Made by a program: the position numbers and the translations under genes. Below the pieces are notes generated by a model. The model was not told where the DNA came from and did no database searches. It saw only the letters and a list, made by a program, of their open reading frames with translations. From assembly GCA_013265495.1 (NCBI GenBank), contig MU057560.1, forward strand, positions 1,562,753 through 1,626,752: DNA of 64,000 bases, in the 5' to 3' direction. Shown in pieces: positions 1-64,000 of the stretch. How positions within the stretch are numbered: the first letter of the stretch is position 1; each line of letters begins with the position of its first letter. The DNA is from Vicugna vicugna. Taxonomy: Eukaryota.

Positions 1-37
1 AAAAGGACACAATTGATTATTAAGCAAGCATTAATAA

Positions 38-1590
38 TCCCAGGATTCAGACAGTACTACAGAGCTACAGTAATCAAAACAGCATGGTTTGGGCACAAAA
101 ACAGACACAGGGACGAATGGAACAGAATACAGAGCCCAGAGGTAAACGCACACACCTACAATCGATTAATCTTCAGCAAAGGAGACAAGAACATACGATG
201 GAGAAAAGACAGTCTCTTCAGCAAGTAGTGCTGGGAAAGCTGGACAAGTAAATTAGTGAAGCTAGAACACACCCTCACACCACACACAAAAATAAACTCA
301 AAATGGCTTAAAGATTTAAATATAAGACGTGACACCATTAAACTCCTAGAAGAAAACATAGGCAAAAACATTATCTGACGTAAGTATCTGTTCTTTCCCA
401 AACAGTGTTTTCTTAGGTCAATCTCCCAAGGCAACAGAGATAAAAGCAAAAGTAAACAAATAGGACCTAGTCAAACTTACAAGGTTTGCACAGCAAAGTA
501 AACCACAGGCCAAATGAAAGACAACGCATAGTCTGGGAGAAAACGCTTGCAAACAGTGCAGCCAACAAGAGACTGATTTGCAAAGGAGACAAAAAGCTTG
601 TAAAACCCAACAACAAAGCAAGCAAACAAACAACTCAATCAAAAAATGGGTAAAAGACCTAAATAGACATTTCTCCAAAGAAGACACGCAGATGGCCAAT
701 AAGCACATGAAAAGATGCTCCACATCACTAATTATGAGAGAAATGAAGTCAAAACTACAATGAGACACCACCTCACACCAGTCAGAATGGCCGTCACTAA
801 AATGTCTACAAACAGCAAAGGCTGGAGAGGGTGTGGGGAAAGCGGACCCCTCCTGCACTGTTTCTGGGAATGTAAACTGGCCACTGTGGAGAACAGTGTG
901 GAGATTTCTTAAAAAACTAAAAATAGAATTTCCATATGATCCAGCAATCCCACTCCTGGGCATGTATCCAGAGAACACTCTAACTTGAAAATGTGCATGT
1001 ACCCAAATGTTCATAGCAGCACTATTTACAAGAGCCAAGACATGGAAGCAACCTAAGTGTCCATTGTCAGAAGGCTGGATAAAGAAGATGTGGTATATAT
1101 ACAATGGAATACTACTCAGCCATAAAAATAATAATAAAATAATACCGTGTGCAGCAACATGAGTGGACCTAGAGATTATCATACTAAGTGAAGTAACAGA
1201 AAGAGAAAGACAAACACCATATGACATCACTTATACGTAGAATCTAAAATATGGCACAAATGAACTTATTTATTTACTACAAAACAGAATCAGACTCACA
1301 TAGAAAACAAACTTACACTTACCAAAGCGGAAAGGGGGGTGAGGTATAAATGAAGAGTTTGGGATTAGCAGATGCAAACTATTATATATAAAATAGGTAA
1401 ACAGCAAGGTTCTACTGTGTAGCACAGGGAACTGTATTCAATATTTTGTGATAACCTATAATGGTAAAAATATATATGTATATATTCACATACAAATATA
1501 TGTTTGTATAACAGAATCACTTTGCTGTACACCAGAAACTAACACAACATTGTAAATCAACTATTCTTCAATTTTAAAAAATTTTAATTC
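38..1590 (+). mobile_element. 5'-truncated LINE-1 (ORF2 3' part with stops/frameshifts plus 3'UTR and A-rich tail)
   Basis: ORF2 peptides [14 protein letters not shown] and [30 protein letters not shown]; 3'UTR motif gcacagggaact...caatat; A-rich end near 1575. Confidence 0.95.
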
Positions 1591-1629
1591 AATCTTAAAA
1601 ATGGTGCTCAAAAAAATGTAAGGCATGGG

Positions 1630-1712
1630 TAAATTCTCCAACACCTGACTGTCTGGCACAGAGTAGAAATTCAGGTGATGTATATTGAATGAATGAGTGA
1701 GTGCGTAGTTGA
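1630..1712 (+). mobile_element. L2 3' tail fragment
   Basis: tgtctggcacagagtag...ttgaatgaatgagtgagtg resembles the L2 3' terminus. Confidence 0.55.
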
Positions 1713-2329
1713 GTAAATAGAATATGATGCTAAGTGAAAAAAACTAAAGTCAAATTTTCACACTTGGATGGACCTATATAAAAATGCATATAATTTATTT
1801 AAGGAAATATTAACTTCATTACAAGCAGCAATGGTTGAATTGTAGTATTATTGCTGTATTTTTCTTCTTTCTACTTTTTAATATTTTCCATCTTTTTATT
1901 AATATAATGGAAGGTTTTTACAATGTTAACAAAAATAAAACAAGCTTTATTTTCCTGCTAACGGGAACTTCCTGCGCTGCTCAGAGCCCCACTGACTCGC
2001 AGCAACATCAGTCCCAACCATCCTTCAAGTGCCACCATCTGCCAGTACATCCCCGCAGCCTTTGACCTCTGCTGCCAGTGCAAACAAGACCTAAGATGCA
2101 AAGCTCTAACACCAGCCTGAGTCCTCAGCACATCAGCGATACAGGAAATGTATCTCCCATGAGGCAAAGTGTTCGCTTCAGAGAACTGGCCTCTGGCAGA
2201 AGAGTGACACCCAGAGGCCTCCCTTCTGTCACTGTTGTCGGTGTTGCTGAGGGTTTTTCTGTAATGTTGTCAACCTAGGTATAAGCTGCTGTTTATTTCT
2301 CTTTCCCCAGATATACTATTTATATAATA

Positions 2330-2760
2330 AATACATATATTTAGTTATATATATATAATATAGTTAAAGAAATTGACTCACATGATTGTGGGAGCTGGCA
2401 AGTTTAAAATCTATGGGGCAAGCCCACAGGCTGCAAATTCAGGCAAGACTTGCTTTTGCAGCCCTGAGCCTGAAATCTGCAGAGAAGTCTGGACAGTTAG
2501 AAACTCAGAGTTATTATGTAACAGTTTTGAGACAATATCTTCTTCTCCAGGAAACTTCAGTTTTTGCTCTTAAAGCCTTCAACTTGATTGAATGAGGTCC
2601 ACCCACATTATCAAGGATAATCTCCTTCCTTTAAAGTCAACCGATTGTAAATATTAATCACATCTACCAAATACCTTCACTGCAACATCTAGACTATATT
2701 TGGCCAAACAGCTGGGCACCACAGCTCAGCCACATCGACACAGAGAATTAACCATGACAT
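2330..2760 (-). mobile_element. ERVL-class solo LTR (MLT2-like)
   Basis: gaaattgactcacatgattgtgggagctggcaagt...ttgaatgaggtccacccacattatcaaggataatct...ttaaccatgaca matches the MLT2 antisense pattern. Confidence 0.8.
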
Positions 2761-2829
2761 GCGTTTTTCCCCATTCTGCAAATGTTTTCTCTGCTCCTCA
2801 CTTGCTTCTTAGATATTTCTTGTCGATAT

Positions 2830-3010
2830 TCCATGGTGACAGGAACTGCGTCTCATTCACATCGATATCTTCAGGACCAAGGACAGAATTCTGCCCAGAA
2901 CAAATGTATAAAAATTGTGGTGGGATGGATGAACAGAAGAATGAAAGAAAGGAAGGAAAGGAAGGGAGGGAAGGAAGGAAAGAAGAGAGGGAGGAAGGGA
3001 GGGGGAGGGC
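2830..3010 (+). mobile_element. L2 3' end running into a (GAAG/GGAA)n purine-rich tract
   Basis: gacaggaactgcgtctcattcac...gatggatgaacagaagaatgaaagaaaggaaggaaagg. Confidence 0.55.
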
Positions 3011-3559
3011 GGAGAAGATGGACAGTTCACATCTCTTGTAGGTTACTTCTCTCTACAGTGATCTCTCCCTTGCTGGACTCTTGTAATTTATTTTTCAGCC
3101 TACACCACAACTCTTGGTACTAGTATAATGCTGGTTTATGTCTTTCAAATAAAATGTTTAATTCTTTGACAAAAAGCTAGGTTCTACAAATTTTCATAAC
3201 TTTGTACTTACCTAGCAAAGTAATGGAACTATAAATAAACCAGTAACTATGGGATGACCCTAAAATTTAGCTCTGATGATAGTGGAACATTGGTATGTAC
3301 ATGGCCACTGATCAAAACCTTTTTATTGCTCTTTAAATTTACCCTGACCTTTCTGTGACCAGATCGCATTATTTCCCCAGGTGACTACTGCAGAAGCCGT
3401 GGCTCATCCAAGCTGGATGATTTTGCTGTGGGCTTGTTCGGTGCTGGCAGTGGGCTATGGCACCTGGGACGAGACTAGTTCGGCTATCAAATGCGGAAAC
3501 AAAAAGAAAAAAATAAATGAGCAATCTCGTGCTGGCCATCTTCCCTTTTCTTTCAGATC

Positions 3560-3860
3560 TATTCTCTCTCTTTCTCCACCTCTGACCACCAGCTTCCTGG
3601 CCCAGGAACCTCACCTGAGTGGATTACAGGGATGGGCTCCCTGGCCTTTCGGCTGTAAGGTGGGTAGAAATTTGGAGAAAGAGAATAATTGCAGAAAAGA
3701 AGGCCTAGGAAACCGAAGGGCAACCTCCTCCTTGGCAGCCCCCTCACAGGTCTTAGCAATCTCTTTATTTCCCTCCAGGCTTTCACTAAAACTTTCTCCA
3801 AATCCAGCCACCACCCACTGTCCACTTGCAAAGCTTCCCCTACATGTTAGGGTTTTATTC
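3560..3860. mobile_element. Ancient ERVL LTR fragment (LTR33-like)
   Basis: cctgagtggattacagggatgggctccctggcctttcggctgtaaggtggg resembles LTR33 as recalled. Confidence 0.4.
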
Positions 3861-3889
3861 CACAGAACCTCACGTCCAGGGTCCACAAT

Positions 3890-4400
3890 CTATATTAATT
3901 ATTCATAACTGAGTGATAAATTACCCCCGAACCTGCTGGCTTAAAGGGCAGTAGGCATTTCTCACTTGGTGTGAATTCCATGGCTCTGCACTCAGCAGCG
4001 GCTGCCCTGGGTGCCCTGGCTCTGGCTCGCTCTTGAAGCTTCAACAAGCATCTTGGCTCGACTACAATCATCAGAAGGCTTGCCCGGGGCTGCAAGGTCC
4101 ACTTCCAAGCAAATCACTCATGTGACTGGCAAGCTGTGCTGGCTCCCGGCTGGAGCCTCAGTTCCTGAACATGGGGACCACTGCACGGGCAGCTCAAGAG
4201 TCCTCACGAGACGGCAGCTGCCCTCCAGGCGTCTGAGGGGGAGAAGGCTCTGGATAACCTAGTCCTGGGGGTCACATGCCATCACTTACACAGAATGTTC
4301 CAGGGCCCGTGGGTCAGCCCTGTTTAACTTGGGAGGGGAGCACCCAGAGGCATGACTACCAGGAGGCGAGGAGCCCCACCTTGGAGGACACCTGGCACAG
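3890..4400 (-). mobile_element. MaLR solo LTR (MLT1F/G-like)
   Basis: ggggctgcaaggtccacttccaagcaaatcactcatgtgactggcaagctg...cctcagttcct...ggcatgactaccaggaggcgagg. Confidence 0.75.
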
Positions 4401-6029
4401 GTGTCACACATCCCACTGCTCATCCGGGCAGGGGTGATGGGCATGGTGGGGTGGAGGACACGTGGAAGGAAACATGATGTTTTTCAGGAACCCCTGGGGC
4501 AGGCGTGGGAGAGGCGGCCTTTAATATAAACCCTTGTTTGCTTCCTTCCTCCAGTTTCCCTGTTTCTCTTTCCTCATTAATTCCAGGTGTCGGCTTCATT
4601 CTCTTTACCTCAGGAATGTCTTTCTGGGAGAGAATAAAATTAGTGTGCAAGTGATCCTAGCTTGTGCTTGCCAAAGCCTTAAACCTCAGAGATGGAGAAA
4701 TGTACACAAAATTCTAGAAAAGCATGCGGACTCAGCTCTCCCACTTTCCATCAAGCTCAAAAGAGATGCTCTTGACGGGCGGGGAGGACAGGAGACAAGA
4801 CACCACAGAGCACTTGGGTCCCAGACCTAGAACTGCTCTCATCCGTGCTCCCTAGGAGGCAGCGGGACCCCCGGCAGGAGAATGTCTCAGGTTCACTCTG
4901 AGATTCTGTGACCTCACAACAGTTTTAGTGCCCCATTCCTAGCACAGGAGCGAGAGAAACTTGGAGGCTCAAAGACAGACTTACAGCAGCTGACAGCTGG
5001 GGGACAGTGAGAACCATCTCAGCTTGAACCTGTGTGCGCTGATCCCCGAGGACCAGAGAAGCCGCTGCCTTGTCCCTGCAGGAGACATCGGGGCAGTGGG
5101 AACACAACGGGGGTGTGTCACGGGCCCAGTGGAACGGGGGCGTGGGGCCTGCAAGTAGTGACCAGTAGGAAGCACTCACGGCTGTTTACACGCCGGTTTA
5201 CACGCATGACGCCGATGGAAGCCCCACTTCAGGGAACGGGTTGAATCAGTTAACATGTTCGAGAAGCCTTCTGGGTTTTGAGGTGGCCCCCATCCTGCAT
5301 GAGATGAGGCGAAAACGACTTAAAGACCCTTCGTGGATAAAAACGGCTCACCACAAGCCTTAGTTGAAGCGAGTCTGCCTGCCTCTTCGTTAGGAAAATT
5401 TGTCCGTTTTACAGTTCGCATCTGACACCAGATTCATGCAGGCTCCCACATCACAGCTTTTCTAGGTGAAGAATGCATCTGACAAAGTCTGGATGGGCTG
5501 AGCAAGTTCGTAAAGAACCAGCTCCCTTGTCTCGAAACCCTCTCCGTCCTTCAAGGTGTCTGGGCCACCCCGGCCAGGCTCCTTCCTGCCTCAGCTCCCG
5601 CGTGATAGTCTCTCCGCTCCCCCTGCACCTTCCTGAGCATCTGCGTCTATTGCTGACTCAGCCGGGCTCGGCCTGTGTGCGTCTCCCTGTGGAGACCTTG
5701 GCTCCCCCAGGGCACAGCTTGTTTTTCTGTCATGTCTAGAGGCTGGGGCAGCGACTCCACCAAAGAGATGACTGAATAAACCGTAATTTCTCAGATGCAA
5801 AAGCACAAAAGTGAGCTTGGCGCCAGAACCGCCTGCCTTTGAAAAGTCACGTCCCCAGTGTTCTTCTCTCTCTGCTTATCTCCCCTCCCTTCCCCCACAA
5901 TCGCTGCCCGCCCTTGCCTCCCGCATACAGGTAAACTCATTGAAAAACTGTTCGCAGTCAGAATCAAAGCCTGACCCCCGGCAGAGCTCGGTGGAAGCCC
6001 CCTGATCTCCCTGCGGAAGCGCGTGGTCT

Positions 6030-6265
6030 GCCTGCCGCAGGAGGGCCGGGCCATCAGGCAAGTCTGCGCTCAGAACCCATCGCGCCGCGTACCAGGGCAG
6101 GACTTTTAGCGAGCTGTCCAACTTCCTGACGCCACGCCCTCATCTGCAGAGCAAGTGCTCGGGATCATGACGACCCCGGGGGTTCCTGCGCATCGGGGAG
6201 ACCCCGCGCAGGCAGAGCTGGGCTACAGGCTGGCCCCCCGGAGCCCCTCCGGGCGGCGGCGCCCC
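6030..6265 (+). mobile_element. MIR SINE, heavily GC-shifted
   Basis: Colinear MIR landmarks: tcaggcaagtctgcgctcagaaccc (box B region), gccctcatctgcagagc (core cctcatctgtaaaatg), gggctacaggctggccccccgg (tail cacagtgcctggcacatag). Confidence 0.6.
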
Positions 6266-6630
6266 TCCGCGCGCTCTCTCCCGAGGCCAGCGCCCCGCGC
6301 CCGCGGCTGGCGGACGGACGGGGCGTGCAGCCAGGGCCCTCCCTGCCCCTGCCCCCCTCCAGGAGGCTCTCCGCGCGGCCGGGCGGCGCAGTCAGAGGGC
6401 AGTGGCCCTGGGGCTCCACGGCCCTTCGCCCACGCAGCTCTGCCACCACGGGTGGAAGGAGCAAAGCGGGCCACGGCCACCAGCGCCCACCTGCAGCGCC
6501 CGCGACCTGCCCCCAGGCCCGCGCGGAGCCGGGACCAGGCGCAGCGCGGCCTCCGCGAGCGGCGAGTGGAGCGAAGCCTTCAGCAAACGCCGCAGGAGCT
6601 CACCAGTTCAGTTTCGCGCAGCTACGCCGA
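6150..6630. other. CpG/GC peak 1 (CpG-island-like)
   Basis: Abrupt very GC-rich, CpG-dense block; AT-richer sequence resumes by ~6650. Confidence 0.85.
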
Positions 6631-8093
6631 CACTGAGCTCCATTCTGTTTTCTTTACGAATGGGGCAAAGCCCCTCCAGAGGTAGTAAATCAAGTTCAGT
6701 CATTTAGTTACCAAGTCCTTCCCCATGAAACTCCAAGTCAGCGGTTGAAACGACCAGCCTCTTCAAAATAATTAACAGCAGACATCCGGATTCACTAGTT
6801 ACTGAGCCGTTCACAGCCTCAGAAGCCTTCTGTGGGTAACCGAGCCCGCGTTCAAAAAGGAAAGGAGTGTTTTTCAGTTTCTTTTAAACAGAAGCTTATC
6901 GTCCATGAACATGAAACACAAATGTCCAACAAAAATTTACTTTTTTTATTTCACCAAGTTAATGTCAACACATGTTATTAATTTTTGCTACCAAGCCAGT
7001 CTTAGTGGGGAGTCTGGAAGCGCGGCCAACCGGAGTTTAACGAGCTGCTGGCTGTTCAACGGCGCACGTACCACAGGGAGGCCAGATGGACCATTCGGTT
7101 GCACCCTCCGCATGCTTTTCTGGAACGTGGAGAGGCTCCCCCCCATCGCTGGCACACCTCTCGATGTCCGTAAAGTCTTCTCTTTCTAAGTCCTCGCAAT
7201 GCGTCTTCATGATTCTCCAAGACCAGCGTCAGCGCTGCTCACAGTCTGGGAACATGAGCCCCCGGCAGCTGAAGCTCCTGCACCACGCCTTCCGTTTTCT
7301 TTCAAAGAACAACAGTATCAGTAACACTCTTGTTTTAGCTCCTGTAGGAGCTGGGAAGCCAGTCCACTGTCCAGTGAGAACATTTCCATGAGGTGGGGCA
7401 GCCAGGCTTGCTTTATTTTTATCTGAAGTGCTAAATCCGTTTCAATCTGTAAACTCTGTAGACACCTGGCTTCTCGATGAGATCGCCTTAGAATTGTAAT
7501 GGCTTCTTAACCATTCTCCTTTTAAAATGCAGGAAATATACACCTCTCTGGGCAAAGGCACACCTCCTTTAAATAACGGAACGGCTACAGGATCCCAGTT
7601 TCTCATGATGGTGATTTTTTAAATAAATAAATGAGTGAGTGAACAAAGTGGCCTTTGACAACTGGCAAGTGCACATGGCATTGATTTCATTCAACAAGCA
7701 GTAACGTGCAGAGCTCGCACCACGTGTGTGGGGATTCAGTGTCTCCGATGGTCACGCAAAAGGGACAAGCAGTGAGTCTCAGGCCACGACCTCCAGTCTC
7801 TAAGAACAACCGTCCAGAGAGAGGAGGCCGTGTGCGAGGGTGAGAGTAGCAGGTGGTACGTCGCGTGTCCTGCAAACCTTCGGTTTCGTGGGCGCGCTTC
7901 CCGGCGCCACCAGAGCATCTGCATTCCTTTATCTTTATACTGACACTTTGCTCAAAAGCTGCATGTTCTCTTTCTTTTTGCTTCCACCGAGCTTCTTAAA
8001 GGGAGGCTTCCTGTCTTATTCATCTATACATCTACATCTTTGGAACTTCAGCAAAGTGGCTGGTTCAAAGTGTGTGGTTTTACATACTTACAA

Positions 8094-8146
<53 letters not shown>

Positions 8147-8167
8147 CAGATGAGAGAGAGAGAGAGA
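8094..8167 (+). repeat. Compound microsatellite (ATAG)~13 followed by (GA)~8
   Basis: Directly visible tandem repeats. Confidence 0.97.
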
Positions 8168-8867
8168 ATGTGAGCTCGTGGACTGGCGATCTCATCTAAA
8201 AGCCTGGGCCTGCGCAAGGTGACAAGAAGTGGCCATTAGCTCGACTGACTGAGTGAAAGAGGAGCCTGGCGTGTGGGGCAGACAGCCTCCCCACAGGTCC
8301 TCCACACCCGCTCCAGGTGTCCTGCCCCCCAACACCAAGTTTACCTGGAAACATAGGTCCTGTAAGACCAAGGGACAAAGAACAAGTCCGACACACTGGA
8401 AAGAACTCCCAACTTGGGTCAGAACATCTGAGTTTCACACTGACTCCGCTTCATAGCTCACAGGCTCACCCGTTCACCTAGCGTCAGCTCTGCCCCAGAC
8501 ACACGCGTACCAGCGGGCAGAGCCTGGAACAATGGTGCGAGCAAAGGGAGCCAAAGAGATGAGGAGGGTGAATCTTCAGGGCACACTAGTCAAACAGAGT
8601 GTAAGTCATTCTGCAAAGGAGAGAGAAGCAGCCAACGAGGTCCTGTTTCTTGAGGCAGTTTTTCCGCATTAAGTGAAGATCTAAGATAAGCCATTATAGT
8701 TCCTGTATATTAATAAATTTCATAAAGGTAAAAATGCATAACCTCACCACTAAACGTAGCCTAAACACAGATCAGCTTTCCTGATGATTTAGATCAATGC
8801 TCTAAGAATCCCTAAAGTTTCTGAGTAACGTTCACAGAGGAGGAAGAGGAAGGGAACGTGCTGCTGG

Positions 8868-9100
8868 TGATAATGGTGATGTCCGGCATGAGGGGCTCTC
8901 TGCACACAGCTCTTACTCTTAAAAACATACATATACACCTATACTCATCTAATCCCCAAAACCCTATTAGTATCTTCATTCTGTACACGAGGACTTACAC
9001 ACAGAGAGCTTTTAAATCTTGCTCAGGTTCGTATGCATTCGAAGACGTAGTGTTTGAATTTAACCCAGGCATTTTGACTTCAAGAAGGACACCACTCCAT
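8868..9100 (-). mobile_element. MIR SINE
   Basis: ctcatctaatccccaaaaccctattagtatcttcattctgtacacgaggac...gaatttaacccaggcattttgacttcaaga. Confidence 0.65.
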
Positions 9101-11227
9101 GGCCAAGATTCCAGAAACTCGTGTTGCTAGACATCTACGTAACTTTTTATCCTTCAGAAGTTTTAGGAAAAATAAACAGAAAGGAAAATTCACTCTGGCA
9201 ATTTCAGTTCAACCGAATTCATGTCAAACACCAATCACTGGAGAAGCAAATAAAGCAAACTGAATGAGGGGGCTGTATTGTTTTACCCTTTCCAACATTT
9301 TACATGAAGTTTTAATCTCTCAAGTGAATGCTTCCTTTGAAAATATTTTTAAGTGAAGTTTTAACTGTATTATTAAACTTCATTTCTTAAAAACTCCTAT
9401 TATGCATACCTACATCACGTCTATACCCAGTAGCCAATAGGTCTCCAAATTGTGAGAAATGTGAATTCCAAAAATATTTCTGTCTGGTTGGAAATTTTCT
9501 TTAGGTCTACAAGTCTAAACCAACAAAATTGAGGGCGGAGCACGCTCTTTTCCTGTACGAGCCAGTTACCTTGCAAAGAAAGAAACCACATTCCTTGACC
9601 TTAGAATTCACCCGGGCTCTAGCCAATCCTATCGCAAACGTGTTTCCTTAGTCATTTTTAAAAATAAAAAAAAATGCAAATGATTGCGTATGATTTAGTT
9701 AATCCACTGTCACAGTGAAGACACAGCTTGAAAGTATGTTCTCTATATAGCTATTCATTTGGTGGAATAGATTGAAATAGGTTAAAAATATGATTTTATA
9801 CTATAAATAATTTAAATATAATGCTTACAGACATGTTACCAAAACCATACAAAATCAGAGAGAGAGAACTGTTATGCGGAGAACAATGGCTCCTGTTAAT
9901 GTGGTGTGATCTCCTGAATCCTATTATTGAGACTAAAAATCTTTTAAAGCAATTTTTACTGCTGTGATGCACTGGAAATGAAATATCAAAGTCTGGCTTC
10001 ATCTTCCTACCAAAACAATGCTATTTGTATGTTTAACATTACTGAACATAAGTGCTATTAATGAAAAGAAGTATTGTTAACAACGAAGTGTTGTTAACTT
10101 TGGCCTTGAGTGCATTTTTTTATTTGAAAACTATTTGGGGGAAAAAATAAAAATGTATGGTCTGCATTACGTTCCTGTGGCTGGGATTTGGCAACTTAAC
10201 ATCGCTTTGCTTTAACTTCCTGAAGTAAACCCGCCGTGGCTCTCAAATAAGGGAGCGTGGCCATGTCTCCGCCTCCACTGTCTCAACAGCTGAATCTTGG
10301 GTTTTGTTTGTTTGCTTGTTTGTTTTTAAGTAACAAGCTGAATTAAGCATTAGAACAGACATCTATTCCAAAATTCTAAGTGAACTAATTAAACTCTGAA
10401 GAGGAAAGGTACTCTCTTGGTCTGACAAGCATGGGTGAGGGCTTGTCAATAGCACAAAGGGCTCCATTATTTCTGCTTCAAAGTAAATAGCCAAAAAAAA
10501 AGAAAAAGCCACAGAGATGAATGATGAGCTAAGTGCTAGACACCAGGTAGGCACAAAGTGCAAAAAGCAGCACTGTGTTGTTTTACAGAAGAATGTGGCT
10601 CATATTAACCATTCATTTCCTCAATGCAACATATGCTTTGGAGGTTCCTGGGCAACACATTGCTGAAGAGAACAAGTAAATAATTACTGCTTTGGTAAAA
10701 TATAAAGTTGAACTATAAAAGAATCACATTCGTAATTGCAGTGTGGTGTAGACTGAGTTTGGATCCCTGTTCAACCACAGACTATCCCAGAAAATTTGTC
10801 TAAGTTTGTTTCATATATGCAGTCCGATCTTCACATTGTAAATCTGATACGTGTATACATACATAGGAATATTGGAATGCATATATTGAATAAATAGATA
10901 TTAAATGTATATAATATATATGAGAGAACAGACAATAGTACATCTATACAAATATGTGAAAATAAAATCTACACATGAAATATATATTTCTGTATTACAC
11001 ATACATATCAATCCAGACACAGGACGCAGAATGGTCGCACCATCACTCGGGTGGCGCCACAAACACATCCTGCCTATAGGGTGCCTGACGTAGGGGCTGG
11101 TACATGGGAGATAATCACATAATGGAGGTAAAATATTTTAATCCAAGAAGCATTCAGTTTCCATTTCTTTCCAATTTTAATGCATCCAGTGCTTTCTAAA
11201 GAGGGAAGAAAGGACTAGTTCATCTTT

Positions 11228-11454
11228 TTTTTAACATTTTTATTGAGTTATATGCATTTTACAACGTTGTGTCAAATTCCAGTGTAAAGCACAGTTTTTC
11301 AGTTATACATGAACATATATATATTCATTGTCACATTTTTTCCTCTGTGAGCTACCATAGGATCTTGTATATATTTCCCTGTGCTATGCAGTACAATCTT
11401 GTTTATCTGTTCTGCATTTTGAAATCCCAGTCTGTCCCTTCCCGCCCCCTGCCC
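11228..11454 (-). mobile_element. Young camelid-type L1 3'UTR fragment with 17-bp TSD
   Basis: Poly-T start; near-identical to the L1 3'UTRs at 20650-21013 and 24073-24400; TSD aggactagttc(a/t)tcttt at 11211-11227 and 11455-11471. Confidence 0.93.
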
Positions 11455-12889
11455 AGGACTAGTTCTTCTTTGCTATGCTGTCTCTCTCTCTCTCTGAAAA
11501 GGAAGAATGACACAATGAAATCACCTTTTGTTTTTCTGACATGATTCTCTGCACACACTCATAGCACAAAGATGTGTACAAACTAACCAACCCTCAGTTA
11601 GGATCTTGCAGTTCAACGCGTAATCGTGTGATTTTTTTAGATCTGGGCAGGGTAGGATAAAATCGCTGTGGCTCCCAGAACTTGAGCAGTCGCCCCACCT
11701 GGTGTCGTAAGTCGCTGAGGAGACACCAGCACCGTGCCCGCAGTCCATGCGCCGTCCCTGGCCTCCTGGGCTGTCTGCACTGTGGACATGAGGGGCACAG
11801 CACAGAAGACAGGGTGTACTCTCCTTCTTCTGCACGAGGAGCCTTCCCATTTTGTAGGTGAGACACTGCAGCCAGGACGGAGGAGCGACCTGACAGGCTA
11901 ACCTGGAGAGCGAGGACAGAGCTCCTGTCCGTGCCGGCCCCACCCCCACAGCATCACTTGTCCCCTGTCTCTTCTGCTCTGTCAAGTACTGGTTGCTATA
12001 AAAATGGGCAGGGAAGGAGCCTTGAGGAAGCCCCACTCAGGTGTCTGTCTGGAGCTGGATTCTAGTCCAGGGACGTGGGCTCTGCCTGGAAAGGACAGAA
12101 GAGCAGAGGCTGGCCACAGAGAGGAGAGGGCCAGAGACGCGCAGCACACCGGGGGCCGGATGACGGGCGCAAACTTGTCTTCAGCGCATCTCGTACAAAG
12201 CAGGCAGCTAAGCCGTACTCCTTGCCCTCCCCACTGCGGGATCCTTCCTAGAAGGCGTCCCTAGTCCACTAAACGACAGCGCCCGCCTATCTCTAGAATT
12301 CCATGCTGGATTAGCATTGACAAGCAAAAAAAAAAAAATCCATCCTCTGCTTCTCCGTGCGAAATTTAAATTGGCGGGGCAGAGACGCTGCCCCTTCTTT
12401 AATGGGTCATGAGAGAATTAGAGAGCTTTCATGAAGCAGCTGGGATTCAGGCTGAGGTTCAAAGATTTCCAGCAGCATATTTTGGTGATTAGGAAAAGCA
12501 AGCGCTTAATTTCTGACTGGCTTTCTCTGCTATGCCTGACACTTCCGCCTGGCTTCCAAGTATTTAATCCCTTCTTCTTTCCCTCCCAAGTAAAAACATT
12601 CACACGTTTCCTTTATAATGTGGTATGTTAAGAGGATATGGATTTTCATGTCTTCGGCTTCTGTAGGCTTCTGAATATATTTTGTCAGTACGGAAACTCT
12701 CCCCGGCGGGACCTGGGGATAAGGGCCACTGCTGCAAGCGCCTTGGAAAATGGAAGCGCTGGGGCAGTCGGCCCGAACCGTATTTGCTGCAGGAAGTGCG
12801 GGGCTTTCTGGGAGGAAAGAGATAAAGAAGGCTCTGCGATAATAGAATAAAGAGGATTTTTTCTTCTCCTTCTGTGTGTTTTTCCTAAG

Positions 12890-14600
12890 ATTTTATTTTG
12901 AAAAATTTAAAGCATACAGAGAAGTAGAAAGAAAACGAGCACCATATAGGTAGACTCTCAACATACATCAAAAGTGGTTTGCATTTAGCCAAAGGTACAT
13001 GTTCTTTCGCATCTATTTCCCCCCAGATTTGTTCAAAGTCAGGATAAGACATTACGACCCTCTCCTCCTATAAAACTTGATATGTTCTTTCTGAGAATAA
13101 GGACATTTTCTCACCTAAACACTTGCCACTTCAAGTCTCCTGATGACAAGAGCAGCGACAACACTGGTGACAGAATTCCGCAGTGTCACAAAACGCCCGG
13201 CCTGTGCGTGCATCTCGTCAGTTCTGACAGAAACGCCTCTTACACCTCTTCGGGCTTTTTCTTTCTCTTTTTCTTCCTTTTCTGACTGAAATCCAGTTCG
13301 GGTCCGTGCCCTGGATGCGGCTGCCGTTCTCCTCAGGCTCTGCTGTTACGGGACAGGTCTCTCGCGTGCTCGGTCTTCAGCTCGCTGTGTTATTTAAATG
13401 CGGTGCGTGACCTTCTAGAATGTGCCGTTCTCCAGCGTTCTGTGCCTGTCTCCTCGTCACGTCCTTACTTATTCCTCAGTCTCCTGTGGTGTCTTTGAAC
13501 TGGAAGTTCAGTCTGTGACCGGGCGCAGTGCACCGTGGCCATGGGCCAGGTCTGTCCACAACCTCTTTTGTGAACAAAGCTTTATTGAAACACAGTCACA
13601 CCCAGTTACTCAGATGTTGTCTGTGACTGCCTTTGTGTTACGACAGAGCTGGGAGTTGTAGAAGAAAACATATGACCCACGAAGACCGAAATACTGATTC
13701 TCTCTCCCTTTACAGAAAAAGTTTGCCAGTCCCTGGTCTTGAAGTCTGAGTAGATGCAAGCTAAACACATCGATCAAGAACCTTTGAGAGGTGATCTGAG
13801 TACCCCCTGCTGCACCACATAGAGAGATGCACCTGTCAGGACGCCCCTCCACTAGTGATGCCCATCCATCACTGTCTCTCCATCGGAAATGCATCTTGCT
13901 CTTTGCAGTACTAAGTGATCTGTGGGGAAACACTTTAACACCATTAAAGTACCTTTCCCAACATTGCTGACTCTTGCCTGAATCAGTTATTTCCAATTGG
14001 TTGTGACTTAAGTTTTTTAGACGGCATTGTGGCGTGAGACAAACGTATAGTTTATTTCCTTTCTGTCAGTTTTGCTTTTCATTTTTGAGTTTCACATCAA
14101 ATTCTTGGATTTTTTTTTTACTTGAATGGAAAAATCCTGTACTAAAAATTTTTGATGTTCAAATTTCCCACTAAATTTGCAATGGGAGCCTCTTAAAAAT
14201 GGTTCTTATACACTCTTGGCATAACCTCCTTCGTATTTAAGACTCCCAGGCTTACTGGCACTTAAGAAGGCATCTCAAAGGCAGTCTGTACGGTCCCTGT
14301 CCGGGGGCCAGAGTCGGACGCTTCTCTGAAGAGCCTTAGATCCTTTGTGGGGAAAGGTATTTAGAACCTAAGACCTGGACACTCGCTCACTGCTTCAGAG
14401 CGGCCGCTGTTGAGTAGTTAGAGCGAGGAAACCAGGAGAACTCAGGACCTGACGCTGCCTCTTCCAACTCAAGTCTGACATCAGCCCGTTCCCCACATAC
14501 GTACTTGTATCTATTGTCTCTGACACCAAAGTCACGGTTCACAAACCACGACTATATTTATTTATTCACCTCATCCTATAATAGGTAGAATAACTTTGAC
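12890..14600 (-). mobile_element. Old L1MC/L1MD-like 3' region, interrupted by MER58A
   Basis: ttttattttgaaaaatttaaagcatacagagaagtagaaag; ctagaatgtgccgttctcc; ggtatttagaacctaagacctggacactc; typical L1MC antisense motifs. Confidence 0.65.
13519..13735 (+). mobile_element. MER58A (hAT-Charlie non-autonomous DNA transposon)
   Basis: aacaaagctttattgaaacacagtcacacc...ccctttacagaaaaagtttgccagtccctg; degenerate 8-bp TSD gtctgtga / gtcttgaa. Confidence 0.88.
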
Positions 14601-14614
14601 ATTTTAAGAGCCAT

Positions 14615-14927
14615 ACTTACAAAACAGAAACAGACTCACAAAGAAACGTATTGTTACCAAGGGGGAAGGGGGTGGGAACGGATAAATTGGGAGTTTGAGA
14701 TTTGCAGATAGTAACTACTGTATATAAAAGAGATCAGCAAGTTCATACTGCACAGCACAGGGAACTATATCCAATATTTTGTAGTAACTTATGGTGAAAA
14801 AGACTATGAAAATGAACATGTGCATGTTCATGTATGACTGAAGTGCTGTGCTGTACACCAGCAATTGACACAGCATTGTAAACTGACTCTACTTCATTAA
14901 AAAATAAATAAATATATATACCAAAAA
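14615..14927 (+). mobile_element. L1 3'UTR fragment (artiodactyl/camelid subfamily)
   Basis: acaaaacagaaacagactcac...gggagtttgagatttgcagata...gcacagggaactatatccaatat...A tail; flanking aagagc(c/a)ata direct repeat. Confidence 0.9.
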
Positions 14928-15699
14928 AAGAGCAATATTACTACCAACAAGAAACTCACTGCATGAAGCTACGTATTTCTTCCCCTCCTCCTCTCTTCCT
15001 CCTTCTCCTCCTCTTCTCCAGAATACTCCCCTAGAGTGTACAATCCAGGCACAGTGTCAAAATTTACTCAATACACTATGTTCTTTGCATGATGATACAC
15101 ATATTTGCGATTTTAGGGGTTTTTTTCTTTTTGATTGAATTTTTCTAACATACACAAAATGTTTACATTTTCCTTATCCTGGGTCCCTGGAGAAGCCATC
15201 CATAGAGAGACAGAGGGACTTGAAACTTAGACCACTGTGCTGTCCCACCTGGACCCTGGAAAGGCGCCCGGGCCTCAGGGAAGAACTGGACAGGCCGCTC
15301 CGGGAGACCTGCAAGACGGCACGTCCTCTGTTTAATGTCCCTGCATCACCCTCTGCTGGTGCAGCTTCGTATTGTGACAGCAGGCAGAGGACACGCGGAC
15401 ACGTGTGCAGGGCCCAGCTCCGTTCTCACGGAGGAGGGGCTGACGGCTAACGTAGGCCACGAGAGACAGTGAATGAACAACCAGCTGACCCACAGCTCTC
15501 CCCACAGCCCTGCTCTGGTGGCCACCTCTTCCCCCGTCGCCCAGTAGGGGAAACACAGTCCCGCGTCCAGGTTCTTCGCAGAAATCTTGCCAGTCCTGGG
15601 AACGCAGCACCTTCGGTTGCTCTGTGACCTCAGTTCTCTGAAGGGTGCAAAAAGCTGCTGGGATTTTGTAGGCGACCTGGCTCGGCCTCACCACGTGCT

Positions 15700-16275
15700 T
15701 GGCAGTGGCGTTCTTCCGCGCTTCCCCACCTGCAGCGGAAGCAGGCGCGAGTGCCCGTGGCTCAAGAGCTGGGTGACGCAGAGCGTTTACAGCACAGGGG
15801 ACGTGGGCACGGTCGTGCCCTGGTGGGAATACACGTTTGTGGAGCCATTCTGACAAGAAACCTTGCAATACTTGGTCAAGTTACAAGTAAGCACAGCCTG
15901 ATACGGAGCAGAACTTTTCATGGGTCTATGCGCAACTGAATTCTCAAGCAGATCCAAAACGGGCTTTTTCAAAGATGTCCATCACACTGTTGTTTGTGGT
16001 GGTGAAGAACCAGGGCCAGTCTTGCATCTGAACTGGCGGGGGTCGGGGGGTACGTGGTGGGGGTGCCCCATGGCACCCTCCGCAGCAGCTCAGGAGAGCA
16101 GGTCAGATGTACTTAGTAACGTGACACTTACATAAATTAAAAATAATGCAGATAAACCAACAATGCAGGCTTTGCAAAAATAGGTATGAACAAAAGGATA
16201 TGTATTAACACATTAGAAAGATTGCCTGTGGGAGCAGAGGAAATGGAATCGGGGAATGAGAAATACGCAGAAATA
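15700..16275 (+). mobile_element. Ancient L1ME-like fragment (5' part CpG-enriched)
   Basis: ctggtgggaatacacgtttgtggagccattctgacaagaaaccttgcaatac; aagatgtccatcacactgttgtttgtggtgg. Confidence 0.6.
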
Positions 16276-16277
16276 AA

Positions 16278-16520
16278 TAATAATAACTAACAGAAATGAT
16301 AGTCAGCAATTACTAGGTGCTGGATATAGCGCTCTGCACAAATTAACTTTTTAAATCCTCACTACAGCCCTAAGAGATCGCAATTATTACTACCTTCATC
16401 TCACAAACGAGAACACTGATGCGGAGAGAAGTGGGATAAATAGCCCCAGAGCGCACAGACCGCAAGGCCGCACGTAAAGCAGACAGATCAGTGCGAGGAA
16501 GAGCCATGGGGTTCTTCAGT
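16278..16520 (-). mobile_element. MIR SINE
   Basis: ttttaaatcctcactacagccctaagagatcgcaattattactaccttcatctcacaaacgagaacactga. Confidence 0.7.
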
Positions 16521-17514
16521 AATAACAGTAATAGTGATGATAATAAAGTCAACAGTGGCCCAGCATAGACAGGCCTGAACTGGTCCTCTTACAGTGTTTT
16601 TGTACTTAGTCTAATACAAGCACAAGCTAAGCAGCAATTTAAGAAAAAGAGAAGGACTTTAAATGACATGGACACAAGCTACATAGGAGTTTATCTTGCT
16701 CTGGGCCTGGATCTCAGCCGGACATGCCAGCTTAACTCCCATCATGTTTGGCCTCTTTATTCTGCATTTAAACCAGCAGGACTGTGGACAGGCTCATGGG
16801 CCTCCGTGTTCGTGCCTTTACCGATGTAAGTCCGGTGTCGTATACGTGGTTCCACTGGCAACCAATGAACCAATGCGTCATCAGACGGCGGGACCTGGTC
16901 CTGGGCTGGAAGATGATGGTGTCTGGCTGGGTCGCTGGCTCCAGGTGGAACCTGGGAGCTCTGTTCAAAGGAGTAGAATGAAAATATGTCAGTAAATAGT
17001 TTTCATCTTTTAGGTTCCTTCTTTCAGAAGAATGTGTCGCTTGCTCTATTTTTCTTCCTCTTATTCATCAGAGTTTACCTAGGGAAATTTCACTGTCTCC
17101 AAGCCAAGTTTAAAGGTTTCACATGGTATGTGCATTACAAGGACTCACAAGCTTTCTCCTGGCCTCTGGCAAAATAATGTTCACCTGGTCCGGGGTCTGC
17201 CAGTTGCTGGCTGCTGGGCGATGGAGCCGCGGGTTGAGTCGGTGTGGGTGGCCGTGTGTGCACCCAGCCCCTGTGTGCCAACACAGCACCGCAGACATGG
17301 GGACCTCCTTTATGAACAAACACTGCTTCTTCCCTTGGCTTTTTATTCTGTAAAGTGTTGTGTAGCAAAGGGAGGGACTGGAGGTGAAAGCAATTTTCTC
17401 AAATCACAAAGCCACTGTCATGGGGAGCTGGGCTTAAGGTCCAGCATTATTTCCAAGTGCACCCTTAGTGGATTCCAGATGTTCTGAGTATAAATTGCCT
17501 TTGTTTTGAACACT

Positions 17515-17850
17515 TGCTGTGTCAGACAGCACAGGCTCAGTTATGCCTTATTAAGTAAATTCAGATCACAGTCGCTTAAAACAATAGGTCCACTTGGATT
17601 CACTGGGGGCCCTGATCTGCATTATTCTCACTTAAGATCTGAGCGGCTGCAGCGGCCAGTCTGGACAACTGAGGCAGGCGGAGCCGGTGGGAGAGGGGGG
17701 CTGCACTCTGCCGTGGCTGTCCGCGTCCCGCCGAGAATGCACGCGGCACTACCGCTCCCATTTTATTGGCCAAAGTAAAGCACAAGGAAACTGCCATCTT
17801 CACCTGTTCCCAGAAGACAGAGATTTGGAAATAGTTAATAAATTACCTTT
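17515..17850 (-). mobile_element. Old MaLR LTR remnant (MLT1K/L-like)
   Basis: aggctcagttatgc...cagtcgcttaaaacaata; cactaccgctcccattttattggccaaagtaaagcaca. Confidence 0.5.
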
Positions 17851-17903
17851 CACTCTCACAGTTGCAACTGCTAAATACAAATGTATCTTAAAAACAGCTT
17901 CTC

Positions 17904-18071
17904 CTTCTGTGCAGCACAGGGAACTACACTCAATACCTTGCAACAACCTATAATGAAAAAGAATATAAAAAGGAATATGCATATATATGTACCACTAACT
18001 CACTATGCTGCACACCAGACACTAACACAACATTGTGAATCAATAAGACTTCAATAAAAAAATTAAAAATT
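17904..18071 (+). mobile_element. Short L1 3' end with TSD
   Basis: gcacagggaactacactcaatacc...acttcaataaaaaa; TSD aaaaa(c/g)agc(t/c)tctc at 17890-17903 and 18072-18085. Confidence 0.88.
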
Positions 18072-19034
18072 AAAAAGAGCCTCTCAAACTGGAGTTATCT
18101 AACTGTAGTATCTCTCAAAAACATTTTAAAAATAATATTCAGTAAGGTGCAAGGAAAATACTCGCATTAACCTTGTTTCGACTTTTTTTTTTTTTTTTTG
18201 CTTGTATTTGCCGCGGTGCATCCTGTTTATTGTCTGGCAGTTAAACAACTCGATATTGGCAGCTTCACCAAAGATCCTATTTTAGGACACCCTCCCCCCC
18301 GACGCCGTGGGAGGTGGTGGTTTATTTTCATGGGCAATGTGTAAAATGTACATTAGGCATGTTGCAATCCAGTACCAATGAATAGATAATTTTGTGTTAG
18401 CTAGTGCAATAAGACATTTCTCTTTAAAAATATGTATGTGTGTATATATACATATATATACTCATAAAAGTTTTACTAGAAATTCCAGCAGATCCTTGCT
18501 GTTGGCAGGAGAGTGTACAAACGTTCAGCCTCACACCAGCCCTTGTGCTGTGTGCCGGGCACACCTGTGTGGAGCCGTCTTCTCATTCACACTCAGGCCA
18601 CCGCCCGGACTGGCTAGAAACTGTTCGGGCCATTTGGCTGACTGTAACTGCTCTAAGTTAATTTCCCATTCATGCTGGACTTGATCCTTGTGCAGAAAGG
18701 CTACTGCCTTGAACTGCCCGGGGGCCGCCTTGGTAAATGGCCACGGCCAGGTCACACACAGCGGGGAGGACCGGCGGAACACGCCAGGCCGGAGGACTGC
18801 TCGCTGGGCTCCCTTCCTGCCACCCCCGGCAGTGCAGCTGCGGGTCCGACGGTCCCTGCTGGCCCACAGCGCGAGCTCTCCAGGGGCGCCTCCTCTTTGG
18901 GTGTAGGTGATGCAGTGTCTTCCCCGTGTCTTCTGTCCTGCAGTGGCTGGCTCTCAGACCCCACACTTCCTCCTTTGTTTGCGCCCCAAACCCCATGTGG
19001 CTCTGTGGTCCCTTCAGAACATCTATTCATTTTG

Positions 19035-19809
19035 TCTCATTTTGTAAATATTTTCATTGAAGTACAGTTGACTTACAATTTTGTGTTAGTTTCTGGTGTA
19101 CAGCAAAGTGATTCAGCCACATGTGCACATATATACACATTCTTTTTCATTATGGGCTATTAAGGGTATTGAATATTGTTCCTTGTGCTGTACAGTAGGA
19201 CCCTGTTGTTTATCTGTTTTATATACAGTAATGTGTGTCTGCTAATCCCAAACTCTTAATTTATCTTTTCTCCACCCCTTTTCCCTTTGGTAACCATAAG
19301 TTTCTTTACTGTATCTGTGAGTCAGGTTCTGTTTTGTAAGTAAGTTCATTTGTACCATATCTTAGATTCCACGTATGAGTGATGTCATATGATATTTGTC
19401 TTTCTCTTTCTGACTTACTTAGTATGATCATCTTTAGATCCATACATGTTCCTGCAAATGACATTATTTTATCATTTTTTATGGCCGAATAGTATTCCTT
19501 TGTATAAATATACCACAACTTCTTTATCCAGTCATCTGTCGGTGGACATTTAGGTTGCTTCCATGTCTTGCCTATTGTAAATAGTGCTGCTAGGAACATT
19601 GGGGTGCAGGTGTCTTTTCAACTTAGAGTTTTTTTCTAGATATATGCCCAGGAGTGGGATTGCTAGATCATACAGCAAGTCTATGTTCAGTTTTTTAAGG
19701 AACCTCCAAGCTGTTCTCCACAGTGGCTGCACCAGTTTACATTCCCACCAGCAGTGTGGGAGGGCTCCCTTTTCTCCATCCGTCTCCAGCACTTGTTATT
19801 TGTAGAAAG
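19035..19809 (-). mobile_element. 5'-truncated L1 (ORF2 C-terminus plus 3'UTR) with TSD
   Basis: Peptide [35 protein letters not shown] tctattcatt(t/c)tg at 19022-19034 and 19810-19822. Confidence 0.95.
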
Positions 19810-19999
19810 TCTATTCATTCTGATTGATCCTGGGTGATTCTGATTCCTGCCTGGACCCTGATGTATACAACCACTCAAATCCAATGCTTGTGATCATGTT
19901 CATTTGTGTATTTATTCATTGATCCATGGGTCAAATCATGAACATATTTACCCAATGACCAAGCTACTTCTGTTTTATATAGAAAATAACTGATGCCTG

Positions 20000-21013
20000 A
20001 TCTGCATTTCTCTGATAATCAGTGATACTGAGCATTTTTTCATGTGCCTATTGATCATCTGTATTTCTTCCTTGAAGAATTGCTCACTTAGGTCTTCTGT
20101 CCATTTTTGGATTAGGTTTTTTTTTTCTTATTAAGTCATATGAGCTGCTTATGTACTCTGGAGATCAAAACTACAATGAGGTGTCACCTCACACTAGTTA
20201 GAATGGCCATCATTCAAAAGTCCACAAACGAAAAATGCTGAAGAGGCTGTGGAGAAAGGGGAGCCCTCCTACACTGCTGGTGGGAATGCAGTTTGGTGCA
20301 CCCACTGTGGAAAACAGTATGGAGATTCCTCAAAAGACTAGGAATAGACTTATCATATGACCCAGGAATCCCGCTCCTGGGCATATATCCAGAAGCAACC
20401 CTTCTTCAAAATGACACCTGCACCCCAATGTTCATAGCAGCACTATTTACAATAGCCAAGACATGGAAACAGCCTAGATGTCCATTGGCACATGACTGGA
20501 TAAAGAAGAGGTGGTATATTGATACAACGGAATACTATTTAGCCATAAAAACCAACAATATGACGCCATTTGCAGCAACATAGATGTCCCTGGAGAATGT
20601 CATTCTAAGTGAAGTAAGCCAGAAAGAGAAAGAAAAATACCATATGAGATCGCTCATATGTGGAATCTAAAAAAACAAAACAAAACATAAATACAAAACA
20701 GAAACAGACTCATAGACATAGAATACAAACTTGTGGTTGCCAAGAGGGCGGCGGGTGGGAAGGGACAGACTGGGGTTTCAAAAAATAGAACAGATAAACA
20801 AGATTGTACTGTGCAGCATAGGGAAATATATACAGGATCTTGTGGTGGCTCACAGCAAAAAAGAATGTGACAATGAAAATATGTATGTTCATGTATAACT
20901 GAAAAATTGTGCTTTACACAGGAATTTGACACAACATTGTAAAATTACTATAACTCAATTTAAAATGTTAAAAAATGTGTATATATATAACAAGATAAAA
21001 AACAAAACAAAAA
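20000..21013 (+). mobile_element. Young L1 with 5' inversion (20000-20167 antisense, 20162-21013 sense)
   Basis: Perfect 19-bp TSD agaaaataactgatgcctg at 19981-19999 and 21014-21032; ORF2 peptide [20 protein letters not shown]. Confidence 0.96.
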
Positions 21014-22879
21014 AGAAAATAACTGATGCCTGGAAATGTAAAAATTGTTACAAAAATCTACTCTCCCTCCTGCAGCTTCCAGGAGCCCAGCCCTCAACAT
21101 TTATATCTCATGGTGATTTTGCGAGGTTTCCTATTCCTCCAAGGTTCCTTGACTGTTTGGTTTTGTTGTCTTCATGAGCCAGGCGTTGTGTGGAGAGATT
21201 CCTCTTCACAGTCTGCATATTCCAAGTAGCTTGATGGTGGCCTACTAACCTTGAAGCTTCTGCCAGGGATCTTGGGCTCCCTCCAAGAATCAGAGGTCTC
21301 TTGCCTTTAATCAAGTTTCTGTGTGGCTTCTTTGTGTGTGTGTTTACGTGTGGTTGCCAAGTGTTATTGCCGCCCTGAACTTCAGACCCACTGCTTCTCT
21401 GCTTTGTGGCCAGGGCCTGGGCTCCAACAGCCACACCTCTCCTTGGCTCCATCCAGCTCCGTCCTTGGTGCAAACAGCAAGTACCAGAAGGGGATGGCGT
21501 GGGGTGGGGAGGGGCGAGACATGAATCCTGCCCACTTCTGCATATTCTGAAGATGTACCAGCAACAAGTCCACAGACGTCAGGGTTGCCATTCTGTGGGT
21601 TCTTCTGAGCTCCAGAGGTTGTCACACTAAGTGCCCAGCTCCTCTCTCTTGGAGCTCTGCTCTCGGCGCCCCTGAACCCTCCCTGAGGATCTGTGTTCTA
21701 ATAATTACAACCTCTTTCCTTTGTTCCCTGAGCTCTGAGGGTAGCACCTCCTTCCACAGCTGCTACTCTGTGATGCCTTACTGCTGTCTTCCTGCCGTTA
21801 CAATTCTGAAATTTCAGGCTAGAAATTCTTTGTGTTAAATGGTTCTGTTTAAATAACTGATATTCTCCGATCCATATGCCAAGTACAGAAAATGTATGCA
21901 ATATTAGCAAAAATTATAAAGCAGCATACCACCTGAGGACAGCTGTTATTCATATTTTAACCTCTTTCTCCCAACATTTTCTACAGATAAATATTGTTTG
22001 AGGCTGGTGTTCATTCTTAAGGCTACATAAATAAAAGCAAGTGTCTGTTTTTCTGTTACATCATTCAAAAAAATCTTGGACAGATGTTCACCAAATTAGA
22101 GAGGTCCCCGTAGGAGGTTTTATTAACGCATTTGGTCACATGCTTTATTCTGAAGTTTACTGGGAGACCTGGGGAGGCAACTCAAAGGTGCAGGCAACAC
22201 ATCCTAACCGACATTGAGATTCCGGGAGGGTCAGTGTGGCATTAATTAGGGGCACCATGTATGGAACAAAGCAACAAACAGAAGCGAGACAAAGCTGAGC
22301 TTCAGGCACTCCTGGCTGCAGACGTGACGCGTCTCACCTGAGCCCTTGTACGCGGTGCTTCGGGCCTGAGTCTCAGCCGGAGCTGAATTACTGAAGGAGG
22401 TGTCGTGACTGGACGGGCACCCCCAGCGACGCCGGCCAGGTGTGTGTGGAGGCTCGGACTTGTGTCAGGTGCTCTCCACGTCACCGCACGTGTCAGCGGA
22501 GGCCTCTGAGATGCAGACGCCAGCCGGGACGAGCGGTACCAGCACTCTGGCAGGCACACCGCTCCTAAGGACGCGGCGGGAGGGAGGCGGACACCGTGGG
22601 AGAAGTCGCGATGCAGCGCTGACCCCTGCGCCAGCAGGAGGGGCAGCGCACCGGCTGAGGAGGGCCCTCGGCTCCCGCGCAGTGGTGAGGCCATCTCGGC
22701 CCGGCTCCTGAGGAGCCTCTGAGTAAAGCCAGATTTTTAAAGTCAGGACATACGTAAAGCCTGGCCTATTACCCGTGCCGGATCAGCATCAGTTCGAGTC
22801 TAAATGAGTTAGGAAGCAGCCCACCAAACGAGCGCAGATCTTCCCAGGGAAAATAATCTCCCTTCTGACCACGAGCACG

Positions 22880-23340
22880 TGCTTGTTGGTGAAAATCAGA
22901 CACAAAAAACGTGCAAAGGAAAAACTGACACTGCAGACCCAACCACCCTTAACAGTCGTGCGTGTTGCCCAGGGAGCTCGGCTGCCCGTCTCCCGCTGCT
23001 TCCCGCACACGCGCTGCCCCCGCGCCTCGCCGTCAGGGCCGCCCTGCCGCGTCTGCGCCGCGCACACGCCCCAGCACACGCCTGCGCTCCGGCTCTTCCG
23101 CCGCAAGCGCTCCGCCGGAAAGGCCTGCACGTGAGCCGCCCGCGCGCCGCAGGCCCCCCGGGGGGCGGGCGAGCCTGCTGAGGCCGCTCGCCCGGCAGGA
23201 ACATGCGCATCTGCGGCACAAAGCACTTCCTCCCGTGCGCACAAGGGCCGCCCAGATCTCACAGCTGCCTCCGTTTCCGCCCCGCCCTTCCCTCGTCAGC
23301 ACCCGGCCCCTTCTCCCGGTGTTTCTCGGCGTTCTCGCCA
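22880..23340. other. CpG/GC peak 2, overlapping a probable antisense L1ME 3' fragment
   Basis: CpG-dense 22960-23330; left edge gtgcttgttggtgaaaatcagacacaaaaaacgtgcaaaggaaaaac...cccaaccaccc resembles the L1ME antisense 3' end. Confidence 0.75.
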
Positions 23341-24072
23341 CTTTGTTATACAGAACAGTTGGTTCTTCCTTAGCTGATACCCCATAATTCAGATGTCCAA
23401 CCCATCCTGACAAACCAAGTGCCCGTGATTTAATAATGCGTGCGCTCTTCGGAAGGCAAGTGGCAGATCCAGGCGCACACCCCGCTAATTCCAAGCCACT
23501 CTAAATTATTTTTTTCTTAAGCTACCTGAACTCTCCCCCAGAGGAGTGTCTTATTGTTAAATAGACTGATAAATAGATAAAATTGTCTCATCTTAGCAAA
23601 AAAAATCCACTTCCGTATCCCAATGTACACATTTTTCACTCTCTTATTTCATGTAAAATACACTGAAAATACTATTCCCAGTCAATATAGTTGGTGATAC
23701 TTTTTGTGAAAATACTATTAATTCCTTTAAGAAGTCCAGTAGGAAAGGGCATGTTATGTACACGTATGTCTTACATAATTGTCTTAGAAAATCTCTAAGG
23801 AATATATGCTTGGGGATATTTGCACACTTAGATTTTTTAATATGCTAAATTCCTAGATTTGGAATGTCTACAGATGTTTTATTAATTTATCTTCTTGTCA
23901 ACAGAATTAAAGTAAGCTGTCCTTCTCACTCCAAAATCAACCTGGGATAGTCTTTATACTTTGACCTCCCGTATAAATATTAAAATGTTACTTTCAAGAA
24001 CAAAAAATAATATGTTCATATTTTTATTGTAATACTACTAAATGTATATATAATTTTGGTGAAAATCCTTAT

Positions 24073-25178
24073 TTTTTTAACATTTCTTATTGATTTATAA
24101 TCATTTTACAATGTTGTATCAAATTCCAGTGTAGAGCACAACTTTTCAGTTATACATGAACATATATATATTCATTGTCACTCTTTTTATTCTCCGTGAG
24201 CTACCATAAGATCTTGTATATATTTCCCTGTGCTATACAGTATAATCTTGTTTATCTATTCTATAGTTTTCAAATCCCAGTCTATCCCTTCCCACCTTCT
24301 GCCCCCTTGGCAACCACAAGTTTGTATTCTATGTCTGTAAATCTATTTCTGTTTTGTATTTATGCTTTGTTTGTTTGTTTGTTTTTTTATTCCACATATT
24401 AGCAATCTCATATGGTATTTTTCTTTCTCTTTCTGGCTTACTTCACTTAGAATTCTCCAGGAGCATCCATGTTGCTGCAAATGACATTATGTTGTCAGTT
24501 TTTATGGCTGAGTAGTATTCCACTGTATAAATATACCACTTCTCCTTTATCCAGTCATCTGTTGATAGACATTTAGGCTGTTTCCATGTCTTGGCTATTG
24601 TAAATAATGCTGCTATGAACATTGGGGTGCAGGTGTCATCCTGAAGTAGGGTTCCTTCTGGATATATGCCCAGGAGCGGGATTCCTGGGTCATATGGTAA
24701 GTCTATTCCTAGTCTTTTGAGAGAATCTCCATACTGTTTTCCACAATGGCTGCACCAAACTGCATTCCCACCAGCAGTGTAGGAGGGTTCCCCTTTCTCC
24801 ACAGCCTCTCCAGCATTTGTCATTTGTGGATTTCACAGAACTAGAACAAATCATAATACAATTTATATTGAACCATCAAAGACCTAGAATTGCTAAAACA
24901 TTACTGAAGAAAAAGAAAGAGGCTGGAGGAATAAGTCTCCCAGTCTTCAGACAATACTACAGAGCTACAGTCATCAAGACAGCATGGTATTGGTACAAAA
25001 ACAGACTTACGGACCAATGGAACAGAATAGAGCCCAGAAATGAACCCGCAAACTTTTGGTCAACTAATCTTCGACAAAAGAGGCAAGAGTATACGATGGA
25101 ATAAAGACAGTCTCTTCAGCAAATGGTGTTGGGAAAACTGGACAGCAGCATGTAAAACAATGAAGCTAGAACACTCCC
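24073..25178 (-). mobile_element. Young L1 with 5' inversion and internal deletion (24073-24830 minus, 24831-25178 plus)
   Basis: TSD tgaaaatccttat at 24060-24072 and 25179-25191; ORF2 peptides on both strands ([40 protein letters not shown]). Confidence 0.96.
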
Positions 25179-25269
25179 TGAAAATCCTTATCTTGATGAC
25201 ACTGAGTTTTATCACTTTTCTATGTAAAGTTCTCGCACGGCTTTTGGTAAATATATTCCTGCCGATTTC

Positions 25270-25810
25270 TGTTATCCATTTGCATTGCTGCAAAATACCT
25301 TCCTACACACGTAGGGACACAAAGTGGCCCAGCAGCCTGGCCTGGTGTGGCACGTGCCGTCTCAGAGCCTCACAAGGCTGAAATCAAGAAGTCAGCTGGG
25401 CTCTGCTCCCTTGTGGATGCTCTGAAGGAGCAATCCACTTCCCAGCTCACTCAGAGCCTTGGCCACATTCAGTTCCTTCTGGCTGAAGGACTGCAGTTCC
25501 TGGCTGCCACCAAAGGCCACTTCCTGCACCTCGGGACACTCATGTCCCTTGCTATATGCCCCCTCTCCCCATATTCAAACCAGCAAGAAAGAATTTCTCT
25601 TGTGTTAAATTCCTCTTACTTCGAAACTCTGACTCCCCGTTTCTGAACTTACACCTTGACTTAAGGGCTCATGAGACTGACTCAGGCTCTTTCTGAAGGT
25701 CGGTTGCACCATATACATGAGCTGATCACAGCAGTGGGCCCCCTCGTGTTTACAGTCACAGGGCTGGGTAGAATCTTGCACTAGCAGGCAAGAATTTGAG
25801 GGGACACATA
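25270..25810 (-). mobile_element. MaLR solo LTR (MLT1D/E-like)
   Basis: cctcacaaggctgaaatcaagaagtcagctgggctctgctcc...gagcaatccacttcccagctcactcag...cacattcagttccttctggctgaaggactg. Confidence 0.8.
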
Positions 25811-27129
25811 TTAAAATTATTCATTGTGTTTTTCAAATCTTCTACAGCTGTACAAATATTTTTGTCTGCCTGAAAGTTTAATAATTAAAAGCATATTTCA
25901 TGTGCTCTGTCATTACTGAGGGTTTATCAACCGTTCAACAATTCTGTTGCCTTTTATTTATTTATTTTGAGACAGTTTTAAGGTGCACAAACATTTTACG
26001 TTCTGTAACCATTTAGCAATCCAGCCACACCATACCCATATTTCCAGTTTCCAAGACTGTCACTTAACAAACATTTTTAACCCAGTTAAGTCTATTATTA
26101 TCGAAAGCGTATCCTCTAAGCCTGTAGTATTACTTATTTTTCTTTTAAGTGCACATAATCTGATTTTAATGTATCCATGCAGGTTTTTTTTAATTGGATA
26201 GTGTTCAACTGGTATGTGTTCAGCTTGATTCACAGAGAAGTTTATCTTATCTTTAATTTGGGCTCCATCTTCCATCTTTGTGCTTATTTTTGGTCTTTTA
26301 GTATTTCATCTCTAATTTCCATGTTTTTCAAACAGAAAGGTGTTCTGAAGTCTGAACTTACCATAGACTGTTGACCTGAACTTGAACATCACTGTAAAGA
26401 GAATCCACTTCCACTGGATTCTTAACAGCTACATATTCTTGCTAATTTCTCTCACATGTAAGTGCATCACACCTCATACTGTGCCTAATGAAATGAATGT
26501 ATGAGAGTGGCCAGCTTTACCTCTTTTCTGTCTTTCTCTGTTTTTCTGTCTTGCTTTACTTCTATTCTAAGCATATTGATAACATGTCAGATTTATTTCT
26601 GTATTCCAGAGGTTTATTCAATAATAGTGATAAATTCTTTGATTTTGCCTACATATTCATTTTTAAAGTTCAGAGGTTTTTGTGGGTATGTGTCTATATG
26701 TACATCTATAGAAGTGTGCATATATTAGCATATATTAGAATTATATTTTAACAGATATTAACATATTCTATAGGTACTCTCTCTCATGCACACACATATT
26801 TCTTAATTATTTTCCCCAATGTATGATTGTGTGCACCCCAACTTGAGCACTGCATCTTAGGCGATGCGGGCCTGGTTCCCCTCCCAGAACAACGTTGTCT
26901 AGTGTGTGTCAATAAACTATTTCAATCATATACTTCAAATCTTTGGTTCCCTTCCTTCCTTCCTTCCATTTTTCTTCAACCTAAAATCTATTGGGCATCT
27001 TCTGTTTTTCAGGCTTTACCCTGAAGACAGACAAAATTTCACCTTTCTCTTGTTTCTGGGAGGCAAGCTGTGAGTAATGCCAAGCCTCCTTCCCAAAGAG
27101 GACCGAGGGAGGAGGACCCCTGTAGGCAC

Positions 27130-27500
27130 CACGTCACACCGCGCTGTGAAGCCGGCTGGCGCGCTGCTCACCGCAGTGCAGGGGCAGGGCTCTCCCGCGG
27201 GGCACCGGCGCCGCGGGGGCCCGCACGGCCGCGCAGAGCGGGGCAGGGGCCCCCCAGGCCCGCGCCAGCCCGCGCATGTGCCCGGAAGCCCGGCCCCGCC
27301 TGCGGACGGGGTGGGCCGGGCAGCTAGAGCGCGGGTGGGCGGACGTCGCTGCTGACCGTCAGCAGTAAACGCTTCAGGCTCGGGAGTCAGCAGCGATGTC
27401 CGCTGCACCGGCTCAGCCCCGCCGCCCAGCGTGCGCGCAGACCCGCGGGTCCGCGGGTCCGCACTGTCGTCCCCTCTGCGGAGCTGGGGGGCCCTGAAGA
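27130..27500. other. CpG/GC peak 3; right half is a GC-shifted MIR (+ strand, ~27355-27495)
   Basis: ggctcgggagtcagcag (MIR ggctctggagtcagacag) and cccctctgcggagctgggg (MIR cctcatctgtaaaatgggg) in correct order and spacing. Confidence 0.8.
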
Positions 27501-28569
27501 ACCACTGGTGTGCAATCAGCAGTCCCGGGTGATAAAAGATGTTACCCCTGGATTTCTGTCTCCTCTCTTCCATTTTTAAATAATTTATTTATCTCATTCC
27601 AAACTGTTATACAAGTGAACGTAGACTCAGGCCTCCACTGATGAGTCACTTGATGCTGTAGCAAGGCGCCCGCAGGCATGTGAACACATCTGAGGACACT
27701 CAGGGTGGGTTTTCATTAGAAGGATAACATTCGAAGAAAATATGGGCCTGCTCCTACACTTACAAAATACCAGCGTTTTCTGTAATTGGAATAAAAATGA
27801 TGAAATACAAGGCGCTGCCTTCAAGGTGCAGCAGAGACTAGAAAAATGACAAATCCTGGCTTTATATTGTATTATACCTATTCCCAATTCTTTTCCTTTC
27901 CAGTTTTATTATGTTGATTTATATAAATGTATCAAATTTGGATAACCCTTAGAAATGCTAATCTAATCAGCCTTGATTCCTTTGATATGCAGAAGACCTT
28001 ATTAATCATAGCAAACTAATTGTGTTACTTTACCTATCTAACGCCTTCTGTGGAGTTTACAGTGTATCCTAGAATTAATTAACTCAGCTACTGTTCCAGC
28101 AATTTAGCCAGCTTCTTGTGCAGGTCATTATGCTTAACATTTTAATAGTTCACAGTAAATTATCCACCTCTTCAGTTTGCCAAACACATTTAATGAAATT
28201 GGAAAGTTGGAGTTTATAAAACTTTCTGCAGTTTTTCTCTTAACATTAGCAAACTAGAGGTTTTATTATAAATGGTACAAACTACAGAAAGTTAAAGCAC
28301 AAGTGTTCAAGAACAATATTCACCAAACATGCATTTAATTAAAGTGAGTGGGAAATAAGTATACCGTATGGTATTTTTTTAAGCATCAATTGAAAAATCT
28401 CAATATCTTCAAAACAAAGTGAATAAGATGATAAGCTATTGGGTTCTACTTAAATAAGGAAAACGACATTTACTTTCTAAATACTCTTTTTGTCTTTTAT
28501 GACAGCACTAAGTATAACCGAGCATGATAAATGGATTTGAGGAGACTTTGAGGGAAATCTTAAAAATCA

Positions 28570-28800
28570 GTAGTTAATCGTCATCACAGACTTACAACAG
28601 GCCAGCCAGCACGTTAAATACCCTTATCACATTTAACCCTCACAATATCCGACTATTATTGCCCATTTCAGAAAAGCAAATTTTGCATGCCAAGGTTCAA
28701 GCATTTTCCCAGAGTCACAGACCAATCTTTGGCAACATCAGAATTTTGAACGTGCATCTGTGTAGCACCAAGACACCAGGTCTAACCTCTACTGTAGGTT
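28570..28800 (-). mobile_element. MIR SINE
   Basis: atttaaccctcacaatatccgactattattgcccatttcagaaaagcaaa...cccagagtcacagac. Confidence 0.75.
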
Positions 28801-29849
28801 TTCACAGTAAGGAGAAAGCAGTGTGGGACTTCAGATCAAGGGTTGGGCTCAAGCTCAGGCCAGATGTTTGGCTGGAATTCCTGGTGCATATAAATGCATC
28901 AGAGGAATCTACATGCTTCAAACCTTTCATGGTTGCAAATAACCTCACCAAGTTATTTAGTTTGCCATTTATTTTGTTTATGGAATTCACTTATTGAAAC
29001 TGAATTTTGCTTTGTGATCTTAAAAATCAAGGAGGAGTTTTTCCGACCCACCATCTGCACTGAAACCATTGCCAAGATGCATTTTTGTAAAATCCTCTAG
29101 GGGAAGACCATCATTTTTGAGGCTGAAATGTAGGGAACAGGAAAAATTGCAAAGACCAAGATCAAAGGCAAGGAAGGGATCCCTCATTACCAGCTAAGAT
29201 GGATCTTTGGGGGGAAACCACACACTCTGACTACAGCTTTCAAAAGGAATCCGCTGTTCATCTTGTGCTGAGGCTTTGTGGAGACTCTTAGAAAAGGAAG
29301 AAGTCTTACACACTCCCAAGAAGAGTAAATGTAAGAGACAGAGGGCTAAGCCAGCTGCCCTGGAACTCTAGAAGGTGGAGGAGAATGGCAAGTCTAGTTG
29401 CTTTTGTTGGCAGTTCCCTTCAGATGATTGTGGTGCTGGAGGTTTTATGGCCAGCCACTTCGACAGGTGTCATTGTGGCAAGTGTTGTCTGCCCTACAGC
29501 TTCAAGAAACCAGAAGACAAGTAATTGGGCATAGCTTAATTTAAAAAATAAAATAGATTTAAAAAAATTAAGCCAAGAAGGAGATGATAAGGTCATGAAG
29601 ATCTGCCTTATATATATATATATTGTGATGGAGCCACTGGGTGAGCATCAAGCTGTCATCTTCAAGAGGAGCAATGAGAAATGAACCTAAGATCCAGGCC
29701 AGGAGCAAAGAGGCAAGTACATGGAGTCCCTGGTGAGCACACTGCCATGCGGTAACCCAAGGATGCCAGGGACTGCTCCTTGAAAATTGGTTTCTGATGG
29801 ATACTAGCATTCAAATCTTACTGAGAACAGGAATGAAGGAGAATGATTT

Positions 29850-32090
29850 AACATAGAATTAGGAAAGCAGAAAGAAATAACACATTCAATTCAAAATACA
29901 AAAGATTGATCAAAGAAAATGACAATAAAAAGCACAAAATGAGAGCACAGAAAAGATCCAAATATATTAGTAATTTCAATAAATATAAATGCATTAAATT
30001 TTCTAGCTGAAGTTTAAGAATTTAAAAACTCAATTTAAAAATAATATATCTAACTACTACTTTACAGGATAGAAGTATAAAATGTAAGGACAGGGAGATT
30101 CCCAAAGGAAAGAGAAACACATAGTGCTCAGTTCAACATGTCCCATCGTTTCCCTCCAGGTATTTCCTGAGTATTAACAGCCGACTGAGAAACGTAGAGA
30201 CAGTTGTTCTCACAACTAGGGTAGTTTCACAGGGGTGGAGAGACAAAAATTTAATATATAGTTACTAAGGCAGTCAAAGCATGAAGGAAAAGGTCCCCCA
30301 AAAAATGAAACAAAGAGAGCTGCATGTGAAATTATGCTCACTTTTCCCTTCAAGACATTTGTTAATCCCTCAACTATACTCAAGGCATTAAGAACCAAAG
30401 CAACTGGTATGTGTGTGGCACCAAAAGGCAAAGACACAAAACAGAACTTTTAGCTCTTTTATAGTAGTGGAGAGTCAGAAACTGGAACTGAGTGTCCCCC
30501 AAGGATCATGGACTGTGATAGACATTATGATCTTCCAGCTGAGGCCAGACCTAATAAAATCTGACATCCGACCTCTGATAATTTTGGTCCCTGATCAGAT
30601 AACTGGGATCTGCTTCTCTTTTGATTTTCTGCCAGAGACTAAGTGAACAAGCTTTGAAGAAAGATAATATTATAACAATGCCTAGCATTCAATCAAAACT
30701 CACCAGCACGCCAAGATGCAGGGCCACATAATCAGAAGGTGAAAACCAGCTAAACCAGCTAATCCAGATTCAGGAATCTGCAGATGTGACTTTAACTGAT
30801 TAGTGTGCTTGGAAAAATAGATTACAAGAAGTAGAAAGTATATAATTGAAAAACACATTAATTGCTTGGTTTGGAATTATTTTGGAAATCTACAAGTATT
30901 GACAATGATGAAAATAACCTGCTTTTTGACAAAATTTTATCCCTAGGTAAACACACCAGAGGAAAATATGAATACACATGCATATATACCAAAAGTCATG
31001 TCCAGCAATGCTTATTAAACAGTTATTTATCATAGCCATAAAGCTGAAAGCAAATCTAATATTTTATTAATGGTAGACTGGGTATAGACTCTGACTACAA
31101 AGTTAATGTGGTTAAATGTAGTTGGTTAAGTGATGGAATTCTGTGTTACAATGAAAATGACCACTGGTAAAACACACAGTAACATGGGCCAAGTCAACAC
31201 GATGACGAGAAAAAGAAGGCAGAGATGATAAAGCACGTGATGCCTGGGAACACTTGGTCAAATTTTAAAACTAACCTGTGAAAACAGAAATCACAGTAAT
31301 GCTTATTGTAATGAAAAATAACAAATGAAATGTGACAAAGAGGGACCTCAGGATCCTGGTCATGTTCTATTTCTATATCAAACTTGTGACTCATGGAGGA
31401 AAAAAATCATTGTTCTGGGGGTTTACATGCTGCATGATATTCTGTGTGTAAATTACATTTCAATAAAAAAATGTTAAATTACTATGTCATGCCATTTCTT
31501 ACCCATGAAATTGGTTTAAAAACATTAAACTGATAATGTACTGAGAGAATGTGAGAAAATTGGTAGGTATATTCATAACCTTCAGATGGATTTATAAATT
31601 GCTACCATCCCTTGGAGAGCAAAGCTGTCAATAGCTATAATTTACCCATTATGGGATAGATGCATACATTATAATATGTTCATATAAGCACATATTCTAC
31701 TACAGTTAAAATAAATACACCTCAGCAGCATGTATCAGTTTGGTGAATCAAAAACTTACAATGTGGAGTGAAAAAGCAAGCAGCACCAAGATAAATAAAT
31801 ATGGTGCCATCTGTATATAATTTTAAACTTTAAGCAATCAACATATTATTTACAAATGCACGTTTGTGAAACTGAAATATAGAAATGACTGTTAGAGACC
31901 TTCACTGTATTTCCATTTACTGTCTCAGGAAGGCAGGAGGTGGGATGGAGGTGGCTTTCATCTGCATCTGTCCCATCTTATTTCTTTAAACCATGGTCTG
32001 AAGTGATAGAACATGCATTGAAACAAGTGCCCGTTGCAATATCACTTTGTACCCTTATATGTTTACAATATTTTATAATTAAAATGTACA
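29850..32090 (+). mobile_element. Patchwork of ancient L1M (L1MB/MC/ME-like) fragments
   Basis: A-rich strand bias; catatataccaaaagtcatgtccagcaatgctta; ttatcatagccataaagctgaaagcaa; aaattacatttcaataaaaaa. Confidence 0.55.
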
Positions 32091-32169
32091 AGATGGCAGA
32101 TATAGAGTAATGTCTCAAACACCCTCATTTATTTATCTTCTAGTATTTAGTATGCCAATAGATGACCAC

Positions 32170-32340
32170 GAGCATTTGCTGCTTACCATATATTTGTATC
32201 AGGCACTGTAGTACTTTACACAGATAATCTTATTTGATTCTCTGTAAAACATCAAGGAATTTGGACTTTATGTCTCTCGGTACACAAATGAAGTAAAAAT
32301 TATCCAAAAACACTCAGTCCCATACATCTAGCATGTGGAT
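32170..32340 (-). mobile_element. MIR fragment
   Basis: tatcaggcactgtagtactttacacagataatcttatttgattctc. Confidence 0.55.
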
Positions 32341-32859
32341 GAGTAAGTCACACTTCAAAATGGCAAAGCAGGAGATGACCGAAGAGGAGGTGGCAAGGCA
32401 GAGGATCACCATGGCCAAACTGAGATCAGCTCTCCACGGTGGCTCAGCGTCCTTCCCGGCTCACTAAGGTCACGGGCATCCACGTGTCTCCTGGAAAAGG
32501 CTGCTTAAATTAACGGCACCAGCTTCTCGTCCGTGAACGAGCTCATGCGACTTTGCTTACCACCATCATGAGCATCCATTTCAGGCTTGGTTTTTGTTCT
32601 TCTCCTGCCCTCGAGGATGGCCACGTGCTTCCCTAGGCCAACCTGCATGGACTTTCAGGCTCAGAACAATTTAACTGCACATCCGCCCTGCTTCCTGGGA
32701 CTCTAGCTGCCAGAGACTCCAGCCGCAGCTCTTGGATCATCTATTGCTGACGACTTCAGGTTGAGTGGATTTGGGTTAAATGCTAGAAAAAGACTAGATA
32801 CAACTGGAAGAAAAGAACCTCAGAAACAAAGACCTTGGCTTTGGATCTTTTGCCAAAAC

Positions 32860-34050
32860 AAAGGAAGGACAGTGTGGCTGAAGAGGGAGGACTGAGACAA
32901 CGTCAGAGGAAGAGGGGGGCCATTTAGGATGTCACTGGCCACCAGAAGGACTTCGGATTTCATTTTACTCTTAGCACCGTATGAAGCCATTGGAAAAGCT
33001 TAAGTAAAAATTGAATATGATTTACTTGTTTAAAGAGTCCCTCCCACTACAGGGGTGAGCATGAATGCAGTAGGAGTATCCTGGAAGCAGATAAGGACGA
33101 AATCCACTTGAAAGTTGCAAAAGAGGCAGAATATATGGAAGGATGTGGTATGTATTTGAAAGAAAAGAAGAACTTAGTGATGGATCAGATGTAAACGGGG
33201 AGGAACAAGAGAAAAAATTTCAATGTGCCAAGAAAAAAAACCCACAATAACTGGCAAAGGAATTCGGATTTTTTCCCCTTGAGTTGGGACTGGATGCCTC
33301 CTGCTCTGAGACACATGGAGAGGAGTGGACACTAGAAAAGGACCAGAACCCTGAATGCAAGGAGAGACAAAGGGAACGGGGTTAGGTACGCGACCAGCAG
33401 GATCTGCTATGAAGTGTTTAAGAAATACGAGCTCCTATTATTCTTCAAGCTGCTATGCTGCTTTGGTAGCCCTGAAAAATCGAGAATTTAACAAAATTCT
33501 CTTTAAACTCCCATTGGAATTCCTATTCTTCAGAATAACAATTTTCATTTGGTGTCAGTCCATGGAAGAGAGGAATGCTCACATTCTCTTACAGAAGAGT
33601 CCTGAGTCTGATGCTGCGTTGTCATGTGTCCTCTGTCAGATCATCTACTGTCTCATTGGTAAAATGTATGGGTTCAATAGGCTCTAATTTTCTTCTAATT
33701 ATAACATATAACTAGAATATATTCTAATATCTTTCTACTTAAAAATATTCTGTGATTAAATGTCTGTTGAGTTAATGGAGTCAGTTAAAATGCATGATGC
33801 CAAGAATTTTGGACTGAGCAATGAGATGAATGGATGATGGTACAATTTACTGACAGGAAAGGCTGAGAGATGGACATGTACAGGGTGGGAACATAGAAGG
33901 CTCTGACCTGGATACTGTTTGAGGTTCCCAGTGGGCATCCCTAGGGGATTCCAAGTAGAGGTGGAGGGTGGACAATTACACAGGAGGATCTGGAGCTCAG
34001 GGAGATCTAGGTTAAAAATGCACATTTTAGAATTTTCAGCTTGTAGATAA
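32860..34050 (-). mobile_element. L2 fragments (32860-33250 and 33770-34050)
   Basis: cagtgtggctgaagagggag; aaggacttcggatttcattttac...gaagccattgga; gatgccaagaattttggactgagcaa; ggatctggagctcagggagatctagg. Confidence 0.65.
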
Positions 34051-35384
34051 TATAGTGAACCATTTGTGTATTCTTAAGTAAAATAATTGTATAAGGTTAT
34101 ATGCAAATATAAATCAGGAAAATTGTAGCAACTCAGTTTATTCACAGTGGGAAGGAGGAAAGAATAACAGAAATGTCTCCAAAAGTACAATAATCAAAAA
34201 CAATGGTATATCTATGCAGCGAAATCTTATGCAACCATTTAAAGCAATAGAAGCGTCTGTAATAAATAGAGGAGATGGTTATGTTACAGTATTAAGTAAA
34301 AAACATAGGTATACACAGTTCGAATTCAGTTATAAAATTGAAAAAAGTTTTTTAAAGACTAGAAAAAATAGTAACAAAATAAGTTATCTTTTCATGATGG
34401 AAACATGAGTGAATAAGACAAAAATTCTCTATATGCTTTTATTTTTCAAGGTATGTTATACTGATCATTTGTTAATTTTGTATCATCAAATGACTATAAA
34501 AAAAAAAAAGAAAAAGACAGCTTCTGGTTACCTGTTATAAACAGCTAGAGATGAGTTACTAACAGCCTGGCTTTGGCGACGGCTGAGGGAAAGCAGGAAG
34601 ACAAATTGAACACCTCCTGAGAAAAATTTAATAAACAGAAGACTGCAGATGGGTGGCATCGATTGTGTTTTATTGAAATGAGGTTTCCAGAGCCCAGCCG
34701 GCCGCCGTGTAGTCAGATGCATCTTCACTTCAGTGTTAATAAATATTTGACTTCTCCACCCTGAACGCTGCTCCGGCGTTCTGCCTGCATCATCGACCCC
34801 GCAGGCACACGGAGGCCCCTGACCTTTCCCATTGATTGCTTCTTGTGTCTCTCGGCCACACTGGCCCTGAAGCCATCCCCATTTCTTTTCCTTAAAAAAA
34901 TGTACTCAATTTAAATCAATAATGCACATGTGATCATTCTGAAAGACTCTCATGAAAAGATTCATTGATTAAAGGAATTTTAGAGACTCATTCTTTTCTG
35001 ATGTTTTGAAGGAAATTTAAACTAACATGTATAGAGGAAGAACGCAGTCTCCATGCAGGATGCAGCAAACATGGAAGGAAACAAAAGAGAGAACAAGTTG
35101 AATTGTCACATCTGAGAAACCATCTCTGTAGTCGAGCATGTTGTGAGCTCGGGGTAATAATCTCTTGCTCATGTGTGTTTTATGAGGATTTAATGAATTA
35201 TATGAAAAAATGTATCGTATGGTCTGTCTATAGATGTTCAGCTGGTGAAGGTTACTTCTCCTTCACCTCCATACTTTTCAGTTCCTTCTTCCTCACCCTT
35301 CTCCCCTCCTCTAGAAAGTTAAAAAACGAAGGAGATGCCAGAATTCTGATCTCACCTCCTCTATTTTAATTTTGCATCTTAGAT

Positions 35385-35750
35385 TTTCTATCCTTACAGT
35401 TGCCCAGGTCAGAAATTCAGAATCAACCTTCTCTCTTCATCTCACACTCTGCAGCCAACATATCAGCAGCTTCGTTAGCTCTGTCTTTAAGATCCATCCG
35501 TAATCCAATAATTCGTCATTGATCCCTGGCGCATCACCGCATCCTGGTCCCAGACACCAGTCATTCCTCCCTGTGTAATTGAAACGCCTCCCTGCGGGTC
35601 CCCTGCCTTCTGCCCTTGCTTCCCCCCAGTCATTTCTCAGTAAAGCAGCTAGAGTGATCTTCCTGAAACCCAAGTGACCTCACTTTAGTCCTCTTCTCAC
35701 AACCCTCCAGTGACTTACACGTCACATGAGTAAGAGCCAAAGCCACTCCC
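35385..35750 (+). mobile_element. L2 fragment
   Basis: cagttgcccaggtcagaaa; ctggtcccagacaccagtcattcctccctg; gcagctagagtgatcttcctgaaac; aaccctccagtgactt. Confidence 0.8.
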
Positions 35751-36431
35751 GCTGCCGGTGATGCTCCCTTTACTTCCACATTTATTTCACGTCTGGGCAG
35801 CATGTGAGCCGTTCCTCTTTCAACACGGAAGATGATGGGAAACAATGGGATCCGTTGAAGGAACAAGGGAGAAAACTAGGTGTCAACAGACAAGGCCAAG
35901 GTGGGGAGAGCTTTTCCCCTACTTGGGGTCTTCAGGAGGTCCTTCCCTTCCTCGGGGTGCTGGCACCACAGCCCCCGGGCCGCCTCGCGGCTCTGCAGTG
36001 TGGCCGGGGCCCTCACTTTCTGCTTCTCGGGAGACAAGCCAGATGGCCAAGAACATAGTGACTTCCACCAGCGTGTGGCAAAAAAACTTCAAAGACTTTC
36101 TCCCGGATACAAGACAGGTGACTCTAAACTGAAGGGAGACCCGGGGCGCCGGCACTGCCCCGTGGCCGGGGACTGTTACTCAGTGTTACAGAAACTGTGC
36201 GCGTGTGCGCGCTGTGTCCTGGCCGTGACCACAGCGCTCACTGACATGGGTGACGAAACGCTGGAGCCCCGAGGCCCGTGGGGCACAGAGCGCCCTCCAC
36301 GAAGCCCGCAGCCTCTGCACAATGAGCGGAGACGGCGCCGGTGCTGCGGGACACCCCCCCCACCACCACCACCACCGCACGCTTGTTGAGCATATTTCCG
36401 AAGAGCAGCATGGATTCAAAAGTTTACCTAC

Positions 36432-36558
36432 GGGGGGATGGGTATAGCTCGGAGGTAGAGGGTGTGCTAAGGAGGCACTAGGTCCTGGGTTCGATCCCCA
36501 GCACCCCCATTAACATAAATGAATAAATACATAATAACCTAATTACCTCTTCCCCCAA
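36432..36558 (+). mobile_element. Camelid tRNA-derived SINE (Vic-1 type) with 12-bp TSD
   Basis: gggtatagctc...gtagag...ggtcctgggttcgatccccagcacc...aacctaattacctc; TSD aaaagtttacct at 36418-36429 and 36559-36570. Confidence 0.9.
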
Positions 36559-36994
36559 AAAAGTTTACCTGTTAAGAAAAATAACTGGCCCACATTAGGC
36601 TGGGTTTGGCTTCCTACTTCATGAATTAAGTGACAAACAAGTTAGTGACAGATACAGAGTTTTGGACAACATGATTTGACTGCAGACCACTGTAACCCTA
36701 GAGAGGACTCAGAAAACAGGTCATTTTCCTACGAGCCTGTTCACTTGCACCCCAGCCAGCTAGTGCGTAAAGCACGGTGTGCAGACTCACAAAGGACTTA
36801 CGGGCATCGGAAAAACCTTTCAGAAAGAATGGGGCCAGTTATAAAGTATAATGCAAAGGCTGACGTACTCCAGAGGCTAAAAAGGTGTGAAAACAATGAA
36901 TTAGTTACGAAAGATGAGGACAAAAATTCCAGAGCACCCCCACCTCGGCCCATCGTTTTCCTTCAGGAAGTGGATGTATGAGCTAACTGAGCTT

Positions 36995-37170
36995 CAGCCA
37001 TACCTGAACATACATGTATCCGTTTTCATATTCTTTTCACCATAAGACCATAAGTTACTACAAGATATTGATTGAATAGAGTTCCCTGTACTGTACGTAT
37101 GAACTTGTTGTTTCTCTATTTTGTATATAGTAGTTAGTATCTGCAGATCTCAACCTCCCAATTTATCCCT
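36995..37170 (-). mobile_element. L1 3'UTR fragment
   Basis: agttccctgtactgtac...gtatctgcagatctcaacctcccaatttatccct, antisense of the element at 14615. Confidence 0.85.
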
Positions 37171-37339
37171 AAAAGATTTATAGCTTCCGAATTACCAGGA
37201 TAAAAAAATATATAGGTGGTAACACTTACAAAAGCTAACTTTCTTTCCGTAAGCCAAGTTATCACTATATTAGGCCCCAAATGGGAAAACAATGTCCACA
37301 AGGAAAAATCAACTTTACCTATAATTAAAATTATGTTTT

Positions 37340-37508
37340 CATTATTGTTGGCTTAGTTTTGTTTATTTATTTTTTATCCAAGTATAGTCGGTTTACAATG
37401 TTGTGTTAATTTCTGGTATACAGCATAGTGACTCAGTTTTATTTATATATATATATATGTATATACGCATATATATACATACATATGTATATACATATTC
37501 CTTTTCAT
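37340..37508 (-). mobile_element. L1 extreme 3' end with (TA)-rich expansion
   Basis: aagtatagtcggtttacaatgttgtgttaatttctggtatacagcatagtgactcagtt followed by a TA/CA tract. Confidence 0.85.
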
Positions 37509-39359
37509 ATTAAAATTAATTTAAATGAAATACTCTACAGGAAAGTCAGATTGGGGGGAAAATCAACTATGTTTAAAAAGTGGGCAAATGCAAAGGGACA
37601 TACTATGTGAATGTGACTGGTTTATGAAGCAGAAGCAGCAATATTATTGAAAAGCAAAGTAAGTTTTCGGGTAAAGCAGTAAATGATTAAAACAGAATCA
37701 TTTAAATGATGAAAGGTAAATTTAAAAAGAAACTCCTATGAACATTTATATTCTGTTCAATTTTATTTAGAAATACTTAAAGCAAAGTTCCTTTTTGGGG
37801 GGAAGCTCAAGGGCATGCCAGTGGAAGCTCAGCAGCAGTACCAGATACTGCCAAGCGCTTTCCATCCCGGAAAAATCAAAACGACAAAACAAATGGGATT
37901 TTAATCATTATAAAGATTGTTCACATTTGTGTATATTTGTATCTGAAGCCTAAAAGCAAAGAACACAATTTCCTTTCAAGCTGAGTGGAATACAGGAATG
38001 ATACTTTAAGAAGGAGTGTTTAAAATCTCATTCAGTTCATCTAGAACGAATCACCAGGACTTAGCTGCTATTCTATGGCCAGCAGGTTCAAAGGGCAGTG
38101 AGCAAACAGCCTCTCACATGGTAACAGTCCCATCATTAAAAATGTCTCTATTCTTTTTCATGAAGAAATTTTCCCTTTGTTTCTTCCTTTCCCAGATGAC
38201 AGCTGTTTGGAATTAGAAGGCTCACAAATCCTTTATGCAAAAGAATTTCAAGGTGCTTTCTACCCTGCCCACTGCCAAGGGCCCATGTAGGGGCCCAGCT
38301 GTGAATAAAGCGAGATTTGACTGTTGAACCTTTACTCCCCCTGGTCTCTCACAGTTGATTGAATAAGTATTTATTCTGCACTGACTGTGTACCAGGCCCT
38401 AGATTTGCCAGGGCATATCGGCGCGAGTAATAAAGATTTCATATCAATTAAGTTATCATGGAAATTTTGAAAAAGTTATGAAGAAAAAGAACCGAATGCC
38501 AACAGGGACCATCTGATCTTCAAAAACCACAGGCACCAGAGTGAAGCTGAGCAGCAGAGCATCCGAGATAGGGAATTTCCACGCCATCCTACCAAAGGGT
38601 TAGCCAGCGTCTAGGAGACGAGTTTCCCCCGTGTTCACCACTGAAATACCAAGGCCTGCTTTTCCAGACTGAGGTGAGGAACAAATGCAGCCACATGAGC
38701 TACCACCTGGCACATAGTGTTCGCTCTCTAAATGTTCGTAAGTTGATGGTGGACAAACACGCTCCCAGGCTTGGAAGCCAGACAGATGGGGTTCAGAACT
38801 TGCTTTATGATGATTTTACTTCTTTGTCTCTATTCTGTAAAATGGGGATAAAAATATTAATTTGAGCCATGTGAAACGAGACGTTTGACTGCTGTTTGAG
38901 TTACAACAAAACTGCACACAGTTCCACTGTCACCACCCGCGAGGAGCTAAGAGCAGTTGACGACAAAACCTGTGAAGACACAGCCTGGATTCTGGCACAG
39001 AGCCCGTGCCGAACGTTGACAGGTGTCCCTTCTTTTATATCCAAACATGTGAATTGTTTACATAAAAAATGGACATTCAGAAATCTGTGCTCTTTTTCCT
39101 TGCTCTCAAGCGCCGAGAGGCAGTCTGGAGGAAGCAGGACTCAGACTCGGAGTGAGCGTGAGTCGGGGAGGCTGGCTGAGCCCCAGGCGTGAGCCCAGCC
39201 GTCCGGTGCGTCCAGGATGCCCTGGCATCTCAGAAAGTCAGCTAAGGATTTGTCTCACGTCTGCCCTGGGAGGCAGGTCTGACTCAGGAAAACAGACAGA
39301 TGAGCTCTGGATTCTAGCAGTGTGTGGCTGACCTCCACCTTCAGCTCTGGGGCGGGAAG

Positions 39360-39790
39360 GGAATGTGTGAGCGCGCGGGTTCCCTCGGCTCTGGTCTCGC
39401 TAAGCGGGCGCCAGCCCGGATGCGGGGCCTCGCCCACCAACACCGGGGCTGCGTGCAGCCGCGCTGCCCGGGGGCTCGGGTGGGCACGTCAGACCGCCTG
39501 GCGGCCCGTGGTTGACGGCAGGTGGAAGGCGGGCCTGCCGAAGTCTGAGCACGAGTGGACGCTGAGACAGAGCTACACTTGCCGGAACGCGGCAGGAAGC
39601 GCAGGGGCGCGCACCATCGGCGCGCTGGGCGCCAGCCGCCCCGCCTCGGCGCCGGCGCCCGGGAGCAGCGCATGCGGACGGCCAGGGCGCGACCGCGGCC
39701 GTGAACCGGCCCGGCCCCGTTCCCACGAGGCCTGGGGACGTGCATCGGTCCGGGGTGTCCCCAGTATCTGCCTCCTCCACGTCCGCCTGA
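39360..39790. promoter_or_regulatory. CpG/GC peak 4, possible promoter
   Basis: CpG-dense; NRF1-like gcgcatgcg at 39668-39676; nearby GC box 40055-40062. Confidence 0.5.
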
Positions 39791-41919
39791 GATCACCTTG
39801 CAGGATCTTCTTTGGAATTTTGTTTTATATACAAGACAGAGCAATGCAGACGTCAGTTCGGTGTTGCCGATTGCACCTACAGCTGTTTTCTTACAACAGC
39901 CCACGGAGAGCTTACACCCACCTGGAAATTTGCACGTCCGAGCTGCTCGTTTCCCAGAACGCACACACGCCGCGCTGCTGCAGCCCACCCCTTACCTGCA
40001 TTTTACAAGCCAGCCTGGCGGCCCCTCGGAGCCCAGTGAGCAGCTGGGACAGGCCCCCGCCCAGCACCGGCCTGATGTTTCATCTTCCTCGTAGGAACAT
40101 TAAACACCGGACCGGTTTTTTAAATTCCCATTTCATTTCACACAACTCCGAGATTTCCTCCATTTGGGGAAATGATCCGTCTCCTCTTTCAGAACTGAGA
40201 CTCTGTGAGTTTGCTCCATCCTGCAGTCTAATAACCAAGGAAAAGGGGGAAAGAGGTTCTGAGTGTCGAGGACGAACCTCAAAGCATGTTTCCAAAAAGT
40301 CAGAAGACTGTTAATATAGTGCCTGAAGCATAGCGCTTTTAACTGTCTTTACCCTGGAAAAATTGGAAATTCCAAATATTCTCTCACAAGAAGGCTTTTA
40401 ACTTGTTCTTCTGCTATGTGCTACAGAAGTCGTTAAAAGAAGTCTGGAAAAAATTTTTATCATATAAGAAAAAATTCATTAGGCAAAGATAAGTGAACAT
40501 GATGGATTAAGACATTTATAAGTTTGATTCCTGAAAGGTTAAATAAATGCACACATAAACAGAAGAAGAAAATTCCATTTTCTAACAAATTACTAACAGT
40601 GGGTTTCAAGTGGTTTTTATTCTCTGCGCTACAATCTTTCTATATTTCTACATGTGTTGAGTACTATTTATAATGAAGAAAAATATTGTAAGGCAAAAAA
40701 ATACAGTCCTATTTGTAATACCCGATTTTAAATTCAAAAGTGCCTTTAGGAAACATTTCATATAAATACATACGCTTTCCAAAATAGTTTTAGTGGTTTC
40801 TAAGGAAAGATATAAGAATAATATAACACCATCAGTGTTAACTGGTAGGAAATCAGTGGGTGAAGAACAGCACATGCCTTGAAAGTGGAAGTTGAACATT
40901 TTTTTAGTTTTTCACTCTGCACCATAATCATTTCTTCACATTTTTCGCACAGTAATTAAGGCCCAAGGGCAAGGCATTTCTTAGCAGCTAGTGACTATCA
41001 GGGTTAACTGCCGGGGTGAGACTTTCCTTCGTTGCTTAATTATATTAAATCAATTTAGTTTCCATTTTTCGCATAGCAGAAGTGCCTTTTAGTGAACCAG
41101 TTTAACACGATTCTGAACACTTGCTTGTAAAATGAATGACTATATACTCTATTCTATTAGCATCTTTTATAACATCAGAGATAATCATATGTCAAAAATA
41201 CTAGGTTATAAAGAAAGCAGCAAATATTTTAAGACATATTTAAATGAGAATTAATACTTACTGATAAAATACTAGTTAATAGGAGAAAAAAGCCACCATA
41301 TAGAAAGACTGAAAGGAAAAAGAAAAAAATCAAACCTAATGTGACCTGAGGTGCAAGGCAGAGAAAAGGGTCACAGTGGAGTTTGCCTCACGAAATAGAT
41401 GCCTTGTTCTTGCACAGAAGCATCAAGTTGGGAGGCAGAAAGAGGGACACAACCACGTTTTCCTTTGTATGATTACACTGCCAATTACAACAGCAGGAGA
41501 GAGGGAAGTCTGGTGTGACATTTAATTTTAATATCATCTTTCACTCACTTGCAGTGTGACCACACCAAAGCAGCTGGAATCTTTTAGTCCCCATTTCCCC
41601 CAGGTAACCACCTGTGCTTGTATGAACTCCATCCAGGATGGCAGAAAGGATCATCTCACATAACTCTTGCCCCGGCCAGAGCCCCTGCGAGCACTGGGGC
41701 AAGAAGAGCCAAGAAACTGAAGCATGGTCTCCATGGGGCAGCACCGTTCTGATTAAGAGGCACTCAGCCTCAGGTGTGCAAAGGAAGAGTGCGACCAGGG
41801 AGCCACCCAGTGTCCAACTCCAGATGATTCTTTCTAAGTCCCTGAAAGCACTGTGTACTTTACCCACTTTTTATGATGTGCTGAATGATCAGCTCCACGC
41901 AGTAAAGTTTAAAAGCCTG

Positions 41920-44250
41920 AAGTAGGCAACTTGGTGAGATTTTCCGAACGTACATACCTGTCTAACAAGACCTGAGGACAAGGTGTAGACTTTTACAGCA
42001 TCCCAGAAGCCTCTTTCCAGCCAAAATCCCATCCCCAAAATAATACTCTTCTGAACTTTACCACCACTTATTCATTTTGCTTGTTTTTTAATTTCACAGG
42101 AATGAAATCATATCCCATATCTTTTTTAATGTCTGAGTTCTCTCCTTAAAATGTATTACTGTGAAATTCATTACGTTGTTGTATATAGTAGAAATTTACT
42201 CTTTTCACTTTATAAATACATACTGTATTTACTTACACACTCTGACGGTGATGGACGCTTGGCTGTGTTCAGGGTGGTCTGTTATAAATAGAGCAGCTGC
42301 AAACACTCTCCTGCACTGCTGTCTTGGCGCCCACATGCAGGCGTCGCGGGTAGGGACACACCAAGCTGAGGTGCTAACCTACGTGGGAAGCATATGTTCA
42401 ACTTAGCAGATACCTACAGAGTGTTTTCTGAAATGGTTGTACCGATTGGGTCTACCTTCGGCAATGCATAAATATTCCAGCCGTTCCAGGTCCTCACCAA
42501 CACTCGAGACTGTCAGGTGTCCTGTCCCTTTGTGGTTTTCTTTTTGCCTCTTTTGTTTTTTAGTTTGGTCTTTATTTTCAATTTATTCATCTGGTGGATG
42601 GGTGGGTGTGTTAATATCTCACAGTTCTATTTTGCTTTCCTTTGACGATTAAAGCTGTAACTAGCATTTCAGATGCGTTTTGTCCAAATAAACATGCCTT
42701 TGCCGGTTCGAGTCTTTAGCCTCATTGTTCGTGGGGTGACTATCGCTCCATGATGGTATTAGATGTTCTTGAAATTTGGATAAAGCTTTTGATGAGGAAT
42801 TTTATTTCAAATAACTTCTACTGTCTGGTTTTTCTTCTCCTTCTTCTCATGTAATCTTTTGATGAAAAAAAATGGGCTTAATTTTAATAAAATCCAATAT
42901 TTGACCACTAATCTTATTAGTGTTTTTTGTGTTCTATTTTAAATAGCTTACCTATTCCAATATCATGAAAATATTTTTTGTCTCTTAGCAGCTTGACTGT
43001 CCTGCCTTTTAAATATAAATACACTTACTGTATTTTTGTTCCATATGGCTTTTTGAATCTGCAGAATGATGCACTTTTTTCAGCATATGTAAACTCTCAT
43101 GTAATATTTTTTCAGTTACTGCTTCTTCCCCATTTCTCTGTCTCCTCCCTTTCTTGAACCTGAATTACATATAAATTACACCCTTTCACTGCATTTTATA
43201 TCCGTTTCTTTTCCTTTGTATTCTTCAACCTGGACACTTCTTCTGGCCAATGTTCCTGATCACCATCACACAGTTTTCATGTCTAGAATTTCCATTTGAC
43301 TCTCTGTCATAGATTCGAGCTCCTTGGTGACACTTTTCATTTTTTTCTTTTTAATATATCGTATTATTTTACAGTCTTTTTCTAAAGAACCCTTGGCCCT
43401 GCTCCTACTTGTTTTAGTGATTTCTTTGTCTGTCTCTTTGTTTTCAATTATTTGGTCTTGTCTTTTTGTAGGTCTGGTAATTAATTTTATGCATTTAAAA
43501 TACTATATATAAAAATGATCTAAGCACTGAGTGATGTTTTTTCTAGAGGAAACTTAATTTCCTTTGCAGGCAAATGACTGCAGATTCCATTGATGCAGTT
43601 GGGGCTCAAATTTAGGGTTTGCTGTGGCTGGCTTTTTCCTTCGGCACTCGTATTCCTGCACTATAGCTCTCTCCAGGGAATATAGGTCCTCGACATTTCA
43701 GTGCATGCCCTGGAGTGTCCACCTAAGCTCCCCCCGTTGTGACACACCTTGAACTCCAAGCTTCCTCCTCAGCAGGGAGAGACCGCGGCTGTTTCTGTTC
43801 ATCTCTTGCCCCCACATGCTGCTCTCAGTGTGGCTGTTTTTTAAGGGAGTTTGACTGCACGGAGCTGGATTTGCAGTCATCAGAGCTCCTAGATCAGACT
43901 GGGCTTCACTCCTCTGTGTTTCTCTATCCTTGACCTCAACCTTCCATCCACTGGACAAGCCCAAAATAAAACTTCTTTCTCCCCAGCTGAGCAAGACTGT
44001 TGTCAGGTCCTGGATGACGGTTTTAGTTGGGTTTCTGTTCCATGTAAGAAAAATTGTCTAAGGTCCTCAGGGTGGGAAAAAAAAGCAATAGAAAGTGAGG
44101 GTGATTTTATAGGATTTTTATTTCTCTCTGAAACTTGATCCCTTGTGTCCAGTCTTTCTTCTCTGTATGTCAGTGTTTTAAATGGTGACTCTGTTGTATC
44201 TAGATCAGACAGGAAGGTTAGATGGACACACGCTACTGTGAAATGGCCAG
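41920..44250 (-). mobile_element. Ancient L1M fragments (L1MB/ME-like 3' region and upstream pieces)
   Basis: ggaatgaaatcatatcccatatcttttttaatgtctgag; gatggacgcttggctgtgttcagg...gctgcaaacactct; ttttctgaaatggttgtacc; cctcaccaacactcg. Confidence 0.7.
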
Positions 44251-44449
44251 AGAAAGCCCGCTCCTTCCATTATTTGACTTTGTGCTGAAGGAAAACTAGG
44301 GCAGTTTTTAATACATTGTATCATAATCTTCATGTAAATCTGTATGTTTATGAAACTTCTGTGATAAATTTCCCTTATATAAAGATCCGATAAATCTATT
44401 CAATAATGATTATATGTTTGTATTAATTTACATATGAAATAATATCTTT

Positions 44450-45120
44450 ATTCAAAAAAATATCTTTGAGTGCCAATTATGTGCCAGGTTCTGAATTCTC
44501 TAGAAACTCTAAGATAAGGATGAAATCAGCTCAGCCTTAAGGAGTTTAAAATTTATTGAAGGAAGCACATCGGCATTATAAATAGGTGGGCAAGTTGCTG
44601 TGGGAACCAGGAGGAGGAGACTTTGCCACCAAAGAAGTCTTCCTGGAGGGAAGGTGACATGTAAGATGAATCCTGAAGTCTGAACAGTGTTTAGTCAGGG
44701 GTGGGGGGGGCATGTATGAGATTGGGGGTGAGGCTTAAGCCTAGGAGCTTGCAAAGTAGGGAGTTCCAGGGCATGAGCACAGTATTTGCAAAACACCAAA
44801 TATAAGAGAAAGTGTAGATGATGCAGGGATATGTAAGTGGCATGAAACGTCAAAGTACAAAAGGGGTTGTTCAGAAATGAGACTGGAGAAGCAGCTATGA
44901 ATCAAATTGTGCAGAATCTTTACATCATGGTAAGGAGCTGGGACCACAGTCTGACTGCTGTGGACTGCAGCTTAAGGATTGCATATGGGGACTGCATTAC
45001 ACAGAGGTATTACTCCAGAAGCGCTAGTGAATGGACACTTTGGGAGAGTCCAGCTCAGAGCTCGCTGCTGTAATCCAGGCATCAGCTAGCTGGGTCTTTA
45101 ACTAAGGCTGTGAATGCATG
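44450..45120 (-). mobile_element. L2 (antisense, 3' part)
   Basis: ttgagtgccaattatgtgccagg; aagaagtcttcctggagggaaggtgacatgtaagatgaatcctgaag; gttccagggcatgagcacagtatttgcaaa. Confidence 0.75.
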
Positions 45121-45714
45121 ATTGGAAAGTCAGTCTGTCAATCCTTCTCAGCTTTTTACCATTATATACGTGAAAAAGCCAAATTAATTATGTGTTTATA
45201 GAATTAAAGCAATGTACACCTCCCAGGCAACAAAAATCAAGTTAGTTAAAAGACTGAGAGTATATGGAATGTCTGATAGTCTATTTAAACTCACTGCCAA
45301 TTCAGCAGTAATGACATTCTTGATTAGTGTCCAGGATAATGGCTAAAGAATATTGAACTTTTTATTACGCCAGTAAGCCAATATGATTAGATTAATGCAA
45401 TGCTAGAAACAGGCATATAAATATTATAAAAACTAAAGACAGAAAAATGATACTAAAATTAACATAAATCATCACAGTCTGAGATAAAACCCAAGAGTAA
45501 GGAAGACATAGCCCGTGTTTTAAAGATGCATTTTCCTGCAGGTCATGCATTTTTCCTCTAGTGCCTTGGCTCTCGGTGGCACAGGGTGGTGGGAGTTCAT
45601 CTCACGGAGAGAGCTCTTTTGATTAAACAGCTGTGTTCACTCCCCACCCAACCACACCGACAGGCTGGCATGCTGAGGGCACCTCAAAGCCACTCACCGC
45701 ATGCAGCAACATGT

Positions 45715-45850
45715 AGGTGTCCAGACTCCAGTGATGGAATTCTGAATTCCACAGTTTTGAAATAGGACCAGAAATGTGCCATTTTTCAGAAACATCTCAG
45801 TATTTTGACATTCACGGTTTGTGGATCGTGCTCTGAAACACACAGGTCCG
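45715..45850. mobile_element. MER5-like hAT-Charlie fragment
   Basis: aattctgaattccacagttttgaaataggaccagaaatgtgccatttttcagaaacatctc. Confidence 0.45.
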
Positions 45851-46689
45851 GGCAGCGAAGCAGTAGGTTTGCGTGTAACTGAGCAGTGCTGCTCATGCTG
45901 TAATTATTGGCCAAAACGTGGGCAGATCAAAGAGAGCAAGCAGACCTAGGTGCTTACGAACTAGTGGTACGTGAACGTTCATGCAAAAAATTAAGCCAGA
46001 CACTGTTCAATGGAAATGTATGTGTGCATCTAGTTGATTCATAGATGGGGAGCTATTTCCTAAATATGAGCTAATTCATGGGGGAAAAGGCAGGTTTCAT
46101 ACATAATTTTTTAATTTGTGGATCATAAGCATTGTGATCAAAATGAGCATGCAACAAAAACGAGAAAAAGTTGCAAATATCTACAGTGTGCTTATAATTT
46201 AATCTTTAAAAATTAACCAATAGAAAAATGGGCAAAATATATGAACAGGCAAGATAAAGAAGGAAAAACTAATCAGTTGAAAAATATTTTAAATGCTCGA
46301 TCTCACTGTTGAAAAAAAGACGACTAATGACAGCAGTGGGATAGAGTTTTCCTCTTTTTCACTTTGTTACTTTTTACGCAAATAACAAACAATACAAGAA
46401 AGGATGCCAAAGCCGTGACTGTAAATCAGATTAAGTTTTCTGCGCAATCAAATATGTGCAGAGCTCTATGGAAGGATACTCAACACGGCATCACACGTAA
46501 CATTAAGTTGGATAGTTCATAGCACTTAATGATCGGTTCTAAGCCATTGCAACTTAAAGGTTGCAAGTCAGGCTTCATCAAAATAGTCCTTTCTTGAGTG
46601 AAAAGTTACCCCAGACCAAGAAGAACAGAGACCCTAAGGACAGTAACAGCAACAAAAACAAAGCACGCAGACCTCCTGCGCCGTCATTT

Positions 46690-46868
46690 TCAGAGCCTTG
46701 TTTTAAACGCTTGTTGAAAATCCACGCCCCTGGGGTACTGGCCTCCTTCAAACCCACGAAATCATAATCTCTGGGTTTGGGGCCTAGACAGTTGCAATTT
46801 GAAAGAAAACTGTCTTTTTGTTTGTTTGTTTGTTTGTTTAAAGATGTTGAAGACAGAGAACCACTGCA
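46690..46868. mobile_element. MER5A-like fragment
   Basis: gcttgttgaaaatccacgcccctgggg...aaatcataatctctgggtttggggcctagacag...gagaaccactg. Confidence 0.55.
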
Positions 46869-47809
46869 GGAAGCCCGGTATCTTCTGCGCTTTGTGGGGT
46901 TAGAGATTTCTTAGGAAGTGTGCTCTGGAATCCAATGGGGACCCGGGTTCCAGGACCTTAATTACCTGGTTTTATTCTATGGCAGGCGCTCTCTTGTGTG
47001 TGAGAGCTTTGCTGCAGAGAACGGCGCTCAAAGAAATTCTCCCTCTTTGTCTACTAGGTCGTCTGCTAAGCCGCATCAGGCCTGTGACAGGATGAAGCCT
47101 GGCGTCTATTTTTAAGAGAGAAGGTCTTCCCTGGATGGGAGCAGCTGAGACACGCCTGCGGCACCCGCCTCTTATTAACGCATCAGGAAGGGATCCCGGC
47201 GTGGAAGCTGGCAGTGACGCGCGAGCGCGGGGAGGTTTGCTGAGCGAGTCTCACTGTCCACCAACTTCTGCTTCGGGGCAGAGTTAGAAGTTCGTGCCGC
47301 CATTTCAGCCCGCTTGCTTTAGAGGGGGGAGTATGAAGAAGACAGCTCCGACGTGATGTTCTGGAACCACTCAGGTTTGAATGAAATGAACGGAAGCTTG
47401 TTGGCAGAAGCCCTCACGTCTGGCGGACAGCTAGGGCTGAGCTCTGCTTTTTGAGGTGGGTGTGTGAGCATTTAGCTTGGACTGAGGCGCCACAATACAC
47501 GTCATCTCCCTGGGATGTCCGCGCAAACGCAGTCTGTACAAATCCCTGACCAAAGGTTCCCAGGCCCTTGGTCCGCTAGAAGAGTCAGCTGCGGAATCTG
47601 CTCCTGTTCATTCTCGAGCACAGTCTAAAACGCCTCACTCTAACCCAGCCTGGGGCGTGCTGGTCTGGAGGCGCCTGGCACACGGACAGCACGGTTGCGA
47701 CGGCCGCTGGCGGTAAGTCTTCAGTCCGGGGCGAGGTCCGCCCTGGAGAGCAAACGTAGGCACGCACATTCAGCGTCAGAGGGTGTTTCCAGAAGTGGGG
47801 CTGAGAAAA

Positions 47810-48360
47810 TGAGGACAGAGCGGTAAGCGCTGAGCCTCGTGTCCTCCTTGAGGACAGAAGAAGAGAAGGGACCGAGCGGGAGCAGCTGCTCGACACGTGG
47901 CAGAAGCTGCCAGTGAGGAGCCTGGGGAACCTGGCGCCGACGGTGTCCAGGGAACCAAGGAGGAGGCCCGGGGACGAGGCCGCGGTCGGCCGCCCAGTGC
48001 TGCCGCCCAGACCAGGGCGGGAGAGGGCCGCGTGGGTGTCGCCACGGAGCGGCCACGTCGCTCTCCCCGCGGGTCTCGCTGGAAAGGAGAGCAGGGAAGG
48101 GGGCCGGGGCCGAAGGGGCTGCAGCGAGGGCCTCGTCTCGTTAGTTACGGCTGAGACTGTGTTCTTAAGCCGGGAGAAGTTACAGCCGTGTTTGTCGTGA
48201 TGGGAGCCACCCAGGAAAGAGGGGAGGAAAGAGGAAAAGCGGCAGCACGAACGGGACAGTCGGCTGCTGGAGGCTGTCCTGAGCAGGCTGGCGGGGCAGG
48301 CGCGGTGCCGGGAGGGGCGCAGGGCGCGAGGAGGCGGGGCGGGGACCGCGCGCAACAGCG
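47810..48360 (-). mobile_element. L2 fossil, heavily GC-shifted, inside peak 5
   Basis: gccagtgaggagcctggggaacctggcgccgacggtgtccagggaaccaagg and ttaagccgggagaagttacagccgtgtttgtcgtgatggg are colinear with L2 antisense landmarks. Confidence 0.7.
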
Positions 48361-49060
48361 GCCTTGCGCTCAAACGCGGAGCCTCCAGGACAGCCGCTGA
48401 CGCGCAAAGCGGGCCGCCGGGGACGGAGAGGAAGCGCGCCTCGTAGCGCCTCCTCGTTTGCCCGCATGACGAGGTAGCACAGAGCGGCCGCTCCCCGTGG
48501 ACTTCGGCCTCCGCCCCGTGGCAGCCCGCGCCCCGGACGAGGCCCCCGGCGGGGGCACAGTCGGCGGTGTCGCCTGACCCGCAGCCGCGGCTTCGCGGGC
48601 GCGGGGACGCGGCTCCGGTGCCGGCCCGGGGCCAGGAGCGCTGGCGCGCCTTCGACGCTCGTCTGAGGAAGCGGCTGTATTTCAAATGCTACATGCGTAT
48701 AAATGAAGCGCTCCGGCCCGTCCGAAGTCAGCCCTGGCACCGCCGCAGTTAAAGAAAACCACCGGGAATCGGGTATCAGCCGGGGAGCAGGCCGGCTGAC
48801 CGTTTCCCCAGCGTGCTTCGGACTGCACGGGGCAAGCGGGGAAGGTACCTCAGGGGCACGGCGGTTTGGGGGGCTTCCCCCGGCCAGGGGTGCAGCGGTT
48901 GTGGAGTCAGTGCCACGTCCCGAGGGGGAGGATGTCCCAAAGGCACGGCCAGGCCACCTGTCATCGCTGGCTGCTGGGTCCCAGCGCCCACAGCGTCCCT
49001 GGAGAGGCGCCCGTCATGTCCCGAGGAGCCCGGGGCTAGTGGCTGCGGGCAGCGCTCCGC

Positions 49061-49084
49061 TAACCCTAACCCTAACCCTGACCC
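49061..49084 (-). repeat. Short interstitial telomeric repeat (TTAGGG)3 plus TCAGGG variant
   Basis: + strand taaccctaaccctaaccctgaccc. Confidence 0.9.
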
Positions 49085-50079
49085 ACGTGTGAGCGCGGCC
49101 AGGCGGGAGGAGGCACCAGGGCCGCATGCTGTCAGGGAGGGAGTTAGGAGAGGCTCCCAGCGGGAGTTAGCACCACCAAACTCGGAATGCAGCCGGCGGA
49201 TGAGAGGAGGCACGGTGCCCAAGGGACCGATGGCCAGTTGTGACAACGACAGATGCCTGTGCTGGGACCCGGCCACACCCGGTGCCAGGCACCCCCGGCT
49301 TTGGGATCAATGGGCTGGACAGGCCTTCGGGCTGCACCGCTCACCCTCCAGGTGCACAGGGCCACCTGGGAACCAGTCCCAGTGCAGGTCTGAGCCCCAA
49401 GACTCATTTTCCACAAAGCACCGCACGCTCATCTTCCAACTCGCTCAGCAGAGACAAACTCAAGTGAAAATGTGGGCGTTTCTGGTCACTCCAGACTTAG
49501 CCATCTTTCTCTCGGTGACAGCACGGTGCTCTCCATCAGAGAAGTTTCCGTCCCAGTCGTGTTCAGGTTTCAGTCGAGACCCTGTCTTCCTCAGATGCGA
49601 GTGGGCGTGCGGTTTAGGAACGGGTCAGAAATTAATAAATTTACATACGTGTGTAATAGAAGACTAACACAGTCCGATGGAGTGTTAGCACACCACGCCT
49701 GGCGGTGTTCCTGCGCGACAGCGCTGAACACAAACAGTCGCCGAGATCACAATGGTTTATGGGCCAGATCTATCAAAGCTTTTAAAAACAGATTACTCTT
49801 CATATAAAATGCTGCATAGTATTAAAAAGAACAGAAACTTACCTTCAACTCACTTACTACATTAACACAATCCTTATATCAAAACTGGACAAGGGAAAAC
49901 TGCATGTGTGAATGTGGACATCATTTTTCCTACCTAGTGTGTGTGTCTCGCTGTGTAAATGTGTAACTGTGTAGCTGTGTATGATGACGCAGGCAACCTC
50001 ACTTCCCAACACTGAAGTAAAATGGAAACTAGCACAGTGCACGGCAGCATTTTAAAAGAATGAGGAGAGTCTCAACCAA

Positions 50080-50940
50080 TGCCTGTCAGGGGAATGGGGA
50101 CTCACACACTTGACGTTAAAATACAACATTTGCACTCCTTTTTTCATACAAGTTTGCAATTCTAAATGTGAAGCATGCAACATAATTTTTTAAATATGTG
50201 GGCAAAATATTTAGTAAGTATGATTTATAGGTAAGAAAAATTGGGAACAAATAAATTTTCATTAGTAAGGAAAGTGGAGAAAATTAAAATCCATTCATAT
50301 ATGTCTTAATGAAATCCATGCATATAAACCATAATAAAATGATGGCATTACTTTATGAACAGATGCGGAGCTCTGCAGTATGCTGTTGAATGGGAATAAG
50401 AGTTAGGGAAAAGCAGTTCCTCTATGACCCCATTTTTAAAAGATTAGTGAGAACACGCAAGGGGGGCTGATGCAAGGTTTGGCCATCAAAATGTTAAAGA
50501 CGTTTTTTCTAGATAATGTGACTTCAGATATTTTTCCTTTCTTTACATTTTTCTTATCATTTTACATTTTTCAAAGAGCATGTATTATTTTTTCAAAACA
50601 GAAAGTAATTATAATAAATTAATAACATTTTCCTAATTGTAAATATGTTCTTAGTAAGCTGAAGAAAAGTAAATAAAAATCACATAGATTCTATCATCCT
50701 GAGAGTCACCACTAACTTCTCTGCGGTTTATTCATCCACACATTTATTTACATGCTTTTAAATAAAAAGAACAAAATGAAGTACCTATTATACAATGACT
50801 TCCGTGTTTCATGTTACAATTGATCATAAGTGAGTTTTAATGTTACTGAACATTCTCACGAAATGTACTTTTTAATGGCCACACATCATAAAATATACAT
50901 CATTCATTTAACCAACTACCTATTACGGAACAATTAGGAA
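50080..50940. mobile_element. Ancient L1ME fragments in opposite orientations (+ ~50080-50600, - ~50620-50940)
   Basis: ttttccttt...tttttcaaagagcatgtattatttttt (3' end +); aaataaaaatcacatagattctatcatcctgagagtcaccac (3' end -). Confidence 0.5.
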
Positions 50941-51425
50941 GAGAACTGTGTTTTAAAACAGCCGTTAAGAGTTAATGACCGAGGTTTGTGTTCTTTCCAA
51001 AACAATATAAGCTCATAACAAGGTACAGTTTGAGCTCCTCTGTTCTATGAAACGTCTAACACGTGAGTCCTCAGACAAAATGAGGAGGCTCCCGCGCAGC
51101 CAAGACACAGCGCGCTCGTAGACACAGCGGGGACTCGGGGCCGTTGCAGCTGGGGAAATGTGACACTTCTCCCTGTTCGGGACATTTGGAAACACATTTA
51201 GATCAGCCTAAGATTAAAGTCTCTCACATTGCCGTATTTAGGAAGTGAAAGATTCTGTTTTTATGTGCACAGTAACGAGGCTTCAGAGCCAGGGAGACAC
51301 GAGCTGATCTATTTTTTTAAGTCCCTTAATAGCTGAGTTGGACACGTTGCTTTACCTTTCCTGAGCCTCATTGCTCTCATCTCTGAAATGGGGAAGATGA
51401 CATTTATAGGATAAGATTAAGCAGT

Positions 51426-51484
51426 ATACCAGAAACTAACACAACATTGCAAATCAACTATACTTTGATTTAAAAATTACAAAA
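51426..51484 (+). mobile_element. Very short L1 3' end
   Basis: taccagaaactaacacaacattgcaaatcaactatactt, matching the L1 terminus at ~1530-1570. Confidence 0.85.
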
Positions 51485-51487
51485 ACT

Positions 51488-51660
51488 AGGGGGAGGTTAT
51501 AACCCAAAGTGCCAGAGCGCATGCTCAGCATGCACGAGGTCCTGGGTTCAACCCCCAGCACCTCCGCTAAAAAATAAATGAATGAACCTAATTACCTCCC
51601 CCTTCCCCCAAAAAAAACCTAAAAATAAAAAAAAATTAAGATAAAATAGAAAATGAAAAA
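51488..51660 (+). mobile_element. Camelid Vic-1-type SINE with 14-bp TSD
   Basis: gagcgcatgctcagcatgcacgaggtcctgggttcaacccccagcacctcc...aacctaattacctccccc; TSD taaaaattacaaaa at 51471-51484 and 51661-51674. Confidence 0.92.
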
Positions 51661-53299
51661 TAAAAATTACAAAATGTTTAAAAACATTTGTACGTAAGTC
51701 CAAGGTATACAGCTGCCTCTCAGTATGTGGTTCTTTTTACTGCCGCTGTGGCCGCAGCTAGCCCTAGTATGGTTCACTAGTGTGCAAGGAGCGTGCCTGG
51801 GGCTGCACCACGTTATACATACATTTCCAAATAAGTTGTTAAACATTCACTTCAGAGTAGAGCGAACCTTACTCTTCATGTCCTGAAAATTCACTTTGGA
51901 GGGTTTTAGGACCCTTCTGACGTGCCCCCTCTTGCGGGGGGGTTATCATTTGAACGCCCACCGCATCGCGGAAGATGAGGCTCAGGTGCGGCTCCATGAA
52001 GCTCCGTGATATGGACCCAAAGGCCAGTCATCTTCTCCCAGTGCACCCCACGCGCCACGGTGGAGAGGGAGGGCGAGACAGCTCATGTCTGGAAGCGGAG
52101 GAAGGAGCACACACCACTCACTTGTCCGTGGAGGCAAAAAGGAGTAGCGGGGCGCCCACGCGGACCTCATCTTACAGCTCGAGCTTGTCCTCCTGGACGG
52201 ATGGCCCCGGCCTTTCCTCTGTGGCCCCGGGTTCTGCCCTCCAGGAGGGCACAGCTGCCTTGGCTTCCGAACAAGTGCCCTACCCACGGGCTGTGCAGCT
52301 TTGCAGCAGGGGTCCTGTTAGTATAGATCCAGGGATTCCACGTTCACAGGCTGTTAAAGACCAGGCTTTGGTTTTTACATGGTAGTAGATTTTTCTCAAA
52401 ATTTGCTAGGCTTCCAAACTATTTGCTTTCAGTCAATTACATAACAAGTAGCAAAACTTGACCTCTCCCCCTATGCAGACTGCCACATTTTCTGTTCAAT
52501 TTCTTTCCCAGCACCAAATTCTCTATCACTTTAAATGAGATGGGCATTTATTTCTCTCTCGTGAAAATAGTACAGAAGCAATATGCAACTCCTCACCCTG
52601 CAGGGACCCAGTTTTCCTTGCTCTTTCTGCTCTGCCTCACCAAAACTGGGCTTGCTCTCATGGATGTAGGTGCTCCAGACACAGGACAAAAATGGTTCAT
52701 AACTGCTCCTTTATTAAAGGAATCAATTTAATAAAGGAGGAGGCATATGAGACAGGCAACTATAAGTTTATACCATGCACAGTATTCATTTTTATATTTT
52801 GAATGACTACCTTATCTATTTTTCCAGAAAATGCAGCATCATCCCCTTTGCAGAGACAGAATTTCCAGGAAGGAAAGAGAAACTAGTAGAACCAAAATGT
52901 TCCCATAAGATGAGATCTATTTAGATAGTTGGCTTTCTGGCTTTCAACTCTCAGAAGCTACTGTATCAAATGTTAAGTAACCATTGTATTTGCAATAATA
53001 TTTTGAGTTGGTAACATATAAGAAAGTCCTATTTTTTTCCTTCAAAGAAGATCTTTTTGAAAGTTGACTTTAAAGCATCATAATGTGTTTTGGTCAAAAT
53101 TCTTTCTTAGTGGAGTGCATCTTAAATTGTTATGAAAGTCACATGTGACCTTGCAATTTCATAAACAGAAATCTGCTTTGCAGAAGCTCTGCAGAAAATA
53201 ATTCCATAAAACATACATATCTTATATGTTAAAAAAAAAACCCTAAGTTATAAACAAACCCTCTGCATTTTCTCTAGATCCAAAGAGATCAAGACAATA

Positions 53300-53460
53300 C
53301 TGAAATGGCACAGGGAACTACATTCAATATCTTGTAATAACCTTTAATGAAAAAGAGGATGAAAACGAATCTATGCGTGTGTCTGCGTGACTGGGACATT
53401 GGGCTGTGCTCCAGAGACTGACACATTGTAACTGACTCCCATTTTATATTGAAATAAAAA
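53300..53460 (+). mobile_element. L1 3'UTR fragment
   Basis: ggcacagggaactacattcaatatcttgtaataacctttaatgaaaaaga...gacacattgtaactgact. Confidence 0.85.
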
Positions 53461-53929
53461 CTGAAGTCATGGACATTAAGTACTGTGTTACCCACCTAGG
53501 TATTCTGCCCTTAAATCTCCACATGAATATCTTTTATTCATTTTATAAATTAATGTTTTATGACTACTGCTTTTCTCATATGCATATCATCAGAAGCCTG
53601 GTCTTTGTTATGGAGAACAAAACATTTCATATTTTATTTTTGTAATGGCACAGAATTACACCATATGTTAAATTCCTCTTAGTTAATGCAGCAAATTATG
53701 CATGTCTAAAGGGATTCACATATACTAGCAATGTTGTTTTTTAATTATGGAGACCATTTCTTTGATCTGTTGTCGTATGCGGTAAAGAGCAAATAGGAAA
53801 AAGACATAAATGCTATTTTTATTTTAAATGCTTACTGCTTCCCCATCTAAACAGTGCAAACATGCTCATTAGAGAACCGGGGAAATTAAGTGGCCCGTGT
53901 TGCAACAAACAGTCGCAACCACTGTTCAC

Positions 53930-54620
53930 ATTTCACGCTGGTGCCAATAATCTGCTCTTGACAACTTAGTTTTTCTCTCCCATCCTTCTCTCCCTTCTGA
54001 GTTCTCTCCATCAAAGTCATTAAAGTCCTCGTTTCTACTAGCAGTCTGTTTAAAACAATCTAGGCATTCTCTACTATTCCTTCCAAATTTTTTCCAGCTT
54101 CTATCTGTTGGCAAAGCTGCCTTCCTGTTTTTAGGTATTTCAAAGTTGGAACTGCTTTCTGTTGCCACTATAACAAATCACCACAATCTTGCCTGCTATG
54201 TGCAACACAAACATATCACAGTTCTGTAGGTTAGCTGCCCCACATGGGTCTCCGGGGACTAAAATCCAGATACAGCAGGGCTGCATTCCTTCCTGGGGGC
54301 GCTCGGGGGCGAGCCTCTTCCACCGGCGACCACCACCGTCCTGGGCTCAGGATCCTCCTCCTGTGCCAGCAGGGCCGACTCTCTCTTGCGCTTCTCCCGT
54401 AGCCACACCTCCTCCTGACGCTCCCCGCAGCCAAGAAAGGTTTTTTTAAAAGAGCTGATGTGATTAGATTAGACTCACTCGTTTAAGCTGGGGCAGCCCC
54501 CTCATCTCAAGGTCCAGATCTTAATCACACCTGCAGGGCTCCCTCTGACGTGCGGGGTCACACATTCACAGGGTTGGGGTGTGGGCATCTGTGGGGCACC
54601 ATTTCTGCCTCCTCCACTAC
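53930..54620 (-). mobile_element. MaLR element: MLT1 LTR (~54155-54620) plus adjacent internal sequence (~53930-54150)
   Basis: ataacaaatcaccacaa...cagggctgcattccttcctgg...catctcaaggtccagatcttaatcacacctgca; MLT1-int-like caatctaggcattctcta...tttttccagcttcta. Confidence 0.8.
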
Positions 54621-55329
54621 ATGAAATGCGTTTTCTAGTATTGTTCAATAATAGACGATTTTTAAATGATCCAACAGTTTCCTTCTGACGAGTGAAACAT
54701 CTTCCTTCCTCTATTTTATCTGATGCTGGGATTTGTGGGCAGATAGCAAATTTTTACGGACATCTCATTGCCCTTGAGGACCTTGATTAAGCATCACTTA
54801 CTTAGAGAAAGGTCTCCCCTCCTAGTTTTCCATAGACGTGCAGATTACAGTGAGTTCAAGCACAGTCAGTAATCCGGAGAAGAGGAGGCCGACGTTTCAT
54901 TACCAGCGGAGTCCAGCTAGAAGATCTGGCCCGAGCCCGGTCCCAGATGGCCCGCATCACCGCCGCTCGGGCCGAGCCAGAGAGGCTGCGCTTCTCCCTG
55001 TGAGACAGTGTGAGAGGAACCTTTCCCAATGTCTCAGAATCTCAGCGAAGGCCTCGGAGCTGAGGCTGGTGGGTCACAGGGCCCACGTTTCAGAGGGAGG
55101 AGCTGCACGCGGCCCCAGAGGGCACGCCGGGGCCACCACAGGGAGCCAGCACACATGCCAGAACTCCACCGCAGAGAGCTATTTGAAGAAAACAGATGGG
55201 AATAGAGGATGCTGCGTTGTATTGGGAGGAGAAGGAGGTGCCTGCTCCTTCAGTCCGATGAGGAAAACTGAAGAGACCGCACACAAATAACAATAGTTAT
55301 AATAATTATTGTAACAATAATAATAGTAA

Positions 55330-55570
55330 TTATTATTATTATTACTATACATTTTAAATGTTTACCATGTTCTTAATGCCCTTCTGAACTGATTCAATCT
55401 TCACAATTCTATGAAATGGATTTTATTATTTTCCTATTTTAAAGGTGAGTAAACTGAGACCCACAGATGTTAAGGGATGGCTTCTTGTAACACAGACCCT
55501 CGTCGGAGCTGGGAAAACTGATAGCTGTGGCCGGAGCCATGGAAGGGAGCTTCCAGGAGCACGTGACATC
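55330..55570 (-). mobile_element. MIR SINE
   Basis: ttcaatcttcacaattctatgaaatggattttattattttcctattttaaaggtgagtaaactgagacccacaga. Confidence 0.8.
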
Positions 55571-56539
55571 AGTGCCCCAAAGCCCCACAAAGTTCGGCGT
55601 CTGCCCTTCATTTAATCGAGTCTTAAAATGAGCATCTTGCTGGTGCACTGTCAGCGCGAGGAGGGAAAGGAGCGGGGAGAGCAGTGAGACTCGGGCGGAC
55701 GAGGATGGACGCGAGCTCCCAAGGCCGAGGCCGCTCCAGGGAGCCCCAAGTGTCAGCGGCCCTGAAGGGGACATTTCCAGGAGGGACGCCTTCCCAGGTG
55801 ACTTGCAGAATAGGATTAATGAGTCTACCTCATGGGGCGGCTGTGAGGACGAGACAATGAGTGGGAAGCACTTGGCAGGGCGCCTGACCTCTTGAATCCG
55901 AGTGACGGTCACCAGTGGCACAGACACAAGATATCCTGGCTCCACGGACATCTGGAGAGTTTTATTAGGCTGCACAGCATGTTTTTTCTCTGAGAGACTA
56001 CAGACTACAGCAGAAGGGTGATGCTTTCATTTATATTCCAAATCAAAACTACACCTACACGAAAAATAGAGGTTACAATGGAAGGACTGAAAACTATTCA
56101 TTATTCCTTTACTTTCTTTAAATATGCAACCAGTAGGCAGCTAATTCAATTTTTCAAAGTTTTCCTAGCTCCTATTTTGTGCTAGAATACGTGTAAAAGA
56201 GCTATCGTTCCTGGCTTTCAGAGACTCACAAGCACAGAAGGGAAGTAAATTACTCAAATACAAGTCAAATAAAAGAGCTTTGAAATGTATGACAGATGAA
56301 CATTTTACTATTACCTCAAACCACAGGGAGGGAGTGGGACCGCGTGCAAGGGAAGGGAACACACACGCGGGCACCGTGACTGCGGGTGTGAAGGGCCCCA
56401 GGGAGTCTAACCTCCAGCCTCCTCTTTTCTTGGGAAGGTGGGAGTCATAGACCGAAAGACACCAAATGCCAGGCTGACGAAGTCTATTTATGACGGGAAT
56501 TTTGGGGACATTTTTAAAGACAAAATTGCATCAGAGTAG

Positions 56540-56870
56540 TATGAATTGATGGCAAAAAGGGTTTGTCCTGTTTAGGAGAGACGAAGAGAGCAGAGAACAC
56601 GGCACGGAGACGTGGCAGGAAAGCACCCGAGATGTCCTCACCGGGACGAGAGGCGGCAAGTTCCTGACAGAGACTGTGGGGTTGGTGAGAAGACCGAGCA
56701 CGTCAGGGGCTTGGGGAGGTGCGATGGCCGACGTTAATAACACTGTTTGGGGAAATTCGATAGTGGAAAATACAGTGAATATGGAAAACGACTTTCTTCA
56801 AAAGCAATTTCATAATATAATGGAGAAGACAAAAGGGTTGGTGCAATGGGAGCCATTAACAAGAAAATAA
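56540..56870 (-). mobile_element. Degenerate L2 fragment
   Basis: Purine-rich antisense-L2-like tract; weak similarity only. Confidence 0.4.
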
Positions 56871-59689
56871 TGAAGCTCTGAATCTGCCTGTGTATTAACT
56901 AACCAAACAATACGGAAACTTCCAGAGTCTAGCAAAAACGGAATATAAATGAAGCTGTGGGACCACAAAGCATAAACATGGCCATCGTCTACTGCCCGAC
57001 TCCGATATTTCTGGGAAAATGAGAGAAGGGGCAGTGCTGCCGTGGCTACCATCTCAAAAGTTTGACCAACAAAGTCTATTCTAAAGGAAGCAATCTTACA
57101 CATTTCCAGAGCGTTTAGGGGTCCTAGGCATCAGATGAAATTTTTACTTTTATGCCCAGCATAGCAGTAGAGAAAGGGGAAAGCAGATCTTATTTGAGGC
57201 CATTTGCCTATTCCTCCCGGACCCAAGACGCTGCGTGGAGGAAGTAAGTTAGCTGTCACTTACGTTTCGGCCAAGCTGGGAAAATGGAGTGAGTAGAATC
57301 ATCAGCAGTGACTGTGTCAGATTTTTTGCAGAGAAAGCACGTTTATAACATAGATGTTAAAGTGGGCATTTCAGCATTAGGACAACCGTTTAATACGCAT
57401 TTGCAGTGATTCAAAAAATACCACCTTCCATGTATGAAAACAGTAATTTTTCACAGACATTGTGCTAACTTTGCACTGGCTCCTTCACCAAACTGTAGGA
57501 TGGCTCTGTATCCACATACATCATATTTTGATTCTGCCAGCAAGGAATTTATAACACCTAAAATTTTGATATCACAGTTTGGGGAGCTACACAGGGCTAT
57601 TATTTACTTACCTGTACTGAGTTTGCATAGTAAAAAAAAAACAAACAAACGTGGTAATTATGAGCCAGCTGTGTGGGAGTGGGGCTGTGCATTATCTTTC
57701 CAATTATTACGAGATTAGTTTGTGTTGTAATGAATCTCTCATCTTAATTTTATGATTTTATTACATTTTCCTAAAGGAACATCCAAAAGAAAAAGTCTTC
57801 AGTTAGGTATTAAGGAAACACCTTACTTTCACATCTTAAGTTATGAGTTTGGTCTTGAACCTAGAGTGTACATTCAGCAGAGAAGGAACCATCAAACTCA
57901 TAAACTTTATGTCGTTTTCTAACACAAATCACAAGTCCAGTGTTTTGTTCACTTACGTAAAGAAGTTTTCCTTGAGGTAGGAACACGCTCACTATTCATA
58001 ACGTAAGCATGAGCAAACACCAGGCACGTGTACACAGTGAGACCACATTGGATTTCCGAAGAACTGTGATCTAGAAAGACAGAAACCGCGGGACGTGAAG
58101 TGAAACGCAGCTTGCTTGTCGCTCCCCGTGGCCGAGAGGGCAAGGCTGCCCGAGTCACGGCGCCACGCAGGCAGCTCGGACCCTGCGGCGTCACTGGGGA
58201 AAAGCCACCGTCCCTAACAGAGAGAAGGACTTGCAGTTCAAGAAGCAGTGGGGCAGAAGTAGAAGTAAACTTACGTACAGCTCACTTTTATCCTTTGAAA
58301 CTGCAGGAAGGAAGTGGGCTATGGCCAGCGTTTGGCTTCTGTTTCATCTCATTCCCCGTAAAAAAAAAATCAAAGCTACTGCCCACCTTTTGTGAGAAAT
58401 CAGCAGAAAATAACCTGCGTTGTAAGCTTCCTGATGAAATGCAAGTGTGTTACGTTAATCACACGGAGCCGTGAGCAGCCCAGGTCTACCTCAGACCTGA
58501 ACTGGGCGGTTCGTAAACTGGGTTCTAGTCAAAACCTCGGGATCCTAAAACTCGTGGGTTAGGTCATTTGAAGCTCTGTTTTCTCCTTAGCACTTTCCTG
58601 AGGAAATAGCAGCCCCAGATAACCTCATTTGAACAATTAATTTCAGTTTAGGGAAACTGTCTCATTTATTGGTGGTAATAAAACCACAGCTTCGTTAAAA
58701 TATGTGGATTAACTGCTCCAAGTCTCTTTACCAGTTCTCCGCACACATCTATGCAGTGTGAATGTGGCAAATATTCAAGTGCTCTTTACAGAAACAGATG
58801 GTTAGACACAATTAATAAGGAGCCTTGAGTTATTTGCATATTCATTAGATAATATCAGTTATTCCTCAGCCAGAACAAAGAATTACACAAATGGCATTCA
58901 TGTTTCCTCCCATTAACACATTATTAAAAGCAAAATGTCTGTGTTAAAAATGAGACCGAGAGTGATCCTTGACTGCATATCAAACTAGCATCATCCATTT
59001 GGGTTTTTAATGTGATAATAAAAGCATGTCGCCCCCGTGTAATTTATTCCCACTTTTGTAACAGACAGTCCACAAAGACACAGCCTCGCATTACACGGCG
59101 CCTCCCCCCACGCTTGTTCTGGCCCGTACACATGATCGCCGGGAGCGAAGTCAGGTCAGGAAAAATCAAGTTCTCATTTTAGCTTAAAAAAAAAAAATTG
59201 GCCAGAGGGCTAGAGAGAGAACTAAAAAACTAAAAACCTTGGTAACTCTGGAACCAATTTAAAAACTCCTTTTGATGACTCTTTTCTTGGTAATAAACAG
59301 AAAAAAATTACAGATAAAAACATCAAATCATAATTTAGAATGAAATAATTATAACAGGCTAACTAGTTCATTTTCCATCTAATTTAAATAAATTTAAATA
59401 AAACTATCTTGTCTTTATTCTATGGATTTTTTACTATCATTTACCTTGTCTTTAAGATACAAGGATGCCTGAGAAACTGTCAGAAATTGAAAATAAATGA
59501 ACTTAGCATGAATCAAAAAAATCAAATAAAGCCATTTCTATACAAAGAGCTAGTTTTTGGAGGGTAAACAAAGGCACTTGTGAGGGAAACACAACGTGTA
59601 GTCACTGTGCCACAGCCAACACTTTGCACCAACCTGAGTGATGGGAGTGATTGCCTCTTAGAATCGTGCCCCCATTGAGACAAACTCCA

Positions 59690-59910
59690 GCTGTGGGTAG
59701 CTATTTGAGTTTATATTTTAATTACAATTAAATAAGAATTAAAATGTGGTTCTTCGGTCACACCAGCCACACTTTGGTGCTCTGTAACCACGTGCTCAGT
59801 GGCCACTGGGCTGGACGGCAAGGTGCAGGGTGTCCCCCATCACAGGCTGGATGGCAAGGTGCAGGGTGTCCCCCGTCGCAGAAAGAGGAGCAGGCAACAC
59901 TGTTCTAGAA
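59690..59910. mobile_element. MER3/MER33-like hAT-Charlie element with internal 36-bp tandem duplication
   Basis: aattaaataagaattaaaa...cggtcacaccagccacactttggtgctctgtaaccacgtg...cactgttctaga. Confidence 0.75.
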
Positions 59911-62870
59911 GCTTCCTACGTAAGACGGACAGGATTGACAGACAACCGGAAATGACTTGCAGACTGTAAAGAAACAGTAAATCACTACACTAATAAATGG
60001 TGTTATTTATACCGGAAAAGTTAAAAGTGAAGATAATGTAACAAATGACACGAAAAAGGGGGAGTAGTTCAGAGTCATTCAGGAAGGAATTTCAAAATCT
60101 AGGCTGAATAAATTAACAGGGCATTCCATCCACTTAACCTATTTAATATTTTTATAATTATTACATAATGTTTTTGCAAGTTTTCAAGAAAATATTTTTA
60201 TTAGACCATCCTTCTTAAGGTTTGAGATAAAAAAGAAAACAGAAATTAACATGTACGACCTGGCATTTATCCAGCAAGGATTTAGTTTATGTCAAGAATC
60301 TCTAGGTTTAAGATTAAAAGATGCATGTTGTTTTCTCCTAAAAGAGCTACAGACACACTTACAGGTAAACAGGCCAATTAAAATAGATGGTGGGGAGTCC
60401 GTGCCGTGTCGTGGGACTTGACACATGTGACTGAGCAACAGGAAACTCAGATGGAGAATTCATTTTACAAGGAAGGGAAACCTAATGGAAACAAAGACAT
60501 TAAGAAGGAAATCGAGAGGCAAAGCCAAGCTGGAGAAGGTAGAGGGGGAGGTACACACAGAATAGGAAGGGAGGCGCTGAAGATTGCCTATATTCTTAGG
60601 ACGACAGAAGAGAGGAGAAACCAGAGCACAGATGAGATTTGGTGCAAAGAAGCAGGAAGTCCCGCCCAGCTCAGCTCATCAGAGTCCCCGCCCAGATGTT
60701 GTCGAGTCGGGTGTCACCATTTCTTACGTAATTTTAAGGCAAAAACTCACAAGCGACAGTGGGACCAGCAATCCAGGTGGAGTCACCCAGGGTGCATCTG
60801 GGTGAGGGGACCTTGGGCAGGGTCTGGGTGGGCACGGGGGTGTGGGGAGCAAGGCTGGGCACACAGAAGGAGCTCGGGGAGGGGACACAGTTGACTTTGC
60901 CTCCCACTCTGGAAGGTGGACTGAGCTGTGTCCAGATAGGAGTTCTGTGTGCAGAGGGGCGATGCCTCCCGCCCACCACAAATCCCCACCGCCCCTCCCA
61001 CTCCCCAGCTTTATTTGTGGCACAAACGCTGGCCAATGTTACGGAAAACAGCTTATTAAATATAGTTCCCCTAAAGTTATTTTATGATATATCTCCAGCT
61101 GGATTTAAAGCTGATCTCAGATAACCAGTAATCATTCTAAATTTTTTAATGCTATTAATAATGCATCATGAAGCAGATCATCAAAGACCTGCAGGAATTA
61201 GAAGCCAGTGTCACTGTGAGCATTATTGCTGGTTGATTTTCTTTGCCAAGATGACACGTGGTGGAAGGTCTGGCTTAGCCATGGTTTTCCTAGCATCTCT
61301 CGTGTCTGGAGTTCCTTCCCTGCACAGAGCAGAAATGACTTACGGGAGTCCATTCTTGAATTACAGCTAGCCCATCCTCAATTAAAAGGAGTAGCTGATT
61401 TAACCGCTACGTCATACGTTCTAAAGTGGGGCTGCCTGATTGTTGGTCCCACTCACACAAATTACAGGAATCACTATTTTAGCAAACCTTTGATCTCACT
61501 CCTGCCACATGCTCCTTAGCTCCCTTACCTGGGGTCCCTGCTTTGTGCAGGGCGGGAGCGCCTCCTGAGACCCAGCGGACTCTGCACCCCAGCACAGGGC
61601 TGGACCCTGGACTCAGGTGCTCACCTCTCCCAGGGCTCCTCGCTGAAGAAAAGGAGACTAGAATCAACTCTGCCTGTGTTCACAGCCGGGTGGGGATCGC
61701 TGGGACCCAGGTGCGCATGTGCTTCCCGTATTTTAAATGTCAGATCTGAAAACAGAAAAAAAATTTAACAACCCTGAAATTAGGTCTAGAGGTTGTCTTG
61801 TTTCTTAAACACACACACACACCCCTCACAACCTCCCCAACCCTGAGACACACTGCTCGACGTAACTCCACTATAAAAATAATACTTTTTTGAGAGTTGA
61901 AAGTTTTATTTGAGTGGAAAACGTGTGTTCAAATTTTCTCATGCATCAGGTGAAATTGGAAGATAATCAGTGTAGGGAAAAAATTGCTGAATATCATCTA
62001 GGACATCGTGTTCCTCTGGGGGAAGGACCACATCACACTTACATCAGAAAGAGGCAAGTGCACCGGCGTGTTCAGGCCCTGGTAGACACACACACACACA
62101 CACTCACACACACGCACGTTTTCTTAGTTAATTCTCACAGTCTCCCTATGACATCTAACAAAAACTCTCATCTTTATTTGTAAATAAAAATAATACTCTC
62201 CGTCCTGCGGGACTTCTCTATGATTAATGACGTGTTGAGTGAAGACACACAAAGAGGCGGAGGTGACAGGGGAAGCTCGGACGCTGAGCGAGCAGCAGAA
62301 GCAGGATTCAGGTCATGGGTACGGATAAGGCTGTGCTCCTGTGACACTGAGTGGTGTCCTTTATGTTGCAACCATGTGTAAGCTGCTGGGAGCGAACCTC
62401 TCGTTTGAGGGGAAGAGACTTTCCCTCCGTGGTGGCTCTCAGAATAGGGTGAATGATTATGAAGAAGGGATGAAGACACCGCTTGCACTCGATAGATTTC
62501 CAGGATCAAAACTTGAGCTTTGACAGACGCCTCTGAAGGAAAGCAGTGCAGGTAATAACCAGGACCTGCAGGTGTGCAGACGAGCACCTTGTGCCTACTT
62601 CTCAGCAGGTTCAAAGCAGTTCACTATGGGGTCAAAATTGACATTTAGAACCTGTAATAAATGCTTTTTTCCAAATACCCAATTTTGCTAGCTTACGGTA
62701 TTATAACAATTTTACCTATTTAACTCTCTTTCTAGAGAATGAGATTAAACCAGGAGACATAAAACAGTTTGATTTGGAAAGTCCATTTGTGACGTGACTA
62801 AGAAAATTCACCATTACATTTGTCAATAAATAGAGCAATTTTAACATTTGAATTTTTTTCCTCCTTAGGC

Positions 62871-63020
62871 TTTTTTAAAATTGAAGTATAGTTGATGTAC
62901 AACATTGTGTAACTTACAGGTGTACAATATAGTGATTCACAATTTTTAAAGGTCATACTCCATTTATTGTTATGATATTGGCTACATATCCTGCACAATG
63001 TGCCCTTATAGCTGATTTTG
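62871..63020 (-). mobile_element. L1 3' end
   Basis: ttttttaaaattgaagtatagttgatgtacaacattgtgtaacttacaggtgtacaatatagtgattcacaatttttaaaggtcatactcc. Confidence 0.85.
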
Positions 63021-64000
63021 AATTTTTGCAAACTTTATTTTTAAGCTTTTTTACCATCCTACAAGAGTAAACCTTCACAAGGATGCGATTGCCAAAGTTT
63101 GAAGAGATCAACTTAAAAGTCTTGGTATGAGGAATTTCAAGCATAAAATTGAATATGATACATTATGTTCCTGGAAATATGCTCAGGTTTCCCACTTAAA
63201 CTTTTGAGATTATTTTATTGGGAAGTTTTATACAAATTCAATCTTATTTAAATGGATTTTTTTCTGTACTTTAATGTAAAACAATTTTTCCAGCTTTTCT
63301 CAATACTCATCCTTAGGGGAAAGAAACTACCTTCAAACAGCCAATCAGTTCACAATGCTCATTCTTCTAAATGTACCTGAAAATCTATCCAGGGCTTTCT
63401 TTTCCTTTAATTTTTCTTTTCAAATTACACGTAAAAAATCCCAGTGATAAATACATGCTTTCTTTCAAATAAATATATCTCTTCAAAGAAAGTAGTTAAA
63501 ATCTATTTTACAGATTATACCATGAAACATTCGTTCCAATACAGTCAGTCCTCATCTTATTTCATTTCATAAAATATTTAATATTTTCTACCTCCTGTTA
63601 AAAAGCAAAATCACATGCTAAGTGGTGGGCCCAATTAAGCTTTTAGTGTTTTTCATCTTTCTTTTACATTAAAACATAAGAAATGTTTTATCATGACGTT
63701 CATGACATCTGTAGACTTATTTACAAATTTGAAAAATTTAAACTCATTTAACAATATCTAAAATCTCAACATCATTGTCACACACGTATACACACTGAGC
63801 AAAGCATATAATGCACTGATCTTCCCAATTAATTAAAATTGTAGCTACAGGGTATATTTCACAATTAAAGATTAAGCAAAGAATAACTGCATACAAATTT
63901 ATTCTTGCTTTTAGAATTTATCTAAAACATAAATCAGGCATATCAAATCTAGACATTTTAAATATTGGCTTCTTTTGTAATTATTCTAACAAGTTGCATT

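Follow-up and report, generated by a model that had tools for sequence, protein, structure and literature searches.

The CpG-dense peaks of the DNA analysed here are genuine CpG islands by sequence. We consider it moderately probable that they belong to a domain, at least 264 kb in size, whose substitutions have long favoured G, C and CpG, most likely through GC-biased gene conversion (gBGC) at persistently high recombination. Here, the window is the whole stretch of 64 kb, and the domain consists of the window plus 100 kb on either side. Five random 10-kb loci from the same genome, whose mammal-like assembly of 2.03 Gb contains L1, MIR and a PRDM9 locus, served as the comparison.

Results

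CpG peaks were located by a loose scan (200-bp windows, GC of at least 0.5 and CpG o/e of at least 0.6) and by a strict scan of the Takai-Jones type (length of at least 500 bp, GC of at least 0.55 and CpG o/e of at least 0.65), and the cores and edges of the islands were taken from a 100-bp CpG profile (Table 1). The five CpG-dense peaks that an earlier note had placed in the window were recovered with GC of 0.62-0.70 and CpG o/e of 0.80-0.88; all five pass the Takai-Jones sequence criteria in the strict scan, and each of them is single copy in its own genome. CpG density reaches 8-20 per 100 bp in the peaks versus 37-156 per 10 kb in the five random loci. The description of the peaks as sharply bounded holds for part of them: both edges of island 3 are sharper than 100 bp (CpG per 100 bp goes from 0 to 10 at 27100, and from 14 to 1 at 27500) and the right edge of island 2, at 23500, is sharp as well, whereas the left edge of island 2 and the edges of island 5 are gradual.

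Table 1. CpG islands and presumptive L1 and MIR copies of the window, with positions counted from its first letter
Feature	Position	Strand	Properties or detection
CpG island 1, core 6001-6600	5901..6700	no strand	strict: GC 0.69, 79 CpG, o/e 0.82; loose: 5801-6700, GC 0.68, 82 CpG, o/e 0.80
Weaker CpG island	15301..15900	no strand	strict: GC 0.60, 35 CpG, o/e 0.66; absent from the earlier note
CpG island 2, two lobes, 22301-22700 and 23001-23300	22251..23400	no strand	strict: GC 0.64, 101 CpG, o/e 0.87; loose: 22201-23500, GC 0.62, 109 CpG, o/e 0.87
CpG island 3, 400-bp core 27101-27500	27051..27600	no strand	strict: GC 0.68, 53 CpG, o/e 0.83; loose: 27101-27600, GC 0.70, 53 CpG, o/e 0.88
Small sixth CpG peak	36101..36500	no strand	loose: GC 0.63, 30 CpG, o/e 0.76
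CpG island 4, core 39401-39800	39301..40150	no strand	strict: GC 0.65, 79 CpG, o/e 0.89; loose: 39301-40200, GC 0.64, 80 CpG, o/e 0.88
CpG island 5, largest, core 47601-49300	47051..49250	no strand	strict: GC 0.65, 197 CpG, o/e 0.85; loose: 47501-49200, GC 0.68, 168 CpG, o/e 0.86
L1 3'-end copy	31..1646	+	nhmmer family search; member of the window's one young or mid-age repeat family
Further fragments of the L1 family (a)	11227-11455, 14611-14905, 17905-18063, 19042-19838, 19996-20975, 24052-25182		nhmmer family search
Further fragments of the L1 family (b)	36993-37170, 37370-37480, 42076-42506, 53288-53445, 62865-62990		nhmmer family search
MIR copy	16256..16516	+	de novo profile, iterated nhmmer
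MIR copy	51288-51505	-	de novo profile, iterated nhmmer
MIR copy	55315-55542	+	de novo profile, iterated nhmmer

A series of five orphan islands, as first described, understates what is present. The window also holds a smaller peak at 36.1-36.5 kb, which passes the looser 200-bp criterion only, and a weaker island in the strict scan, and more islands lie beyond it: the strict scan found 28 in the 264 kb of the domain and none in the 50 kb of random loci. The domain as a whole has a GC of 0.467 and a CpG o/e of 0.53, a value that is still 0.48 after removal of all 28 islands, while the five random loci show 0.37, 0.12, 0.17, 0.19 and 0.23; the highest of these is exceeded in 23 of the 24 island-free 10-kb bins of the domain. 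The right edge of the smaller peak is occupied by a mid-age SINE-like repeat copy (36412-36586, de novo family f3).

The raised CpG o/e thus spans at least 264 kb, AT-rich stretches included. Such an extent would suit a regional bias of mutation or replication timing, or a broad germ-line hypomethylated domain, with recombination playing no role, an explanation that we nevertheless hold to be highly improbable in view of the substitutions accumulated by transposon copies. All GC* values given here come from these copies, not from the island sequence itself. The L1 family, which we take to be L1 from a C-terminal peptide pattern of ORF2 in the translation rather than from a library match, was counted over 763 aligned columns of its 3' ends, using private substitutions (found in at most 2 of the 79 rows) at non-CpG sites. 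The 37 domain copies carry 317 weak-to-strong (W>S) versus 145 strong-to-weak (S>W) substitutions (GC* 0.539, bootstrap CI 0.485-0.613), and the comparison, made up of 38 copies elsewhere and 4 in random loci, gives 210 versus 177 (GC* 0.412, CI 0.367-0.453; Fisher OR 1.84, p = 2e-5), with the reservation that the 38 copies were chosen as those most similar to a single copy of the window and the domain copies are mostly older, so that the age-matched control comes down to the 4 unselected copies (GC* 0.436, CI 0.30-0.53). The direction is unchanged when all substitutions are counted (GC* 0.424 in the domain versus 0.375 and 0.325), and new CpGs per aligned kb of L1 are about threefold more frequent in the domain (8.2) than elsewhere (2.65) or in random loci (2.3). 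The elements that we presume, from their core, to be MIR behave likewise: 12 domain copies show 270 W>S and 171 S>W substitutions (GC* 0.478) versus 104 and 99 in 7 random-locus copies (GC* 0.376; Fisher OR 1.50, p = 0.02), measured on a consensus derived from the same 19 copies.

This weak-to-strong bias on the transposon copies fits GC-biased gene conversion across the region. A W>S excess at non-CpG sites is not predicted by hypomethylation alone; moreover, where the L1 consensus has a CpG, decay is about as extensive in the domain (49/87) as in random loci (10/16), and hence the domain copies give no impression of being shielded from the loss of CpG. It should be noted that this similar decay also counts against gBGC, as does the comparable W>S excess to be expected from a regional mutation bias. 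With regard to distance from the nearest island, GC* is 0.68 for the 8 L1 copies at less than 1 kb (57 W>S and 16 S>W), 0.49 at 1-3 kb (78/43) and 0.52 at more than 3 kb (182/86). The near-island excess over the other domain copies has a Fisher p of about 0.06, estimated rather than computed, and the rank correlation between the W>S fraction and flank GC was not significant (rho 0.15, p = 0.36); both the small number of copies behind this excess and the absent correlation weigh against gBGC.

The earlier note went further, proposing that W>S conversion on the camelid branch had made the five islands de novo out of MIR, L2 and L1ME elements that are still recognisable and, in four of the peaks, colinear, with mismatches to the consensus that are mostly A/T to G/C. 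The bias and the CpG gain on regional L1 and MIR copies (GC* 0.54 versus 0.41, and 0.48 versus 0.38), strongest near the islands, support the part of this proposal according to which the process acts here on transposons. However, a MIR profile, two L1 3'-end profiles, 23 de novo families and pairwise comparisons, a set that says little about L2 and old L1, detected no repeat inside the five islands. The de novo MIR profile recovers 19 copies when run on 314 kb of the own genome; with filters off and a cut-off of E <= 10 it gave no match in six peak regions, while one of 20 shuffled sequences did yield a match, and the three MIR copies of the window all lie outside the islands. In the five peaks, the two L1 profiles were negative and the de novo families scored no better than E 0.065. 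Window tiles over the peaks had no nhmmer match in the 314 kb. The DNA search of the own genome misses a known MIR copy as well, and a six-frame Pfam scan of the peaks was negative (0/36), as was its L1 positive control (0/6). Since no repeat homology was detected inside the peaks, a consensus comparison is not possible there, and the L1 copies adjoining the islands have retained a GC of 0.34-0.50, showing that they were not overwritten. In its full form, this proposal is therefore quite improbable in our judgement.

A more serious contender, to which we give a real but clearly lower chance than to gBGC, is that these are ordinary ancestral functional islands whose CpGs were kept by germ-line non-methylation and which arose independently of gene conversion; the W>S bias around them would then be a separate property of the region. 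Within a very large gene or regulatory desert, they might drive unannotated or non-coding transcripts, serve as alternative promoters, or be targeted by Polycomb. The CpG o/e of 0.8-1.0 in the island cores is compatible with an unmethylated state in the germ line, yet strong gBGC could yield the same. Further features in favour of functional islands are the sequence of island 3, which resembles a TATA-less GC-box promoter, the positive GC skew of island 5 (+0.12 on the + strand), the lack of detected repeat remnants within the islands, and the enrichment of GGGCGG in the 28 islands (73 occurrences versus 38.7 in dinucleotide shuffles, a number reached by 0 of 200 shuffles). Island 3 also has edges so sharp that they suit a protected functional island better than a bell-shaped conversion gradient, and in this respect they count against gBGC. 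In the same motif test, however, NRF1, ETS, full CRE, YY1, E2F and ZNF143 motifs were not enriched, and CCAAT was depleted. Moreover, hypomethylation restricted to islands leaves both the inter-island CpG o/e and the CpG gain on transposon copies unexplained.

The coding content of the domain bears on the same question. At a cut-off of E <= 0.001, no Pfam family was found in 149 of the 154 ORFs of at least 130 aa in the 264 kb (139 scanned as ORFs and 10 through the six-frame scan of the peaks; five ORFs spanning locus borders were left out), and 61 window ORFs of 100-129 aa gave no Pfam match either. These data are consistent with a gene-poor region, as had been proposed, although this is a weak test because short exons would escape it. 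No Pfam match was obtained for an open frame of 336 aa across island 4, which reads as a non-coding translation of GC-rich DNA, or for those of 367 and 304 aa in island 5. Given that no Pfam-bearing ORF was found in these 264 kb, a spacing of one island per 9 kb is far denser than promoters would predict.

The comparison with canids drawn in the earlier note does not extend to PRDM9. The SSXRD exon of the gene is open (66.6 bits), the PR/SET pieces lie in open frames, and the last exon encodes a zf-C2H2_5 domain and at least two C2H2 fingers, followed by a stretch of N. A KRAB domain was found in none of the 30 ORFs within 5 kb upstream; in the supplement of Baker 2017, Vicugna pacos and two Camelus species are entered as having KRAB-SSXRD-SET, the catalytic tyrosines being intact. 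With these exons open rather than pseudogenised, the situation is not that of canids.

Discussion

Under the explanation that we favour, gBGC in a region of persistently high recombination would act most strongly at and beside the islands. The islands would be its focal points, as PRDM9-independent hotspots of the hypomethylated CpG-island kind, and the intervening DNA, with its dead L1 and MIR copies, would have been pushed towards G, C and CpG. We infer recombination and gene conversion as the cause of the bias from the substitution spectra, and the islands are presumably, or formerly were, unmethylated in the germ line.

Orphan CpG islands lie between or within genes, carry promoter-like chromatin and are recognised from data on methylation and chromatin. 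The islands described here resemble them in having no annotated gene and in that some, such as island 3, have a promoter-like sequence. However, ours are defined by sequence, and one island per 9 kb together with CpG-rich inter-island DNA exceeds the concept. The subtelomeric and pseudoautosomal high-recombination domains of mammals are enriched in GC and CpG on a regional scale and hold many islands that are not promoters, features that the present domain shares. In contrast to them, the contig of the window has none of the five telomere-repeat matches of the assembly, the CD99-family matches are all on other contigs, and tandem repeats are few within the window.

The GC-conversion mechanism is already published for the dog and for other placentals. 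In the dog, according to Berglund et al. (2015, Genome Biol Evol, PMC4350167), gBGC has probably generated many new CpG islands, mostly away from genes, with non-methylation attracting recombination and gBGC then adding CpG. The domain studied here resembles those GC peaks in having islands away from genes and W>S-biased surrounding DNA. It differs in that dogs lack functional PRDM9, and in that recombination and methylation were measured in the dog, whereas our domain is known from its sequence alone. A further parallel may be found in the survey of Joseph et al. (2024, PNAS, PMC11161765), according to which 39 of 52 placental species, many of them with intact PRDM9, show gBGC peaks at PRDM9-independent hotspots that are hypomethylated. 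The present domain would share with these species a GC* peak centred on CpG-island-like loci where PRDM9 is kept, and in both cases GC* is obtained from substitution patterns; that survey used genome alignments and thousands of loci, compared with 37 L1 and 12 MIR copies from one domain here. Camelids are not named in its main text or in four of its supplementary files.

A bolder version of the favoured explanation, which we think unlikely, is that of a recombination 'jungle' of several hundred kb in the camelid lineage, in which stable PRDM9-independent hotspots would have created islands de novo, about one in every 9 kb, even though PRDM9 is intact, the old repeats inside the islands having been eroded beyond recognition.

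In summary, what the domain means depends on the age of its islands. If they are ancestral, this would be an ordinary recombination-rich and island-dense domain, and the sole practical lesson would concern annotation, namely that a CpG island called from sequence in a domain of this kind is not to be taken for a promoter. If they are lineage-specific, the domain would show in compact, natural form how gene conversion gives rise to CpG islands while PRDM9 is kept, and what is known from the dog and from the 52-species survey would be extended to a group that the latter, in the parts mentioned above, does not name. Should the 'jungle' be real, camelids would join canids as a second model of CpG islands born through gene conversion, one that is PRDM9-positive.

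Results

CpG islands across a 264-kb domain

Sliding windows along the stretch, which in assembly G000 (2.03 Gb in 12,405 contigs) occupies C391:1562753-1626752 and contains 1,614 CpG dinucleotides (observed/expected ratio, o/e, 0.52; GC 0.441), recovered the five CpG-dense peaks at the positions where the earlier note had placed them, and a sixth, smaller one. The cores agree in a 100-bp profile, in which the edges of peak 3 and the right side of peak 2 are very sharp and the shoulders of peak 5 are gradual. Tandem Repeats Finder (TRF) detected no array in the peaks except one 18-bp unit present 1.9 times, and no Rfam match lies within the window. A short tandem repeat in moderately GC-rich surroundings was seen elsewhere in the window.

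We compared the window with 100 kb of DNA on either side and with five arbitrary 10-kb loci on other contigs (random loci). The resulting 264-kb domain has a CpG o/e of 0.53 and a GC content of 0.467; the values of o/e in the five random loci are 0.37, 0.12, 0.17, 0.19 and 0.23. A Takai-Jones-type scan identified 28 islands, with a summed length of 23.9 kb, across the domain, of which six lie within the window; the random loci (50 kb) contained none. When all islands are removed, the o/e of the domain is still 0.48, and 23 of 24 10-kb bins free of islands lie above the highest value among the random loci. The domain is at least 264 kb long; islands occur about every 9 kb, and the DNA between them is CpG-rich. 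Thus, the peaks themselves stand, and their description as an isolated series of five orphan islands does not, since 28 islands are spread over 264 kb and the DNA between them is also CpG-rich.

Table. Features of the window, the domain and related loci (positions without prefix are those of the window; L004-L021 are pieces of the flanks)
Feature	Position	GC	CpG	o/e	Remarks
Peak 1	5801-6700	0.68	82	0.80	sliding windows
Peak 2	22201-23500	0.62	109	0.87	sliding windows
Peak 3	27101-27600	0.70	53	0.88	sliding windows
Peak 4	39301-40200	0.64	80	0.88	sliding windows
Peak 5	47501-49200	0.68	168	0.86	sliding windows
Sixth, smaller peak	36101-36500				sliding windows
SINE-like copy	36412-36586				edge of sixth peak
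Near-identical stretch	33005-33719				715 bp; 99% identity with G000:C11790:3146861-3147575, opposite strand
Tandem repeat	59809-59881				36-bp unit x 2, 91% identity
f0 copies	L004:1499-1847, L005:5516-5655, L010:2886-3247, L015:9232-9653, L017:3061-3144, L018:5787-5877, L018:6409-6864, L020:6237-6577, L021:679-954				repeat family of ~380 bp
SSXRD, better match	C4951:30966-31058				66.6 bits, open frame
SSXRD, second match	G000:C9436:1645027-1645107				51.9 bits, open frame of 54 aa
PRDM9 last exon	L065:4132-5331 (C4951)				finger count and frame across the array unreadable in this assembly

Across the 264 kb there are 154 stop-to-stop open reading frames (ORFs) of at least 130 aa, 139 of which were searched against Pfam as ORFs and 10, inside the peaks, through a six-frame scan, the 5 others being those that span locus borders; none of these 149 gave a match at E <= 0.001. 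The sole weaker match (DUF2474, E 0.0056) falls under its cut-off, and none of the ORFs of 100-129 aa in the window, 61 in number, matched Pfam (the flanks contain 208 more of that length). The long open frames of islands 4 and 5 (336, 367 and 304 aa) are Pfam-free, non-coding translations of GC-rich DNA. These results are consistent with the region being gene-poor, as had been proposed, and leave room for short exons of a large gene. On contig C391, which carries the window, there are no telomere repeats (5 matches in the assembly), no CD99-family or IA-2-family matches, and no homeobox match among the 150 of 412 candidates scored.

The islands could also be ancestral and functional, an explanation that can stand alone or be combined with biased conversion across the domain, and that we regard as possible though tentative. 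Promoter motifs in the islands, compared with dinucleotide shuffles, gave a mixed outcome that is evidence for neither side. Eighteen DNA sequencing runs from three closely related organisms contain 0.78-0.88 of the sequence words, and there is no RNA run among those listed as containing them.

Repeats inside and around the peaks

The earlier note had read the islands as written over MIR, L2 and L1ME elements that were still recognizable. Pairwise nhmmer, in which the window was cut into 300-bp tiles and searched against 314 kb of own-genome DNA, gave a repeat coverage of 12.5%, which is low for mammalian DNA, and no repeat match of any tile inside the five peaks. Every repeat of young or middle age in the window is a member of a single L1 3'-end family (presumably L1, from an ORF2 C-terminal peptide pattern); this family alone was found by blastn self-comparison, and one young L1 family dominated the matches when 20 kb was used as a query. 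Each of the five peaks returned itself alone from own-genome DNA, and so did a known MIR copy; this search is therefore blind to ancient repeats and excludes young or mid-age ones only.

For older elements, a profile was built by iterating from one weak pair, and its core is what we take to be MIR. It detected 19 copies in 314 kb: the random loci (50 kb) have 7 and the domain has 12, of which 3 lie in the window. Run unfiltered at E <= 10, it had no match in any of the six peak regions (of 20 shuffled controls, one gave a match). Two L1 profiles likewise had no match in the peaks. All-against-all nhmmer of the 314 kb yielded 23 further families, whose profiles returned only noise in the five peaks (best E 0.065-0.82), the one real overlap being the SINE-like copy at the edge of the sixth peak. 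Six-frame Pfam searches matched 0 of 36 peak frames but also 0 of 6 frames of an L1 positive control, which makes them uninformative here. Hence, the transposon landmarks were not confirmed by the models used (de novo MIR, L1 3'-end and the 23 families, with none for L2 or old L1). That the islands are lineage-specific products of conversion over transposons seems to us improbable.

Three further observations concern repeats. The density of recognizable MIR copies in the domain (12/264 kb) is about a third of that in the random loci (7/50 kb), which could reflect depletion or faster erosion under a GC-enriching regime. Of family f0, presumably an LTR, the random loci contain 1 copy and the domain 9; the eight domain members that clustered first have an unusually high content of GC (0.52-0.63) and of CpG (9-18 each), and some copies adjoin islands. 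Finally, the 715-bp near-identical stretch, which has one more match, at 70%, on contig C8969, has the appearance of a two-copy duplication or insertion that happened very recently and has nothing to do with the islands.

Weak-to-strong substitution bias

The balance of A/T to G/C (W>S) and G/C to A/T (S>W) substitutions was measured on transposon copies outside the islands only. For the L1 3' end, 38 copies from elsewhere in the genome, 37 from the domain and 4 from random loci were aligned to one 763-column profile, and the non-CpG sites at which a copy departs from the majority base of the 38 outside ones were scored. Private differences, present in at most two rows, remove subfamily-diagnostic sites.

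Table. Substitutions in L1 3'-end copies at non-CpG sites
Set	W>S	S>W	GC*	CI
All differences, domain	1093	794	0.424	
All differences, elsewhere	518	509	0.375	
All differences, random loci	129	165	0.325	
Private, domain	317	145	0.539	0.485-0.613
Private, elsewhere + random loci	210	177	0.412	0.367-0.453

In the private set, the domain is more W>S-biased than the other copies (Fisher odds ratio 1.84, p = 2e-5); the 38 outside copies were chosen for matching a single window copy best, and most domain copies are older than they are. The bias of MIR copies has the same direction (W>S/S>W 270/171, GC* 0.478, in the domain vs 104/99, 0.376, in random loci; p = 0.02), the unselected controls amounting to just 4 L1 and 7 MIR copies. 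Within 1 kb of an island the GC* of L1 is 0.68 (57/16 in 8 copies), which is not significant on its own; at distances of 1-3 kb it is 0.49, and at more than 3 kb 0.52. New CpGs in L1 number 8.2 per aligned kb in the domain vs 2.65 elsewhere and 2.3 in random loci, and the decay of L1 CpG sites is about equal in the domain and the random loci. The correlation of the L1 W>S fraction with flank GC was not significant. The best reading of the region, which we hold with moderate confidence, is that of a domain rich in recombination and subject to GC-biased gene conversion (gBGC), with the islands as focal points.

PRDM9

An analogy had been drawn with canids, which lack functional PRDM9. The SSXRD family has two matches in the genome, and in open frames within 10 kb downstream of the better one there are PR/SET pieces. 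The same 10 kb contains a last exon that encodes the proximal zinc finger and two or more C2H2 fingers, followed by an N run inside the zinc-finger array and then by finger-like sequence in another frame. None of 30 ORFs in the 5 kb upstream matched KRAB. With open SSXRD, PR/SET and zinc-finger pieces there is no sign of a canid-like loss. According to a supplement of Baker et al. 2017, Camelus bactrianus, C. dromedarius and Vicugna pacos have KRAB-SSXRD-SET models with intact catalytic tyrosines. The second SSXRD match may represent a paralogue of PRDM9/7 or else an SSX-like gene.

Discussion

According to Berglund et al. 2015 (PMC4350167), in dog non-methylation attracts recombination, the substitution rate of CpG islands rose strongly under gBGC, and gBGC is the probable source of many new islands, most of them at a distance from genes. 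Joseph et al. 2024 (PMC11161765) surveyed 52 placental species and describe, in 39 of them, peaks of gBGC at PRDM9-independent hotspots that are hypomethylated; many of these 39 have intact PRDM9. Because of these dog and placental reports, the mechanism suggested in the earlier note, including its self-reinforcing loop, is already in print. No camelid is named in the main text or in four supplementary files of Joseph et al. 2024, and no paper on camelid recombination or gBGC was among the matches listed, which is weak evidence of absence. What would be new is the camelid case, together with the unusual local density of islands.

Follow-up and report, generated by a model that had tools for sequence, protein, structure and literature searches.

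Background

Two described systems come closest to the locus treated here. According to Berglund et al. (PMC4350167), dog islands show a fourfold excess of A/T to G/C (W>S) substitutions, and many new non-genic islands are reported to have been made by GC-biased gene conversion (gBGC). For mammals more widely, Joseph et al. (PMC11161765) describe PRDM9-independent hotspots as active in most of 52 species, some of them with an intact PRDM9. The supplements give hotspot B as 1.3-1.9 for the dog and 1.9-2.6 for the elephant seal, and the 4 supplementary files include Bos and Ovis but neither camel nor Vicugna. Camelid PRDM9 orthologues, as listed by Baker et al. (PMC5519329), have the KRAB-SSXRD-SET arrangement with all three catalytic tyrosines intact. 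No study of camelid gBGC was found among the papers listed in the literature searches.

The locus resembles the GC-peaks of dogs (PMC4350167) in that W>S changes are raised and CpGs are spared; many of the new dog islands lie away from genes. However, dogs are without PRDM9 whereas SSXRD and PR/SET exons free of stops lie clustered on one contig of the present genome, and our ancestor is a repeat profile rather than the outgroup genome of the dog study, so that the change is undated. In PMC11161765, GC* peaks at hypomethylated default hotspots, also in species whose PRDM9 is intact; here a similar B is found at a locus whose retained CpGs would point to hypomethylation, and that work deals with recent branches genome-wide whereas ours deals with one ancient repeat. 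Compared with typical L2 fossils, the copy described below represents the same collinear ORF2 RT region of a dispersed family but is GC- and CpG-rich and invisible to a neutral profile. The process is already known in dogs and other mammals, and the locus is most likely a clear further example of it.

Results and Discussion

The largest CpG island of the window and its L2 fossil

The window, i.e. the whole stretch of 64,000 nucleotides that was analysed, lies on a contig of 3.7 Mb within a mammalian assembly of 2.03 Gb. Its largest CpG island as called from sequence criteria (a length of 500 bp or more, a GC content of 55% or more and a CpG o/e of 0.65 or more) spans positions 47006-49250 without assigned strand (2245 bp, GC 0.65, 199 CpG, o/e 0.85). 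If island-like stretches from 500 bp upwards are counted, it ranks first among the 7 in the window and among the 42 in a total of 264 kb, in agreement with the sequence-only reading of this DNA, which had called it the largest. The island is single copy in the genome, and since the segment 46500-50500 is present in 20 DNA runs from 7 studies, an assembly artefact is ruled out; no RNA run was among those listed as containing this segment. The six further island-like peaks of the window lie at 5796-6745, 15256-15935, 22181-23475, 27016-27615, 35971-36525 and 39256-40170, and the L2 RT profile matched none of them when scored with the local-composition model described below.

The reference profile was taken from the genome itself. 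A degenerate RT motif had 102 genomic matches, its reversed control 3. Of 30 matches that were fetched from these 102, seven were removed (a duplicate and six that shared little identity with the others). The remaining 23 formed the first profile together with four further copies, which were taken from the flanks while the island was masked. Final column posteriors came from the 23 loci alone, and the island was never among the training sequences. As the training copies were selected via an intact motif, they are biased towards well-conserved elements. The translated profile shows L2-like reverse transcriptase motifs and we take the family behind it to be L2, a dispersed multi-copy family as judged from the RT motif counts and from those of the landmark motif discussed below (33 versus 0, the island itself included).

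The profile of 23 copies aligns antisense from 48042 to 47645 (minus strand, columns 442-882) in one collinear alignment, which extends from DLSAAFD to YADD of the ORF2 RT region and further downstream, at an identity of about 0.58 to the L2 ancestor. Two of the antisense landmarks proposed earlier, 47909-47960 and 47985-48030, both fall within this alignment. Its significance, on the other hand, is borne out by some models and not by others. Using nhmmer as a neutral search with our own shallow profile, L2 copies of the window at 32.9, 33.8 and 35.3 kb were matched but the island was unmatched at E<=10 and at E<=100; single-copy nhmmer seeds found themselves alone at useful E-values, and the neutral Forward score on the island was 0.3-1.0 bits. 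In contrast, scoring that tolerates A/T>G/C change gave 26.9-28.3 bits on the minus strand as compared to at most 4.4 bits in shuffles (100 per setting), a score that was unchanged with the selection motif masked, whereas the plus strand and the reversed sequence scored about -2 bits. Likewise, a freely fitted matrix with a flat start reached 37.0 bits versus at most 9.2 in 12 shuffles.

But could purine-rich, GC-rich DNA resemble L2 by chance? The lack of a significant match in the neutral models would agree with this, as would the behaviour of a fixed gBGC matrix scored against a window-wide background, which reached 37.7 bits elsewhere on windows of mixed composition and was therefore dropped for scanning. 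Because of these false positives the scan was redone with a direction-free model in which local composition sets the equilibrium. The false matches were then gone but the island was kept, at 12.4 bits versus at most -1.5 in 60 shuffles, and the 12 of 526 window-strand scores of at least 4 comprised 2 on the island and 10 on seven L2-like loci. Together with the correct strand, the collinearity over some 400 nt, the stability of the score under motif masking and the concurrence of an independent second profile, this makes a chance likeness, which is already largely refuted, exceedingly improbable. The antisense L2 fossil is real and well supported.

Extent of the fossil

Upstream of the RT region the first profile is thin, and on 48043-48400 it gave -0.4 bits, a score reached by 112 of 300 shuffles; moreover, the motif of a third proposed landmark was not found where the training loci would be expected to have it. 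This landmark is nevertheless supported for 48165-48186, which has 32 other copies in the genome versus 0 for a reversed control, 20 of the 32 reading AT where the island reads CC. When eight of these copies were fetched, the link to the RT profile was clear in two (12.5 and 7.3 bits, at a consistent column), weak in two and absent in four. A second profile, made from the eight copies with the motif masked, scored 9.9 bits on 48030-48700, a value that none of 150 local shuffles reached, although under that matrix neither side was significant by itself (10/150 and 6/150 shuffles). Its posterior is 0.77-0.96 across 48150-48299 and then drops where the profile is also weak. Taken with the collinear RT part, this indicates that the fossil extends over about 47645-48295, with 48150-48295 (minus strand) as its upstream continuation. 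The intervening stretch 48043-48149 (minus strand) is weakly aligned (posterior 0.36-0.42) and probably carries a deletion, as RT motif and landmark lie 183 nt apart in the island but 259-272 nt apart in three L2-like genomic matches, which suggests a loss of about 90 nt. These three were recognized by eye among 21 linker-pattern matches, 16 of which were rejected as deriving from an unrelated repeat. That repeat is probably a satellite and was seen mostly near the starts of short contigs (C868, C5372 and C6362, for example).

At the other end, the segment 47669-47710 had been interpreted as a MIR/L2 tail. On a profile of 27 tail copies the sense reading scored 2.7 bits, which 2 of 300 shuffles reached, whereas its reading as a continuation of the antisense L2 (minus strand, columns about 810-866) scored 5.1 bits, reached by none of 300, and raises the score of the main alignment by 3.9-4.4 bits, with a posterior of 0.94-0.99. 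Nor would an inserted element fit into the alignment spacing, which also counts for the antisense continuation, even though 47677-47697 is poorly aligned within it. The MIR-core and tail profiles, which have low power, gave nothing above 3.1 bits across 46.6-50.3 kb. The preference against a tail is modest; judging from these scores, the segment is more likely the antisense L2 continuing.

Of the island's 2245 bp, the firm alignment accounts for 398 bp (18%) and the fossil as a whole for about 650 bp (29%), with about 62 of the 199 CpGs. The earlier description of L2 as forming the left half of the island is thus overstated, the repeat lying left of centre.

Substitution pattern and its possible causes

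Changes relative to the L2 ancestor were counted on confidently aligned columns and compared with a leave-one-out pool of 19 of the 23 training copies, four split copies being omitted. W>S changes occur at 63 of 134 sites in the fossil versus 422 of 2537 in the pool (P 3e-15), and the reverse, S>W, at 10 of 122 versus 550 of 2222 (P 6e-6). The same holds outside CpG contexts (W>S 32/84 versus 302/1817, P 5e-6; S>W 6/75 versus 389/1512, P 2e-4). W>S transitions (2.5-fold) and transversions (3.5-fold) are both up, A<>T changes are unaltered (8/134 versus 151/2537), and S<>S (C<>G) changes are raised (11/122 versus 83/2222, P 0.008). The bias is patchy, with W>S at only 4 of 21 sites in 47831-47925 and 6 of 30 in 48162-48287. 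The aligned span 47645-48042 has a GC content of 0.68 and 35 CpGs (o/e 0.80), of which 21 can be traced: none lies on a consensus CG, 8 stem from TG or CA and 13 from other dinucleotides. None of the traced CpGs qualified as a decayed ancestral CpG, two or three being borderline. The bias outside CpG contexts and the absence of traced CpGs from consensus CG mean that the CpG richness of the L2 part is derived, and also that loss of methylation alone is insufficient to explain the pattern.

We consider the G/C rewriting of the L2 copy to be most likely a scar of gBGC at a long-lived hypomethylated hotspot, a reading that draws on the substitution pattern. A gBGC model is about 45 log-likelihood units better than a neutral one. 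What it constrains is the product of strength and duration, timing being left free: B would be about 2-2.5 for a bias that was always active and about 8 for one limited to 30% of the time. An attempt to date the change by means of younger SINE and L1 ends gave no significant result (P 0.33 and 0.32). According to this reading an ancient L2 copy, whose homology is evident, was inserted antisense and then decayed; the locus would have become, or come to adjoin, a patch that was hypomethylated in the germline, as the retained CpGs suggest, and this patch would long have been active as a PRDM9-independent recombination hotspot. G/C-favouring heteroduplex repair would there have driven A/T>G/C changes to fixation and held back those in the opposite direction, which would account for the observed bias, and absent methylation would have spared newly made CpGs, until the L2 copy was rewritten beyond recognition by neutral repeat models and was left as the present left-centre portion of the island.

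A local shift in mutation without fixation bias, by which an unmethylated patch would be hypermutable and largely free of deamination, fits nearly as well in one formulation. A two-parameter model in which C>T/G>A is reduced 17-fold and the overall rate raised 2.4-fold has a log-likelihood of -243.8 with its optimum near the grid edge, as compared to -240 to -244.9 for gBGC, and is within 2-4 units of the gBGC model. The raised S<>S changes agree with it; gBGC alone predicts them just through multiple hits, and they are a point against gBGC. However, methylation loss alone alters CpG contexts only, while in this model C>T outside CpG must drop as well (the 6/75 versus 389/1512 above), and the 2.4-fold rate would be needed even though A<>T changes are unchanged (8/134 versus 0.06). 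We regard the two-parameter model as contrived and such a shift as rather unlikely.

Two L1 3' ends at about 117.2 and 124.0 kb from the window start (L007 and L008) show W>S at 33/121 and 30/104 sites and S>W at 0/33 and 0/26, respectively, where mixing of subfamilies is possible.

The core of the island and the question of a promoter

The CpG-densest core of the island, 48331-48800 (no strand assigned), lies outside the fossil and has a GC content of 0.72 and 68 CpGs (o/e 1.11). None of our own repeat profiles, which are weak there, matched it, and it may be ancestral, making it the candidate nucleus of the island. A sequence of events in which an older unmethylated core drew recombination and thereby spread gBGC into the adjoining L2 fits equally well. 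Moreover, L2 predates the placental radiation, and an L2 copy underneath the island is therefore compatible with an old promoter. The proposal that the island is derived rather than an ancestral promoter consequently holds for the L2 part, with its 63 W>S changes and no ancestral CpG among those traced; for the island as a whole it is no more than a possibility.

Might the L2, then, have been co-opted by a GC- and CpG-rich promoter or enhancer which selection built or kept? Sequence elements of this kind are present, namely GC boxes at 48337 and 48511 and a TATAAA at 48698 in the core and further GC boxes inside the island at 47738, 47990, 48003 and 48015, and the retained CpGs and the single-copy nature of the island would agree as well. 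Yet the fossil has diverged more, not less, from the L2 ancestor, as seen from the identity given above, the bias spans non-CpG sites and both substitution types, and islands of this sort number 42 over 264 kb. Nor did a crude exon scan identify a neighbouring gene or exon: Pfam returned nothing relevant for four frames of the island and matched 0 of 16 candidate frames. We therefore think it improbable that selection accounts for the pattern, and prefer gBGC.

One exon-like open frame of 100 nt with good splice signals was seen at L004:5351-5450 on the minus strand, for which PDB, Pfam, Atlas and protein searches yielded no true relative; its single match, a repeat-rich protein that carries a laminin-G domain, was rejected as unrelated.

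Comparison with other L2 copies

The copies that had been cited as CpG-poor are indeed so, with a CpG o/e of 0.00 at 33770-34060 and of 0.13 at 44450-45110, and 15 of the 19 reference copies have a GC content of 0.35-0.48 and an o/e of at most 0.31, as opposed to 0.68 and 0.80 in the fossil. The shift is confined to the kilobase scale, since GC* is 0.41-0.49 in the L2 copies of the window at a distance of 3-15 kb: those at 32.9-35.8 kb have 0.41-0.48 and the one at 44.9 kb, which is weakly aligned (8.6 bits), about 0.49. Genome-wide, however, 3 of 19 L2 copies have a GC* above 0.6, and the copy in L044 (about 0.80), the one at +143.7 kb (0.78) and that in L022 (0.69) are shifted likewise, so that the island L2 represents the upper end of a spread and is not a unique case. 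In all, G/C-shifted L2 sequence (GC* about 0.61-0.80) was noticed at the L009/L010 junction (about 143.6-144.3 kb from the window start), in L017 (about -56.5 kb), L022, L026 and L044.

Possible implications for recombination in camelids

The genome contains a PRDM9/PRDM7-like locus at C4951:30966-33270, where an SSXRD match and two PR/SET matches follow in order, stop-free and within 2.3 kb. These stop-free exons, the 3 of 19 L2 copies with a GC* above 0.6 and the 42 islands in 264 kb are hints at a wider reading, namely that camelids, while apparently keeping PRDM9, run default hotspots of canid strength which make whole orphan islands, this core included, from old repeats and alter these repeats until neutral models overlook them. 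We consider this possible but doubtful. If it were true, the seemingly unique sequence of such islands would in part be unrecognised transposon DNA, and, if genome-wide in camelids, the lineage would provide a test for PRDM9-bearing mammals that still recombine at unmethylated islands.

For the locus itself, the ancestral L2 state is about 100 million years old, and so old an ancestor reveals that roughly half of the A/T sites have turned G/C at one place. That a CpG island is called from sequence does not by itself point to an old promoter, and repeat searches with neutral scoring can overlook fossils within such islands.

Further features of the window

Rfam searches returned 0 families. An ARAGORN prediction of tRNA-Leu at 36432-36560 was rejected as a copy of a tRNA-derived SINE, of which 8 copies occur in the DNA examined and which presumably belongs to a camelid family. 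Finally, a short telomere-like (CCCTAA)n run lies within the island at 49058-49085 and is the sole run of at least two exact units in 264 kb.
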